Part shown: one piece after another, positions 1-64,000 of the stretch
Numbering within the stretch: position 1 is the first letter of the stretch
Layout of the letters: each line of letters starts with the position of its first letter
Assembly (NCBI RefSeq): GCF_963921235.1
Contig: NC_086107.1
Location: 100,380,001-100,444,000 of the forward strand
From: Mobula hypostoma
Taxonomy: Eukaryota
DNA length: 64,000 nucleotides
Direction: 5' to 3'
Program-made: the position numbers and the translations under genes
The notes under the pieces: model-generated
What the model saw: the letters and a program-made list of their open reading frames with translations, nothing else
Told to the model about the DNA's origin: nothing
The model's database searches: none

Positions 1-624
1 AAAACCCTTCATTGTTTAAGAATTAAATAAAAATATCAATAGTTGATATCCAGGTCCACAAAAAGTGCTTGGGCAAGACAACTGGCAAAATCCTTGCATC
101 TACATGAACCAACAGCATCGGAATTGGCGTCCATCACAAGAACCAGTAATCAAACTGCAAAGTAGGAAAAAAAGTGTAATATTTGGCTACGAGAGAGGAA
201 GAACAAGCTGACGTTTAAGACGTACAGTAGACTGACTGTATATCAGATGCCTCCGAGTGTATCAGGTACTTATTAACAAGGGGGAAATTTTCACAAGAAT
301 CAAAATGCCACAGCGCAAGAGTACCACAATATCAAAACTTTTAACCCTTAGTAAAATAACAGTATCTGCAGAGATGCAGGAATGTTTTTCTCTCCTGATG
401 ACAAAAAAATTAAATCCGATGTATCCCCTGATGTGTTTAATTAATGAGGATGATTCCAACTTTCTGTTCAACCTCTACTAACTGAATTTCATCACGGGCT
501 TCTACACAAGAAAATATCCTGTACCATCAGTCAAATTAGGAAAAGAAATAAGAGGCTATTCAGCCCTTTGCCATCTACTGAGATCTAGCTGATCTCTACC
601 ACGACTTCATTTATCCAAATCATA

Positions 625-955
625 GCATTGAAGTTTGGGCTGACACATCAGTATAGTGCTAAGTGCTTTGCTTTCTTGGATGAAACATTAAACTAAAAGC
701 ACTTCACTCTCTCAGACAGACATTAAAAAAATCCTTTGCACTCATTTGAGAATATCCCTTGAATTCCTGCCAATATTTATTCCTGAAATAGCTCTTCTAA
801 GCAGGCCATTCTAACACTGCTGCTTGTGGGAAATTACAATGGATAAATTGACTGCCACAGCACAGATCCAACAACAGGGTAACTTCTATCCTGGTTTACA
901 AGTGCTCGAGGGCACCCTGAAAAGGATGTGAAAGGCATTATACAAGTGCAATGTT
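625..955 (+). mobile_element. Ancient Deu-domain SINE-like remnant (similar remnants near 11230-11600, 21660-22830, 39990-40200)
   Basis: GCTGACAC...GGATGAAACATTAAAC...CCTGCCAATATTTAT...TGTGGGA...GTGAAAGGCATTATACAAGTGCAA resembles AmnSINE/SacSINE with an L2-type tail; recognised from memory. Confidence 0.45.
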
Positions 956-2289
956 TTAATGGCCAGTTATCAGGACTTAGGTCCCGGCAAAACCACATCA
1001 ATAATTCAAGTTTCTCAGTCAATAGCCCATGAAGACCCTCGATGTTATTTCAGAAGGATCATTACTTCAGCTGCCAACCAAGACATGCAGCAATGAGTCG
1101 GTTCAACAGAACAACAATGCCAGCAGCAGTGGGATTCTCTGGCAATTTCTCAGCGAGGGAAGCCATTATTCCAAGCAGCAACAAATAAACAATTCCTAAA
1201 CTATCACTGCGTCTAATGCAGGTCCCAAGTTTCAAGCTTTGGTTACAGTGATTAGCAGAACAGGTCAACACTCAATAAAAGTATTCAAATGCATAGCAGA
1301 CAGCAAGTCTTTGGAGAAGATGAGGAGATAGTCGGGATAGAGGGAGGTACGAGTCAGTGATAATGACTTGGGGAATGTGAATGAATCAGTGGAATAGTTC
1401 AGAAGAGTCCTCTTTCTCCCATGAAATGGAAAAGGCCCCATGCATTTGGTGGACTTGAAGAGCTTTACTGGGCCGGTGGACAGTACAGAAGTTCTTGCTA
1501 GCAAAAGAGATCAAAGGTCATTGTGGAAGTGGCTGATTCTCTGGACCAGCAGAGGATCTGAGGAAATGAGAAAAGGACACAAAGAATGTACGCGACAGTC
1601 AAGGGGTTGTTATTAGGGTGAGAGAGGATGATGGGTCAGCGAGGTGGTGATGGAGTAGGGTTATAGGAGGAGGAGGAGAGGGAACTGGGGTAAACGGGAT
1701 GGAGCAAGGGAGAAGACAACACACCACAGTCGATGGTGGGTCAAGTCAGTAAAAGATACGGACTGAACGACCGGGTTAACAGAGGTGATGTAACTCGGCA
1801 GTTTCAGTGGGGGAAGAAGGGTTTACGCCAACGCCAGCATGGACAGTATGGTGTTGGTCACAACCCCATACATTCCATCAGTCAATGGGGTTCAAATCCT
1901 GGCACAGATGATGAGGATCGTGAGGAGATGAAGTGATTAATTGGGGGGAGGGGGGGAAGTTACCCATTATGGCCCATTGGTCAATGGGAAACACAACTTG
2001 GCAGGGTCAATAGAGGAGGAATAGAGTAGATCAATAGGTATTACAATTCAAAAAGGAGTCAGTGAATGATGGCAGAATCAAAGAGGGGACTACTTTTCCA
2101 GTGGAATCAAAAGGGGGAAGTGATGGGTAGCCCGACCCGAAGTGAATGACGGCAGGATCAATGGGATGCCCACCAGAGCAGGATCGTGGACATAGGATAG
2201 GGAGGGAGATCTCGGTCGGGTTGATGGGGCAACTCTGCCGGGCCAGGTTGGGGTGACAGTGGAGGCCTCAGCGATGAATCAATGACAGC

Positions 2290-2865
2290 GGGATCAGCGA
2301 GGCAGCAGCTGTGCCCGCAGACCAGGGGAAAGCCCGGCGCTGCTCGGACCTGACCTCCGGACACCGGGTAACGGGGCGCTGACGGGCTGCACTTCAGCGG
2401 ATCCTACCTTGGCTTCCCGCAGCAGCTCGTTGTAGTTGTACTCCGTGTGGCTGCGATCGCTCGGCTCGCTCAGCTTCAGGCCGAAGCGCACGTTGCCCTG
2501 GTCGCCCCGCTCCTCTCGCCGCTTCTTCTTGGGGGCAGCGGGAGGCGCGGGCACGGCTTCGGGCGCGCTCACGGTGTTGAAGGCCACCCTCCGGGGTTCT
2601 GACATGTCTGCGCGGGGCGAGCGAGGCGGGCGGGCCTGCCGCGCCGCGCCGGGGCCGGGGCCGAGGCCAGGGCCGGCGCCAGGCCGCTGAGTGGCTGCGG
2701 GCGCGATCAAACCCCCCCTCCCCTCACCGAGCCCACACCAGCGCCGCCATCATGCGCGTCGCGACGTCACGGAAAGGCGTACGCTTTGCACGTTACGTCA
2801 TGGTCATACGCGCTTGCGTCAACTTAAACTAACCGTGCGTCACTGCAACTCTAGTGATGTCATAA
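2290..2865 (-). promoter_or_regulatory. CpG island / promoter of UBN2
   Basis: Very GC- and CpG-rich stretch over exon 1, with a YY1-like CCGCCATC, an NRF1-like CATGCGCG and CGTCA (CRE half-site) motifs at 2765, 2796, 2817 and 2838. Confidence 0.75.
2408..2605 (-). CDS. UBN2: Ubinuclein-2, first coding exon (66 codons, MSEPRRVAFNTVS...VRFGLKLSEPSDRSHTEYNYNELLREAK)
   Basis: ATG at 2605-2603 and GT donor (AAG|GTAGG) at 2407-2406. N-terminus matches ubinuclein (human UBN2 MAEPRRVAF; conserved VRxxLxLxxP...EFxYxEL block). Lies in a CpG island downstream of TTC26 on the same strand, as in the human TTC26-UBN2 pair. Further exons lie beyond the window start. Confidence 0.85.
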
Positions 2866-2926
2866 CTGTTGTTCTCTCTTTGACAGGAGTTTATTGTCAT
2901 ATACAGAAATACATGTACAGAACAAA

Positions 2927-3524
2927 ATAAATGTAATGTTGAAATTGTACAAGGCATTGGTGAGGCCAAATTTGGAGTATTGTGTACAGTTTTGGCCACG
3001 GAATTATAGGAAAGATGTCAACAAAATAGAGAGAGTACAGAGAAGATTTACTAGAATGTTACCTAGGTTTCATCACCTAAGTTACAGAGAAAGGTTGAAC
3101 AAGTTGGGTCTTTATTCTTTGAAATGTAGAAGGTTAAGGGGGGACTTGATAGAGGTATTTAAAGTTATGAGGGGGATAAATAGAGTTGACGTGGATAGGC
3201 TTTTTCCATTGACAGTGGGGGAGATTCAAACAAGAGGACATGAGTTGAGAGTTAAAGGGCAAAAGTTTAGGGGTAACATGAGGGGGAACTTCTTTACTCA
3301 GAGAGTGGTAGCTGTGTGGAACGAGCTTCCAGCAGAAGTGGTTGAGGCAGGTTCGATGTTGTCGTTTAAAGTTAAATTGGACAGCTATATGCACAGGAAA
3401 GGAGTGGGGGGTTATGGGCTGAGTGCAGGTCGGTCGGGCTAGGTGAGAGTAAGAGTTCAGCATGAACTAGAAGGGCCGAGATGGCCTGTTTCCGTGCTGT
3501 AATTGTTATATGGTTATATGGTTA
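2927..3524 (+). mobile_element. CR1 LINE 3' fragment
   Basis: LYKALVRPNLEYCVQFW...FFTQRVV..WN.LP CR1 ORF2 end; (TATGGTTA)-type tail. Confidence 0.9.
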
Positions 3525-4804
3525 AAGTCTATTATAGTGCAAAGAGGTCAAAATTACGTTGATGTATTTTGGCATTGCTTTTCTCCACAGGTGTATACAA
3601 TCTGTTTTGCCTACCTTGAGAACTCCTACTCCTACTTTCACAGCTCAGATCCACCTTTTCGAAAGAGTTAACACCCAGTCTTGCAAATATAAGCTCCAGG
3701 TTCTTATCTACATCTCTGTGCATCTTTTGCAGTGCTTCCTCAACATTTTTCTTAATATGCCATTTAGAACATTACACAATACTCTGAGTGTAACCGAACC
3801 AAGGTTTTGTTTGGTTTATCATTGTTTTATCATTACCTCTCTATTTTCAACCCTGGCCCAACAGTGTGGTTTGCTTGTAAGTCCTTGATAACCTGTAGGT
3901 TACACCTTGCGATTTAGATGTAAAACCAGAAAATAATGGAAATGCCCAGAAAGCCAAGTGGGAGCTGAATAAAGAGAAACCAAAGTCAATGTTTCAGGTT
4001 CCGGTCCCTTCATTCATGATTTGGACGATAATGAAAAGAGACTGCAAATGAGGAAAGTTCTAACCCAGGGCTTTGACCTGAAGCATTAACTCTCTTTTTC
4101 CACAGATGCCACCTGTGCCTCCAGATTCTCCATTTCCATTATGTTATGTTGGTCCTCCCAGATCTTCATATTCCTGATCCCTATTTGGATATTCCTTTGT
4201 CAGGGAGTCATAGAGCATACAGCACAGATACAGGCCCCTTATCCCTCCAAACCCATCCTGACTTTTTTGCCCACATTAAGACCATGTCCTTCTACACCTT
4301 GTCTATTTAGCTGACCATCTAACTGCTTCGTAAACATTGCTGTTGTTGGCCAGATCAGAGATGGTGACAAACTGGCAGATAGGAGAAGGGCAGAAAACCT
4401 GGTTGAATGGTGCCAAAACAACAACCTCTCACTCAACGTCAGCAAAATCAAAGAGATGAAGGAAGAAGCTGAAGGTCCATGAGCCAGACCTCATTATGTG
4501 ATTGGAGGGGACAAGTGTCGGTAAATTTATCATATCGGAGGATCCATACTGGGTCATAAGTGCCATCACAAAGAAGACACAATAGTGCCTCTACTTTTTT
4601 TTTTGAAGTTTTCAAAGATTCAGCATGTCAGCAAAAACTTGGACTAAATCCTATAGATGCACAGTGGAGAGTATCTTTGCCGATTTCATCGTGGCTTGGT
4701 ATGGAAACACCAATGCCTGGGAACGGAAAAGTCTACAGAATGTGGTGGAAACAGCCCTGTCTATCATAGGCAAAGCTCTCCCCAACAGAGAGCATATTTA
4801 GAAG

Positions 4805-5368
4805 GAGTATTGCGTACAGTTTTGGTCTCCAAATTTGAGGAAGGACATTCTAGCTATTGAGGGAGTTCAGTGTAGGTTCATGAAGTTAATTCCGGGATGG
4901 CGGGACTGTCATATGTTGAAAGATTGGAGCGACTGGGGTTGTATACTCTGGAATTTAGAAGGATGAGAGGGGATCTGATTGAAACATATAAGATTATTAA
5001 GGGATTGAACATGCTAGAGTCAGGAGACATGTTCCCAATGTTGGGGGAGTCCAGAACCAGAGACTACAGTTTAAGAATAAGGGGTAGACCATTTAGAACG
5101 GAGTTGAGGAAAAACTTTTTCACACAGAGGGTTGTGGTTCAGTGGAATGCTCTGCTTCAGAAGGCAGTGGAGGCCAATTCTCTGGATTATTTCAAGAAAG
5201 CATTAGATAGAGCTCTTAAAGATAGCAGAGTGAAGGGAGATGGGGAGAAGGCAGGAAAAGGGTACTGATTGTGGATGATCAGCCATGATCACAGTGAATG
5301 GTGGTGCTGGCTCGAAGGGCTGAATGGCCTACTCCTGCACCTATTATCTATTGTCTATTGTCTATTGA
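4805..5368 (+). mobile_element. CR1 LINE 3' fragment, nested in a Rex1/Babar-like LINE remnant (about 4320-5828)
   Basis: ORF 4897..5268 CR1 C-terminus; (CTATTGT)n tail. Confidence 0.88.
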
Positions 5369-5888
5369 GTACTGCCAAAAAAAATCAGCATCCATTATCA
5401 AGGACCATCCACGCAAAGCTCTGTTCTCATTTCTACCATGGGGCAGAAGGGACAGGAGCCTTAGGTCCCACCAGGTCAGGAACAGTTATTACCTTACAAT
5501 CATCAAGCTCCTGAACTCATGTGAATAACTTCACTCACCTCAACTCTGAACTGATTCCACAACCAATGGACTCACTTTCAAGGACTCGACAACTCATGTT
5601 CTCCAGATTATTTATTTATTTTTATTTTTATCTTTTATTTTAAAGGAAGAATGTGTCTTCCTTTGCACATTGGTTATTTGCCATCTTTGCTTCTGTATAA
5701 TTTTCCATAAATTCTATTGTGTTTCTTTATTTTCCTGTAAATGCCTGTAAGAAAATGACTCTCAAGGTGGTATACAGTGACGTATATGCACTTTGATAGT
5801 AAATTTACATTGACTTTTGACTTTGATTTTCCACTACTTTCTCTGGAGTCGTTGATATCATACACTCAGTGCCCACTTTATTAGGAAC

Positions 5889-6739
5889 TGTCATGTGTGA
5901 AGCCAAGCAGAGCTGCAGAACGGATGATGTTAATGAGAGAGATAATGACAGACAACGGAGAGCCATTCAAAATGCTAATAAGAGAGAAGAGAGAGATAAC
6001 GAGAGAGAGAGACACATAACTCAGATGTTGGCGTCTGCCACAGACAGTTTGCTTTGAACCTGAACTGTTCATTAACAATCCTGTTGAGACAACAGGAAGT
6101 GTGAAGTTTGATGGACAGGTGATACTCCATCAGGGGGATAAAAATAATGGGTTTGCTAAGGCACGACACACGCCACAAGACCCTGGAAAGAGCAGTGTGC
6201 CCCACAGGTTGGTGGGAGTTTGGAGGACCGATTCGCGGGAATTGGTCAGAGGCTCACAGGGTGTAAAGGTACGACCGGTGGGGACCTGTTGTGTGTCCGT
6301 CCTTGCCTGGGTGCCCGGTTCACCACAGAAGAACGGTCGCATCCAGAACGGAGAGGTCACAGTCGGTGACCACAGCGGGATCAGAAGGCATCAAAAGGTT
6401 TGCCTGAAACCAGCTGTATCTCTCACTCTCTCTCTCTCCCCCCAACGGTACAACAACAGCGATTACTTCGAACTACACTAGACTGAACTGAACTCTGCAT
6501 CACCTTAAGACTGATCATTTTACCCCCAGACTGCAATAGAGCTTGGTTGATTCCTATTACCCTATTTCTGTGTATATGTGTGTAATATCATTGCTAACCT
6601 GTTACATTTATATCCTTGCGGTTAGTATACTGTATTACTTACTTTTGTTAATAAAACTTTATTAGTTTCTAGTAATCACGGACTCCAATCAGTGGTCCAT
6701 TTCTGCTAGTTTGACAACCCAATTACGGGGTACATAACA
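5889..6739 (+). mobile_element. Solo LTR (about 850 bp)
   Basis: TGTCATGT...ACATAACA ends; GAAC/GTAC 4-bp TSD; AATAAA near 6650; homologous to 43545-44395 in opposite orientation. Confidence 0.8.
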
Positions 6740-6979
6740 GTACACCTGCTTATTACTGCAAACACCTGTCATCCGAACATGTGGCAGCAACTCAATGCAT
6801 AAAAGCATGCCAACACGGTCAAAAGGTTCAGTTGTTGTTCAGATGAAATATCGGAATGGGGAAGAAATCTGACTTAAGTAATTTTGACTGCAGAATGATT
6901 GTTGGTGCCAGACAGAGTGATTTGAGTATATCAGATACTGCCGAGCTCCTGGGATTTTCATGCCCAACCGTCTCCAGAG

Positions 6980-7052
6980 CAGGGGTTCCCAACCTTTTTT
7001 GTATGCCATGGATCCCAACCATTAACTGAGGACCCCAGGTTAGGAACCTCTG
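6980..7052. mobile_element. 73-bp hAT (Charlie-like) mini-MITE
   Basis: CAGGGGTTCCCAACCT...AGGTTAGGAACCTCTG TIRs; degenerate 8-bp TSD CTCCAGAG/CTCTACAG. Confidence 0.7.
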
Positions 7053-7290
7053 CTCTACAGAGTTTACAGAGAAATGTGTGAGAAACAAAGAAAAACATCC
7101 AGTCAGTGCCTTGTTAATGAGAGAGGTCAAAGGAGAATGGCCAGACTGGTTCAAGCTGACAGGAAGATGACAGTAACTCAAATAACCACACGTTACAATA
7201 GTGGTGTGCAGAAGAGCATCTCTGAACGCACAACACGTTGAACCTTGAGGTGGATGGGCTACAGCAGCAGAAGATAGCGAATATAGGCTC

Positions 7291-7919
7291 AAACAACAGG
7301 AATTCTGCAGATGCTGGAAATTCAAGCAACACACATCAAAGTTGCTGGTGAACGCAGCAGGCCAGGCAGTATCTATAGGAAGGGGTACAGTCGACGTTTT
7401 GGGCCGAGACTCTTCGTCAGGACTAACTGAAGGAAGAGTTAGTAAGAGATTTGAGTGGGAGGGGGAGGGGGAGATCCAAAATGATAGGAGAAGACAGGAG
7501 GGGGAGGGATGGAGCCAAGAGCTGGACAGGTGATAGGCAAAAGGGATATAAGAGGATCACGGGACAGGAGGTCCGGGGAGAAAGACAAGGGGGGGGGGAG
7601 CCCAGAGAATGGGCAAGGGGTATAGTCAAAGGGACAGAGGGAGAAAAAGGAGAGAGAGAGAAAGAATGTGTGTATAAAAATAAATAACAGATGGGGTACG
7701 AGGGGGAGGTAGGGCATTAGCAGAAGTTAGAGAAGTCGATGTTCATGCCATCAGGTTGGAGGCTACCCAGACGGAATATAAGGTGTTGATCCTCCAACCT
7801 GAGTGTGGCTTCACCTTTACAGTAGAGGAAGCCGTGGATAGACATATCAGAATGGGAATGGGATGTGGAATTAAAATGTGTGGCCACTGGGAGATCCTGC
7901 TTTCTCTGGCGGACAGAGC
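7291..7919 (-). mobile_element. Penelope-like 3' fragment (GIY-YIG end + pLTR)
   Basis: ORF 7717..8022 ends ...FRLGSLQPDGMNIDFSNF; same pLTR as the 44.6 and 57.5 kb copies; hammerhead remnant at 7389-7424 (GAAA mutated to AAAA). Confidence 0.9.
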
Positions 7920-8039
7920 TCAATAGCCGCTTTACTAAGTACAGGAGGTACCTAATAAAATGGTCACTGAGTTTATGTAACATTACTTGTTTGCTAAAAT
8001 GTAGTCGGTCACACTTTTCCATGCAGGATTATTTATCAT

Positions 8040-8628
8040 TCAAGGCCTTGGTAAGACCACACCTGGAGTACTGTGTGCCATTTTGATCCCCTAATCTGAG
8101 GAAAGACATTCTTGCCATAGAGGGAGTACAAAGAAGGTTCACCAGATTGATTCCTGGGATGGCAGGACTTTCATATGAAGAAAGACTGGATTGACTAGGC
8201 TTATACTCGCTGGAATTTAGAAGACTGAGGGGGGATCTTATTGAAACGTATAAAATTCTAAAGGGATTGGACAGGCTAGATGCAGGAAGATTATTCCCAA
8301 TGTTGGGGAAGTTCAGAATGAGCAGTCACAGTTTGAGGATAAAGGGGAAGCCTTTTAGGACCAAGATGAGGAAAAACTTCTTCACACAGAAAGTGGTGAA
8401 TCTGTGGAATTCTCTGCCACAGGAAACAGTTGAGGCCAGTTCATTGGCTATATTTAAGAGGGAGTTAGATATGGCCCTCATGACTAAAGGGATCAGGGGG
8501 TATGGAGAGAAGGTAGGTACAGGGTTCTGAGTTGGATGATCAGCCATGATCATACTGAATGGCGGTGCAGGCTCGAAGGGCCGAATGGCCTACTCCTGCA
8601 CCTATTTTCTATGTTTCTATGTTTCTAT
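8040..8628 (+). mobile_element. CR1 LINE 3' fragment
   Basis: KALVRPHLEYC...; ORF 8267..8530; (TTTCTATG)n tail. Confidence 0.88.
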
Positions 8629-9727
8629 TAAGAGATTGTGGATGTCACTAATGAGCCACTATTGAGAATTAGAATTTATTTAAGTCTTACAATCATCCCA
8701 CAATGTGAGGGAGTAAAAATCTTTGCGTTATGACTCCATTGCAACATAAGACATGTGAATTTAAATGTCTAACGGCTTGTAGAAAGAAGCTGTTGGTCCT
8801 GGCGTTAATGCTGCGGTACCATATGCCCGATGGGAGCAGCTGAACCAGTTTATGGTCGGGGTGACTGGTGATCCCGATGATCTTCCAGGCCTTCTTTATG
8901 CGCCTGCTGCTGTAAATCTCCTCAATGGAGGAGTTCATGTCCACAGATGCGCTGGGCTGTCCGTGCCACTCTCTGCAGTGCCCAGTGCGCAAGGTTGGCG
9001 CAGTTCCCATGCCAGGCGGTGATAATGCCAGTCAGGATGCTCTCAATTGTTGCCTGTCTCCAAAAAGCTACATACATGCAAGTAGGTTGATGTGATGGTG
9101 GGGGGCGGGGGTCACCTGAATATATTGCTACAATGAGGTGCTCTGCTATCCATTTTAGAGAGCAATTAAGAGCAGAGGGCCTTGGCTCCCTAGCATGCCA
9201 AACCAGGAAAGAGCAGCAGATTTCTTGCCCTAAAGGATGTAAGTGAACCAGACACACATCACCCAGTATTTCCATGGTCACCCTTAATTTCCACCCTTAA
9301 TTAAAAACAAATGTTAATTCCCCAGTGGAATTCAAATTCGTGTCTCCAGATCATTTTCCCAGGCCTTTGAACTGTTGGTCCCGTAATTTAACCTGCTACG
9401 CCGCTGTTCTATTTGTTATGCTAATTACATGCTTATTTTGCAAGTTTATTAATACCCTTTTGTTGTCGCCTTCATTTTTGAATATTCCCCAATTTTGTGT
9501 TACTTGCAAATTTAGCAGATGAATTCTGATTACAAAGACTGAAACATTAGCATAAATTATGAACGGCAGTGGCTCGCATGCTGATCACACGTGACCCCAC
9601 CTCCAACCTGACCACACATTCCGCCTCTATACACCCAGTCCAGTTGACTCTGCATTCTTTCAAACATCAAACTGTTAAGTGGCATCTCTGTGGAATTCTG
9701 TTGTAACTGCTACCTGACACACTTTAC

Positions 9728-9877
9728 TAACTTTTCCTTCAGTTAGTCCTGACGAAGGGTCTTGGCCTGAAACGTCGACTGTACCTCTTCCTAGAGATGC
9801 TGCCTGGCCTGCTGCGTTCACCAGCAACTTTGATGTGTGTTGCTTGAATTTCCAGCATCTGCAGAATTCCTGTTGTT
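9728..9877 (+). mobile_element. 150-bp Penelope pLTR-end insertion
   Basis: Matches the pLTR 3' end; 9-bp TSD ACACTTTAC at 9719-9727 and 9878-9886. Confidence 0.88.
9745..9780 (+). ncRNA. Minimal type I hammerhead ribozyme motif, intact core
   Basis: AGTC CTGACGA AGG GTCTTGG CCT GAAA CGTC/GACT: stem I AGTC/GACT, CUGANGA box, stem II AGG/CCT, GAAA, palindromic ACGT stem III; predicted cleavage after 9776. Confidence 0.8.
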
Positions 9878-12800
9878 ACACTTTACATTTGCTGATTCTC
9901 CCCCTGACCATTGTGGGTTGGTAGGTTAGTTGCCCACAGCACATTTCCAAAGTGTAAAGGTGAGTGGTAGAATCTGGAAGGAGATAATGGGAATCTGGAA
10001 TAAAATGGGATTTGTGTAAGGTTCTTGCACGGTCGATATTGTCCAGTGGGCCAAAGGGCTTGATTCTCTGTTCTATATCTTGATACCATTCATTCATTCA
10101 TTATGAGCCGTGGGCGATCAGGGTCTTGCCATTATCATGGTCGTTCTTGGCAATTTTTCCCTACAGAAGTAGTTTGCCATTGCCTTCTTCTGGGCAGTGC
10201 CTTTACAAGACGGGTGAGCCCCCCATTACCAACACTCTTCAGAGATTGCCAGTGGTCGTGTAACCAGGACTTGCGATAGGCACCGGCTGCTCATACGACC
10301 ACCCACCACCCACTTCTCGTTGCTACCATGGGGAGGAGGTGCAGGAGCCTGAAGATACGGAAGGAACAACTTCTTCCCCTCTGTTGTCAGATTTCTCAAC
10401 CCTTGAACTCCACTTTGTAACTCCCTTCTTTTTGTGCTACATATTTATTTAGTAACCTGTAGTTACTTTATGTCTTTGCGCCGTGCTACTGCCACAAAAC
10501 ATGAGATTTCACGTCGTTTAAGACACTAATAATAAGCCTAACTCCGATTCTTTATCGGTTGTGCTTCATTCACCGCTGCGACCAAGTGATGAATTGATTC
10601 TGGCATCTTCGCCCTTCCTTTCCATTCCCGAGGAAGGGTTCGAGCCGAGTGTTTATTCACTTCCTTGCTTTCGCAGTAGCTTTTCACTCCCCAGTCCTGC
10701 CGGACGGTATGAACTTCCCCTTGCTGAAAATCTTTACATAGAAAGGAGTCTTGTACATACCGTTGAAGCTATATTTCTGAATTCCCCTTGCACATCTCAA
10801 TGGCTTAATTGATTTCAGCGTGATTAAAATCTCCCTTGATTATTATTTCATGCTAGTTTTTACAATTTCCCCGATTCCTTCACATATTTCTTAATTTCTC
10901 TCTCAATTTTAGGTGCCCCATAGTCTAATGTGATCGATTCCTTTATTACCTTTTATTTTCCACTTGGATTCTATTCGTGTGCTACACATGACTACATCAC
11001 TTCTCTCCTGTCAGAGTGTATTTTCTAATAACCACAGCTGTTTTAACTCTCCTTTTATCCACTCAATCTTTGCAGAGTGTTGTTCAGTATGTCTGGCAGT
11101 GGTTAATTTACAGCCTGACATTTTGATGCTCCTGCCTCAATTATTCCTGTTATAGTTCTACCTTCCAGTTTTATTATAGACTTTGCACATTAGTGTATAG
11201 AATAAAAACCGCAATAAAATGAAGAAAGATTCGGTTCTTTACGACGCCTTTCGTGACCTCAGGTCAGCTCAGCGTATTTTACAGCCAATTAAACACTTTT
11301 TGAAGTGTTGACTCTGTGGTACTGAAAGTCACACACCCTGACACACAGTCTCACAAAAAGTAGTGTCAGAACAAGCACATTATTTACTAAAGTATTGACA
11401 GCATAAAACTTGACTAGGACACTTCCATATGTTTCTTAATAATAGTGTAAAATGCTCTTTTCCGTCTGGCTGAGAGATGTAAACCCTGGATTAAAGTCTG
11501 ACGTTATGAATAATCGAACATCTACAGGGGCAGCCCAGGTCACTTGTTCGAGTCTCTGGAAGGGGACTTAGAGACATGAGTTCTCCCACTTAACCGCAGT
11601 TTGTGGTGATGGAACCACTTTCATGATATTAAATGATTAACGAAATAATGGAACCAGGGCAGAAAGGGCCAGGTGTGTGCTATCAGGATGGCTTCACACT
11701 CAGCCACGTTGGCAATAAATATTCTGTTTGCCTTTTTAATTGCCTGCTGCGCCTGCATGCTAACTCTTTTCTGTTTTAAGTCCAACAGTAGCCACATCCT
11801 TGAATCGTTTGTCGTTAATGTACTGTGTCATGTAACATGGCTGATCATGATCTTTCCATGACCACGGCTGTTCTTGACAATTTTTTTCCACAGAAGTGGT
11901 TTGCCATTGACCTCTTCTATGCAGTGTCTTCACAAGACCGGTGGTAGTTACTGTCTGTTACGCCACTGGATTTAGGGCAGCAACGAATGTCCTCATCTCT
12001 GTCTGTCCTTGGCTAACACATAGACGTAGGATTCTTCATTGCCGTTTCCGTAACGATTTTTTTTTGACCAATCAGGGTTGTTAGCCCTGAGTTGAACTCT
12101 CAAAACCTGAAAGGACAGGTTGACCACTCTTAGTATGGCCTCTACCCTTTGACCTGTTTGGCATGGGTGACCTTACCGAGAGTCGAAGCACAATTCCAGC
12201 CAACACAGCTCTCTGGATCACGGAGAGACCTGTTTTGTAAAGGCATTGCCCAGAAGAAGGCTGGGGTCACACTCAAGCCTCCAAACCCTACGACAAGGTT
12301 GTGGTCCTCCTGGAGGTTACAAGGTGGGTGACCCCAGCCATTACCAATACTCTTCAGAGATTGTCTGCCTGGTGTGAGTGGTCGCATAATCAGGACTTGT
12401 GATATGCACTGGCTGCTCGTACAACCGTCCACCACCTGTTCCCATGGCTTCACGTGACCCCAATCAGGGGGGTTAAGCAGGTGTTACACCTTGCCCAAGG
12501 GTGACCTGCAGGCTAGTGGAGGGAATGAGCACCTTGTACCTCTTTTGGGAGAGACATATCTCCATCCTGCCACCCAACATCTTTGAACATCTGCTTTTAT
12601 AGAATATCCGCTGTATTATTCTTCCTGTGAAAGAATAACCTCACATTTTAGAGTCCTTGGCTCATCCTACACAAAATGGCGGTCATGGTGTTCGTCATGT
12701 TCATACCGACTTCTTGGCCCACCAACACTAATCCCATCCGCCCATGTTAGGATCGTATTCTTCAATGCCTTGTCTATTTAACAACCTCCCTAAAACGATC

Positions 12801-12954
12801 CTTAAATGTAGCAATTGCAATGGGTTCCCCTACGTTCTCTGGCAGCACCTTCCAGATATCAAATATTCTCTGTGAGGAAAAGCTTACCCCTCCAATCCCC
12901 CTTTCAGACTCCTTCCTCCCACCAGAAATCTGTGCCCCTTACACTGGGAAATAT

Positions 12955-13268
12955 AGCAACACACACACACACATAAAATGCTAGAGCATCTCTGCAGGGC
13001 CGGCAGCATTGACGGAGAAAAAAACACAATCGACGTTTCGGGCTGAAACCCTTCGGCAGGACTGGTGAAAAAAAAGATGAAGAGTAGATTTTTCACTGGA
13101 GATAAAAAGCTGAGGAGTAGCTTTTTCTCTCCAGTCCTGCCAAAGGGTTTTGGCCCGAAATGTCAACTGTATTTTTTTCCACAGATACTGCCTGGCCTGC
13201 TGAGTTCCTCCAGCATTTTGTGTGTGCTGCTCGGATTTCCAGCATCTGCAGATTTTCTCTTGTTTGTG
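12955..13268. mobile_element. Inverted pair of Penelope pLTR fragments (older subfamily)
   Basis: Minus copy with hammerhead remnant at 13028-13063 and plus copy at 13133-13168; both have CTGCC in place of CTGAC. Confidence 0.8.
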
Positions 13269-13996
13269 ACTGGGGAATATCTCTTGGCCATCTATACCTC
13301 TGATAAACTTATAAACTACAATCAGTTCACTGCTCCAGGAAAAACAAGCCCAGAGTATCCAATCTCACCCCACAGCTAAAGTCCTTCAATCCAGCAACAT
13401 AGAACATAAGATCATAAGACATAGGAGCAGAATTAGGTCACCTGGCCCATTGGGTCGGCTCCTTCCATTATGGCTGATTTATTATCCCTCTCAACCCCTT
13501 ACTGCTGCCTTCTCCCCATAACCTTTGACACCCTTTCTAATCAAGAACTTATCAATCTCTGATTTTAATATACCCAATGGCTTGGCCTCCACAGCCCTCT
13601 GTGGCAATGAATTCCACAGATTCACACCCTCTGGCTAAAGAAATTCCTTCTCAACTCTGTTCCGAGGCTGAGCCCTCTTTTGTCCTACACTCCCCTATTA
13701 TAGGAAACATCCTCTCCACGTCCACTCTGTTGAGGTCTTTCAATATTTAATAGGTTTTAATGAAATCTACAGGGTGAATTCTATCATATTATGATCACTG
13801 CCTCCGAAGGCCTCCTTTACCTTAAGCTTCCTAACAACACCCAGTCCAGAACTACCTTTGCCCTGTGGCTCGACCACAAGCTGCTCTAAAACGCCATCTT
13901 GCAGGCAGCCTACAAGAATGCAGCATCAATATCATTTTCCCAATCTACCTACATACTGAAAACCCCCACAACTAAAATAACATTTCTCTCTTTCAC

Positions 13997-14304
13997 CACT
14001 GTTCCCTCTAAGCCGTGCAGGTGCATGACCATGCAGTAACTCAAATGCTCCCGTGCACATACCCTTTGTAGCTGCCCAGCTGGAACTGGACGCAGCTAGA
14101 AAAGGTTTACGAAACGCGAAAGATTTTCTTTGCCGTCCTATATTTTGTAATACCCTTCAATTAATAAGTAAAATTAAAAGAATGTTATTTTTCAGTTTTC
14201 ATTCTAAATATTCACAGTATGTGGTTTTCATGCCATGTAAAAATTTTCTGCTCACAGCAATGGTTGGTCTGCGCAGCTGTAAAAGAAAATTAGAGGGAAC
14301 TTTG
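13997..14304. mobile_element. hAT-type MITE
   Basis: CACTGTTCCCTCTAA...TTAGAGGGAACTTTG TIRs; degenerate 8-bp TSD TCTTTCAC/CTTTTCAC. Confidence 0.65.
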
Positions 14305-15029
14305 CTTTTCACTTGCCTTTTCTATCTCTTGTTACAATTTGTACCCCATATCCTGGCTACTGTTTGGAAACCTGTACTGTATATAACTCCCATCAGGGTC
14401 TTTTTACCCTTGCAGTTTCTTAACTCTACCCACAAAGATTCTGCATCTTCTGATCCTACGTCACCTCAATCTAAAGATTTGATTTCCATAAGACATAGGA
14501 GTAGAATTAGGCCATTTGGCCCATCGAGTCTGCTCTACCATTCCATCATGGCTGATTTATTGACAACCACTATGATCTTTGATGCCCTTACTAACCCAGA
14601 ATTTATCAACCTTCACTTTAAATATACCCAATCGCTTGGACTTCACGGATGATAATGGTAATGAATTCCACAGATTCACCATCCTCTGGCTCAAGAAATT
14701 CCTCTTCCTCTCTGTTCTAAAGAGATATCCTTGCTTTCAGAAGCTGTGCCCTCTGGTCTGAGTTTCCCACGATAGGAAACATCGTTTCCATGTCCACTCT
14801 ATCTAGGCCTTTCAATATTCGACAGGTTTCAATGAGATCCCCCCACTCCCCATTCTTCTAAACTCGAATACAGGCCCAAAGGCATCAAAAGCTCCTTATA
14901 TATTAATCCTTTCATTCCTGGAATCATTTTCATGAACCTCCTCTGGACTCTCTCCAATGCCAGCACATCTTTTCTTAGACATCACTCCAAGTGCAGTCTG
15001 AGCAATGCCTTATAAAGCCTTATTAAAAT

Positions 15030-15165
15030 GCCTTGTAAGTCCTGAGGAAGGGTCTTGGCCCAAAACGTTGACAACTTACTCTTTCCCATAGATGCTGCCT
15101 GATCTGCTGAGATCCTCCAGCATTTTCTGTGTGTTGCTTTGGATTTCCAGCATCTGCAGATTTTT
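15030..15165 (+). mobile_element. Penelope pLTR fragment nested in CR1
   Basis: AGTCCTGAGGAAGGGTCTTGGCCCAAAACGTTGAC followed by the pLTR tail ...CCAGCATCTGCAGATTT. Confidence 0.75.
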
Positions 15166-15390
15166 CCATCCTTATGAAACCTTACATCCTTGCTTTTATG
15201 TTCTAGTCCTCTCAAAATGAATGCCAACGTTGCATTTTCCTTCCCTACCACCAGCTCAACCTGCAAGTCAACCTTTAGGGAATCCTGCACAAGGACTCCC
15301 AAATCTCTTTGCACCTCTGATTTCTGAATTTGCTCTCTGTTTAGAAAATTATCTACGCCTTTATTTCTTCTACAAAAGTGCATGACCACG

Positions 15391-16079
15391 TGTATTGGAG
15401 GGGTCGTGACTGTCACGTGACAGCACTGCCCACTAAGCCACGCCACCTGCTAATCAAGGTTTGACCCCCTCTTCGCCCATCAATGCACACCTAACCACTG
15501 GCCCCTTTAATTAGCCTTGTACTTGGCCTCGGGCAATTGGCCTTAGTAATCAGCTTAACTCTGCTGGCCCCCTTGTGAATTACCTGGACTGGACAATTCA
15601 GCTCTCCTCCACTAAAAGGGGGCCATGTGTGCTGGACTCTCTCTCTTTGCCATCTCTGAGGGACCACCTTGCTTCACTCCAGGCCGAGACCTGTGGAACA
15701 GCACTGGAGAAACTGTTGGTGGGCTGTGCATTGATTAGGGTTGGGAGCATTGATTATTGTCCCTAATAGCATAGAGCCATGTCTGCACAGAGTCAAGGGG
15801 TGGTGGGTATCATATTGACTTTTCCCTTGGTTGTGTGTGTGTGTGTGTGTATGTACTTTGTTCCCATGTGATTTTCTCACGTTCGTTATTAATTGTCCGC
15901 GTGTTTTATTGCTGATCCGACTTTTCCCACGACTGCTGTAAATTGTGCGTGTGTGCATGTTGCTTCTGTTGCCATTTTCCAACGTTTGCCTTCTGTAAGT
16001 AAAATCCTTTACTATCAAGACTGTGTGTCCAGGGTCCTTGCCTTTGAGACCTACCAAATCTGTTTCCTCACTTACAACA
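15391..16079 (+). mobile_element. Solo LTR (689 bp) inserted in CR1
   Basis: TGTATTG...TACAACA ends; 5-bp TSD CCACG/CCACA; CR1 sequence resumes in register afterwards. Confidence 0.7.
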
Positions 16080-16751
16080 CCACACACTTCCCTATATCGT
16101 ATTCCATGTGCCACTTCTTTTCCCGTTCTCCCAATCCGACCAAGTCCCTCTTCAGTCAAAGCCCGAAGGTTGAGGTCCAAAATTGGCGAGTCTGGAGGTC
16201 AAGCTCCAAAGATTGAAGCTCCTGGGTTGGGGTGTCTGGAAATTGGAGGCCTGATGTCTGCAAGTCCAGGTCAGAGATTGGAGAGCGGAGCCCCTTTGTC
16301 GGAGAGTCTGGGGCCTACTCTGGGCTTGGGGGCCTCTCTGTGTGGGTGGGAGGGTGGCAAAGGAGGCTTGTTTTGCTGTTGTTGATTGGTTTTATTGTTG
16401 CTGTTGCTTATGTTGCTCTGTAAATATTGTGGGCATGCTACATTGGTGCCTGAATGCGTGGCCATACTTGTGGGTTGCCCCCAGCACATCCTTAGTGGTT
16501 AAAGCAAATGATGCATTTCACTATGTTTTGATGTATATGTGATAAATAAGCAAACATGAGGGGAAACCAGACCAAGTCGCTTAAAATGTTAGATGGATTC
16601 AGTAAGGTAAATTCAAATTATTTCCCTGGGTGGACGAGCCCAGAATAAGGAGATCCAGTCTAAATATTTGAGCTTCACCATTTCTGAGGGAAATCAGGAA
16701 GCTTTTTTCCACACGTTGGTGGTCGATATCTGGGATGAGTATCCCACATGA

Positions 16752-16873
16752 GATGAATTGGAGGTAGGTAGATTGAGTTGGATATGGTACCCATGGATGT
16801 GGTGGGTAAGTGGATGAATTGGAGACGAGTAGATTGTGTTGGATATGGTACCCATGGATGTGGTGGGCAGATG
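16752..16873. repeat. Two-copy 61-bp tandem duplication
   Basis: GATGAATTGG...GGATATGGTACCCATGGATGTGGTGGG starting at 16752 and 16813. Confidence 0.9.
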
Positions 16874-19519
16874 GATCTGAGGTGCTGAGTAGCAGCAGCT
16901 CAGAGCTCTGAATGTCTGATCCCTGTTCCTAGGGTTGAGATGATGGGTAAGGTTCAGTGAAATATAAAACATAGTAACCTTTTTTGTTGTTTATTTGATC
17001 ATAAACACAGTACAATGAAAAGATTGAAATGGTTTCCCTGTCACTTTAGAAATTATGATTCAGAAACTTGTATTTACCTTTGCTGATAAATTCCAGATCA
17101 GCTCAAGAGCTAACTCTAGATGCTTTATCTGGGAGGTATTTTGTTTTTTTTAAATTTTAACTTTTCAATACTTAATTATAATTTATTCCTCTTTTTAAAA
17201 TTTTTAATTGCAAGACCGTTTATTTACCTCTTATGGCAACTTATTGTGTCCTGGCCCATGAGGCCCTGGCTATCAATCGTACTGCACATCGACTCTGAAC
17301 TGAAGAAATCTGTAATTCTGACAATCCCACTAGCTCCAGAACAGCCTCTGAAGATGAACTGTCGCAGTGTCAACCTCATCATAGACAGATAGATAGATAT
17401 AGATATTTTGTTGATCTAAAGGAAGTTACAGTGTCACAGTAGCATTACAAGTGCACCGATATAAAAATATTTGAAGAGAAGTAAGAAGCAATAAAAATAA
17501 GTTACCTCAAACAGCCTAACAGGAGGGGGAGGAGTCATCACCTCCCCGGCTATAGGTTGACTCATTATAGAACCTAATGGCCGAGGGTAAGAATGACCTC
17601 ACATCGCGCTCTTTGGAGCAGCGCAGTTGTCTTAGTCCATTACTAAAAGTGCTCCTCTGTTCCACCAAGGGGGCATGCAGAGGGTGGGAAACATTATCCA
17701 GAATTGCCAGGATTTTTCATAGGGCCCTTTGTTCTACCACAGCCTCCAGTGTGTCCAGTTTGACTCCTATAACAGAGCCAGCCTTTCTAATCAGTTTATT
17801 GAGCTTGTTAGCATCACCCGTATTGATGCCATTGCCCCAGCACACCACCACATTGAAGATTGTACTGGCGACAACATGTTTTCAGGAGTGGGATTGGAAG
17901 TTACTGAGAGAAGGTGCCCCATATTGAGGCAAGGTGTAAGGCCTCATCGAAGTGTGATTAATATTTTGCCGTGAATGAGCAAAACTGAGTGAACCATCTG
18001 TGGGATAAATGTTCTGTGTGGAATCCAAAATCTAACAGTTCACTTGTAGACTGTGTTGACAGAGAGCCTGGGACCATGACACAATCTGTAAAAGGGTCAC
18101 AATCTTAAGCAACCATTACAGTTCATGGGCAGTATTACTGAATGTATAACTTCTGTCAAGCATGTCCGGAGTGAATCTGTTGGGAAGGATTAATTTGGCG
18201 GTGGAATAGGACACACAGATGTATAATTGGGGAGTGGGACAGACAGAGGAAAACTACGTTGTTCCGGTGAGCAGAACAGATAGTGACATGATGGGAGGGA
18301 TTAAAAGGCTAAATTGCACCTGCTTTAATGCAACAAGTGTAAGTCGAAAGGCAGGTGAACTTAAAATGTTGATCAGCGCCTGGAAACACACAATTGTTGC
18401 CATCACAGGAACATGGTTGGAAGAAAGGCAGGGATGGCAACTCAGCACTCCCAAGGTCTTGAAGCTCCAGGTGTGACATTGCCTATAAGTTGTACAGTAC
18501 AGAAGCAGGACCTTGGGCCCATCATATTCATGCTGCCCACTGTACCTACCTACAGCAAACCCATTACCCATGTTAAGCCCAAAGGCTCTTTTTGTCTTAA
18601 TGATTCAAATACTTGTCTGATGCTTCTTAAATATTGAGAGAGTATCTGGCTTTTCAGGCAGTGTATTCTACACTCCAATCTTCTTGTGTGAAAGAAAAAC
18701 CCATCAGCTGCCCTCTAAATCTCTTACCTCATGATATCCCCCCAGCTTTTTATTCGGCCATCATCCCCCTCCCTTTTCAATCCTAATAAAGGGTCTCAGC
18801 CCAAGATACCAACTGTCTTTTCCATAGGTGCTGCCTGACCTGCTGAGGTCCTCCAACATTTTGTGTGTGTTGTCTCGTGACTACGTCCTCTTCTCTTTGA
18901 CAGTGGTTGGGGAATGGTGAAGGGAGGAATATAAAAGAAGAAATGTCATTACAATATTGATTAAGGACAATATGGAGTCCACTGCTATCGTAAAGGAGGT
19001 GAGTATCTTAGGTTTTGCAAATCAGGTTATATTGGTTGAGTTGAGAAGCGAAACAAAATGGGGCAAGTATTTTTCTTGATTTATACTGCAGGCTTCTTAA
19101 CAGTACTGTTTGAGTTGGTAGTGGAGGCAGGCACTCTTGCCTCAGTTTCTAATGGTTAACATGGTCTGAACAGCCTGTTTTTTTTTGCTGTGTGACTAAT
19201 GGTTCAAAGAAATAACAAAGCATTTCCAAGCTTTGTTGGACTCTTTACATTCAGAACACAGAGTAATTCTGTTTGCTTAGGAGTGAGGAAAACAGATGAA
19301 TGAATTTTGTTTAAACACAAGAGTCATATAAAAGTACAGCACAGAAACAGCCCTTTGGCCCATCTAATCCGTGTCAAACCATTTAAACTGCCTACTCCCA
19401 TCGACCTGCTCGGGACCGCAGCCCTCCCTACCCCACAGTACCTATCCTAGCTTCTCTTCGAGCTCACACTTGTGCTTGTTCCACACTCTCATGACCCTCT
19501 GAGTGAAAGATTCAGCAGA

Positions 19520-19785
19520 GGCTGGAAATCCAGCGTAACACATACAAAATGCTGGAGGAACTCAGCAGGTCAGGCAGCATCAATGGGAATGAATAAACTG
19601 TCGATGTTCTGGGCGGAGACTCTTCACCAGAACTGGAAAGGAAGGGAGCAGATGCCAGAATAAGGCAAGGGGAGGGGAAGAAGTACAAAGTAGAAGGTGA
19701 TAGGTGAAGCCAGGTGAGTGGGGGAGGGAAATGAAGTAAGAAACTGGGAAGAGAGCTGGCCTTTTCCACCTATCACCTCCAGCAT
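19520..19785 (-). mobile_element. Penelope pLTR fragment, older, with a short inverted end
   Basis: pLTR tail, degenerate hammerhead near 19599-19634, and an AGGTGATAGGTG / CACCTATCACCT inversion. Confidence 0.7.
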
Positions 19786-19981
19786 GAATTTTGTAGATCT
19801 TCTTGCTTTTCACCTGTTTTTCCCTAAGCATGTAATTTATTCAGCAAATGAGAGTAATCATTAAGACCTTTCGGTCCAAGCAACTTGTACAATTCAGAAT
19901 ACAATGTCCACAGTTCCCCACCCCCACCTTCAGTGCAAAAGTAAATAATTATACCCAAACAGGAGAGTCAGGGTTGTGAAT

Positions 19982-20137
19982 AGGAGAGGGGAGGAGGGGG
20001 GGGGAGGAGGAGGGAGGAGGGAGGAGGGAGGAGGGAGGAGGGAGGAGGGAGGAGGGAGGAGGGAGGGAGGAGGGAGGGAGGAGGGAGGAGGGAGGAGGGG
20101 GGAGGAGGAGGAGAAGGAGGAAGAAGAAGAAAAAAGA
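19982..20137 (+). repeat. 156-nt pure polypurine tract, mainly (GGGAGGA)n
   Basis: No pyrimidine between 19982 and 20137. Confidence 0.95.
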
Positions 20138-20241
20138 CATATGTAGATTATTGCAGAAACGCACCACAATCCAACTGCTGGAGTAGTTACTCAACTATTC
20201 AGAAATAAATATGGAGTGAAAAGAATGTCAGAAATTAATGC

Positions 20242-20247
20242 TTTATT
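20242..20247 (-). terminator. Candidate polyadenylation signal (AATAAA) of TTC26; 3' UTR about 1.15 kb
   Basis: TTTATT on the + strand at the end of a largely unique, AT-rich stretch downstream of the stop codon; not verified by transcript data. Confidence 0.5.
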
Positions 20248-21399
20248 TACATAAAATAAGTTACAAATTTTTGTTCTAAAAGATATTACACAAGAGGTAT
20301 GTAAATACACAAAAAAGAACTGTAACATAACCATAGTGTCTTTAAAAAGAAAATACTATTTGATAAATCTTATTTTAAACAGATTATCTTGACAGTATTC
20401 TCCCTGAGATCTGGACAAGCATGGTCACTTGGGCACAGGACACAGCCTGGTGCCTCACACAAATAATACATGCATGTCTTGATGGTGTCTGCAGGGTATT
20501 CCATACATCACACTTTGCAGGACAGGGCACCAGGGAAGGCAAGTAGAAACACACTTCCATATTTAGTTACACTACACTATACATTATTTTCCAGCTCTGA
20601 GCATCTTCTTGTTTCCAAAATCCACAATAGATGTTTGTCCCAAACTGAAAATGATTGAGTACCCCATGTGGGTTGCCTGCTGCCGCTCAGACCTGTTCCT
20701 GCTGATTCATGGGCTTGCCCCCCCAGTGTGAATTTAGTAGGTGGGGGAGGTGCCGAAAGCTGTAACTGGTCTCCATAGACACACACCATCAGTGCTGGTG
20801 CAAACACTGTGCTGCCACGTTTCGTTTCAATGATAATCTTACTCATCCCGGAACACACAGAGCTCCATCACAATGAAATCAGTGATCAGAAGATAGTGGC
20901 TCCGGATTAAATTTTCCTGTTCAAGCTTTAGTGGGAGGACAGGACAGGGGAGGGAGTGGCGCTGGCGACAACAATGTAATGAAGAATATTAATGTAATTT
21001 ATGAACTCTCCTTTACTTGAGAACCATGCAGCCCACATGCACTGACCTGTAACCTTTCCCTTTGCATATTAATGGCTGTGGAACATAATATTGGTGCCTG
21101 TACGATTGAATGATACAGATACTGAGACAATTGATCCATCCTTTACCTTCCGAATGAGGATGAGTAAAAGCTGGAATTAAAAACCATATTGAAATCATGG
21201 TTTTAAATTTAAATTACTTCTAGTCAGTTTAAAAGAAGCAAGTGCTTTCTCACAGAGGGCCACATGGTAACAATGCACTTTGTATGAACTCTTTGTTGGG
21301 GCTCATGGCTAGTGAGAAAATCAGAACGGAACCATTTAAAGCAACAGTTCCACAAAGAGTTTCAGCCTAATTAATTCCGTGTCCTTCCCCTCACCACAC

Positions 21400-21511
21400 T
21401 TAGATGGCCACTCGGTTGTCTTTGGCCCACTTCTTCAAGGTACGGATTATGTACTCCACTTGAGGATTCCCGGTATTTCGGAGGAGATGGAGAACTTCCC
21501 GAAGGGTCTCC
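21400..21511 (-). CDS. TTC26: IFT56/TTC26 last coding exon (K)ETLREVLHLLRNTGNPQVEYIIRTLKKWAKDNRVAI*
   Basis: AG acceptor at 21513-21512, phase 2, TAA at 21402-21400; matches human C-terminus ETLREVLHLLRSTGNTQVEYMIRIMKKWAKENRVSI. Confidence 0.97.
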
Positions 21512-21826
21512 CTAGGAAGGAAGAATAATCAGTTGATCAGTTGTTTTCATTATTGAAACACGTTACTTTTATTTCGTCACTGAACCCCCGGGCTAGTGGG
21601 AACCTAGTGCTATTGGCAGTAGTTGCTTGCAGTTGGTGGCATTCTGTCTGAAATTTGTTGGTCCAAGTTCCATTCCTGAGATCTGAGCACTGAATCTGAG
21701 ACTGACACTCAGAGTGGTGCACTACTGCCAGGAGGGCCATCTGTAGGATGAGATTTTAAATCATCTTCTTTCAAAAAAAATCCATAACATGATTTCAAAT
21801 CACAAGAATTATCCTCCAATCACTGA

Positions 21827-22720
21827 GGCTACGTCCACACTACGCCGGATAATTTTGAAAACGAAGCTTTTTCTCTTCGTTTTGACCCTCCGTCCACACT
21901 GAAACGGCGTTTTCATCCCCCGAAAACAGAGATTTTCGAAAACACTCTCCAGAGTGTGTAAATTTGAAAACAATTCTTTCGCGTTGTAGTGTAGATGGGG
22001 TAAACGGAGAGATTTAAAAATGCTGTCATGACAACACCACAACAACAATGCTTTTTCTGCTTCTGCTTGGTACTGCGCAAGCACTGCTGTACGGCTGTTA
22101 TAACGCGCAGTCGGTGTGAACGGCGTGAGAGTTAAATTGTAAAGTGAGCTTTTTTGACTAGATCCCCCCTAAATTAATTTGATTGAGTCTATCTTTAAAA
22201 ATATTAATGTCACAAATACTGCGCAGGTCTGGCGGCAGAAGATTCCACTCTCTTGTTGATCTTGGGTAGAGGACGGCTTCATGCGTGTGTTGTTTACTTT
22301 ATTGTCTATGTTAATAGTTTGTTTGGAATTAAGCATCTCTACTGCTTTGCTGACCTTGTAGTCGTTTGTAACTCGCAACTGTCTGTCCAAACGAAGAAGT
22401 CCGGTCTGATTTTTCCAGCGGAGGTTTTCTTTGTATTCCTCGAAGACATTGTTGAAAACTTTCTTTCTCTGTTGTTGTTGGTACTCTAGTTTTATTCTAT
22501 GGAAATAGCACAACGCCGCCGCGGAAATGTAAATATTATACTGTTTCCTCTTCGCTTGTTTTCTGTAGATGTGTCTGCACATGCCCAGTAGGAGGAGATT
22601 CGCCCAAATATCTGTTTTAATGTGGACAGAGATAATTTGAAAATCCCGTAGTGTGGATGCCTGTCGTTTTTACTCGAAACCGGCGTTTTCAAAATTATCT
22701 AGTCTAGTGTGGACGTAGCC
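21827..22720. mobile_element. PIF/Harbinger-type non-autonomous DNA transposon
   Basis: About 35-bp TIRs GGCTACGTCCACACTA...TAGTGTGGACGTAGCC; 3-bp TGA TSD; subterminal TCCACAC and GAAAAC repeats. Confidence 0.85.
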
Positions 22721-24299
22721 TGAAATATTAACATTGTAGTGTGGGAGTTAGCTATGCACAAACATAATTCCAACATCATTCATTGGCTGTCCTGAAAAGG
22801 GTGTGAATTGTGCTGCTTAAACAATTCTATTTTGTGGGTCTCATCTGATACCTCAATCAAGAGGCCATTGTTGTCATGCAAGGTAAATTAGCAAACTTGC
22901 CAGCTGAGCCTCATCTGGCTTCTATACAAGCACTGTCCATAAGGATTTAACACTTTAGGAGAATCAGCTTAGTTGGCTGCCCCTCTAGCATGGGCTGCTG
23001 AAACCACCCAAGTTCCCTACTGTGGTTTTGAATGAAATCAGCAAAGTCACCATAGAACGCAGCTAATTCAACACATCATGCCCGTGTCAGGTCTTTGAAG
23101 GGGCTACTGAATCCATTCCACACTCCCTGTTAATTCTATGTAGTCCTACAGGCTTTTCCTTTCAAGTAAGAGGTACGAAAGTTTGCAAGTTATTTTATCT
23201 CTGCTTCCACCCACACCCCAATACATTCCACATCATCACCCTTAAGTGCATTAAGAAAATCCAACCCCCCAACCTCGTTTTTAATTCTTCTGTTTGATAT
23301 TATAATATTGTTTCATCTGGTCACTCAACTTCCTGTCTGTTGTACTTGTGTCTACATACACAAAGACCCCTCCCAATAATGTTTCAAAACCCTATAAAAG
23401 CAAAAAAAAGGTCAAGAGAGGATTTAACAAAAACAATACCAGTTCCTCAAGCCTCGCCAAGTGACTGAAATCTGTCATCTTTGGAGGGTGACCCTGATAT
23501 TACCCTGGTCAAAATGGACCTGCCACTCACTGCTTCCATTCATTGAATTGCTAGTAAAGTAACAATAGATCCAATGTTACTTTGCCCTTGCTGTCTTTTG
23601 TTGGTGCTCCCTCTGCAAGATGTCACAACTGGAGGTGAAAGTTCCCAGACCCCTGCTGGCTACTGAGAAGCTGCAAGAAAGCAGCTGTCGTGCCTTAGTC
23701 ATAAAACCCCTGACTCTGTTCCTTCATTTGAGAAAGTGGAAGGCACGGAATGGCGGCTTGACCTTTGTGGCAACGCACAGGGACTGTAGCTGAAGCAGAT
23801 CATCCACACCAGGGGAAAAAAATCACCAGCATCAGCCCACATCAAGCAGTCTATTCAAACCGTCGGAACAGTGTAATGTAAACCCAGAGAGTTACTGCCG
23901 ATGGTTGGTGATACTGATATTCAGTGGGATGGGCTGTAAATTAATCTCAGGATCAGAAATCAGGTTTAATATCACCGGCATGTGTCGTGAAATTTGTTGT
24001 TATGCAGCAGCAGTACAATGAAATACATAATAAGAACTAGGTTACAGTAAATTACAGTACACACACACACACACTCAGACCCCACTCAACACTGAGGATG
24101 TGTTCCTCAGAGGTGGAGCGCTATGTAAATCAGTGTTGTGCAGGGTCATTGTAACATTACGTAAATGAACATACGTGCCTGATTTTTTAAAATGATATTT
24201 GTATGATATTTTACGTATACCCAGTAGTTCTTGGAGTAACAAGTGCACTAATCAGTACATCAGAGGAGCAGCAGAGGGAAGCGGATGGTGGTTACATCA

Positions 24300-24720
24300 C
24301 CAAGCTGTGGGTCCTCCTCCATCTTTGGCTTCTTCAAGATTTGACAGCCTTTTCTTAAGTTTCCTCTCATGAAGCAGTTGTCGGTAGCAGGAAATCATGT
24401 TGCAAACACCTCTCTTTGCCTTATTGCCTCACTCCCAGTCTGGGTCATTATCGATGAACCAGTTCATGATTTGTGTGATCGTGGTGATGCTTGTGGTGAG
24501 GCTTCTTGCTGATGGTTCTTCCTCTCCGTCCGTGTCCTCAGATTCACCCAGGCGGCGTTGCTCTGCCAATTCTCGAAGCTCTTCGTTATTAAGGCTCTCA
24601 GCATTAGAATGCAGTAACTCTTCAACATCGCCATCATTAACATCCTCGTGCCGTATCACTTTCAGTTTCACATCCACGCTAATACTTTCCCTGGACACCT
24701 TCGATGTACTATCCTCAATT
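24300..24720 (-). mobile_element. pogo/Tigger-like transposase remnant, internally deleted
   Basis: ORF 24429..24881 contains ISVDVKLKVIR (CENP-B-type HTH start) fused to DVEELL...SLNNEELREL...DNDPDWE (Tigger C-terminal motifs). Boundaries approximate. Confidence 0.6.
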
Positions 24721-25139
24721 CTCTGTCTGTTGTACTTGTGTCTTCTTACACAAAGCCCCCTCCCAATAATGTTCAAAGCCAAGATTGGACTCATAAGCCA
24801 CTTGAGAGCCCATAAGTAGATCAACAGAACGAAGACTATCATCCTTGACCTCGAGGGATAGCCACGACCAACTACCCTCACTGGAAGTTGCAGGTCATTT
24901 TCCAGACATTATGGGTGAACAAATGGAATAAATTGCTGAAGGAGCAAGAACGTTTACGCACGCGGGGAGGCAGAGCGTGAGCTAATAGGTGATTGGCTGT
25001 GAGGGGCTCAGAAAAGCGCTCTCATTGGCTGATTTAATGTTTACTGTAAGGGTGGCCACTCTTGAGAAGTTTTAAATGTTGCTCAGAATGAATTTCTGTC
25101 ACTTAAAAAAATTTCAATAAAGAAATGAATAACCAAGTT

Positions 25140-26120
25140 GTAACAAATCAGTGAGGTAGCATTTATGGGTTCATTGTCCATTCAGAAATCTGATGGCAGA
25201 GAAGAAGCAGCTATTGCTGAATTGTTGAGTGTGTGCCTTCAGGCTCCTGTACCTCCTTCCTGATGGTAACAATGGGAAGAGGGCACGTCCTGGGTGACAG
25301 GGTCCTTAATGATGGGCGCCACCTTCCTGAGGCATCGCTCCTTGAAGGTGTCCTGGATGCTGGGGAGGCTGGTGCCCATGATGGAGCTGACTGAGTTTAC
25401 AATGTTGTACAGCTTATTCCGATCCTGTGCAGCGGACCCCCATACCAGATGGTGATCCAGCCAGTCAGAATATCCTCCATGGTACATCTGTAGAAATTTG
25501 CGAGTGTCTTTCGTGACTTACCAAATCCCCTCAAACTCCTAATGAAATATATCTGCAGTCATGCCTTCTTTACAGATGCATCGATATGCTGGGCCCAGGA
25601 TAGATCCTCAGAGATGTTGACACCCAGGAACTTGAAATTGCTCACCCTTTCCTCTTCTGATCCCTCACTGAGGACTGGTGTGTGTTCCCTCATCTTACCC
25701 TTTCTGAAGTCCACAATCAGTCCTTTGGTCTTACTGATGCTGATGTGATACCATTCAACTAACTGATATACCTCGCTCCTGTATGCCTCCTTGTCACCAT
25801 CTGAATTTCTGCCAACAGTAGTTGTGTCTTTGGCAAATTTATAGACGGCATTTGAGCTACCTAGCCACACAGTAGAGGGTGTAGAGAGAGCAGAGCAGTG
25901 GGCTAATCACACATCTCTGAGGTGCGCCAGTGCTGATCATCAGCGAGGTGGAGGTATTATTTCTGATCCGTACAGACCGTGGTCTTCTGGTCAGGAAGTC
26001 GAGGATCCAGTTGTAGAACAGAGGTACAGAGGCCCAGGTTTTGGAGCTTTTTGATTAGGACAATAAGAATGATTGTGTTAAACGCCAAGCTGTAGTCAAT
26101 AAACAGCAGCCTGACGTAGG
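25140..26120 (-). mobile_element. Rex1/Babar-like LINE fragment
   Basis: ORF 25559..25870 YKFAKDTT...FKFLGVNISEDLSW. Confidence 0.75.
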
Positions 26121-27116
26121 TGTTAATCCCACCCGAATCTGCTTAAACAATGTCAGGAGAGGAGATTCTGTTGGACTCTCCCTCCTGAAGGATCGCTGTG
26201 TGAATAAAGATCTATATTTCCTACTTCCATGTGACTCAGTTTTAGTTCTGTTAACCTGCATGGATTTCATTTTAAACCAACAGAGCCACCACACCCTTAT
26301 CTGCCTACCTTCTCTGGAACAGTGAATGAGGAAATATCTAAATGTATTAACTCTTGAGAGATCCGCAAAGGGCAAACAAAAAGTGTCTATTTCTCTCACC
26401 TGCAGAACCACTACGAGGGAGTAAGTTCATTGGTAGATTAGAGAGAAATGGAGGGAAAAAAAACATTTCACTCAACAAGTAGTGGAGTTTGAGCTCAGTG
26501 GCTGAGTTCATGATTTAAGATACAGACCCTGACTACATTTAAAAGTGCCTGTGCACTTTAAAAGTACAGGAAGAGCTATAACCTTCCAACTTTGGACCAG
26601 GAACTAGGAAATGAATTAAACAAAGTCCATCTTTGGTCGACACAGATCTTGATCTGCGAGCAGCCTCCTTCTGTCATAAGTTTCTCTAACTCTGTGTATC
26701 CAGGTTTAGGAACAGTTACTATCCCTCAACTATCATGTTCTTGTACCAAAGGGGACAACTTCACTCAACTTCACTTGCCCCGTCACTGAACTGTTCCTGC
26801 AACCAATGAACTCGCTTTCAAGGACTCTGCATCTCATGTTCTCAATACTTATTGCTCATTAATTTATTATTATTATTTCTTTCTTTTTGTCTTCCGCAGA
26901 GTTTGCTGTCTTCTACACACTAGTTGAATGCCCAAGTTGGGTGGTCCTTCATTGATTCTGTTATGGTTATTATTCTACAGATTTCTTGGGTATGCTGGCA
27001 AGAAAATGAATCTCAGCGTTGTATATGGTGACAATGTACTTTGATAATAAATTTACTTTGAGCTTTGAATCTCTGATAAAACATGTGAACTAATGTTTCA
27101 ATCCTAGCTTCTAACA

Positions 27117-27887
27117 CGGGGATCCCCAACCTTTTTTGCACCGCGGACTGGTTTAATATTGACAATATTCTTGCGGACCGGTCGACCCGGGGGGGGGGGG
27201 GTGTTCAAGTAGGGTTAAACTCACCTCAACATGTCTTTTACAGTTAGGGTTGCCAACTTTCTCACTCCCAAATAAGGAACAAAAGTAGCAGCCAAATACA
27301 GGACAGTGTTTACCCCGAGAAAGACTACCATGATCATGAAGCCTTGCGTGGGCACCTGCGTGTGCATGCGTGACGCGCTGATTTTTTCCCCCCACAAATC
27401 GGTTTTCACTTAATTTTCCCAACTACACTGTACATACATTATTTTTACTTTGTATAGGCTGCCTATTTATCATATCATTCCTGTTTTTACTATATGTTAG
27501 TGTTATTTTCGGCTTTATGTGTTATTTGGAATGATTTGGTAGGTTATTTTTTTGGGTCTGGGAACGCTCAAAAAATTTTCCCATATAAATTAATGGTAAT
27601 TGCTTCTTTGTTTTACGCCATTTCGGCACGAAAGGTTTCATAGGAACGCTCTACCTTAGTGGGGGAAATACGGGACAAGGGCGGTCCCGTATGGGACAAA
27701 CCAATTTAGCCCAATATACAGGATGTCCCGGCAAATACGGGACTGTTGACAACCCTATGTTCAAGTTCAACAGTGCGTGACAGGGAATGAGGAAAGGTGC
27801 AGCTGACTCATATCGTTTCCTCGCGGCCCGGTAGCGTATGCTTTATGGCCCGGTATCGGTCTGCGGCCCGGTGGTTGGGCACCGCTG
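27117..27887. mobile_element. hAT (Charlie/Buster-like) non-autonomous element
   Basis: Degenerate TIRs CGGGGATCCCCAACC...GGTTGGGCACCGCTG; 8-bp TSD TTCTAACA (27109-27116, 27888-27895); same family as 61773-63155. Confidence 0.85.
27210..27757. mobile_element. Nested hAT MITE with TAGGGTT ends
   Basis: 8-bp TSD TGTTCAAG (27202-27209, 27758-27765); TIR TAGGGTTGCCAAC / GTTGACAACCCTA; CGGGAC subterminal repeats. Confidence 0.82.
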
Positions 27888-27952
27888 TTCTAACAGATGA
27901 ACACTAAGTTTGATTTCAATATTTAACGTAAGCTATTAATATTGGTACGTAC

Positions 27953-28086
27953 TTTGGTTCACGGCCGGCAAGAATCATTTGGAAGATACCAACACAAGCT
28001 CCACGCTTCCCTTCCCAATATTCCGGATTTGGATCCAGGCGCTCAAGAACATCAAAAGCTTTAGCAGCATAGTAGAACTGTCCCAT
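27953..28086 (-). CDS. TTC26: IFT56/TTC26 penultimate exon [44 protein letters not shown](K) (134 nt)
   Basis: AG/GT boundaries, phase 0-2; near-identical to the human C-terminal region. Confidence 0.97.
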
Positions 28087-28699
28087 CTGAAAACAGATAT
28101 AATAACTGAGATCTCGAGATTCACCATTTACATTTCATTACTTTGAAGTTTCATTGTATACATTAAAAGATATTTTTTATGAAATAGTAAGGGAAAAAGC
28201 AATGGAATTGCCATCATAGAAATTGGTTATTTGGTGGAACTGCTTTGTGCCAATGTTTTCCCACTCTGGTGAAGTCAGATTTTGCGTAACCTTCTGATCA
28301 AAACTTCATACTAACATGATCATCTATCTCTAGCTATCAAATATTGCTATGATAATTGTATATTCTAGTATCAATTGTTTGGTGACAATAAAGTATAAAG
28401 TATAATACTGCCCAATTCCACTCCTGTTTTAACTCTTCTTCTGACTTTGTGATTTTGCTGTCTTAAAATTAACTATTCTACTATAATCTCTAGTCTTGTT
28501 TCCTACGGTCCACATTTTTGGGATGTGGGAAGAAACTGGAGCAGCTGGGGAAAAACCTTGAGAGTTGTTGGTGACACACCATCCTGGAATGTGGGAGTGC
28601 TCATCAGGTTACAGACTTGTTCCTTGTGGATGGTGGAATGAGATTCAGGTGTCTAGGGAGTGAGTGAGCGAGTCACTCAATACTTTTAAAAAAAATATT

Positions 28700-29616
28700 A
28701 TTTTGAAAATCAACTTTATTCACTAAATTTTATATGAATACAAAAAACCAATATATGCCTTCTACAGTTTTACTGTTGTTCAGCTTGTCCATTCAGTTCC
28801 ATACGCTGGGGGTATTTCCATATTCTGTGCTTATGGTCCTTCCCCAGGAAGCCTTTGTATTAGCTACTCCGAGCTTCACAGCACCCCTCAGCATGTTCGC
28901 CTGTTGAATGGAGGAGTCAGCAGCGCATTCCTTTCCGGATGTCTCACTGTACCGTAGGACCAACAAAGTTTGGGCAGATCAAAGAGCACCTTTTACCGAG
29001 TTGATGATCTTACAGCAGCATTTGGTACTTGTCTCAGTGTGTCCCGGGGAACCGCTCATAGATCAAGAAGCCCTCTATGACTCAGCTGCTTGGGATGAAA
29101 TGCAACCTTTGCATCCTTCACCAGACCTCCTTTACAAATACACAGACACACAGAGTCTGCAAAGAGGTGGGTGACCATCTCATTCTCATCACAGTCACCC
29201 CAAGGGCAGTGGGCATTGGGAGTGACATTCCGACCGCACAGGAAGGGTGCGACAGGGAGGGTCAGTTAGGTGAGGTTTTGTTGGTGAGTTCTGATGATGG
29301 GACATTGTGCCAGATGATTTGGATAGTCTGCTCAGGAAATGACCCATTGCGTCTTTGTCTCGCATTGCCTGCATTATATTCTGTGCTGACCACTGCCTGA
29401 TCGAACGTGTTCTCCTGAAAGAACTTTTCCGTGAAGGATAGGTGGTGCAGCAACGTCCAACTAACTGGATGACAATGGGGCTGGGTCCATCCTCTGCAAT
29501 ATGGGGGACAGGTAGAACCTCAGTAGGCTACAATAACTGATGATGCCTGTGTACTTGGGTTCCAAACACAACCTGATACAGCCACACAAAAAGTGCTATG
29601 TAATTCTTGAGAAAAG
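28700..29616 (-). mobile_element. Tx1/L1-clade LINE 3' part (host of the Gypsy insertion)
   Basis: Minus-strand remnants FVCGCIRLCLEPKY, LSFTEKFFQENTFD and FPEQTIQIIWHNVPSSELTNK resemble a Tx1 ORF2 C-terminus; AATAAA near 28720. Boundaries approximate. Confidence 0.65.
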
Positions 29617-29857
29617 GTATTGTGGCGACCCACTTTCTAGCACACACGAACCGGCTCACGAAACAGCGCGAGCAGGCAGAGAGGCCGGCCCCAGAAAGGG
29701 CGCCAGCCATCTTCACCAGCAGGGGGAAAATCCCGCGCGCGAAAAGGGTTTGGGAATATGCTTTCCCCACAGCAGTCCCGCCCAGGGAGGGCGGGAACGG
29801 GAAGGCTTTAAAGCAGGCCGCGAAGTTTGAATAAACCTCTTTCATCGCAACTCTAAC

Positions 29858-30391
29858 GTGCTGAGCTCCCTCGACCAAGAGACTGTTGCACAAGTTGAGG
29901 AGTTTACACAGTCACCCCCGGAGGACGGCAAATACACAGCATTCAAAGCCCTGCTCATAAGGACTTTCGGACTCTCACGGCGCGAACGAGCACGCCGCTT
30001 AATGCACCTGGATAGTTTGGGAGACAGGCCGCCATCGGCATTAATGAACAAAATGCTGGCCCTGGCTGAAGGACACAAACCCTGCCTCACGTTTGAGCAG
30101 GCGTTCCTAGAGCAACTGCCCGAGGACATACGCCTGCTGCTGTCCAACACAGATTCCAGCAACCCCCGGGAGGTGGCGGCCCGAGCAGATGCGCTGTGCA
30201 ATGCCAGGAAAGAGAGAGGGGCGTCCATCGGACAGATCACCAAGCTGCGTGCCCAACGACAGACCAGACCAGGCCCGGCAGCAGAGCCCAACGAACAATG
30301 GTGTTTCTACCACCAGTGGTGGGGCACAGAGGCCCGCCGCTGTAGACCACCCTGCAAATTCCCGGGAAACGCCAGGGCCAGCCGCCGCTGA
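29858..30391 (+). pseudogene. Gypsy gag, N-terminally deleted, with C-X2-H-X9-C-X3-C motif
   Basis: ORF 29858..30391 contains LGDRPPSALM and CFYHQWWGTEARRCRPPC. Confidence 0.85.
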
Positions 30392-33300
30392 TGGCTACGG
30401 CGGCTGGCCATCAGGACAACCTCCTGTATGTCTGGGACAAGCAGTCGGGACGCCGCTTTTTGGTCAACACCAAGCGGAGATCAGCGTCTTACCTCCAACG
30501 AGTTACGACACCCGCAACAGAGAACCGGGCCCCACCCTGAGGGCCGCAAATGGCAGCACAATACGAACCTACGGCACCTGCACGGTGCGGCTACAGTTCA
30601 GCTCTAGCCGGTTCACGTGGGACTTTACACTGGCCGCTGTGGCCCAACCACTCCTGGGGGTGGATTTTCTGCGAGCCCACAGCCTGCTGGTCGACATGCA
30701 AGGGAAGCGATTAGTCCATGCCAAGACTTTACAAACATTCTCCCTGGATGAAGCAAAGTCGCCAGCCCCACACTTGGACTCCATCACGCTGTCTGACGAC
30801 GAATTCACCAGGGTCCTGGCAGATTTCCCATCAGTACTGACACCGCAGTTCACGACAGCCATGCCCAGACACGGAGTACAGCACCACATCCCGACCCAGG
30901 GACCACTCCTCCACGCCTGTGCTCGAAGGCTTCCCCCAGACAAGCTCCGACTGGCGAAGGAGGAGTTCAAGAAGATGGAGGAATTGGGGATCATACAACA
31001 GTCCAACAGCCCATGGGCCTCACCCCTGCACATGGTGCCCAAGGCAACGGGGGGCTGGAGACCATGCGGTGACTACCTCAGACTGAACGAGGCTACAACG
31101 CCAGACCGCTACCCTGTGCCAAACATTCAAGACTTTGCAGTAAACCTACACGGCGCAAGGATCTTTTCCAAGGTAGACCTCATCCGGGGATACCATCAAA
31201 TCCCGGTACATCCGGACAACATCCCCAAAACAGCACTTATCACCCTGTTCGGCCTTTTCGAATTCCTTTGAATGCCGTTCAGCCTAAAAAGTGCCGCACA
31301 GACGTTCCAACGGCTAATGGACGCGGTGGGACGCGACCTGGACTTTGCATTCATCTATTTGGACGACATCCTCATAGCCAGCAGTAGTCGTCAGGAGCAT
31401 CTGTCCCACCTCCGCCAGCGCTACTCCCGCCTGAGCGAATTCGGCCTCACAATCAAGCCAGCCAAATGCCAGTTCGGACTCGATACCATCGACTTCCTGG
31501 GCCACAGGATTACTAAAGACAGGGCAACCCCGCTGCCCGCCAAGGTAGATGCAGTCCGCCACTTCCCCCGACCCAACACAATCAAAGGCCTGCAGGAATT
31601 CGTGGGTATGGTGAATTTCTACCACTGTTTCCTCCCCTCAGCAGCCCGAACCATGTGCCCCCTGTTCACTCTGATGTTGGGCAAGGGCAAGGACATTACC
31701 TGGGACGAAGAGGCCGCAGCCGCTTTCGTTAAAACCAAAGAAGCCTTGGCAAACGCTGCATGCTAGTGCACCCCAGAACGGACGTTCCTACTGCCCTCAC
31801 GGTGGACGCATCCAACACAGCGGTCGGTGGAGTGCTGGAACAACTCATCGAGGGTCACTGGCAACCCCTGGCGTTCTTCAGCAAACACCTACGACCACCC
31901 GAACTCAAATACAGTGCTTTTGACCGGGAGCTATTGACACTATACCTGGCAATCCGGTATTTCAGATACTTCTTAGAAGGTAGGCCCTTCACTGTGTTCA
32001 CAGACCACAAACCGCTTACCTTTGCGTTCACGAAGGTGTCCGACCCCTGGTTGTCCCACCAGCAGCGACATCTGTCCTACATCTCCGAGTACATGACGGA
32101 CATCCGGCATGTCTCGGGAAAGGAAAGCATCGTGGTGGACGCACCTTCCAGACCGACCATACAGGCCCTGTCCCAGGGAGTGGACTATGCAGCACTGGCA
32201 GAGGCACAGCAGGCAGACACTGAGATCCCCAGTTACAGGACTGCAGTCTCCGGTTTGCAGCTTCAAGACCTCCCCGTAGGCCCAGGTGAGAGGACCCTAC
32301 TATGTGACATAGCTACCGGCCAACCCCGCCCCGTCGTCCCAGCAGACTGGCGCCGGCGGGTTTTCGAGTCCATTCACAACTTAGCGCATCCCTCCATCAG
32401 GACAACCGTCCGGCTGGTCTCCAACAGGTTCGTGTGGCATGGACTTCGTAAGCAGGTCAGTGAATGGGCCAAAACGTGCATGCAGTGCCAAACGGCCAAG
32501 GTGCAGCGGCACACCAAGGCTCCACCGCAGCAGTTCGAACCCACCCGCCGGAGGTTCGACCACATCCATGTGGATATCGTGGGGCCCCTGCCAGTGTCAT
32601 GAGGAGTGCGGTACCTCCTAACTATGATAGACCGGTTCACCAGATGGCCAGAGGCAGTCCCGCTCACCGACACTACCTCCGAATCCTGCGCCCGAGCACT
32701 GATCGCAACCTGGGTAGCACGCTTTGGGGTACCGGCCCACATTACCTCCGACAGGGGCGCCCAGTTCACCTCCAGCCTGTGGTTGGCTATGGCCAGACTT
32801 TTAGGAACGCAGCTACACCACACAACTGCCTACCACCCACAGTTGAACGGACTAGTGGAGCGCTTCCACCGTCACCTGAAATCGGCTCTCATGGCCCGCC
32901 TGGAGGGGCCTAACTGGGTGGACGAGCTTCTCTGGGTCCTGCTCGGAATCCGCACGGCGCCCAAGGAGGATCTGCACACCTCGTTGGCCGAGTTGGTGTA
33001 CGGCGCGACCCTGGTCGTCCCAGGAGAGTTCATACCAGCCCCAAGGGGGCAAGAGGAAGAACCCACAGCAGTCCTGGACAGACTACGGGAGAAGCTCGGT
33101 AACCTGGCCCTCATCCCCACTTCACAGCACGGACAGAGCCCGACCTGCGTACCCAAAGACCTGCAGAACTGTAAGTTTCTTTTTGTACGACAGGGAAGAC
33201 ACTGGGTACTGCTACAGCGGCCCTACGAGGGGCCGTTTAAGGTGATCAGGAATAACGGGTCCACGTTCGTGCTGGACATTGTGGGGAGAGAGGAGGTTTT

Positions 33301-33667
33301 CACGGTGGATCGACTCAAACCGGCCCATGTGGACTTGGTGCAGCCAGTCCGGGCTCAGGCACCGCGGTGCAGGGGAAGACCTCCCAAACAGAGGCCGATC
33401 CAGACTGTGGACATTGGGGGAGGTATCGCCCGTTCTGGGGTGGGGTGGGGAGGTTATGTGGCGACCCACTTTCTAGCACACATGAACCGGCTCACGAAAC
33501 AGTGCATGCAGGCAGAGAGGCCGGCCCCAAAAAGGGCGCCAGGCCACCTTCACCAGCAGGGGGAAAATCCCATGCGCGGAAAGGGTCTGGGAATATGCTT
33601 TCCCCACAACAATCCCACCCAGGGAAGGCGGGAACGGGAAGGCTTTAAAGCAGGCCGCAAAGTTTGA
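30391..33667 (+). pseudogene. Gypsy pol (protease, RT, RNase H, integrase), disrupted
   Basis: FLVNT-[frameshift]-AEISV protease site; YLDD at 31356-31367; TVDAS RNase H; HHCC and DDE integrase. TGA stops at 31269 and 32600; frameshifts near 30472 and 31760. Confidence 0.93.
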
Positions 33668-33748
33668 ATAAACCTCTTTCATCGCAACTCTAACTCACCG
33701 ACTACGGGTGGTTATTTTAGCGCTGTGTGTAGCACACCGCTACAGTAT

Positions 33749-33935
33749 CATCACATCATTTACAAGCAAACGGGGGAAGACGAGGAGGAGGAGATCAGTA
33801 GCTGGAAACCCATATCACTGTTGAAAATGGATTACAGGATCCTGTCCAAGGTCAATGCCAATCAGGTCAAATCAAGAGCTATACCAGGCAGGAAAGCCTT
33901 TGACATCCTTGTACTGTTCAGGAATACTATTGCAG
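33749..33935 (+). mobile_element. Tx1/L1-clade RT fragment, inverted relative to the 28.7-29.6 kb piece
   Basis: IYKQ...ISSWKPISLLKMDYRILSKV is the start of the RT domain; it continues RKGI from 29607-29620 across the Gypsy TSD. Confidence 0.65.
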
Positions 33936-36439
33936 AGCAGAGGGTGACAATAGTGTGGGTTCTGGAGTCACATAAAAGGAAGAATAGGAAGGAACGCCAG
34001 ACTTCCTCCCCTAAAGGACATTAGTAAATGTGATGGCTTTTAATGACTATTTTAAGCAACTTTAAATTTACAACAGCGATCTAGTTTGAACTGGAGTCCC
34101 TGGATTATCACTCCAGGCTTCTGAATTATTAGTCTGGTAATTTAACTACTCTGAACCCCTGTCACCTTTCTAACTTCCTCCATACCCAAAACCCTTGCAA
34201 TATCTAAGCTTGTGTAATTCAGGCCTTTGGAACATCACTGATCTGAACTGCTCTCCAGTAATAGCAGTGCCTTCAGCTAATGAGGCGCCAAGGCATGGAA
34301 CTGTAAACACAAAAGAACTGCAGGAAGAACAAAACTAAAGAAGAAAGTGCTGGAAATTGTTGGCAGGTCGGGCCGCATCAATGGGAATTGAAAGAGTCGA
34401 TGTCTCAGGTAGGAAGCTCTTTATCAGACCAAAAAGAACACAAAAGAATCTTGTAAAGTGACAGGGAGGATGGGAAAAGGGGATGTCTCTTTGACAGCGT
34501 TATGCAAGTGACCGGTTGTGGGGTTCCTCCTCAGAATTTCGCCACATTTCTTTTTTTCCAATTAAGAATTTTGACCGTTTTCACCTTGCATTCCGGTGTT
34601 AAATTTTGTTCGAAATTGTATGAAGTGCCATGGGGTATCCACTGTGCTAAACGTGCTAAATAAAGCCCTGATGTAGTTATTGCTCTAGATTACTTTCCTC
34701 CTCTAGCTAGCAAAAATCAATACATAATCGGACAAGAACATCAATGACATTTTGTTGGCAGCAATGGGCTCAGCTCCAAGGTTCTGACAGCTACAAGTGG
34801 TGGAAGCTGTAGTCTTCATTATGGAATGAAATGTTTGTTGGGAAGTAACCAAATTTTAAGTAGCTCACAAATAATTAAAAGCAGAGAAGTTTTAATGAAA
34901 AGGTCACAAGAAATCTAACACTGATCATTATTTAATTTTATTTGTAACGGCAAGGTGAAAGTTGCAGAAATTGTGAACTTTACAAATTTTTTTGGACTTG
35001 GCCATTAGTTCTGAGAGCTGCTCTATTATGTTTTTTGAGAGTCAGCAAAGAGATACTGGTGGGATTGCTCAGACAGTACACAGAAGGTCCTCATGCAAAT
35101 TAGCAACATTTATAGAGTAGCACAAACACTGGCTTGATGGGTTGCCTGTGGAGCTTTCAGGAAGTCCATCTGCCCCACAGGAGGGGAAAGTCAGTAGCTG
35201 GTAGGATGTGTTCCCAGTACTGAAATGGGCTGAGTGCTGGGGCCACTTATTCTCCATTTACAGTGTGACAGGATCCAAGCCACAGAACTGGCTTGCTCCC
35301 CAGAAACAAAACTGTTTGAATTGTTTTTGTAAATTACCATGATTAACTAAAAAGTTAATACACTTTTCTGTAATTTTGACCATCTTGTCTACATGAACTA
35401 TTTTAATGAGAGTTTGGAGCAATGAAGTCGAGGAATAAGGGACAGTTTACACAATTCAAGTGGGAGGAGGCTCTTAAGGAGTTGTATCAATATTTCAGGG
35501 TTTGAATCCTTCAGCAGTTTGCATCTAGATGTTTTATAAAGAGTCTGTCATGTACGACCAGATCATTCAGGCCTGCTGGTCTCCACTCCAACTCACTCAG
35601 CTCACCTTGCACCTGCTATTACCCCACATACTGCCCATGGAGATAACACGGGACTGCTACTGCCATCCCATCCGACCTCTATTCCAATATCTTACATGCA
35701 ACATGAGATACTGAGTCAATTTCCACTGCCATAAACAAGACCAAGAAGATTTTATGATGTCTACATAAAAAATTTGGACGAGGAAACAACTTATTTTTAT
35801 TTATTGAGATACAGCGTGGAATAGACCCTTCTGGCCTTCAACCACACCGCCCAGCAACCCACCTATTTGACCCTAACCTATTCATGGGAAAATTTACAAT
35901 GACCGCATTAACCTACCAACCTGCACGACTTTGGGCTGTGGGAGGAAACTGGAGCACCTGGAGGAAACCTACATGATCACAGAGAGAATGTACAAACTCC
36001 TTAGAGACAACAGTGGGATTGAACCTGGGTCGCTGATACTGTAAAGTGTTTTGTTAACCACTATGCTACCGTGCTTCCATCAGCTGGGGAGTCAGTAATG
36101 AAGGTATCAATTTAAAATTGACACCAAGAGTGTGAGGAGAGGTTAGGAAAAATTTCTTTATGCAGTGTTGTTGAATGCTTGATCATAGAGACCAGGTGGG
36201 AAAAAGAGAGAGAATATTCAGAATAGATAAATATTAGGAGAGGCAGCTACAGGGCAACACATCTTTGTAAGAAGTAGGACAGAGACATTTGTCTGGGTTA
36301 TTCTAGTCAAGAACTGACAAAATCATAATGAATTTGCTTTAAACTTAGGGTAAACTTACGAAATAGGACTGGGAGAATGGCATATAGCCCTTTGAGCTCG
36401 CTCACGACACGTGTGGTGATGATAAATCTGATTCTGATT

Positions 36440-37030
36440 CAGGTTCACGAAGATCATGGCTGCTTTTCCTTGATTCCATTTTTCAACACAATCCCAACCT
36501 CCCTTAATGATACCAATGTCCCAGAAATCGATCGAACACTCTTTCCAATGAACATAATGACTAATCCTGCAGTTATTAGGTGAAGTTGCTTCTACAGGTT
36601 CACCACCTTCTTTGTGAAGAAATTTCACTCATCTCAGTCTTAAATGTTCTACCCATTCTCCCCAAACCATGCTCCCAGTTAAAGACTTCTCAGTCAGAGA
36701 AAACATCCTCTTTGCATCCAGTCTGTCAAGTCTTTGAACAATTCTGTAATTTTCAATGAGATCTCCTTTCATCCTTTGACATTCTAAAAGTCTTAGTCCA
36801 ATCAACCTGCCCACATATAGCAAATTCACCATCTTTGTGACATCCCCAGTGAATATTCTCTGTACTCTTTCTACATCATCTACATCTGTTCTTGTCAAGG
36901 AGACCAAAATGGCAGATAGTATTCCAAATGCATCTCAGCATGATCTTATACAATTATAAGACCTCCTCCTCCTGTAATCAAACTCTCTCATTCTAAAGGC
37001 TAACACACTATTTACCCTCTCAATCATTTC
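36440..37030 (-). mobile_element. Old CR1 LINE fragment
   Basis: ORF 36629..36907 ERVQRIFT...MKGDLIE. Confidence 0.7.
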
Positions 37031-37039
37031 CTGCACTTG

Positions 37040-37568
37040 TATAGTCATAGTCATAGTCATACTTTATTGATCCTGGGGGAAATTGGTTTTCGTTACAGTT
37101 GCTCCATAAATAATAAATAGTAATAGAACCATAAATAGTTAAATAGTAATATGTAAATTATGCCAGTAAATTATGAAATAAGTCCAGGACCAGCCTATTG
37201 GCTCAGGGTGTCTGACCCTCCAAGGGAGGAGTTGTAAAGTTTGATGGCCACAGGCAGGAATGACTTCCTATGACGCTCAGTGCTGCATCTCGGTGGAATG
37301 AGTCTCTGGCTGAATGTACTCCTGTGCCCACCCAGTACGTAATGTAGTGGATGGGAGACATTGACCAAGATGGCATGCAACTTAGACAGCATCCTCTTTT
37401 CAGACACCATCATGAGAGAGTCCAGTTCCATTCCCACAACATCACTGGCCTTACGAATGAGTTTACTGATTCTGTTGGTGTCTGCCACCCTCAGCCTGCT
37501 GCCCCAGCACACAACAGCAAACATGATACCACTGGCCACCACAGACTCGTAGAACATCCTCAGCATCA
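37040..37568 (-). mobile_element. Rex1/Babar-like LINE 3' fragment with (ATAGTC)n tail
   Basis: ORF 37195..37566 FYESVVAS...HPL...SFLPVAIKLYN; related copy at about 17400-17876. Confidence 0.72.
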
Positions 37569-38030
37569 GTATCTTGAGTAAACAAGTATATCCAGATCTC
37601 TTTGAACATCAACACCAACCAAACTCTCTCTCCTTTTAACAAATACTCCACTCAAGTTCAAGTTCATGAATATAGCCAAACAAAACAGCGTTTTACTCCT
37701 CTCTTGATATTTGCAGCAAAGTGGACATCATCACAATTTTCCACATTATAAGCCAACTCACCCAGCTTTCCCATATCATTTTGAAGCCTCTGTACTCACT
37801 CCTCTGTGCTAACAAAGCCCCTGGATATAGCATCATAAGCAAAATAAAAAATAATATTTGTACCATCAGGCAAACTGTTATTTCCACCTGCGGTTCAGCC
37901 ATTTATAAATTTACCAATGATACAACTGTTGTGGGCAATATCTTAGATGGTGACGAGGAGGCGTACAGGAGTGGAGTAGATCAGCTGGTTGAGTGGTGTC
38001 ACAACAACAAGTTTACATTCTATGTCAGCA

Positions 38031-38327
38031 GTAAAGGCATCCGTTAGTCTTGCGGGACCATGGATCTGCGCCTGGAAAGTCTTCACTCTCCAGTGCGCAG
38101 GCCTGGACAAGGTTGTATGGAAGACCAGCAGTTGCCCATGCTGCAAGTCTCCCCTCTCCACGACACCAATGTTGTGCAAGGGAAGGGCATTAGGACCCAT
38201 ACAGCTTGGCACCAGTGTCGTCGCAGAGCAATGTGTGATTAAGTGCCTTGCTCAAGGACACAACACATTTCCTCTGCTGGGGCTTGAACTCACGACCTTC
38301 AGGTCGCTAGTCCAATGCCTTAACCAT
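38031..38327 (-). mobile_element. tRNA-derived SINE
   Basis: Minus-strand head TGGTTAAGGC...GAGTTCAAGCCC (A/B boxes); 13-bp TSD TTCTATGTCAGCA (38018-38030, 38328-38340); interrupts a LINE RT fragment. Confidence 0.8.
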
Positions 38328-39232
38328 TTCTATGTCAGCAAGACAAAAGAAATGGCTGTAGACTTCAGGAAGGTGAAGTCGAGGGATCACACACCAGTCC
38401 TCATTGAGGTGTCAGCAGTGGCAAAGGTGAGCAGTCTCAAGTTTCTGGGTGTCAACATCTTAGAAGATCTATCCTGGGCCCGACATATTGATGTAATCAT
38501 GAAGAAAGCAAGCCAGTGGCTATATTTCATTAGGAGTTTGAGGATCCACTGGTTGGGGTTGCCCTTTATCCGTTCTACTAGTCAAATCCTGAGAGAGCCT
38601 GCAACAAATTAGTCATCCTTCATAAAATTACATTGACTATTCTGAATCCTACTATTCTTTTCAAGGTATTCTGTATCAACATCCGTCATTACAGTTTCCA
38701 GTATTTTCCCCTACCATTGACATCACATGATGCTTCTTAATGAGGCTGCTTCATCGTGGTATTGCAGCCTCCTCTGCACCTGGGATTGAGACACATCCTC
38801 GGAACATAGCTGAGGTAACTTCAGTCAGAACCTAACCATGCAGGACCTAATCCCGAACACTTTGTGTATACAGTACATGTCTGAAATGAAAATTGTTTCA
38901 TTCACCAGTTTTGACCTTTCATCAGGATCTACACACGCTTCAGCAAATAACAAGAAAAGATGTATTTAAATAACAGCTTTCACAATCTTCAGGCAAGCCA
39001 AAGCATTCTACAGCTAACTAATTATTCAGTAGTGTGCAATTGTTTGAAATCAAATAACCTTGCCTGGTGTCTCAGGGCTGGGTGTAGCTGGACCCGCGCC
39101 TCTCCCCACCCCGACACTCCTTCTCTGCCACCTGTCTCACACCCCTCCCGTGGCGTTCCACCCCTGGCATTCCCAACATCGTTTGCTCCTGCCAGATTTA
39201 CAAACTTGCTCTCCACTCCACGTTGTCAAATA

Positions 39233-39299
39233 CAGTATTGTGAAAACATCTTAGGTGCCCTGGCTATTTACATGTGCCCAAGATTTTTGTACAGTACTG
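39233..39299. mobile_element. 67-bp Tc1-type mini-MITE (TIR-TIR)
   Basis: TA-CAGTATTGTGAAAACATCTTAGG...CCCAAGATTTTTGTACAGTACTG-TA. Confidence 0.7.
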
Positions 39300-40383
39300 T
39301 AGTAATCAGAAAAGGCAAGAAAAAAAATAACTAACAAATTGTGTACACTCCCATTAACAGCAAATAAGATAAATCACTAGATACTACAACAACAAATGGG
39401 GCCACACAGCAATGAACAATGTCTGCTTTTCTTCGTGCTTATCCTTAATCAGTCTGTTATTTGCCTCTCAAGTAGCTGGTGCAGATTAATAACCCTACAG
39501 AGTTTATAGGTTACAAGTAAACAAGTCTTATCTTCTTGGAAGGATTTCATGAATAACAGCGCCAAGTTTGAACAATGGGTGAATTCAATAAAAACAATTA
39601 CAAAAAAGGAAAGGAATCAAAATAAAGGGTTAAGAGAAAAAAAGTAATAAGATACTTAAAACACATTTAACTATAATTGAAATCTTTAAGATTTTACAAC
39701 AGTCATAGGTAGCTAACATTCAATGCAGCGAGACAGCAGTAATCAGCATTTACCAGCATTCTTAAATTTGAGGTTATTTAATTTCCTGTAACACATTCGG
39801 TGACATCAACAGTGCAAACATGTCATTCCACTGCAAGTTTAAATGAGGAACCCAGCAGCAAGTCGGTGGACAGAAATCTTTCAACTGGCATTTTTAACAA
39901 CACATCTCCTCCAATATGAAGGTGCTGAGTAATTGCATACATGATCAGCAGTATTTTGTCAATCAGCCTATGTGCATTTAGTGATCAATGATGTTGGCCA
40001 AGGTATAAATATTCAACGAGAGAGATGAAGAGTACTTCTCTGCTCTTTAAGTAGTACTACGTGTTTTGTTATTCCCACCCAAGGAGAAAGACCCAAAATG
40101 CAGTACAGCATTTCCTCAGTACTGTGCTAAAATGGCAGCCTGGATAATGGCTCAAATCTCTGGAGTGGGATCTGAATCCACTACCTCTGCCTAATGAACC
40201 ATGGTCAACATGTTAACTTGGACTGAACAAAACTATATAATCATCAAGAAGCCATAAGCAAACGCTACAGCAATTTGAAAAAATTAATTACTGTAAGCTT
40301 TGTAAAAGTATATTTACACTATTTGCTACAGTTAGTACAATATCTTTAGCAACAACCTCTCCTCAAGTGCTTGCTTCATTTAC

Positions 40384-40490
40384 CTTGTAGCAGTCATTCG
40401 CCAAGAGTTGTAGGAGGCTGAAAGACTCTCCAGATGTCTCCATCTTTAGATAAAGCTCCCATGCCATACGTGGTTTCTTGTTCATGATAT
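40384..40490 (-). CDS. TTC26: IFT56/TTC26 exon (Y)[35 protein letters not shown] (107 nt)
   Basis: AG/GT boundaries, phase 1-0; inside ORF 40363..40551. Confidence 0.97.
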
Positions 40491-40759
40491 CTAGGAAGGA
40501 TGGAAAGAATAAGAACTTTTGAAATTGAGTCAGCACCACACTTGTATGCAAAGACTAGGCATCAGAAAATAGGGGAAAGGATATGGGATATGCAGCAGTA
40601 TCTCACAAATGAGATAGTTCTTGTGTTACAAAGACCTTCTTCTATAAACTATAGTGCTCTAGGAGCATTTATATTTTATGGCAAAAATGCCGAGTAAGCA
40701 AAGGGTTAGTTTTTTTCTGTAAATGCCATGAGCTCAACCACTACATATGTAGTCTGCTG

Positions 40760-42632
40760 AGAACTAGATCTATGGCATTGAAGACTGGCGATCCAGAACT
40801 GTACAAGAAGTCCACATATGACATAGGGAAGATTATTTTAAGAGTGAAAAAATAATTCCGATTGAGGTTAGAGAAGGAATTGGATGCTTGTTAGCTCTGG
40901 CAGGGTTTGTAGTCCATTACTTCCTATAAACTGAAACCTATAATGGCTGCAATGCTTCATTCCCAGATGAACTCTATGTCTTTTGGGCACACTTTGAAAG
41001 GGAGAATACAACTACACCTGTGCGAATCCCTACAGCATCCAGTGACCCTGAGATTTCTGTCTCCAAGGCCAAAGTCTGAACATCTTTCAAGAAGATGAAC
41101 CCTCACAAGGCATCAGGCCCTGATAGTGTAGCTGGTAGGGCTCTCAAAGCCTATGCCAACTGTCTGGCAAGAGTGTTCAAGGATATCTTCAATCTCGAAC
41201 TGCTGCAGTCAGAGATTCCCACCTGCTTCAAAGGTGCAACAATCATACCAGTACCCAAGAAGAGCAGGGTGAGCTGCCTCAACAACCATCATCCAGTAGC
41301 ACTCGCGTCTACTGTGATGAAGTGCTTTGAGAGGTTGGACATGGCTAGATTCAACTCCTGCCTAAGTAAGGAACTAGACCCATTGCAATTTGCCTGTCAT
41401 TCAATAGGTCTAGAGCAGATGAAACCTCATTGGCTCTCCACCCAGCCTTGGATCACCTGGACAATAGTTGGTATTAGCTGTTCATTGGCTGCTGTTTATT
41501 GATTACAGCTCAGTGTTCGGCACAATCACTCTCTCAGTTTTAATCAATAAGTTCTAAAACCTGGGCCTTGGTACCATCTTCTGCAACTGGATCCTTGACT
41601 TCCTCACTGGGAGACCACAATCTGTGCACTTCAGAAATAACATCTCCTCCTCGCTGACCATTAACACTGGGGCACCTCAAGGATGAGTGCCTTGCCCACT
41701 GCTCTACTCCATCTACACCCATGACTGTGTAGATAGGCACAGCTCAACTGCCATCTATAAATTTGCTGATGACACAACTTTTGTTGGCAGAGTTTCAGAC
41801 AGCGATAAAGGTCTTCAGGAGCGAATTTAACACATTTCACGACACATGTCAGTGATAATAAACCTGATTCTGGTTCTGAGATAGATCAGCTGGTCGAGTG
41901 GTATCGCAACAACAACCTTGCACTCAATGTCAGTAAGACCAAGGAAATAATTGTGGGGTTCAGGAAGGGGTAGTCAAAGGAACACACACCAGTCCTCATC
42001 TAGGGATCAGCAGTGGAAAGGGTGAGCAGTTTCAAGTTCCAGAAATACTGGCACATAGAGGGTCTTTCTTGGGCCCAACATTTCGATGCAATTACAAGAA
42101 AGCACATCAGCAGCTCTACTTCATTAAGAGTTTGAGGACACTTGGTATGTCACCAAAGACTCAAATTTCTGTAGTTGTACCATGGAGAGCATTCTAACTG
42201 GTTGTATAATCATCTGGTATGGAGGGGCCACTACACAGGATCAGGAAAAGCTGCAGAAAGTTGTAAACTCAGCCAACTCCATCATGGGCACGAGCCTCTC
42301 CAGCATTGAGGACACCTTAAAAAGGTGATGCCTCAGAAAGGCGGCATCCATTATTAGGAGCCCCATCACCATCAAGGAGGTGGTACAGGAGCCTGAAGAC
42401 ACACACTCAACCTTTCAGGAACAGTTTCTTCCTCTCCACCATCAGATTTCTGAATGGACAATAAATTCATGAACACTATCTTATTTCCCCCCCCTCTTTT
42501 TACACGACTGATTTAATTTATTTTTTATACATACTGCTTATTATAATTTACAGTTTTTTATAGCATTGTACTACTGCCGCAAAACAACAAAATTTCATGA
42601 TATATGCCAGTGATATTAGACCTGATTCTGAT
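40760..42632 (+). mobile_element. Rex1/Babar-like LINE, decayed RT to 3' end
   Basis: KASGPD...IIPVPKK...PVALASTVMKCFERL, GAPQG, KFADDT; typical ...AAACCTGATTCTGA 3' end. Confidence 0.75.
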
Positions 42633-42842
42633 TTATTTCATGCTTTCTTACAGGGACACCACAGAACAAAGCAGACTAAGGTGGCTTCAAGTCTTTGTGC
42701 TAGAGCACACTGCTATTCCTGTGTATAATCATTTCAGCTTTGTAGCAGAAAAGTTGACTCATTAAACTGGCTTCAGTGAAGTATGACTGCTTTACACCAA
42801 GTGATCTGTCTTTCCTGACCTATCCTGCATTGTCATGCTAGT

Positions 42843-43023
42843 AAACACGAGGAATTCTGCAGATGCTGGAAATTCAAGCAACACACATCAAAGTTGCTGG
42901 TGAACGCAGCAGGCCAGGCAGCATCTCTAGGAAGAGGTACAGTCGACGTTTCAGGCCGAGACCCTTGGTCAGGACTAACTGAAGGAAGAGCTAGTAAGAG
43001 ATTTGAAAGTGGGAGGGGGAGGG
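42843..43023 (-). mobile_element. Penelope pLTR fragment with hammerhead remnant (42941-42976, CTGACCA)
   Basis: Near-identical to the pLTR of the 44.6 kb copy. Confidence 0.88.
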
Positions 43024-43046
43024 TGAGTTCTGTTAAACAGTCTATA

Positions 43047-43544
43047 CACCTAGTGGCCACTTTATTAGGTACACCTGCACATTAATGCAGTTACCTAAAC
43101 AGTCAATCATGTGGCAGCAACTCACTGCATGAGAGCATGCAGACACGGTCAACAGGTTCAGTTATTGTTCAGACCAAACATAAGGATAGGGAAGAAATGT
43201 GTTCAAAGTGACTTTGACCGTGGAATGATTGTTGTTGCCAGACAAGGTGCTTTGAGTATCTCAGAAACTGCTGATCTCCTGGGATTTTCATACACATCAG
43301 TCCCTAAACTTTACAGAGAATGGTGCGAAAAACAAAAAAACATCCAGTGAGCAGCATTTCTGAGTGTGAAAACCCCTTGTTAATGAGAGTGGTTGGAGGA
43401 GAATAGCTGGACTGGTTCAAGCTGACAGGAAAGTGACAGTAACCACACATTACAACAGCAGTGTGCAGAAGACTTATTTCTGAACACACAACACGTCGAA
43501 CCTTGAAGTGGACAGCCTTCAGCAACAGAACACCACGAACATAC
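43047..43544. mobile_element. Second copy of the Tc1-type non-autonomous element (right end lost)
   Basis: TA + CACCTAGTGGCCACTTTATTAGGTACACCTG; body aligns with 6744-7290. Confidence 0.78.
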
Positions 43545-43839
43545 TGTTAGGTACCCCGTAACTGGGTTGCCAAACCAGCAGAAATGGACCACTTAGTTGG
43601 AGTCTGGTTAACAGAAACTAATAAAGTTTTATTACAGAAATAAGCAACACAGTACTCTAATCGTAGGGATATAAATGCAACAGGTTAGCAATGATAAAAC
43701 ACACATGTACACAGAACTAGGGTGAGAGGAATCAATCAAGCTCTATCGCAGTCTAGGGTAAAATGATCAGTCTCAAGTGACGCAGAGTTCAGTTCAGCTT
43801 AGTACAGTTTGCAGTAATTGCTGTTGTGCCGTTGGGGGG

Positions 43840-43878
<39 letters not shown>

Positions 43879-44395
43879 TATGCAAATCTGATTCAGACAG
43901 ACCTTTGACGTTTTTCGCAGTTAGCTTTCGGGCAAACCCTTTTAATATCTTCTGTGGTCACCGACTGTGACCCCTCCGTTCTGGATACGATCGTTCTTCT
44001 GCGGTGAACCTGGCACCCAGGCAAGGGCGGACACACACACCAGGTTCCCGCCGATCGTACCTTTTCACCCTGTGCGTCTATGGTCGGTTCCCGCGACCAG
44101 ACCTCCAAACTCTCACCAACTTGTGGGGGCACACTGCTCTTCCAGGGTCTCGTTATCTCGTGGTGTGTCTCATGCCTTAGCGAACCTGTTCCTTTTATCC
44201 CCCTGCTGGGGTATCGCCTGTCCATCAAACTTCAAACAGTTCAGGTTCAAAGCAACCGGTCTGTCAATACTCGGAACTGTGTCTCTTTTCGTTAATCTCT
44301 CTCTTCTCTCTTATTAGCATTTTGAATGTTTCTCCATTGTCTCCCTTATCTCTCTCATCAGCATCAATCTTCTGATAACTTGGTTTGTCGTCACA
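43545..44395 (-). mobile_element. Solo LTR, same family as 5889-6739
   Basis: TG...CA ends; ATAC TSD at 43541-43544 and 44396-44399; internal (GA)n run. Confidence 0.82.
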
Positions 44396-44556
44396 ATACA
44401 CAAACACAAGTATACGGGGCAAAGAGATAGCAGGAAATGGAGATGAGAGTGGACAAAGGGTAGAATTACTTTTCACTGGAATGAAAAATCAGGACTGATA
44501 GTTGAATGCAGAAGTGGCCCACATGGTAAGGCTAATCTAGCATTTAATAAGATCAT

Positions 44557-46196
44557 AAACAACAGGAATTCTGCAGATGCTGGAAATTGAAGCAACATAC
44601 ATCAAAGTTGCTGGTGAACACAGCAGGCCAGGCAGCATCTGTAGGAAGAGGTGCAGTCGACGTTTCAGGCCGAGACCCTTCGTCAGGACTAACTGAAGGA
44701 AGAATGAGTAAGGGATTTGAAAGTTGGAGGGGGAGGGGGAGATCCAAAATGATAGGAGAAGACAGGAGGGGGAGGGATAGAGCCAAGAGCTGGACAGGTG
44801 ATAGGCAAAAGGGGATACGAGAGGATCATGGGACAGGAGGTCCGGGAAGAAAGACGGCGGGGGGGGGGGAACCCAGAGGATGGGCAAGAGGTATATTCAG
44901 AGGGACAGAGGGAGAAAAAGGAGAGTGAGAGAAAGAATGTGTGCATAAAAATAAGTAACAGATGGGGTACGAGGGGGAGGTGGGGCTTTAGCGGAAGTTA
45001 GAGAAGTCGATGTTCATGCCATCAGGTTGGAGGCTACCCAGACGGAATACAAGGTGTTGTTCCTCCAACCTGAGTGTGGCTTCATCTTTACAGTAGAGGA
45101 GGCCGTGAATAGACATGTCAGAATGGGAATGGGATGTGGAATTAAAATGTGTGGCCACGGGAGATCCTGCTTTCTCTGGCGGACAAGAGCGTAGATGTTC
45201 AGCAAAGCGGTCTCCCAGTCTGCGTCGGGTCTCGCCAATATATAAAAGGCCACATCGGGAGCACCGGATGCAGTATATCACCTTAGTCGATTCACAGGTG
45301 AAGTGTTGCCTCACCTGGAAGGACTGTTTGGGGCCCTGAATGGTGGTAAGGGAGGAAGTGTAAGGGCATGTGTAGCACTTGTTCCGCTTACACGGATAAG
45401 TGCCAGAGTTGTATACAACTCCCTTGTCCATTCGTCCCCCCCATCCCACCCCACTGATCTCCCTCCTGGCACTTATCCGTGTAAGCGGAACAAGTGCTAC
45501 ACATGCCCTTACACTTCCTCCCTTACCACCATTCAGGGCCCCAAACAGTCCTTCCAGGTGAGGCAACACTTCACCTGTGAGTCGGCTGGGGTGATATACT
45601 GCGTCCGGTGCTCTCGATGTGGCCTTTTATATATTGGCGAGACCCGACGCAGACTGGGAGACCGCTTTGCTGAACATCTACGCTCTGTCCGCCAGAGAAA
45701 GCAGGATCTCCCAGTGGCCACACATTTTAATTTCACATCCCATTCCCATTCTGACATGTCTATCCACGGCCTCCTCTACTGTAAAGATGAAGCCACACTC
45801 AGGTTGGAGGAACAACACCTTATATTCCGTCTGGGTAGCCTCCAACCTGATGGCATGAACATCGACTTCTCTAACTTCCGCTAAGGCCCCACCTCCCCCT
45901 CGTACCCTATCTGTTACTTATTTTTATGCACACATTCTTTCTCTCACTCTCCTTTTTCTCCCTCTGTCCCTCTGAATATACCTCTTGCCCATCCTCTGGG
46001 TTCCCCCCCCCGCCGTCTTTCTTCCCGGACCTCCTGTCCCATGATCCTCTCGTATCCCCTTTTGCCTATCACCTGTCCAGCTCTTGGCTCTATCCCTCCC
46101 CCTCCTGTCTTCTCCTATCATTTTGGATCTCCCCCTCCCCCTCCAACTTTCAAATCCCTTACTCACTCTTCCTTCAGTTAGTCCTGACGAAGGGTC
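44557..46196. mobile_element. Penelope-like element inserted as a long inverted duplication (GIY-YIG C-terminal half + pLTR on each arm)
   Basis: Both arms encode VIYC..CSRCGLLYIGET...EEQHL.FRLGSLQPDGMN (GIY-YIG). Arms are 44674-45406 and 45466-46196; 14-bp TSD TTTAATAAGATCAT at 44543-44556 and 46197-46210. Confidence 0.93.
44655..44690 (-). ncRNA. Minimal type I hammerhead ribozyme motif, intact core
   Basis: Minus strand reads AGTC CTGACGA AGG GTCTCGG CCT GAAA CGTC/GACT. Confidence 0.8.
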
Positions 46197-47362
46197 TTTA
46201 ATAAGATCATGTTCTGACCTGACTGTAACCTCAACTCCCAACTGAAACCCTAGAAAACTTCTATAAATGTACCATGGAGAGCATTCTGACTGGCTGCATC
46301 ACTGTCTTGTATGGGGGGGGGGGGGCTACTGCATAAGACCATAGTATGTTGCAGAAACTTGTAAAATTAGTCAGCTCCATCAAAGGTACTAGCCACCACA
46401 GTATTCAAGGAGTGGTGCCTTAGGAAGGTGGGGTCCATCGTTAAGGACCCCCACCACCCAGGACATGCCCTCTTCACATTGTTACTGTCAGGAAGGAGGT
46501 ACAGAAGCTTGAAGGCACACATTCAGTGATTCAGGAACAACTTCTTCCCCTCTGCCATCCGATTCCGAAATGGACATTGAACCCATGAACACTACCTCAT
46601 TACCTTTCTATTTGTTCTTTTTTGCACTACTCGTTTTAACTTAACTACATATATATCATATATTGATATATGATGGCTTTTAAGCCGAAGGCAATTGAAT
46701 AGGATCAATCCTCTTATCAGTGATCTTCATTTTCTAAAGAAAATATCACAGTAATTTGCATTATTCACCCACTGTTCCAGACAGGCCACAGCCAAGTTAG
46801 TTCATCCCAACGGGGGCAATGATATGTCCCCAACTGGTCTAGTGGTGTGATGAAAAGGAAGAAATAAACATACAGCGTTCCTGCTCAGGATTTTATAATC
46901 CACTGAAGGATCTATGAGATTGTGTTGTGAGTTTTTGCAAAGGCGCACAACATGATTGCACACAATATTTAGAGACTAATGTATCACAACTTAGCCAGCT
47001 ACATTTCACAGAAACAAAGGTTTAAAATTATTCATACATCTGAGATATCAATTGAATCTCTCCTGGTTTCCTTAAAGTTAGATTTAGGTGTCAAAAATCT
47101 CCCTGCCCACTAGGCAGTAGAAACAAAAGCTTGTGAACATGTACTAGCAGATTCAAGGACAGCTTCTATCCCACTGTTATAAAGCTCTTGAACGGACCCC
47201 TTAAACGATAAAAATGAACTATTCTTCTCTCAAACTATCTTGTCATGTGCTTTGCATTATTTGTTTATCTGCACTGCACTTTCTCTGTAACTGCAACACT
47301 ATATTCTGCCTTTTTTCTCATTTCACAACCTTAATGTACATAAGTATTCAATGGTCTGTACA

Positions 47363-47935
47363 TCAGAATCAGAATCAGGTTTATCATCACCAGCATGTGA
47401 CGTGAAATTTGTTAACTTAGCAGCAGTAGTTCAATGCAACACATAATCTAGCAGAGAGAGAAAAAAATAACAAATAAAATAAAACAATAAATAAACAAAT
47501 CAATTACGTATATTGAATAGATTATTAAAAATGTGCAAAAACAGAAATACTGTATATTTTTTAAAAAGTGAGGTAGTGTCCAAAGCTTCAAAGTCCATTT
47601 AGGAATTAGATGGCAGAGGGGAAGAAGCTGTTCCTGAATCGCTGAGTGTGAGCCTTCAGGCTTCTGTATCTCCTACCTGATGGTAGCAGCGAGAAAAGTG
47701 TATGCTCTGGGTGCTGGAGGTCTTCAATAATGGACGCTGCCTTTCTGAGACACCGCTCCCTAAAGATGTCCTGGGTACTTTGTAGACTAGTGCCCAAGAT
47801 GGAGCTGACGAGATTTACCACCTTCTGCAGCTTCTTTCGGTCCTGTGCAGTAACCCCTCCATACCAGATGGTGATGCAGCCTGTCAGAATGCTCGCCATG
47901 GTACAACTATACAAGTTTTTGAGCGTATTTGTTGA
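47363..47935 (-). mobile_element. Rex1/Babar-like LINE 3' fragment (related copies near 8660-9050, 46245-46640, 60340-60955)
   Basis: ORF 47606..47941 SILTGCITIWYG...LLPSGRRYRSL...NSFFPSAI; (TCAGAA) tail. Confidence 0.75.
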
Positions 47936-48473
47936 TGGCATTAAAACAAAGTGTTTTCACTCTCAGTACATATCACAATAATAAACCAATTACCAAAAGA
48001 TACATAATGCTTAACGGTAGGACAACCTCACTCTCATCACACAACTTGTCATTACTTTTGCCTAGAATATCTCTTGATTCTGAAAGTATTTTATCAGCTG
48101 AACCAGCCTGCAGTCAATTAAATACATGATGTATTGTTGGCAGTTGATGGCGAATGTGCAAACACGATTAATTGCAGCAATGTTTAAGCACCAAAATCAA
48201 GAAGGACTGTTCTAGAATGGAGACACAGGAGACTGCAGATGCTGGAATCCTTTTTGTTTTGGAATCTAGCAGCCCCTGCCTTAGCCTCCCCCTTTCCTCT
48301 CTATATTGGCCATCCTCTCACTCTGCTTTTTGCCCTGATGCAGGTTCACGCCTGAAAACTCCACCCATGCCTTTCCTCTACAGATGTTGCCTAACTCACT
48401 GAGTTCCTCAAGCAGTTCTTTTCTTAAATTGTTCTAGATAATCATGGCTTCAGCTAGACAATGTTTCACTTAC

Positions 48474-48543
48474 AGCAACGAGCCAGCCAGCTGAGGTAAA
48501 TGTAGTCATTCTTCAGCTTCTCATTCTGAATCAGCTGAAATAT
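48474..48543 (-). CDS. TTC26: IFT56/TTC26 exon IFQLIQNEKLKNDYIYLSWLARC (70 nt)
   Basis: AG/GT boundaries, phase 0-1; matches human ...KNDYIYLSWLARC. Confidence 0.95.
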
Positions 48544-49789
48544 CTGAGAAATCAAGTTTTAAAAAATGCAATGTTTAGTAAAGGGAAGTGTTAAACTAGT
48601 TAATATTCTGCTCATGCACAAGAATGATGATATAAAGGAAAACCATGCACTATAATTGAGAAAAGGATCAGGAAGTTAAAATTTTATAAAAAGAGCCTAC
48701 ATTGACGAGGAACATAAGAGACTGCAGATGCTGGAATAAGGAGCAACAAACTATCTGCTGAAGAAACTCAGCAGGTCAAGTAGCTTGAAGCAAGGAGGCC
48801 AGGAAACATTTTGCTTTGCATAGTGGTCAACAAATGGAATAAGGGGATAACCCATTGATCTTATTTAAGAATAAGGTGTTCAAAGATCAAAGTAAATTTA
48901 TGATCAAAGATGAGCCTTGTTGTGACAGTGCTTCTTGTAGAAGTGCTCAGTGTGGTCATTTATATTCCATAAAGATGAAATCAAATGAACATTCAAAGTT
49001 CTGACAGCAGAACCCAACTCTGATATTATGCTCTATTCAATTTTTATCCTTGTAAAGAAAAAAAAATACATTTTGTTCCCAGTTTTACTAAAATTAACAA
49101 AAGAAATTCTGAAATTACTCCAAGACCAGTGAAACAGATTGTGTTAAGCCAATTTATCAACTCCCCTGTATGTTGAAACCGCAGGCTAAAAGTATCAGAA
49201 ATCCAAGCAACAGGCAGTGAAACTGGACATGCAACAAATTTTAGATGTTTGAAATCTGAAATAAAAACAGAAAATGCTAGGAACAGTTAGCAGGTCAAAT
49301 GACATCTGTAGGCAGAGAAACAAAGTTAACATTTTGGATCAATGACCCTTCATCAAAACTCCAACTCCGTCTTTCTCTTCACAAATGTCAGGTACTGTAC
49401 CTCCAACAATTTTGCTCCTAAAGCACTTTAGTCTGTAACTTGTGTCCTGCAGCTCATTGCAGTTTGATCTGACTAGTCTAATCGATGATTATACAATAGC
49501 TTTAAGTTGCCGGGTCCAGGGAAGGAAGGACAGGGCAATTTGGATGGTGCACCCATGGGATTGCCTTACACTAATGACACTATTGAATGCAAATCAATGA
49601 AACCTGAAGTCACACTTTACTTGTCTGTTCTCCTCAGCCAACAGAGCAAATTGTAAGTCCTTTTCTGGTCTTGGCACCAAAGGTTACAATAAATGCAAAC
49701 AGAATGGATTTAAAATATTTGCACAATGTTCATCTAAGCTGACGCCCAAGGTCAAAGCTCAAGTACTTGAACAAACAGCAACAACTTAC

Positions 49790-49873
49790 TTCTTCAGCTT
49801 CCTTGAAGTTGCCAACAGCTGCTTTTGCCTGTGCATAGTTGAAGTTAAAAAGGTCATCATTGTAGAAGTAACT
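49790..49873 (-). CDS. TTC26: IFT56/TTC26 exon SYFYNDDLFNFNYAQAKAAVGNFKEAEE (84 nt)
   Basis: AG/GT boundaries, phase 0-0; matches human SYFYNDDIFNFNYAQAKAA. Confidence 0.95.
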
Positions 49874-52800
49874 CTGTTCAATAGAAGAGGAAGACTGTGT
49901 CACATTCTATCAACATCTACAATTTTTGGAACACTGAGTGATTCTAGTGTTATCTTTAAAGATAAAATGGGGATGAAAATCAGGTGATTGAAGAGATCTC
50001 ATCTCCCTTCCATGATATTGAACATTAGCAATTACAGTAAAATTTCAGCATCTGCTATATTTCCTTCCCTCCTCCCTCATATGGACGCTACTACTCCTAC
50101 TACTGTATGGGAGATTAATGCTGATTCTTTGCTTGCACTGTCCAAGCACAAGGGAGGAAAGCAACAACCATAATTGTGCAACACCTCCATCAAACCATTC
50201 CAGTGAACAAGCAGATTTGTCACAATGTTGCTCCTCATATGAAACTGATTCACAACACAGTGGATTCCAATTTATTAGGCCATAGGTTAAACCAGGTGAG
50301 GATAGTAGGTGGATTTCACACCCCAGTGAGATGGGGACATACCTGAACTAGCACTTAGAGTCAGCTCTGGTGGACTAGGCAGATGAGGTCTACAGTGAGA
50401 TCCAACACCCAGGAAGGTGGATCTGCAATGCTCTGTATAGAGTGGAGGACATGAAGAGGCGCACAGAAGTCGTCTTGGTCATCCACTGCAACCAGGGAAG
50501 ACTCTAGTTATGACATCTACTTCTATCACTGGATTCAGACTTCTGAAGTCAGGACCGTGGAACTGCCCCTGGGCATCAACTTTTTCCACTTTAAAAACTG
50601 TCCCACACAGGCTTCCTTACATGAACTCAGTGGGCAAAGGGCCTTTTTCTGTACTGTATCTATGACTCTATGAACATTAGCCCAAACCACTAGTACTAAG
50701 TTTCTAAAAAATTATGCTCAATTCTTTCACTATAAAAGTAAGGGACATACATACGAATCAAGTTACCACCTGTGTATTTAATCAAAAAGATATATTTTAA
50801 TACATTTTATTTTGGTAACTGGAGAAACAGCACTGGTGATTGGAATACCTTCTTAGTTTGGGTCTTAATGCATCAGCATCAAGCACTCTCATGTGAGGTA
50901 CAGTCTAAACATGTGCGGAACAAAGCTCTTTCTACTCTGACACAACAGTGAAGTGCAGCTCACTTTCAAAACGATAACATTTCCACTACCCATTCTGATC
51001 TACCCCGGGGGGCTTTGGTTTCAATTTATCCAGGTGACAAGCAGCTTTGATACGTTGTGTCTTGATGACTGAAAAATGAGCAGAATTAACCAAACAATTT
51101 TTGTTTAATCCCATACTAATATACTATATATTTACATTCCCCACTTATAGAGTTGAAGTAAAATAAAGCCTCAGAGGAAGAAAAAGATATGATATAACAC
51201 CACTCCACCCTCAACCCTCAGCTTTTTATTTGGATGGATGCACAGAAGGGTTGGGATTCTTGCAAGCCAACTTCTCTCAGCAACGACCACCATAATATTG
51301 GCAGGAAATCAGTGTCATTCATCTAATAATATGTAATGAATATTCTGATCAAATCTTTATATGGCGGTGTTTCAGCCTCCTTAGGTTTGTATGTATGGCT
51401 TTCTACCAGTCCAGTTCTTTATATTCCTCACAGTTACAGTCAAGCAATATGTTGGTAACTTCATAGATTGATGGATCCCTGTTTAACAAACATTATCGTT
51501 TGTTTCTTTGTACTCATATTTAATATTTTACATTTATCCACATCCAGTGACATTGCTACTATTAAGCCAGCTGCTATAAATTAATAAATTGTTTGAAGCA
51601 ATCCCTATTTTCATATTCTTTTTTAAGCTATATACGTGATTGATGCCCTAAAATCATTAAAATGGCAACAGTTTGATATCTCTCAATGGGTTATCCAGTT
51701 TTTGTGCTCCAAAAGGATCTCATTCTCAAATGCCTTTGTTTTATTGTTTGTCAGCCACTTTTTGGCCTGAGGCTCTGCTTCAGTTCTCTTTTGCTGACCC
51801 TGCATTTCCTCTAACAATCAAGGTACAATTGAAGAATTATTTAAAAAAAAAGTAATGTGACTTAACAACTGTCAGCTGCTGGCTCTGACACCCAGCATCA
51901 TGAAGGGTTTCAAAGGCTAGTCATGGCATACATTAACTCCAGCCTCCTAAACAACCTCCACTCATCTTTGGAGCATCTGGACAGTAAAGGCACTCATCAG
52001 ACTATTGTTTATTTACTACAGCTTTGCCCTTAATACTAAAATTCTAATCAAACTCATGTCCAAACTCCTAGACCTGTGGCCCACATCTCCCTTTGCAACT
52101 GGATCCTTCACTTCCTGACCAACAGACTACAATCACTAAGGATGGGCAGCAACACCTCTGCCATGATTATTCAAAACATTGATACTCCACATGGCTGTGT
52201 CCTCTGTTCCCTAGTCTATTCAAAGGATTCAAAGTACACTTATATTCAAAATATGCATGCAGTATACAACCCTGTGATTTCTCTTCTTCACAGACAGCCA
52301 CGAAACAAAGAAAACCATGGAGCCCATTCAAAGAAAAAACATCAACCTCCCATGTGCAAAAACAAAATGTGTAAAAGAGAACAGGAAAGAACGAGTGGAA
52401 ACACAGAAAATAAAATACAAAATTGAAAGAGTCTATGTTCAATTTAGCTCAATGTTCATTATCTGCAAGCTGCCCTGATTAAAAATCGCTGAAAAAAGGA
52501 AAATGGCAGCAGAATAGGAGCAACAAGGAACTACAGTTCAATCCACAAACTGCAGACCCAGAACTTTGGTATCATCCTCCAACAGCATTGAAGGAGGGAA
52601 AAACCATCACATGTAAACACCTTCCTCTGGCAGCAGCACGCGAAAGGCTGGTAAATGGCACAGAACACCCACTCGCCTTCCGCTCACTCCTCAATGATTT
52701 CCATCTTCCTTGGCGCTTTACATGGTGAGATCAGTGAGAGATGGAGTCAATCATGGGCTCGTGCCCCATCTCTAAGCTTCTTGGCCTTGAGGCCATTCGC

Positions 52801-53039
52801 CTCCAGGAAACTTCTCAGAGACAGCAAAGTGCCAGATCACTCAATTGTCCCCAAAAACACACCATCAAACTGTAGATCACAGACTGTAACAGTATCAGAA
52901 ACACATTTAAAAGAAAAAGATGAGGTAAAAGAAGTGAAAGAGACCATTTCATGGACCATCTGGAAAAAGTCACCCATGGTAGTGTTGTTTGCCAGCATCA
53001 TTTGCTTCTGGATACCCTCACAAATGCATGGCCAGATGA

Positions 53040-53155
53040 TGGAAATCCAAACCAACACACGCACAAAATGCTGGAGGAACTCAGCAGGTCAAACAGCATC
53101 TAGGGAAATGAATAAACAGTGGACGTTTTGGGCCGAGACCCCTCTTCAGGATACT
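53040..53155 (-). mobile_element. Penelope pLTR fragment with degenerate hammerhead (53118-53153)
   Basis: Minus strand CTGAAGA GGG GTCTCGG CCC AAAA CGTC. Confidence 0.7.
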
Positions 53156-53789
53156 GAAGAGTTCTTACATCTACTCTTTGGCCAACTACCTTCAATTTAT
53201 GTTCTTTGCTTATGCCTCCTCTGCTGCTGCAACTAATTTACTCTTACTTATCCCATCAAACTCATTATTTTCTTCTGCTTGAAATTTAATATTGATCATT
53301 CCACTAGAATTGAGTCCAATTATCTTTCTGGAATCAAATTTGGATCCTTGTGGTCTGCTATGTTGAACTTCAACATGTCTATAGCATTGCACTATTTCCA
53401 CAACTCTCTTAACCTTTTGGTTCTGGTAACCTCACGATGACCGGTTCCTAGGTACCTTCCTTTATCTCTCTAGAGGTATTTATCACTTATCCCAAGCTTG
53501 TCGAGAAGTGATGTGCCTTGGAACAGTATAACAAAATTGTGCTCACATTAGTTGCAAAATAACATACCCAGTCTGATCCAGCCTCTGACTTCACTGACTT
53601 CTGATAGACTCACAAAGCAATTTACACTAGTGAGCACAATTTCTATCTTTCAAATATTGGTCCATGCTTCTGGATTACTATTCTTGTACCATGACCTCAA
53701 CATCATTTTACAGAAGGACTTGTGCACACCATCCAATGTGATAACTAGGTTGAATGCTCGGGTGAAAGAGTAAAAAAAATGTGACCTAC

Positions 53790-53878
53790 CTTGACAGAGT
53801 TTAGGTAGATCAAAACATCCTCAAATTGTTTCAATAGGAAGAAACAGGAGGCCATGCACTGACGACCAGGGATGGTGT
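53790..53878 (-). CDS. TTC26: IFT56/TTC26 exon (D)[29 protein letters not shown] (89 nt)
   Basis: AG/GT boundaries, phase 1-0; visible inside ORF 53745..53996. Confidence 0.97.
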
Positions 53879-54437
53879 CTAAAAATAAGATTGAAGTTTT
53901 GTGGTAAGAGTAGAAAACTACATAAGAATGGAATTTAACTAATCCAGCCATTCTCATTCCAACACTAATCAGTATTTGTACCATGTTAAAAGCCACTCTG
54001 TGGAAAAATTCTTTCAGAAAGATGGGTTTTCCACCTTAAAATTCCCTCTGTATCACATGTAAATTGGAGTGGGATGACTGTGTAGGTTTCCGATTCCTCC
54101 TACATTCCAACGAAGTATGGGTTAGGGTTAATGAGTTGTGGGCACGCTATGCTGGTGCCAGAAACATAGCCACATTTGTGGGCTGTCCAACACAATCCTC
54201 GCTGATTTGATTTGACGCAAACAACGCATTTCACTGTATGTTTTGATGCTCATTTGACAAATAAAAGCTAAATCTGAAAATCTTATTTTCCAGATATTTT
54301 CCTTAGCCTGCTGGTCTCAGCACTCTATAGTGAGTAGGAATAATTAGTAAAATGATCTGTAAACATTACAATTATCTGACAAGTGTTTCTGCTAGGTTAG
54401 ACTGGGATTTTAGCACATAGAAATTTACAGCACATTA

Positions 54438-55965
54438 GCTGTGGAGATTGCGGAGGCATTAGCGATGATCTTTCAAGTCGATAGATTCTGGCATGGTTCC
54501 GGAGGACTGGAAGATTGCAAATGTCACTCCGCTATTTAAGAAGGGGGCAAGGAAGTAAAAAGGAAACTATAGACCTGTTAGCTTGACATCGGTGGTTGGG
54601 AAGTTGTTGGAGGTGATTGTTAAGGATGAGATTACAGAGTACCTGGAGGCATATGACAAGATAGGCAGAACTCAGCATGGATTCCTTAAAGGAAAATCCT
54701 GCCTGACAAACCTATTACAATTTTTTGAGGAAATTACCAGTAGGCTAGACAAGGGAGATGCAGTGGATGTTGTATATTTGGATTTTCAGAAGGCCTTTGA
54801 CAAGGTGGCACACGAGGCTACTTAACAAGATAAGAGCCCATGAAATTACGGGAAAGTTACATACGTGGATAGAGCTTTGGCTGATTGGCAGGAAACAGAG
54901 AGTGAGAATAAAGGGATCCTATTCTGGTTGGCTGCCAGTTACCAGTGGTGTTCCACAGGGGTCCGTGTTGGGGCTACTTCTTTTTACATTGTACATCAAT
55001 GATTTGGATTATGGAAGAGATGGCTTTGTGGCTAAGTTTGCTGACAATACGAAGATAGGTGGAGGGGCCGGTAGTGCTGAGGAAACAGAGAGTCTGCAGA
55101 GAGACTTGGATAGATTGGAAGAATGGGCAAAGAAGTGGCAAATGAAGTACAATGTTGGAAAGTGTATGGTTATGCACTTTGGCAGAAGTAATAACCGGGC
55201 AGACTATTATTTATATGGGGAAAGAATTCAAAGTTCTGAGATGCAACGGGACTTGGGGGTCTTCGTACAGGATACCCTTAAGGTTAACCTCCAGGTTGAG
55301 TCGGTAGTGAAGAAGGCGAATGCAATGTTGGCATTCATTTCTAGAGGAATAGAGTACAAGAGCAGGGGTGTGATGTTGAGGCTCTATAAGGCGCTGGTGA
55401 GACCTCACTTGGAGTACTGTGGGCAGTTTTGGTCTCCTTATTTAAGAAAGGATGTGCTGACGTTGGAGAGGGTACAGAGAAGATTCACTAGAATGATTCC
55501 AGGAATGAGAGGGTTAATATATGAGGAACATTTGTCCACTCTTGGACTATATTCCTTGGAGTTTAAAAGAATGAGGGGAGACCTCATAGAAACATTTCGA
55601 ATGTTGAAAGGCATGGACAGAGTGGATGTGGCAAAGTTGTTTCCCATGATGGGGGAGTCTAGTACAAGAGGGTATGACTTAAGGATTGAAGGGCGCCCAT
55701 TCAGAACAGAGATGCAAAGAAATTTTTTTAGTCAGAGGGTGGTGAATCTATGGAATTTGTTGCCACGGGCAGCAGTGGAGGCCAAGTCATTGGGCGTATT
55801 TAAGGCAGAGATTGATAGGTATCTGAGTAGTCAGGGCATCAAAGGTTATGGTGAGAAGGCGGGGGAGTGGGACTAAATGGGAGAATGGATCAGCTCATGA
55901 TAAAATGGCGGAGCAGGCTCGATGGGCCGAATGGCCAACTTCTGCTCCTTTGTCTTATGGTCTTA
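54438..55965 (+). mobile_element. CR1 LINE, about 1.5 kb of RT and 3' end
   Basis: QHGF.KGKSCLTNL, YLDFQKAFDKV, SGVPQGSVLG, KFADNT; stop and frameshift present; (TCTTATGG) tail. Confidence 0.93.
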
Positions 55966-57522
55966 TTAAAGGGCCTTCGGCCCACTATGTCGTGCCGACC
56001 ACGTAACCTACTCTAGAAACTGCCTAGAATTTCCTGAGTGCTTAGCCCTCTATTTTTCTAAGTTCCATGTACCTATCTAAGAGGCTCTTAAAAGACCCTA
56101 TTGTATCTGCTTCCACCATCGCTGCCAGCATGCATTCCACACACCCAGAACATTCTCTGTGAAAAACTTACTCCTGACATCCTCTTGGTACCTATTCTCA
56201 AGCACCTTAAAACTATGCAAGTACAAACATGTGTCCTGATTTTGCAGATTTTTCTGTGCTGCCTTACAAAAAAATAACATGTTGGAAGTTTGTCTCACCA
56301 AGCATTAGCCACACCTCCATCATCATGTTAATCAACACAAATAAACCCATGACTCCCTTTCAAGAACTCTTCATCTCATATTTTTGAAATACATTGCTTA
56401 TTTATTTATTTATTCTCCTTTGTATTTGTCCAGTTTGTCTTTTGCACGTTAGTTGTTTGTCCGTCCTGTTGGTGCGGTCTTTCATTGATTTATCGTGTTT
56501 CTTGGATTTACTGAGTATTCCCGCAAGAAAACAAATCTCTGGGTTGTGTATCACAACATATATGTACTTTGATAATAAATTTACTTTGAACTTCAGCTAA
56601 TTAATTCCATTTGTAATCACTTAGCCTTTCTGGGTAGACTCAAGGATACCAACGGGCGCATTTTTATTTAAGTAATAGATTACTGTACCTTAGAGCACTT
56701 AATAAACTCCACACACAGTTTTTTTTAAAGTTGGTCGTACTTTAGAATTGCTAGTGGATGGTTGCAAATACACAAAATGTTGATTATTTTTAAATAATCT
56801 ACTAATTTTCAACTGCGTTATCAAGGCAGCACTGGGCTGTGATTCAAATACAAGAAGAAATATTTTTAAGATATTATGTAAGATTTTATGTTTTGTGATA
56901 CTTGTGTCTCAACAAGGAAGTGAGAGAGACAATAGCAACCTTTGTACCAATTAGCCGGATGTTTGTTGTTGGCTACACACTAGAACTTATTATTAAGGAC
57001 ATGCTGGGAGATGCTTAGAAAATCATAAAGGGCAGATTCCATAACTAGGAGATAATTGTTTTGGGATAGGAGGACTGAAATGAAGAGGAGAGAGATGTGG
57101 ATGCTCAGTTATTGAAGGTATTCCAGAGGTGGTTGACAGTATTTCCTAGAATATGCACAGAAGGCAGGAATGGGGGGCTAAGGCACAGGACTGGCCGTGA
57201 TTTTATTGAATAGTAGACAGCTCAAGGGCTACTTATGGCCTATTTCCATTTCCAATTCCTCACCTTCTTGTATCTCAGGTGTTGTTTTGTTTTACACCAC
57301 GAGAGCACACTAACTTGCACTTCAATTCATGCCAGAACTTTTCAGAGATAAGATTTGCCTGAGTCAGTGGAATTTAATGATGATTTTTTCTTTACTGTTT
57401 GTACTTGTCTCTGGTTCTGTGCCTTGAATACTGCAGCACAAAACCACAATTGATAGTTTGATATTTTCCATCTTGCATCACTGGGTGAAATGAGGAGCAG
57501 GAGCCACGACAACTAAATATGA

Positions 57523-59820
57523 ACATGAGAAAATCTGCAGATGCTGGAAATTCAAGCAACACACACAAAATGCTGTTGAACGCAGCAGGCCAGGCAGCAT
57601 CCATAGGAAGAGGTACAGTCGACGTTTCGGGTTGAGACCCTTTGTCAGGACTAATGGAAAGAAGAGATAGTAAGAGATTTGAAAGTGGGAGAGGGAGGGG
57701 GAGACCTGAAATGATAGGAGAAGACAGGAGAGGAAGGGGATGAAGCTAAGAGGTGGGAAATTGATTGGCAGAAGAGATACAAGGCTGGAGAAGAGGGAGT
57801 ATCAGAGCACGGAAGGCCGAGGAAAAAAGGGGGAGAGGAGCACCAGAGGAAGATGGAGAACAGGCAAAGAGTTATGGTGAGAGGGAGAGAGAGAAACAAA
57901 CAAACAAATAAATAAATAAATTTTAGGGATGGGGTAAGAAGGGGAGGAGGGACATTAACGGAAGTTAGAGAAATCAATGTTCATGCGATCAGGTTGGAGG
58001 CTACCCAGATGGAAGATGTTGTTCCTCCAACCTGAGTGTGGCTTCATCTCGATAGTAGAGGAGGCCGTGGATTGACATATTGGAATGGGACTGGGACGTG
58101 GAATTAAAATGTGTGGCCATTGGGAGATCCTGCTTCCTTTGGCAGACAGAGCGTAGGTGTTCAGCGAAGCGGTCTCCAATCTGCATCAGGTCTCACCAAT
58201 ATATAGAAGGATACACCGGGAGCACCAGACACAGTATATCACACCAGCAGATTCACAGGTGAAGTATTGCCTCACCTGGAAGGACTGTCTGGGGCCCTGA
58301 ATGGTGGTGAGAGAGGAAGTGTAAGGGCATGTGTAGCACTTGTTCCACTTGCAAGGATAAGTGCCAGGAGGGAGATCGGTGGGAAGGGATGGGGGGACGA
58401 CGAATGGACAAGGGAGTCGTGTAGGGAGCAATCCCTGTGGAAAGCAGAAAGTGGGGGGGGGGAGGGAAAATGTGCTTTCTGGTGGGATCCCGTTGGAGAT
58501 GGCGGAAGTTAAGGAGAATTATATGTTGGACACTGAGGCTGGTGGGGTGGTAGGTGAGGACAAGAGGAACCCCATCCCTAGTGGGGTGGCGGGAGGATGG
58601 GGTGAGAGTAGATGTGCGTGAAATGGGAGCGATGGAAGGGAAGCCCCTTTCTTTAAAAAAGGAAGACATCTCCTTCGTCCTGGAATGAAAAGCCTCATTC
58701 TGAGAGCAGATGCGGCAGAGACGGAGGAATTGAGAGAAGGGGATGGCACTTTTACAAATAACAGGGTGGGAAGAGGAACAGTCCAGGTAGCTGAGAGAGT
58801 CCGTAGGCTTATAGTAGACATCAGTAGATAAGCTGTATCTAGAGATAGAGACAAAGAGATCAAGGAAGGGAAAGGGGGTGTCAGAAATGGACCAGGTAAA
58901 TTTGAGGGCAGGGTGGAAGTTGCAGGCAAGGTTGATGAAGTCAGGAAGCAGCACCAATGCAGTCGTCGATGTAGTGAAGGAAAAGTGGGGGACAGATACC
59001 AGTATAGGCTTGGAACATGGACTGTTCCACATAGCCAACAAAAAGGCAGGCATAGCTGGGACCCATACAGGTGCCCATGGCTACACCTTTAGTTTGGAGG
59101 AGATGGGAGGAGCCAAAGGAGAAATTATTAACAATAAGGACTAATTCCACTAGACGGAGAAGAGTGGTGGTAGAGGAGAACTGGTTAGGTCTGGAATCCA
59201 AAAAGAAACGAAGAGCTTTGAGACCTTCCTGGTGGGGGATGGAGGTATATAGGGACTGGACATCCATGGTGAAAATAAGACGATGGGGCCAGGGAACTTG
59301 AAATCATTGAAAAAATCCAGAGCATGAGAAGAGTCATGAACATAGGTGGGAAGGGATTGAACAAGGGGGGATAAAACCGTGTCGAAGTATGCAGAAATGA
59401 GTTTGGTGGGGCAGGAGCAAGTTGAAACAATGGGTCTACCCGGACAGGCAGGTTAGTGGATCTTGGGTAGGAGGTAGAAACGGGAAGTGCGAGGTGTGGG
59501 AACTATAAGGTTGGTGACAGTGAATGGGAGATCCCCAGAGCTGATAAGGTCGGTGATGGTGTGGGAGACAATGGCCTGGTGCTCCTTAGTGGGGTGATGT
59601 TCGAGGGGTAAATAAGAGGAGGTATCAGCGAGTTGTCGCTGTGCCTCGGCAAGGTAGAGGTCAGTACGCCAGACTACTACAGTGCCCCCCTTATCAGCGG
59701 GTTTTATGGTAAGGTTAGGATCGGCACGGAGGGAGTGGAGAGCAGAGCTTTCAGAAGGAGTGAGGTTGGAATTGGAACAAGGTGTGGTGAAGTTGAGAAG
59801 GTTGATGTCCCGTCAGCAGT
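57523..59820 (-). mobile_element. Penelope-like element, 5'-truncated: RT + GIY-YIG + pLTR with hammerhead
   Basis: MDVQSLYTSIP, QTKGVAMGT and YIDDC (PLE RT); VYYKPTD; GIY-YIG; frameshifted. TSD TAAATATGA at 57514-57522 and 59821-59829. Confidence 0.92.
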
Positions 59821-59871
59821 TAAATATGATCTGTTTTAACTTGCTTGCACTTGCATAACTCCATTACATAC

Positions 59872-59935
59872 CACATTCGCTGGCAGATCCTCCAACCAGC
59901 TGGAAATATTGCTGTGCAATCTTCAGGTGCTCCCT
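59872..59935 (-). CDS. TTC26: IFT56/TTC26 exon REHLKIAQQYFQLVGGSASEC (64 nt)
   Basis: AG/GT boundaries, phase 0-1; matches human RDHMKIAQQFFQLVGGSASEC. Confidence 0.95.
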
Positions 59936-62244
59936 CTGTGAACAAACAAAGAGACTTTGTCAGAATTTCTGTGCAGTACTTATCACTAAGTACTGGTCAA
60001 TTTAACAATAGATGGAATGCTGAATAAAGCTGGTGACATAAAACCAGCTTCTTCCCCCAGGCTGTGAGACCACCCTGCTACTACCTAGTACACATTATTT
60101 ATGACAGTGCCTGTAGCATTACATTGTGGTATATTTAACTATATGTTGTAAATACACTTTATATCAACTTGTACATCTACAGAATAATATGTCAATATTG
60201 TGTTAATATATTAAGTGCTGCATCTGATATACAGTACTGTACAAAAGTCATGTAAAAATTCTGTAAAGCAAGATTGCTTTCAAAAACACTGAAATTAAAA
60301 GCTTCTAAATATAAAAAAACTATAAAGAGCAGTAAATAGAATCAGAATCATTATCATTGGTGTGTGTCGTTAAATTTGTTAACTTAGCAGCAGCAGTTCA
60401 ACGCAATACATAATATAGAAAAAGAAAATAATAATAATAAATAAGCAAATCAATTACAGTATACATGTATTGAATGGATTAAAAATAATGCAAAAAACAG
60501 AAATAATATTATTAAAAAAGTGGTGTTCACTGGTTCAATGTCCATTTAGGAATTGGACGGCGGAGGGGAAGAAGCTGTTCCTGAATTGCTGAGTGTGTGC
60601 CTTCAGGCTTCTGTACCTCCCACCTGACGGTAACAGTGAGAAAAGGGCATGCCTTGGGTGCTGGAGGTCCTTAGTAATGGACGCTGCCTTTCTGAGACAG
60701 GAGACACTTGAAGATGTCCTGGGTACTTTGCAGGCTAGTACCCAAGATGGAGCCGACTAAATTTACAACCCTCTGCAGCTTCTTTCAGTCCTGTGCAGTA
60801 GCACACCCCCCATATCAGACAGTGATGCAGACTGTCAGAATGCTCTCCACAATACATACAACGAAGTTTTTGAGTGTATTTGTTGACATATCAAATCTCT
60901 TCAAACTCCTAATGAAGTATAGTTGCTGTCTTGCCTTCCTTATAACTGCATCGATAAGTAAAAATCTAAACAGTAAATGACTAAATCAAATCAATATTTG
61001 GTATGTCCACCCTTTGTCTCTTAGATACACTGTCGTGCAGTTTTATAAGAAAATTAGCTGGGTTGTTCCAAGCATTTGGAGAACTTGCCATAGTTCTTCT
61101 GCAGACTTTGGTTGTCTCATTCGTATCTGTCTCTCCGAGCAATCGCAGACAGCCTCAGTGAAGTTTAAGATCATGGCTCTGTGGAAGCCATACCATCTGT
61201 TGCAGAACTCCTTGCCCTTCTTTTTGCTGAAGATGGTTTTTTATTACCTTGGGTGTGTATTAGGGGTTATTGTCCTGACGCAGAATGAAGTTGGGACCAA
61301 TCGCATGCCCCCCTCATGCTATTGCATGATAGATGAGAATCTGCTTGTACTTCTCAGCATTGAGGATTCTATTAATTCTGACCAGATCACCAACTCCATT
61401 TGCAGAAATGCAGCTTCAAACCTGCAGAGAACCTCCACTGTGCTTCACTGTTGGCTGTAGACACTCTTCCATGTACTGTTCTTGAGCTCTTCTACAAACT
61501 GCCTCCAAAAATTTCAAATTTTGACTAGTCAGTCCAGAGCACTTGCTGCCATTGTTCAGCACCCCAGTCCTTGAGTTTCTATGCATAGCTGAGTCTCTTG
61601 GCTTTGCTTCCCAGACATCCCACCTCTCCTGGAAGTTCCGGGAGTCTCCCACATATCGGTAGTGGCTCTCTGACGCCCGAAAATTATATACAATATCCCA
61701 GAAATAGATTTTTTTGAGAGGGAGAGAGAGAGAGGGAGAGCGAGCATCCTGATTGGTCTCTCTTCGTGCTAACAGTGGTCCTCAACCACCGGGCGAGGAA
61801 ACAATATGATTTGGCGATATGAAACGATATGAGTCAGCTGCACCTTTCCTCATTCCCTGTCATGCACTGTTGAATTTTAACGCACGCGAGGTCACCAGTG
61901 AATCAAGACGTGCAAAGGAATGGATCAGTGACCTATTTGTGAATGTCCCCGGTGAATCATCCATGTCAGCGTGGGAAGAAGATCAATTCCTTGAGCTTGC
62001 AAATGACAGCGGACTGAAAAGTATGTTTGACAGAACATCTCTGCCGGCATTCTGGATCACAGTCAAGGCTAAATATCCTGAGATAGCCACGAAAGCACTG
62101 AAAACATTGCTTCCATTTCCAACATCATATCGCTGTGAAGTGGAGTTTTCTGCAATGAATGCTACGAAAACTAAATTGCGGAATAGACTGGACATAAGGA
62201 ACCCCCTTCGAGTATCGCTGTCTCCCATCACCCCTCAATAGGAC

Positions 62245-62437
62245 AGTAAACAACACAAACAACAGGAATTCTGCAGATGCTGGAAATTCAAGCAACACAC
62301 ATCAAAGTTGCTGGTGAACGCAGCAGGCTAGGCAGCATCTCTAGGAAGAGGTACAGTCGACGTTTCAGGCCGAGACCCTTCGTCAGGACTAACTGAAGGA
62401 AGAGTAAGGACTGTACCTCTTCCTAGAGATGCTGCCT
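62245..62437. mobile_element. Short Penelope pLTR insertion with a 29-bp inverted arm
   Basis: Minus-strand pLTR 62257-62408 followed by plus-strand GACTGTACC...GCTGCCT (62409-62437); TSD (CCT)CAATAGGAC at 62233-62244 and 62435-62446. Confidence 0.88.
62355..62390 (-). ncRNA. Minimal type I hammerhead ribozyme motif, intact core
   Basis: Minus strand identical to the 44655-44690 copy. Confidence 0.8.
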
Positions 62438-62606
62438 CAATAGGACTGCGTTGTTGCAGGAAAACAAGCCCGGGGGCTCCCACTGATTCAGTGATATTGG
62501 TGTGCTGCAATGATTTTATATGTTCATACGAGGAAAATATGCGCTGTGTTTAATATCCAAACGTCACCTAAAATGTTATGATGCTATTGACTTATAAGTG
62601 CCTTAT

Positions 62607-62903
62607 CAGTGGTCCCCACCCTCCGGGCCGCAAAGAATACAGCGTGGCCAGAACACACTCAGCACATCTTTAAGAAAAAAGCCGAAATAAACAAGCTAAT
62701 TAATTAGGTGCCGCCCAGCACGTAAATGTCGGCCCAGATCAGAGGCGATTGCCAATTGGGTCGTCTCTGATCTGGGCCGACATTTACGTGCCGGGGGGCA
62801 CCTAATCAATTAGCTTGTTTATTTCGGCTTTTTTCTTAAAGATGTGCCGGGTGCGTTCTGGCTACCGCTACATGCTTCGCGGCCTGGAGGTTTGGGACCA
62901 CTG
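62607..62903. mobile_element. 297-bp fully palindromic MITE with hAT-like ends
   Basis: The whole element is an imperfect inverted repeat centred near 62755; CAGTGGTCCC...GGGACCACTG; TTAT duplicated. Confidence 0.85.
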
Positions 62904-63776
62904 TTATAATTGACTTATCACTACATTAATGCGAGGAAAATATGCGCTGTGTGTTTAATATTAAATTCGTTAGATAAACCCCTTTAGAAACGAAATTGAG
63001 TGTATTAGCCACTTACAAGTAACTTACAGTTGACTTATCCCCGATATTCGGGTGGCGTTTAATACACCCCCCCGCCCCGCCCCGGGTTGGCCAGTCCACA
63101 AGAATATTGTCAATATTAAACCGGTGCGCGGTGCAAAAAAGGTTGGGGACCCCTGATTTAAACTAGCTGGCTAACTGCCAAGGAGCTACGCTATTGATGT
63201 CCTACGTGATGAGGCCAAACTCCCTGTAGACTTGCTTAAAGTTGCAATAGAATAAACATGATAATATAACATAAGTAGATATTTTAATATCACATTTGCT
63301 GCATATACCCAACTTGGTTTACAGATTAGACAAGATCACTAAACAAAGTATTACATACACCCTTGGAGGTCGACGGAGGGTGGGGGATATGGGGTTGCGG
63401 GGGGCGGGGGTGCTACCTCCCTGAAATGAGTTTTTGCAGGGTGGGATGTCTGGCTTCCACTTCAGAGGAATGGTATTTTGGCAGCAAGTCTTCCATGAAG
63501 ATCACTTCAGACAAGTGGTTTCTATGAGTTCAGAGCTGACAGCAGTGTTGAACTTCTTCTGATTTAGAAGGGAAGTCAGTTTGATGTATCCCTCATCTAC
63601 TGCACTCAGGTTCTGGGCCAACCATTGCATTTCTGGTCCTCAACCTTGCCTGTTTCTTTGTGCTTCTTCAGAAGACCTTGGACAGTTACTCTCTTCATTA
63701 TATTAAAGGGTAGGAATTTATGAATGTGACTTGATAATGCATTACAGCAATATAATTTATGAAGTACTCAACTCAC

Positions 63777-63830
63777 CGAGCCCTGTTCCTGTCCCAGAGC
63801 AGCATTCACAACACCTTTCAGAATATATTC
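63777..63830 (-). CDS. TTC26: IFT56/TTC26 internal exon EYILKGVVNAALGQEQGS (54 nt)
   Basis: AG/GT boundaries, phase 0-0; near-identical to human EYILKGVVNAALGQEMGS as recalled. Confidence 0.95.
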
Positions 63831-64000
63831 CTAATGGTGAAGAGGAAAAGCAACTTTATTATACAGACTATGAATTCATATCTTTTGTTAATGTTCAAAT
63901 CTGTCCAGTGGGGAAAGGAGAAGTTTTCCAACACAGGGCTCACTCATCATTGAAACAAATGATGGGCATGTGGAAACAAAATGATTGGTTCAGAAACTGT

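Follow-up and report, generated by a model that had tools for sequence, protein, structure and literature searches.

The window, the 64-kb stretch of Mobula hypostoma DNA analysed here, is scattered with fragments attributed to a Penelope-like element (PLE), many of which carry a 36-nt minimal type I hammerhead ribozyme motif or its remains. They are given below by position and strand; the fragment at 44555-45406 (-) also serves as the coordinate reference for element positions.

3981-4011 (-): degenerate hammerhead remnant, 3' two-thirds, its reverse complement reading ...GAAGGG..CCTGAAAC.T.GACT; head-to-head with 4055-4115
4055-4115 (+): degenerate piece of PLE tail that begins with the hammerhead (nhmmer E 9.8e-4, profile 27-89; alignment)
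7292-7919 (-): 5'-truncated PLE 3' fragment of about 630 bp (self-BLAST 93% to 44557-45190; nhmmer 3e-55)
7389-7424 (-): hammerhead within 7292-7919, with G12->A and a helix II change
9728-9877 (+): solo copy of the PLE tail, 150 bp, hammerhead intact at 9745-9780 (36-mer, nhmmer, descriptor; 9-bp target-site duplication)
12943-13076 (-): older-subfamily tail copy, left arm of a head-to-head pair (nhmmer 3.4e-13); hammerhead 13027-13062 with A6->C
13132-13264 (+): older-subfamily tail copy, right arm of the pair with 12943-13076 (nhmmer 3.9e-28); hammerhead 13133-13168 with several core changes
15035-15163 (+): older-subfamily tail copy (nhmmer 5.4e-25); hammerhead 15038-15073 with G12->A and C17->T
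18778-18872 (+): degenerate older tail copy (nhmmer 1.8e-11; alignment)
19510-19635 (-): degenerate older tail copy (nhmmer 1.1e-17; alignment)
34362-34438 (-): degenerate tail fragment (nhmmer 5.8e-6; alignment)
42844-43030 (-): 188-bp PLE tail copy; hammerhead 42941-42976 probably inactivated by G8->C
44555-45406 (-): PLE 3' fragment of 850 bp with GIY-YIG ORF 44988-45626 (-), 3' UTR, intact hammerhead 44655-44690 and tail to 44558
45412-46197 (+): inverted head-to-head partner of 44555-45406 (self-BLAST) with GIY-YIG ORF 45246-45884 (+) and CX4CxxC linker, ending inside the hammerhead at 46197
48320-48409 (+): degenerate tail fragment (nhmmer 3e-5)
48721-48810 (-): degenerate piece of tail beginning in the cut-site region (nhmmer 9.1e-6, profile 54-148)
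49289-49360 (-): degenerate tail fragment (nhmmer 7.9e-5)
53033-53159 (-): older-subfamily tail copy (nhmmer 1.1e-17); hammerhead 53116-53151 with core changes
57522-59303 (-): longest PLE remnant of the window, with RT remnant 58941-59303 (YIDD), decayed ORF, 3' UTR, hammerhead 57617-57652 (G8->A) and tail (self-BLAST to 44555-46197)
62258-62408 (-): left arm of a fold-back insertion, a short tail copy that has the tail and an intact hammerhead at 62355-62390 (36-mer, nhmmer, descriptor)
62409-62435 (+): 27-nt inverted arm, partner of 62258-62408 (BLAST 100% over 29 nt; nhmmer)

Exact and near-exact searching of the window with the 36-mer returned one copy without mismatches (9745-9780, +), two intact hammerheads with one loop change each (44655-44690 and 62355-62390, both -) and a copy with two changes, G8->C among them (42941-42976, -), against a chance expectation of 0.00 from 100 shuffles. 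Our own general descriptor for minimal hammerheads (CTGANGA, helix II of at least 3 bp, GAAA, U-H, helix I of at least 4 bp) was run over both strands and matched the three intact copies only, with a mean of 0.02 matches on mononucleotide shuffles, while the Rfam hammerhead models gave no match even at E <= 10. The three places called intact in the preliminary description, 9745 (+), 44655 (-) and 62355 (-), are thereby borne out. The core changes it reported at 7389 (-), 13028 (-), 13133 (+), 15038 (+), 42941 (-), 53116 (-; given there as 53118) and 57617 (-) are visible in the alignment, where CpG transitions (for example G8->A, G12->A and C17->T) make up most of them, and the supposedly halved copy at 46180 (+) does break off within loop 2 at 46197. 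A profile built from the 161-nt tail of the family found 19 fragments at E < 1e-3 (nhmmer); the density is 20 fragments per 64 kb, about one per 3.2 kb. Degenerate copies were recovered at 18779 (+), 19599 (-), 34396 (-), 48335 (+) and 49325 (-) and near 3985, where the remnant lies on the minus strand head-to-head with the copy at 4056 (+), but the one proposed at 10620 gave no nhmmer match at E <= 10 and shows by eye a vague resemblance only. Three fragments, 48721-48810 (-), 62409-62435 (+) and 4056 (+), had not been listed before. The solo copy at 9728-9877 is indeed flanked by a direct repeat, the 9-bp ACACTTTAC at 9719-9727 and 9878-9886. A 12-bp duplication (62233-62244 and 62435-62446) encloses the entire pair at 62258-62435, and the first base of its inverted arm at 62409-62435 (+) is the base right after the predicted cut site.

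Genome-wide (3.476 Gb), a strict 31-mer of the motif has 54,653 matches and the reversed 31-mer none, in line with the very large ribozyme family that had been proposed. On average the genome has about one such motif per 64 kb; with three intact motifs, the window is therefore typical within a factor of three.

The hammerhead lies within a 3' UTR, about 300 nt past the stop codon. Two alternative 3' ends follow it, one that lacks a 35-nt tail, 65-69 nt downstream, and one that includes it, about 100 nt downstream. The ORFs that immediately precede the hammerhead tail, 44988-45626 (-) and 45246-45884 (+), encode a GIY-YIG domain (Pfam 22.8 and 23.2 bits, cut-off 22.6) with a CX4CxxC linker. Farther upstream on the same strand is the remnant at 58941-59303 (-), which has a YIDD motif and scores 28.8 bits for RVT_1, under the cut-off of 29.6; the homologue P0010 has RVT_1 followed by GIY-YIG. 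The RT-EN linker appears to be of the Neptune/Nematis type, a clade assignment that reads from one linker motif rather than from a tree. The motif matches published PLE hammerheads exactly in every core nucleotide, in helix I, in helix II including the unpaired base, and in the palindromic ACGU at helix III. Together with the GIY-YIG and RT remnants upstream on the same strand, this agrees with the earlier assignment to the minimal type I hammerheads of PLEs. As no full-length tandem pLTR-ORF-pLTR copy was present in the window or in 101 fetched loci, we infer the architecture of the source element. The best explanation of the whole, to which we give a probability of about 0.85, is that an endonuclease-positive PLE carries the hammerhead and that the copies in the window are its dead-on-arrival 3' ends.

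The short copies were characterised in a sample of 75 tail-anchored copies, chosen without regard to the hammerhead. Of these, 46 have a 3' end within 848-852 and 18 within 815-817. Of the 52 copies of at most 230 bp, 33 have an adjacent inverted arm in head-to-head orientation, and in 32 of these 33 pairs the 35-nt tail is on one arm only. A direct repeat of at least 7 bp surrounds the whole pair in 23 of 30 pair entries, and solo copies and pairs alike show target-site duplications of 10-15 bp. Most of the short copies are head-to-head pairs from one insertion event and not solo units of 150 bp. Published signatures of PLE insertion, as given in the part of Craig et al. 2021 drawn on here (PMC8557442), include an inverted 5'-truncated copy and a one-sided tail of 30-40 bp; another study describes two internal sites at which RT starts, both target strands being cut and extended (PMC11167929). 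The one-sided tail, the fold-back pairs and the duplications match these signatures.

The 5' ends were counted genome-wide as junctions at which the four preceding bases all mismatch the element. They peak at A717 and G718, the first two bases of helix I, with 2,430 junctions at 718 and 3,992 raw junctions at 717; as 46 of the first 100 of the latter are the upstream sequence of the other subfamily, the strict number at 717 is about 2,150. Neighbouring positions have far fewer (399 at 714, 653 at 721), three solo copies begin at G718 right after their duplication, and ends off the peak are scattered over 620-790. Around the cut site there are 445 junctions at 749 (cut site +1), 187 at 750 and 253 at 753. 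The ends are therefore non-random: they concentrate where the hammerhead begins rather than at the cut site. The sharp peak most likely marks a discrete RNA 5' end; given the initiator-like YYAGTCC retained at this place in both subfamilies, the best guess is that transcription from the pLTR would start here.

Conservation was assessed by comparing the majority sequence of the young family with that of six older window copies. Identical positions number 34 of 36 in the hammerhead, 4 of 17 upstream, 46 of 63 downstream and 25 of 35 in the tail (Fisher p = 4.7e-4). Inside the young family the hammerhead is kept no better than its flanks, with non-CpG mismatch of 3.7% vs 4.2% downstream. All 72 descriptor matches in 273 kb of loci, some of them overlapping, belong to one sequence family, and among them no compensatory change was seen in any helix. 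Between subfamilies, the hammerhead has 34/36 identical positions vs 65% elsewhere. By nearest-neighbour energies, an inactive hairpin in which the core GACG pairs with CGUC has -11.0 kcal/mol and the hammerhead-like monomer fold -5.6 to -7.0 kcal/mol, and the double hammerhead has -11.5 vs -30 to -32 for the extended duplex; naked RNA is accordingly predicted to prefer the inactive hairpin. In the main family, 18 of 30 copies have U at 11.1 in place of the usual G10.1-C11.1 pair.

The peak at 717/718, with its excess over 714 and 721, and the frequency of short units with clean duplications would also suit a separate non-autonomous family, SINE-like or retrozyme-like, in which hammerhead-headed units of 100-150 nt have their own transcription and use the PLE enzyme in trans; the part of a preprint by Li et al. 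2026 considered here derives animal retrozymes from PLE pLTRs (10.64898/2026.07.22.740005). Short units and long copies have their two 3' ends and the one-sided tail in common, and at five variable tail positions they share haplotypes (TAGCG in 8 long and 13 short copies, CGTTG in 3 long and 10 short), while the off-peak 5' ends range widely. Same-strand neighbours within 1 kb number 0 among 100 listed hammerhead places and 1 among 100 listed tail places, against 6 and 7 head-to-head pairs, and no tandem array was found in these two lists. Because of the missing arrays and the common haplotypes such a family is not supported, and we regard it as quite improbable; of the two origins first suggested for the short units, 5' truncation, with by-products, of an autonomous PLE is the one that stands.

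A motif that no longer cleaves itself in vivo, being kept as transcription start or leader, protein-binding site or ORF start, or merely riding along, is also unlikely. It would agree with the lack of a clear 5'-end excess at the cut site, where about 35 of the first 100 junctions at 749 are helix I microhomology (TCAG, 18) or an internal deletion (TCCT, 17), with the predicted stability of the inactive hairpin and with U at 11.1. Furthermore, the conserved block overlaps YYAGTCC, and in the older subfamily the AUG in CUGAUGA opens a frame that reaches the 3' end without tail. Hammerhead mutants of the anole PLE insert in vitro, with no RNA-seq reads starting at the cut site (PMC11167929), and, in the part of PMC8557442 used here, PLE clades without hammerheads proliferate well. 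By contrast, the exact agreement with published PLE hammerheads (PMC4209133) and the identity of 34/36 between subfamilies speak for a ribozyme, and for related PLE hammerheads cleavage is on record in dimers or in the presence of protein (PMC4209133; PMC11167929; also Lunse et al., as cited in PMC6765202).

The closest known motifs are the minimal hammerheads in the pLTRs of metazoan PLEs (Cervera and De la Pena 2014, PMC4209133). These are likewise type I with CUGANGA and GAAA, with a short helix I (4-5 bp) and a palindromic 15.2-16.2; they lack a helix III loop, and a base between A9 and 10.1 is left unpaired. They too are sited in PLE terminal repeats. Most occur singly, in truncated copies, and some as closely spaced opposite-strand pairs. 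The ray family differs in its helix II of 3-4 bp (7-8 bp in schistosome families), U at 11.1 in the main family, at least 54,653 intact copies compared with about 4,000 in coelacanth and about 9,000 in Xenopus, and one dominant sequence family instead of many variable ones. In the green anole's Poseidon PAc (Frangieh et al. 2024, PMC11167929), too, a pair of adjacent internal RT start sites lies tens of nucleotides downstream of the hammerhead, at a spacing equal to the genomic tail; there the hammerhead is protein-assisted and both target strands are used. The family described here mirrors this geometry with its two sets of 3' ends (815-817 and 848-852) and a 35-nt tail confined to one side, and its older subfamily shares the AUG inside CUGAUGA. 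In contrast to PAc, the linker motif is of the CX4CxxC Neptune/Nematis type, and N7 is C in the main family, hence a core without AUG. The complex PLE insertion units of Craig et al. 2021 share high 5' truncation, an inverted 5'-truncated copy at the 5' end and a one-sided tail; the fold-back form counted here for very short copies (33/52 arms), with junctions in the 5' half of the hammerhead, has no counterpart in the portion of that paper considered. Animal non-LTR retrozymes, as far as covered by the portions of Cervera and De la Pena 2020 (PMC7229834) and the preprint by Li et al. used here, also have type I hammerheads, a proposed PLE origin and monomeric dispersed derivatives, but they are head-to-tail tandem repeats that give circular RNAs, whereas tandem neighbours are essentially absent here and the units finish at the PLE's own 3' ends.

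With an endonuclease-positive PLE as the carrier, target-primed reverse transcription would begin at the two alternative 3' sites and proceed 5'-wards, so that nearly every insertion, however short, would include the hammerhead; this would account for the more than 54,000 intact motifs in the genome. Many short insertions would form as fold-back pairs in a single event, according to a published model in which both DNA strands are cut and extended and two cDNAs, or a snapped-back cDNA, are joined via 0-4 nt of microhomology; the junctions of the fold-back pairs are concentrated in the hammerhead's 5' half. By analogy with the literature, the ribozyme may act only in transcripts of the source element, as a domain-swapped dimer or assisted by protein, and would be dispensable for template production, since the 5' ends of the copies do not mark the cut site. 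The arrangement of a hammerhead in the tail of a PLE is real, is hugely abundant in this genome, and is already published for this class of elements.

Intact copies of the hammerhead motif occur at 9745(+), 44655(-) and 62355(-), exact or with one loop change, as the preliminary description had stated, and none would be expected by chance. The 36-nt motif reads AGTC-CTGACGA-A-GGGTCTYGGCCT-GAAA-CGTC/GACT, the slash marking the predicted cut, and all core bases and both helices agree with the minimal type I hammerhead as set out in passages of PMC4209133. The core CUGANGA ... GAAA is in the correct order and spacing, H17 follows U16.1, and the core is flanked by an open helix I of 5 bp and a hairpin helix II of 4 bp, as given by a descriptor scan; the extra A following GA can be read as the unpaired base 5' of helix II. 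The helix III loop is absent, and the palindrome ACGU at 15.1-16.1 permits a dimer. Two versions of the sequence exist, a young main family and an older subfamily; at position 11.1, the partner in a G10.1-C11.1 pair, the older subfamily has C, and the 30 young copies divide into 12 with C and 18 with U.

The descriptor, which was our own (core boxes and U-H, with a minimum of 3 bp for helix II and 4 bp for helix I), matched these three copies only when both strands of the window were scanned, with 0.02 matches in shuffled sequence. The curated Rfam hammerhead models gave no match in the window at the gathering score or at E<=10, which is expected because those models include the helix III that this motif lacks. 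Searched with a profile built from the last 161 nt of the family, the window gave 19 fragments at E<1e-3, and the hammerhead is fully intact in 3 of 20 window fragments. The core changes listed in the preliminary description were recovered by aligning 17 hammerhead regions, with CpG transitions predominating; the copy at 42941(-) carries a change of G8 to C. The degenerate site proposed near 3985 held in part: the remnant is real and lies on the minus strand, and it faces a plus-strand copy at 4056 that had been left out. The site proposed at 10620 found no support, either from the tail profile or on direct inspection.

The carrier of the motif is a Penelope-like element (PLE). The features on which this rests are given below, where a pair denotes two tail copies (arms) lying head-to-head as a fold-back, and ruler positions count along the 852-nt copy at 44555-45406(-), taken in its own orientation.

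Hammerhead-bearing copies and PLE reading frames in the window, and landmarks on the ruler
3981-4115, fold-back pair
9728-9877, solo copy
12943-13264, fold-back pair
44555-46197, fold-back pair
62258-62435, fold-back pair
44988-45626 (-), GIY-YIG ORF just upstream of the tail, Pfam 22.8 bits (cut-off 22.6)
45246-45884 (+), GIY-YIG ORF just upstream of the tail, Pfam 23.2 bits (cut-off 22.6)
58941-59303 (-), RVT_1 ORF, Pfam 28.8 bits, slightly below the cut-off of 29.6
Ruler about 419, ORF stop
Ruler 717, start of helix I
Ruler 721, CTGA of the core
Ruler after 748, predicted cut

Self-BLAST identifies the 150-bp repeat as the shared 3' end of longer copies at 7292-7919, 44555-45406, 45412-46197 and 57522 onwards. 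The RVT_1 remnant lies upstream of GIY-YIG and tail on the same strand, which gives the order of reverse transcriptase (RT) followed by C-terminal GIY-YIG, and the translations can be read as YIDD, GVIY...LLYIGET and a CX4CxxC linker. This linker, CKRNKCYTC, stands upstream of the GIY-YIG domain and fits the CX2-5CxxC RT-EN linker that, according to passages of PMC8557442, belongs to Neptune and Nematis PLEs. On this linker motif the element is tentatively called a Neptune/Nematis-type PLE. Among database proteins, those of two ray species are the closest, at 77-95% identity, and RVT_1 followed by GIY-YIG is present in one homologue (P0010), both below cut-offs. A copy arranged as pLTR-ORF-pLTR (partial tandem, pLTR being the pseudo-LTR) was found neither in the window nor in 101 genomic loci, and the search for a full-length element led along one long copy for 2.5 kb upstream, where the copy stopped at an inverted arm and the ORFs were broken.

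Other repeats in the window are distinct from this family. An LTR retroelement at 29615-33694, unrelated to the PLE hammerheads, has 244-bp direct repeats (29615-29857 and 33451-33694, 92.6% identical) and, between them, plus-strand ORFs for RT, RNase H, integrase zinc-finger and integrase core in four stop-to-stop frames. A different retroelement family is represented at 54749-55876(+) (RVT_1, 47.1 bits), with related pieces at 4804-5369, 8042-8632, 13406-13763 and 14486-14977, and a further unrelated repeat family at 25150-26111, 41487-42481, 46247-46629, 47365-47935 and 60338-60956.

The hammerhead is abundant far beyond the window. In the 3.48-Gb assembly, a 31-mer drawn from the motif and degenerate at three positions has 54,653 matches, its reversed control has 0, and a CpG-free 25-mer farther down the tail occurs 45,592 times. 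The three intact copies give the window a density about three times the genome average. Among single families of intact hammerhead motifs in a vertebrate-type genome, the one documented here is one of the largest.

Whether such a motif works as a ribozyme can be approached through its conservation. When the young family is compared with the majority sequence of six older copies from the window, 34/36 hammerhead positions are identical, against 4/17 upstream, 46/63 downstream and 25/35 in the tail (the last 35 nt, ending at 848-852); the difference between hammerhead and flanks is significant (Fisher p = 4.7e-4), and CpG decay in the old copies accounts for one of the two hammerhead differences. 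The core has thus been conserved beyond its flanks, which the preliminary description had named as one test of its claim. Within the young family the hammerhead shows no extra conservation over its flanks, which is uninformative because the copies are dead. As to helix covariation, no double changes were seen across the window and 273 kb of loci, which represent one sequence family only.

Folding energies present a less favourable picture. An inactive hairpin, in which the core GACG pairs with CGUC, is predicted at -11.0 kcal/mol and a hammerhead-like monomer at -5.6 to -7.0, so that the inactive hairpin is predicted to be preferred; a double hammerhead can be drawn but is weak at -11.5 kcal/mol versus -30 to -32 for an extended duplex. 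Dimeric cleavage is reportedly the subject of a paper by Lunse, Weinberg and Breaker. Metazoan PLE hammerheads are described in passages of PMC4209133 as cleaving poorly and as dimers only, and the anole PLE hammerhead depends on the protein of its element, is not needed for insertion in vitro and has no RNA-seq ends marking its cut site (PMC11167929). A weak predicted fold combined with a conserved core would fit this picture. In copies with T at N7, the AUG inside CUGAUGA opens a frame of 31 codons (ruler 724-819; 9752-9847 in the solo copy) which ends at the TGA at the start of the tail, and the main family has an in-frame ATG at ruler 769. This frame resembles the anole PLE, whose ORF starts within the hammerhead.

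The anatomy of the copies was studied on the first places of the 25-mer search, a choice which avoids selection on the hammerhead (75 arms, loci L031-L100). The 3' end falls at 848-852 in 46 arms, at 815-817 in 18 and between these in 11. The 5' ends, as placed by BLAST, lie beyond the ruler in 11 arms, at 4-619 in 12, 620-697 in 10, 698-713 in 12, 714-726 in 18, 727-748 in 5, 749-753 in 1 and 754-790 in 6. A head-to-head inverted partner adjoins 33 of the 52 short arms (5' end at 620 or later), and in 32 of these 33 the 35-nt tail is present on one arm and absent from the other. Of the 30 pair entries, which include some pairs by both arms, 23 are surrounded as a whole by direct repeats of at least 7 bp, typically 10-15 bp. 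As the repeats flank the pair as a whole, the pair is one insertion event. Solo short copies have similar duplications, including the copy at 9728-9877, described in the preliminary description as TSD-flanked, whose target-site duplication measures 9 bp; 13 nt upstream of this duplication lies a tail-like fragment (9683-9706, about 19/25 bases by eye), too short to score and consistent with PLE insertion beside pre-existing tails.

These are the known insertion signatures of PLEs. Passages of PMC8557442 describe high 5' truncation, an adjoining inverted 5'-truncated copy and a one-sided tail of 30-40 bp, and PMC11167929 describes RT starting at two neighbouring internal sites that lie one tail length apart, both target strands being cleaved and extended; the Mobula hypostoma copies share the signatures described there, including target-site duplication. 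The present analysis adds that the majority of very short copies are fold-back pairs made in a single event, with junctions clustered in the 5' half of the hammerhead. In a permissive Rfam scan the centres of two PLE pairs, 13028-13168 (MIR399, 35.9 bits) and 45370-45502 (MIR173, 39.9 bits), score as microRNA precursors far below gathering scores. These sites are fold-back pairs and were rejected as miRNA genes. Such pairs imitate microRNA precursors, could be mis-annotated as miRNA genes and, if transcribed, would form long hairpins.

For the short units, the preliminary description had weighed 5' truncation against a SINE- or retrozyme-like family. Haplotypes built from five variable tail positions occur in long and short copies alike (TAGCG in 8 long and 13 short, CGTTG in 3 long and 10 short), in a small sample of 69 arms. 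The head-to-tail tandem arrays expected of retrozymes are absent: in two lists, each of 100 places, 6 and 7 neighbours at distances of up to 1 kb were head-to-head, and 0 and 1 were on the same strand. Shared haplotypes and missing arrays speak against a lineage of their own for the short units.

The position at which copies begin was then counted genome-wide as strict junctions, in which the four bases preceding a given element position all differ from the element.

Strict junctions by ruler position
714, 399
717, 3,992 (raw)
718, 2,430
721, 653
749, 445
750, 187
753, 253

Among the first 100 rows for 717, 46 represent the differing upstream sequence of the older subfamily, leaving about 2,150 true junctions; among the first 100 for 749, 18 show helix I microhomology (TCAG) and 17 are internal deletions (TCCT). 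The counts therefore rise to a sharp 5'-end peak at bases 1-2 of helix I, with no convincing one at the cut site. In three solo copies, G718 is the first base after their duplication. A second apparent hotspot of 5' ends and fold-back junctions lies at ruler 215-229, within the GIY-YIG coding region (window 7919; loci L020, L027, L045 and L009).

Several origins of the copy 5' ends have to be weighed. If copies preserved cleavage products, their 5' ends should pile up at the base after the cut. The excess there is only about twofold genome-wide, and such "fossil" cleavage is not claimed because this small excess is largely accounted for by microhomology and deletions. Inverted arms starting exactly one base past the predicted cut do exist (62409-62435, L089, and the partners of two arms in L060 and L083). 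The L089 start is accounted for by 4-nt helix I microhomology, none is visible at 62409-62435, and the 62409 arm and two sample arms remain without explanation. Splicing offers another route: immediately upstream of helix I (ruler 697-714, e.g. 9725-9742) are a branch-point-like TACTAAC in its textbook form, a pyrimidine tract and AG, an arrangement reminiscent of the Penelope intron of Drosophila virilis, which according to passages of PMC4209133 abuts helix I at its 3' end. The search for spliced copies found none, and spliced templates fail to account for the peak because solo copies starting at 716-718 have unrelated flanks with no common upstream exon. We infer a discrete RNA 5' end at 717/718, to which an initiator-type start would fit because both subfamilies keep two pyrimidines ahead of AGTCC; PLE promoters and start sites are located in the pLTR in the relevant part of a review (PMC6765202).

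The reading proposed here, to which a probability of roughly 0.3 is given, is that the hammerhead may form the extreme 5' end of a discrete short RNA that runs from A717/G718 to the two RT start sites of the PLE and is reverse-transcribed as a unit. It would yield about a quarter of the intact motifs, a figure obtained from the strict 717 and 718 junctions scaled by the probability of a mismatch at each of four random bases, and the ribozyme would then sit in the capped leader of PLE transcripts.

The arrangement of a hammerhead within a PLE is as published in 2014 and the insertion signatures are as described in 2021 and 2024. The present analysis adds the scale of the family, the fold-back origin of the very short copies, the 717/718 peak and the lack of a peak at the cut site. 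The absence of such a peak and the discrete RNA 5' end to which the copies point at the start of helix I bear on the role of PLE hammerheads, and the data argue against a retrotransposition template defined by hammerhead cleavage. If the proposed reading were true, cleavage in a capped leader would strip the cap and the first 32 nt and could switch between translation and template use. The genomic copies themselves show how this family's motifs came to be in the genome.

What the first reader, a model, noticed from the sequence alone, without database searches (positions are those of the whole stretch)
62245..62446. Penelope insertion whose inverted arm begins exactly at the hammerhead cleavage site
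Seen: a minus-strand pLTR with an intact hammerhead (62257-62408) is joined to a 29-bp plus-strand piece of the same pLTR starting GACTGTACC at 62409. In the ribozyme (GAAACGUC/GACUG) that G is the first base after the predicted GUC cleavage site, and the base before it is G rather than the C of the uncut sequence. The arm ends in CCT shared with the target duplication (CCT)CAATAGGAC. Inference: the template RNA had its 5' end made by self-cleavage in an upstream pLTR; the second target strand primed on it by microhomology and ran off that end. This would be a genomic fossil of in vivo activity of a minimal ribozyme and a clue to how inverted Penelope ends form. One copy only, and the junction G could also belong to the other arm.
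Basis: partly seen in the sequence, partly recalled or inferred. Interest (0 to 1): 0.8.

Follow-up and report, generated by a model that had tools for sequence, protein, structure and literature searches.

The report
Penelope retrotransposon copy with inverted arm
This is an ordinary truncated copy of a Penelope-like jumping gene whose short inverted arm ends at the ribozyme cut site, a spot only mildly favoured across the genome, so it does not show that the ribozyme cuts in living cells.

Summary
The sequence is as described. A minus-strand, 5'-truncated Penelope-like element (PLE) tail holds an intact minimal hammerhead core. A 29-bp perfect inverted arm starts at +1 of the predicted GUC| site. 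A 9-12 bp target duplication flanks the whole insert.

Inverted 5' arms are normal for this family: 14-15 of 30 unbiased copies have one. Most arms run straight through the cut site, and 72% of junctions in the -37..+7 interval lie at -20..-37.

Position +1 is a real but modest local peak:
- Counts are 444 at +1, against 114, 142 and 146 at +4, +3 and +2, and 69 and 71 at -1 and -2.
- +1 holds 2.3% of junctions in the ribozyme zone.
- About 40% of the +1 cases sit on microhomologies created by the ribozyme's own self-complementarity.
- A non-cleavage position, -4, reaches 150 through one such microhomology.

Among long copies, 309 upstream pLTRs run through the site and 1 starts at +1.

Verdict: a typical PLE inverted insertion. 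Run-off on a cleaved RNA is possible (about 0.3) but not shown. RNA ends could not be tested.

The parts
62233..62244 (.). Left copy of the target-site duplication, CCTCAATAGGAC.
   Evidence: Exact 12-nt direct repeat with 62435-62446 (family D9).
62245..62256 (-). 12 extra bases beyond the usual element 3' end (minus strand GTGTTGTTTACT). It may be a partial repeat of the terminal TGTTGTTT or a diverged 'tail'.
   Evidence: Other copies end at ...CCTGTTGTTT. Long copies continue there into GCGTTTAAATTCACT.... I did not resolve this.
62257..62408 (-). Long arm: the PLE 3'UTR/pLTR segment from -50 to +102 relative to the hammerhead cut site. It runs through the site uncut.
   Evidence: It is 97-100% identical to 40 scored copies in the genome.
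62354..62392 (-). Minimal type-I hammerhead. Helix I 5' strand UUAGUC, core CUGACGA, helix II GGGU/GCCU, GAAA, A-(CG)-U helix III, C17, helix I 3' strand GACUG. The predicted cut lies between 62359 and 62358.
   Evidence: Core motif. Helix I (5+2 bp) and helix II (4 bp) appear in the MFE fold, z-score -0.31. Descriptor features come from PMC4209133. There is no Rfam hit.
62330..62358 (-). Positions +1..+29 of the long arm, which are the partner of the inverted arm.
   Evidence: Inverted repeat I3, 29 nt, 100% complementary.
62409..62437 (+). Short inverted arm: +1..+29 in the opposite orientation. Its inner end is at +1 (or +2). Its outer CCT (62435-62437) is shared with the target duplication.
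   Evidence: An outer end at +29 is atypical: 10 of 11 short arms in an unbiased sample end at +57..+72.
62435..62446 (.). Right copy of the target-site duplication.
44540..46200 (-). Another copy of the same family in the window. It is a long head-to-head palindrome with arms of about 780 bp, each arm encoding the C-terminal GIY-YIG endonuclease and the 3'UTR. It shows that the family is a PLE and that inverted arms are usual.
   Evidence: Coverage and orientation profile. ORFs 44988-45626(-) and 45246-45884(+). Pfam PF01541 at 22.8 and 23.2 bits, cutoff 22.6.

Best explanation
This is a 5'-truncated copy of a roughly 3.5-kb endonuclease-bearing Penelope-like element. It inserted on the minus strand in a single event with a 9-12 bp target duplication. 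At its 5' end it carries the inverted, truncated arm that about half of the copies of this family have.

Most likely sequence of events:
1. Both nicked target strands primed cDNA synthesis. This is shown in vitro for another PLE and inferred here.
2. One strand primed at the normal 3' start and copied up to -50.
3. The other strand primed inside the RNA through CCT/AGG microhomology at +27..+29, rather than at the usual second start near +66, and copied up to +1.
4. The two cDNA 3' ends were joined with at most 1 base of overlap, and the gaps were filled.

The stop at +1 belongs to a real but modest genome-wide preference for cDNA ends at the 3' edge of the hammerhead core. The hammerhead region as a whole is where most copies of this family end or turn around. 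+1 is one of several peaks there, so the coincidence with the cut site does not by itself show RNA self-cleavage.
For: Anatomy.

PLE identity:
- GIY-YIG ORFs upstream of the hammerhead.
- RT-like frame (RVT_1 at 24.3 bits, below the cutoff of 29.6).
- Atlas look-alikes with RVT_1+HTH_animal+GIY-YIG, score 0.96.
- Upstream pLTR joined to the internal region in 6 of 6 fetched long copies and in 309 pattern hits.

Inverted arms are the norm:
- 14-15 of 30 unbiased copies have one.
- About 27 of the first 100 unbiased rows have one (read by eye).
- One arm reaches about +102 and the other +57..+72 in 10 of 11 cases. This matches the two RT start sites and the 30-40 bp 'tail' reported for PLEs (PMC11167929 and PMC8557442, passages read).

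Junction distribution:
- 19,222 hits with the junction in -37..+7, of which 5,314 lie in -19..+7.
- Per-position counts: +4 114, +3 142, +2 146, +1 444, -1 69, -2 71, -4 150.

Composition of the first 100 rows at +1, read by eye:
- About 18 CAGTC|CTGACG, where AGTC of helix I is shared.
- About 14 CAGTC|AGGACGAAGGG.
- About 10 CAGTC|TCGGCC.
- About 9 ordinary copies with a small indel.
- About 15 plain truncations.
- About 7 of the same type as this copy.

Literature (passages read):
- In vitro, PLE protein cuts and extends both strands, and hammerhead-dead mutants insert normally (PMC11167929).
- Palindromes at inverted PLE junctions are already described (PMC3846280).
Against: - +1 is still the single most frequent position in -19..+7, at 8.4% of 5,314.
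- The excess persists where no intra-element microhomology can act. Simple 5'-truncated copies starting at +1 extrapolate to about 67 pattern hits. The comparable figures are about 25, 17 and 32 at +4, +3 and +2, and about 12 and 14 at -1 and -2. These are fractions of the first 100 rows read by eye, scaled to the totals, except at -1 and -2, where all 69 and 71 rows were listed and the figures are direct by-eye counts.
- A purely structural stop of reverse transcription would be expected before a helix rather than after helix I has been copied.
- In the family at large the inner ends of the two arms are correlated, for example -58/-58, -520/-527 and -45/-51. Independent priming on two RNAs does not predict that. 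It fits self-priming, or re-use of one RNA.
- The outer end at +29 is unusual.
Confidence: 0.5

Rival explanations
1. The short arm is a run-off cDNA made on an RNA whose 5' end (5'-OH G at +1) was produced by hammerhead self-cleavage. The second target strand primed at +27..+29 by CCT microhomology and copied to the very end of that RNA. The long arm came from an uncut hammerhead, either the downstream pLTR of the same RNA or a second RNA.
For: - The arm ends exactly at +1, or at +2.
- Genome-wide, +1 is a 3-fold (against +2 to +4) to 6-fold (against -1 and -2) local peak.
- The peak includes plain 5'-truncated copies, about 67 extrapolated hits against about 12-32 at neighbouring positions, by eye.
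- It also includes copies of this same type, with the antisense arm ending at +1 joined to sense sequence far upstream: about 7 of the first 100 rows at +1 against about 5 of 100 at +2, from totals of 444 and 146.
- 64 loci are perfect palindromes centred on the site.
- A few loci have both arms ending at +1 with filler between them (for example C2:238052098).
- A peak at +1 with a shoulder at +2 and fewer ends just beyond is what run-off at an RNA end would give.
Against: - Only 2.3% of junctions in the ribozyme zone are at +1, and most arms cross the site.
- About 40% of +1 cases lie on ribozyme-derived microhomology. GTCGAC is a 6-bp palindrome centred on the site, so two uncut cDNAs can anneal there.
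- -4 reaches 150 hits, about 65 of the first 100 rows from one 4-nt overlap class, with no cleavage involved.
- Among copies that keep an upstream pLTR joined to the internal region, 309 run through the site and 1 starts at +1. None of 6 fetched long copies starts at +1.
- This copy has G.U at 10.1-11.1 where G-C is the conserved pair (PMC4209133).
- Counts at -1 and -2 are deflated, because those patterns need an intact CpG.
Confidence: 0.3
2. Self-priming (snap-back) or a palindrome followed by deletion. One cDNA turned around on itself, or a longer symmetrical palindromic insertion of the common type formed. The present 50-nt 'loop' and the +1 end would then come from template switching or from a later deletion at the unstable palindrome centre, not from any RNA end.
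For: - Inner ends of the two arms are usually close to each other.
- Zero-loop or tiny-loop palindromes are common, for example CAGGACT|AGTCCTG and CGTCAGGAC|GAAGGG, and CAGTC|ACTGTACC.
- Self-priming was proposed for PLE palindromic junctions by Arkhipova et al. 2013 (PMC3846280, passages read).
- The plus strand here is one continuous strand: cDNA, then sense +1..+29, then target.
Against: - There is no complementarity between the long arm's 3' cDNA end (...GAGTAAG) and the place where copying would restart, so a 50-nt-loop snap-back has nothing to hold it.
- The 29-bp arms are still 100% identical and the target duplication is intact, so there is no sign of later rearrangement.
- In half of the +1 cases the arm that ends at +1 is the long primary arm while the short arm extends past it to -18..-32. 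Snap-back on the same cDNA cannot produce that.
Confidence: 0.15

Closest known systems
Canonical EN+ Penelope-like element insertion structure: pLTRs, an inverted 5'-truncated copy at the 5' end, and a 30-40 bp tail (Craig et al. 2021, PMC8557442; Arkhipova et al. 2013, PMC3846280; passages read)
   Same: - 5' truncation and a variable target duplication.
- An inverted truncated copy abutting the 5' end.
- One arm about 36 nt shorter at its outer end across the family.
- The hammerhead lies in the pLTR, with a GIY-YIG ORF upstream.
   Different: - In this copy the short arm is only 29 bp.
- Its outer end is at +29 instead of about +66.
- Its inner end coincides with the predicted ribozyme cut.
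In vitro PLE target-primed reverse transcription (Poseidon of Anolis, PMC11167929; passages read)
   Same: - Both target strands are cut and extended.
- There are two internal RT start sites, whose spacing explains the tail.
- Uncleaved RNA is the main template, in line with 309 of 310 long copies and most arms crossing the site here.
   Different: - It is a different family and host.
- There the hammerhead overlaps the ORF start. Here it lies about 100 nt before the unit boundary and about 140 nt before the first ATG of the next unit.
- No in vitro data exist for this family.
L1 5'-inversion by twin priming (recalled from Ostertag and Kazazian 2001; no call)
   Same: - One target duplication around an inverted 5' piece plus a direct 3' piece.
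- Microhomology at the priming site and at the inversion junction.
   Different: In L1 the inverted piece comes from RNA upstream of the direct piece, with little overlap. Here the 29 nt are duplicated (present in both arms), so two passes or two RNAs are needed.
Ribozyme-defined 5' ends of R2 elements (HDV-like ribozyme; Eickbush and Eickbush 2010, seen only in the reference list, otherwise recalled)
   Same: The idea that a self-cleaving ribozyme sets the 5' end of a retrotransposon template, leaving a uniform 5' junction in the genome.
   Different: - In R2 the ribozyme end is the dominant 5' end.
- Here ends at the cut site are a 2% minority, and no RNA evidence is available.

Membership tests
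Penelope-like element (EN+) | C-terminal GIY-YIG endonuclease in the single ORF | tested here: met
   Pfam PF01541 at 23.2 and 22.8 bits (cutoff 22.6) on window ORFs 45246-45884(+) and 44988-45626(-). Both end about 330 nt upstream of the hammerhead.
Penelope-like element (EN+) | Reverse transcriptase in the same ORF, upstream of the endonuclease | tested here: inconclusive
   - RVT_1 scores 24.3 bits (E 3e-5), below the cutoff of 29.6, at residues 649-811 of the L091 frame.
- No Pfam hit and no PDB hit for the 468-aa L015 piece.
- Atlas look-alike clusters carry RVT_1+HTH_animal+GIY-YIG, score 0.96. This is a lead only.
- No phylogeny against telomerase-like RTs was made.
Penelope-like element (EN+) | pLTRs formed by partial tandem copies, often with an inverted 5'-truncated copy and a 30-40 bp tail | tested here: met
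   - An upstream pLTR is joined at +102 to the internal region in 6 of 6 long copies and in 309 pattern hits.
- An inverted arm is present in 14-15 of 30 unbiased copies.
- Arm outer ends lie at about +102 against +57..+72.
Minimal type-I hammerhead of PLEs | Core CUGANGA ... GAAA ... NUH, with helices I and II and a 1-bp helix III closed by a palindromic loop | tested here: met
   - CUGACGA, GAAA and A-CG-U then C17 are all present.
- ACGU is palindromic.
- Helix I (5+2 bp) and helix II (4 bp) appear in the MFE fold.
- There is an extra A between positions 9 and 10.1, as in the published descriptor (PMC4209133).
- In this copy 10.1-11.1 is G.U, while other copies have G-C (GGCCCGAAAC).
Minimal type-I hammerhead of PLEs | Recognition by curated covariance models | tested here: not met
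   There was no hammerhead family hit at gathering score or at E up to 10 on 62200-62480. The hits there are miRNA models matching the 29-bp hairpin. That Rfam holds no model built for these minimal variants is my recollection, not a result of any call.
Minimal type-I hammerhead of PLEs | Self-cleavage after C17 | not testable with these tools
   All 22 listed sequencing runs are kept as contigs and none is on record as RNA.
Twin-priming type 5' inversion | One target duplication around the composite, with microhomology at the internal priming site and at the junction | tested here: met
   - 12-nt duplication.
- CCT shared between the arm and the target.
- At most 1 nt of overlap at the inner junction.
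Twin-priming type 5' inversion | Inverted and direct segments are adjacent, non-overlapping parts of one RNA | tested here: not met
   +1..+29 is present in both arms. Overlap is the rule in this family.

The most novel reading that the evidence does not exclude
About 1-2% of insertions of this very abundant PLE family were templated by RNA whose 5' end was made by hammerhead self-cleavage. The +1 peak would then be a genomic record of in vivo activity of a minimal PLE hammerhead, for which the papers I read report no in vivo evidence. That peak includes simple truncated copies, copies like this one, and palindromes centred on the site.

More broadly, the hammerhead domain rather than the cut itself would be the main stop or turnaround point of PLE cDNA synthesis, and so the place where inverted pLTR ends are made. 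About half of all copies end within -60..+30 of it.
Probability: 0.3. Interest if true: 0.7.

Novelty: new member of a known kind. Interest (0 to 1): 0.4.

Why it matters
The function of hammerheads in endonuclease-bearing Penelope-like elements is an open question. Craig et al. 2021 write that "HHR function ... is still unclear", and the 2024 in vitro study found cleavage dispensable and saw no cleaved RNA in vivo.

A genomic signature of cleaved templates would be the first in vivo evidence. This single copy cannot carry that claim.

The census made here turns the idea into numbers:
- A 3-fold peak at +1 over +2 to +4, holding about 2% of junctions.
- A much stronger clustering of copy ends and turnarounds across the ribozyme as a whole.

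Both can be tested in other PLE families, including the Naiad and Chlamys clades that lack hammerheads, and by RNA end mapping.

Tried and rejected
- Rfam gave no hammerhead hit at gathering score over the window or at E up to 10 over the locus. The miRNA-family hits are the 29-bp hairpin and not a gene.
- Public sequencing runs: no RNA holder is listed. All 22 runs are kept as contigs, which cannot show RNA ends.
- Earlier findings of this scan: nothing to show.
- Pfam and PDB searches on the 468-aa L015 ORF piece gave no hits.
- I fetched a copy listed with a long open frame. Its upstream part is an L1-like LINE (APE, RVT_1 and Tnp_22 dsRBD-like domains) into which a PLE truncated at +98 is fused in frame. 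It therefore said nothing about the PLE 5' end. The 5' organisation was obtained from six other copies instead.
- I considered a second cleavage after the GUC at -31..-29 as the cause of the -26..-33 hot spot. I rejected it because ends there are spread over 6-8 positions rather than sitting at -28 (by eye).
- I considered helix-I-mediated self-priming (junction +6|-33) as the main route. Only 2 of about 85 junction rows fit it (by eye).
- I considered the 4-nt-shorter CTTACTCTTCC as junction filler. I rejected it because it is a subfamily trait.
- Two literature calls failed on term syntax and were re-sent.
- No listed paper holds 'twin priming' together with Penelope or hammerhead (48 papers hold at least 2 of the 3 terms, and the 12 listed have 0 occurrences of 'twin priming'). 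Supplements of the cited papers were not read and may bear on junction statistics.

Full report
**1. What is in the window**

Positions are given relative to the predicted hammerhead cut. On the minus strand, -1 is window 62359 and +1 is window 62358.

- The insert 62245-62434/37 is flanked by the exact direct repeat CCTCAATAGGAC (62233-44 and 62435-46).
- On the minus strand it reads, 5' to 3': the reverse complement of +29..+1, then CTTACTCTTCCTTCAGTTAGTC-CTGACGA-AGGGTCTCGGCCT-GAAA-CGTC (-50..-1), then GACTGTACC... up to +102, then 12 extra bases.
- The two 29-nt arms are 100% complementary.
- The hammerhead core occurs 5 times in the window at up to 3 mismatches, against 0 in shuffles.
- Rfam does not recognise it. 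The core, the 1-bp helix III with its palindromic ACGU, the extra base after A9, and helices I and II fit the minimal PLE hammerhead of Cervera and de la Pena (PMC4209133, passages read).
- The inner junction is ambiguous by one base, because related copies have C before CTTACT.

**2. What the element is**

- A longer copy in the window (44540-46200) is a head-to-head palindrome. Each arm encodes a C-terminal GIY-YIG domain that ends about 330 nt upstream of the hammerhead.
- The assembly is 3.48 Gb.
- A 26-nt probe from the 3' part has 32,871 exact hits under the pattern. The endonuclease protein has 201,576 first-look candidates.
- In long copies the sequence runs from +102 directly into GCGTTTAAATTCACT..., followed by an ATG about 40 nt later and the RT-EN frame. 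These copies therefore start with an upstream, variably truncated pLTR, beginning at -464, -548, -748 or beyond, +86, -685 and -147 in the six copies fetched.
- RT evidence is weak by Pfam and supported only by Atlas look-alikes.
- Overall this is a typical EN+ Penelope-like element of about 3.5 kb.

**3. Inverted arms are the rule**

- In the first 30 unbiased hits, 14-15 copies have an antisense arm abutting their 5' end.
- One arm reaches about +102. The other usually ends at +57..+72 (10 of 11; one ends at +25).
- This 30-40 nt difference is the known PLE 'tail' and corresponds to two internal RT start sites found in vitro (PMC11167929, PMC8557442).
- 17 of these 30 copies have their 5' end or turnaround within -60..+30, so the hammerhead region is the main termination zone.

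**4.

I searched the whole genome for an antisense probe (+27..+8) followed by antisense sequence up to position k and then three forced mismatches.

| Position k | Hits | Call |
|---|---|---|
| +4 | 114 | 67 |
| +3 | 142 | 37 |
| +2 | 146 | 24 |
| +1 | 444 | 23 |
| -1 | 69 | 25 |
| -2 | 71 | 40 |
| -4 | 150 | 44 (probe one base shorter) |

- With the mismatch block placed further away, 19,222 hits have their junction in -37..+7 and 5,314 in -19..+7.
- So 72% of junctions lie at -20..-37 (by eye mostly at -26..-33), and +1 holds 2.3%.
- Caveats: the probes are exact, so old copies are under-sampled. The filter passes about 42% of random junctions. Patterns for k at or below -1 need an intact CpG, so they undercount. 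Some hits are ordinary copies with small indels: about 9% at +1 and about 35-40% at +2 and -1, by eye.

**5. What makes up the +1 peak**

These figures come from the first 100 rows, read by eye. The first 30 rows were checked by script.

- About 18 share AGTC with helix I (CAGTC|CTGACG).
- About 14 are CAGTC|AGGACGAAGGG.
- About 10 are CAGTC|TCGGCC.
- About 9 are indel variants.
- About 15 are plain 5'-truncated copies.
- About 7 join +1 to sense sequence far upstream, as in this copy.
- A few are tiny-loop hairpins or tandem cases.

Further points:
- GTCGAC is a 6-bp palindrome centred on the cut, and 64 loci are perfect palindromes there.
- At -4, about 65 of the first 100 rows are one class with a 4-nt GACG/CGTC overlap. 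This shows that microhomology alone can raise a non-cleavage position to 150.
- The arm that ends at +1 is the short arm in 12 loci and the long arm in 11.
- Against a pure microhomology account, plain truncations still peak at +1. They extrapolate to about 67 hits there, against about 25, 17 and 32 at +4, +3 and +2, and about 12 and 14 at -1 and -2.

**6. Test of the specific model**

Among copies whose upstream pLTR is joined to the internal region, 309 read through the site and 1 begins at +1. Long templates were therefore almost always uncut. [quoted passage not shown] RNA ends could not be examined here.

**7. Reading**

The copy is an ordinary PLE inverted insertion. Its only unusual traits are the short arm (outer end at +29, with CCT microhomology to the target) and the inner end at +1.

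Position +1 is genuinely favoured about 3-fold over +2 to +4. However, it is a minor site, it is confounded by the ribozyme's own complementarity, and it is embedded in a region where ends are common everywhere.

My estimates are:
- About 0.5 that the +1 end is a non-diagnostic stop within this zone.
- About 0.3 that it is run-off on a cleaved RNA.
- About 0.15 that it comes from self-priming or later rearrangement.

Palindromic PLE junctions and self-priming were already discussed by Arkhipova et al. 2013 (PMC3846280). In vivo hammerhead activity is documented for canonical type-I motifs in retrozymes (PMC7229834, passages read) but not for minimal PLE variants.

Noticed in passing
Genome-wide; for example window 44690-44700 and 7430-7440: The dominant hot spot for copy 5' ends and palindrome turnarounds is at -26..-33, the 5' edge of the hammerhead (start of helix I), not at the cut site. 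About 72% of junctions in -37..+7 lie at -20..-37. It could be the transcript 5' end or a stop after the ribozyme has been copied. It remains unexplained.
   Followed up: partly
Window 7437-7456 (-), 42983-43002 (-), 9727-9746 (+); absent from the 62.4k copy's subfamily: Just upstream of helix I most copies read CTTACTAAC-TCTTCCTTCAG, which looks like a branch point plus polypyrimidine tract plus AG (a 3' splice acceptor). In D. virilis Penelope the intron end maps to the 5' end of helix I (PMC4209133). The subfamily of the 62.4k copy lacks 4 nt of the TACTAAC box.
   Followed up: no
Window 44540-46200: A long head-to-head palindromic PLE copy with arms of about 780 bp and the turn near 45420-45440. 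It holds two mirrored open GIY-YIG frames of 212 aa each.
   Followed up: partly
L031-L060 and L061-L090: Short arms begin at about +57..+72 while long arms begin at about +102. This gives two preferred cDNA start points about 36 nt apart, a genomic counterpart of the two in vitro RT initiation sites and the 'tail' of PLEs.
   Followed up: partly
G000:C1:61736884-61736994 (L069/L070): A tandem array of a 31-nt unit that is exactly +1..+31 of the element (units joined ...CCTGG|GACTG...). Another locus (C5:70501190) joins an element 3' end directly to +1.
   Followed up: no
Window 62604-62906: Immediately downstream of the insert lies a separate hairpin-like repeat. Its arms 62644-62748 and 62761-62865 are 105 nt, 92% complementary and 12 nt apart, nested in a second pair 62604-62644 / 62866-62906. 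Related pieces occur at 61770-61803. It is probably a MITE-like element.
   Followed up: no
L092:1271-3600 and L091:1-1948: An L1-like LINE (ORF1 with a Tnp_22 dsRBD-like hit, an APE endonuclease and RVT_1) present in many copies at 89-97% identity. One copy carries a PLE fused in frame.
   Followed up: partly
Window 62327-62442: Sub-threshold Rfam matches to plant and animal miRNA precursor models (MIR9408 and mir-5681, 23-33 bits against gathering scores of 88-90). They are caused only by the 29-bp inverted repeat and are not evidence of a miRNA gene.
   Followed up: yes
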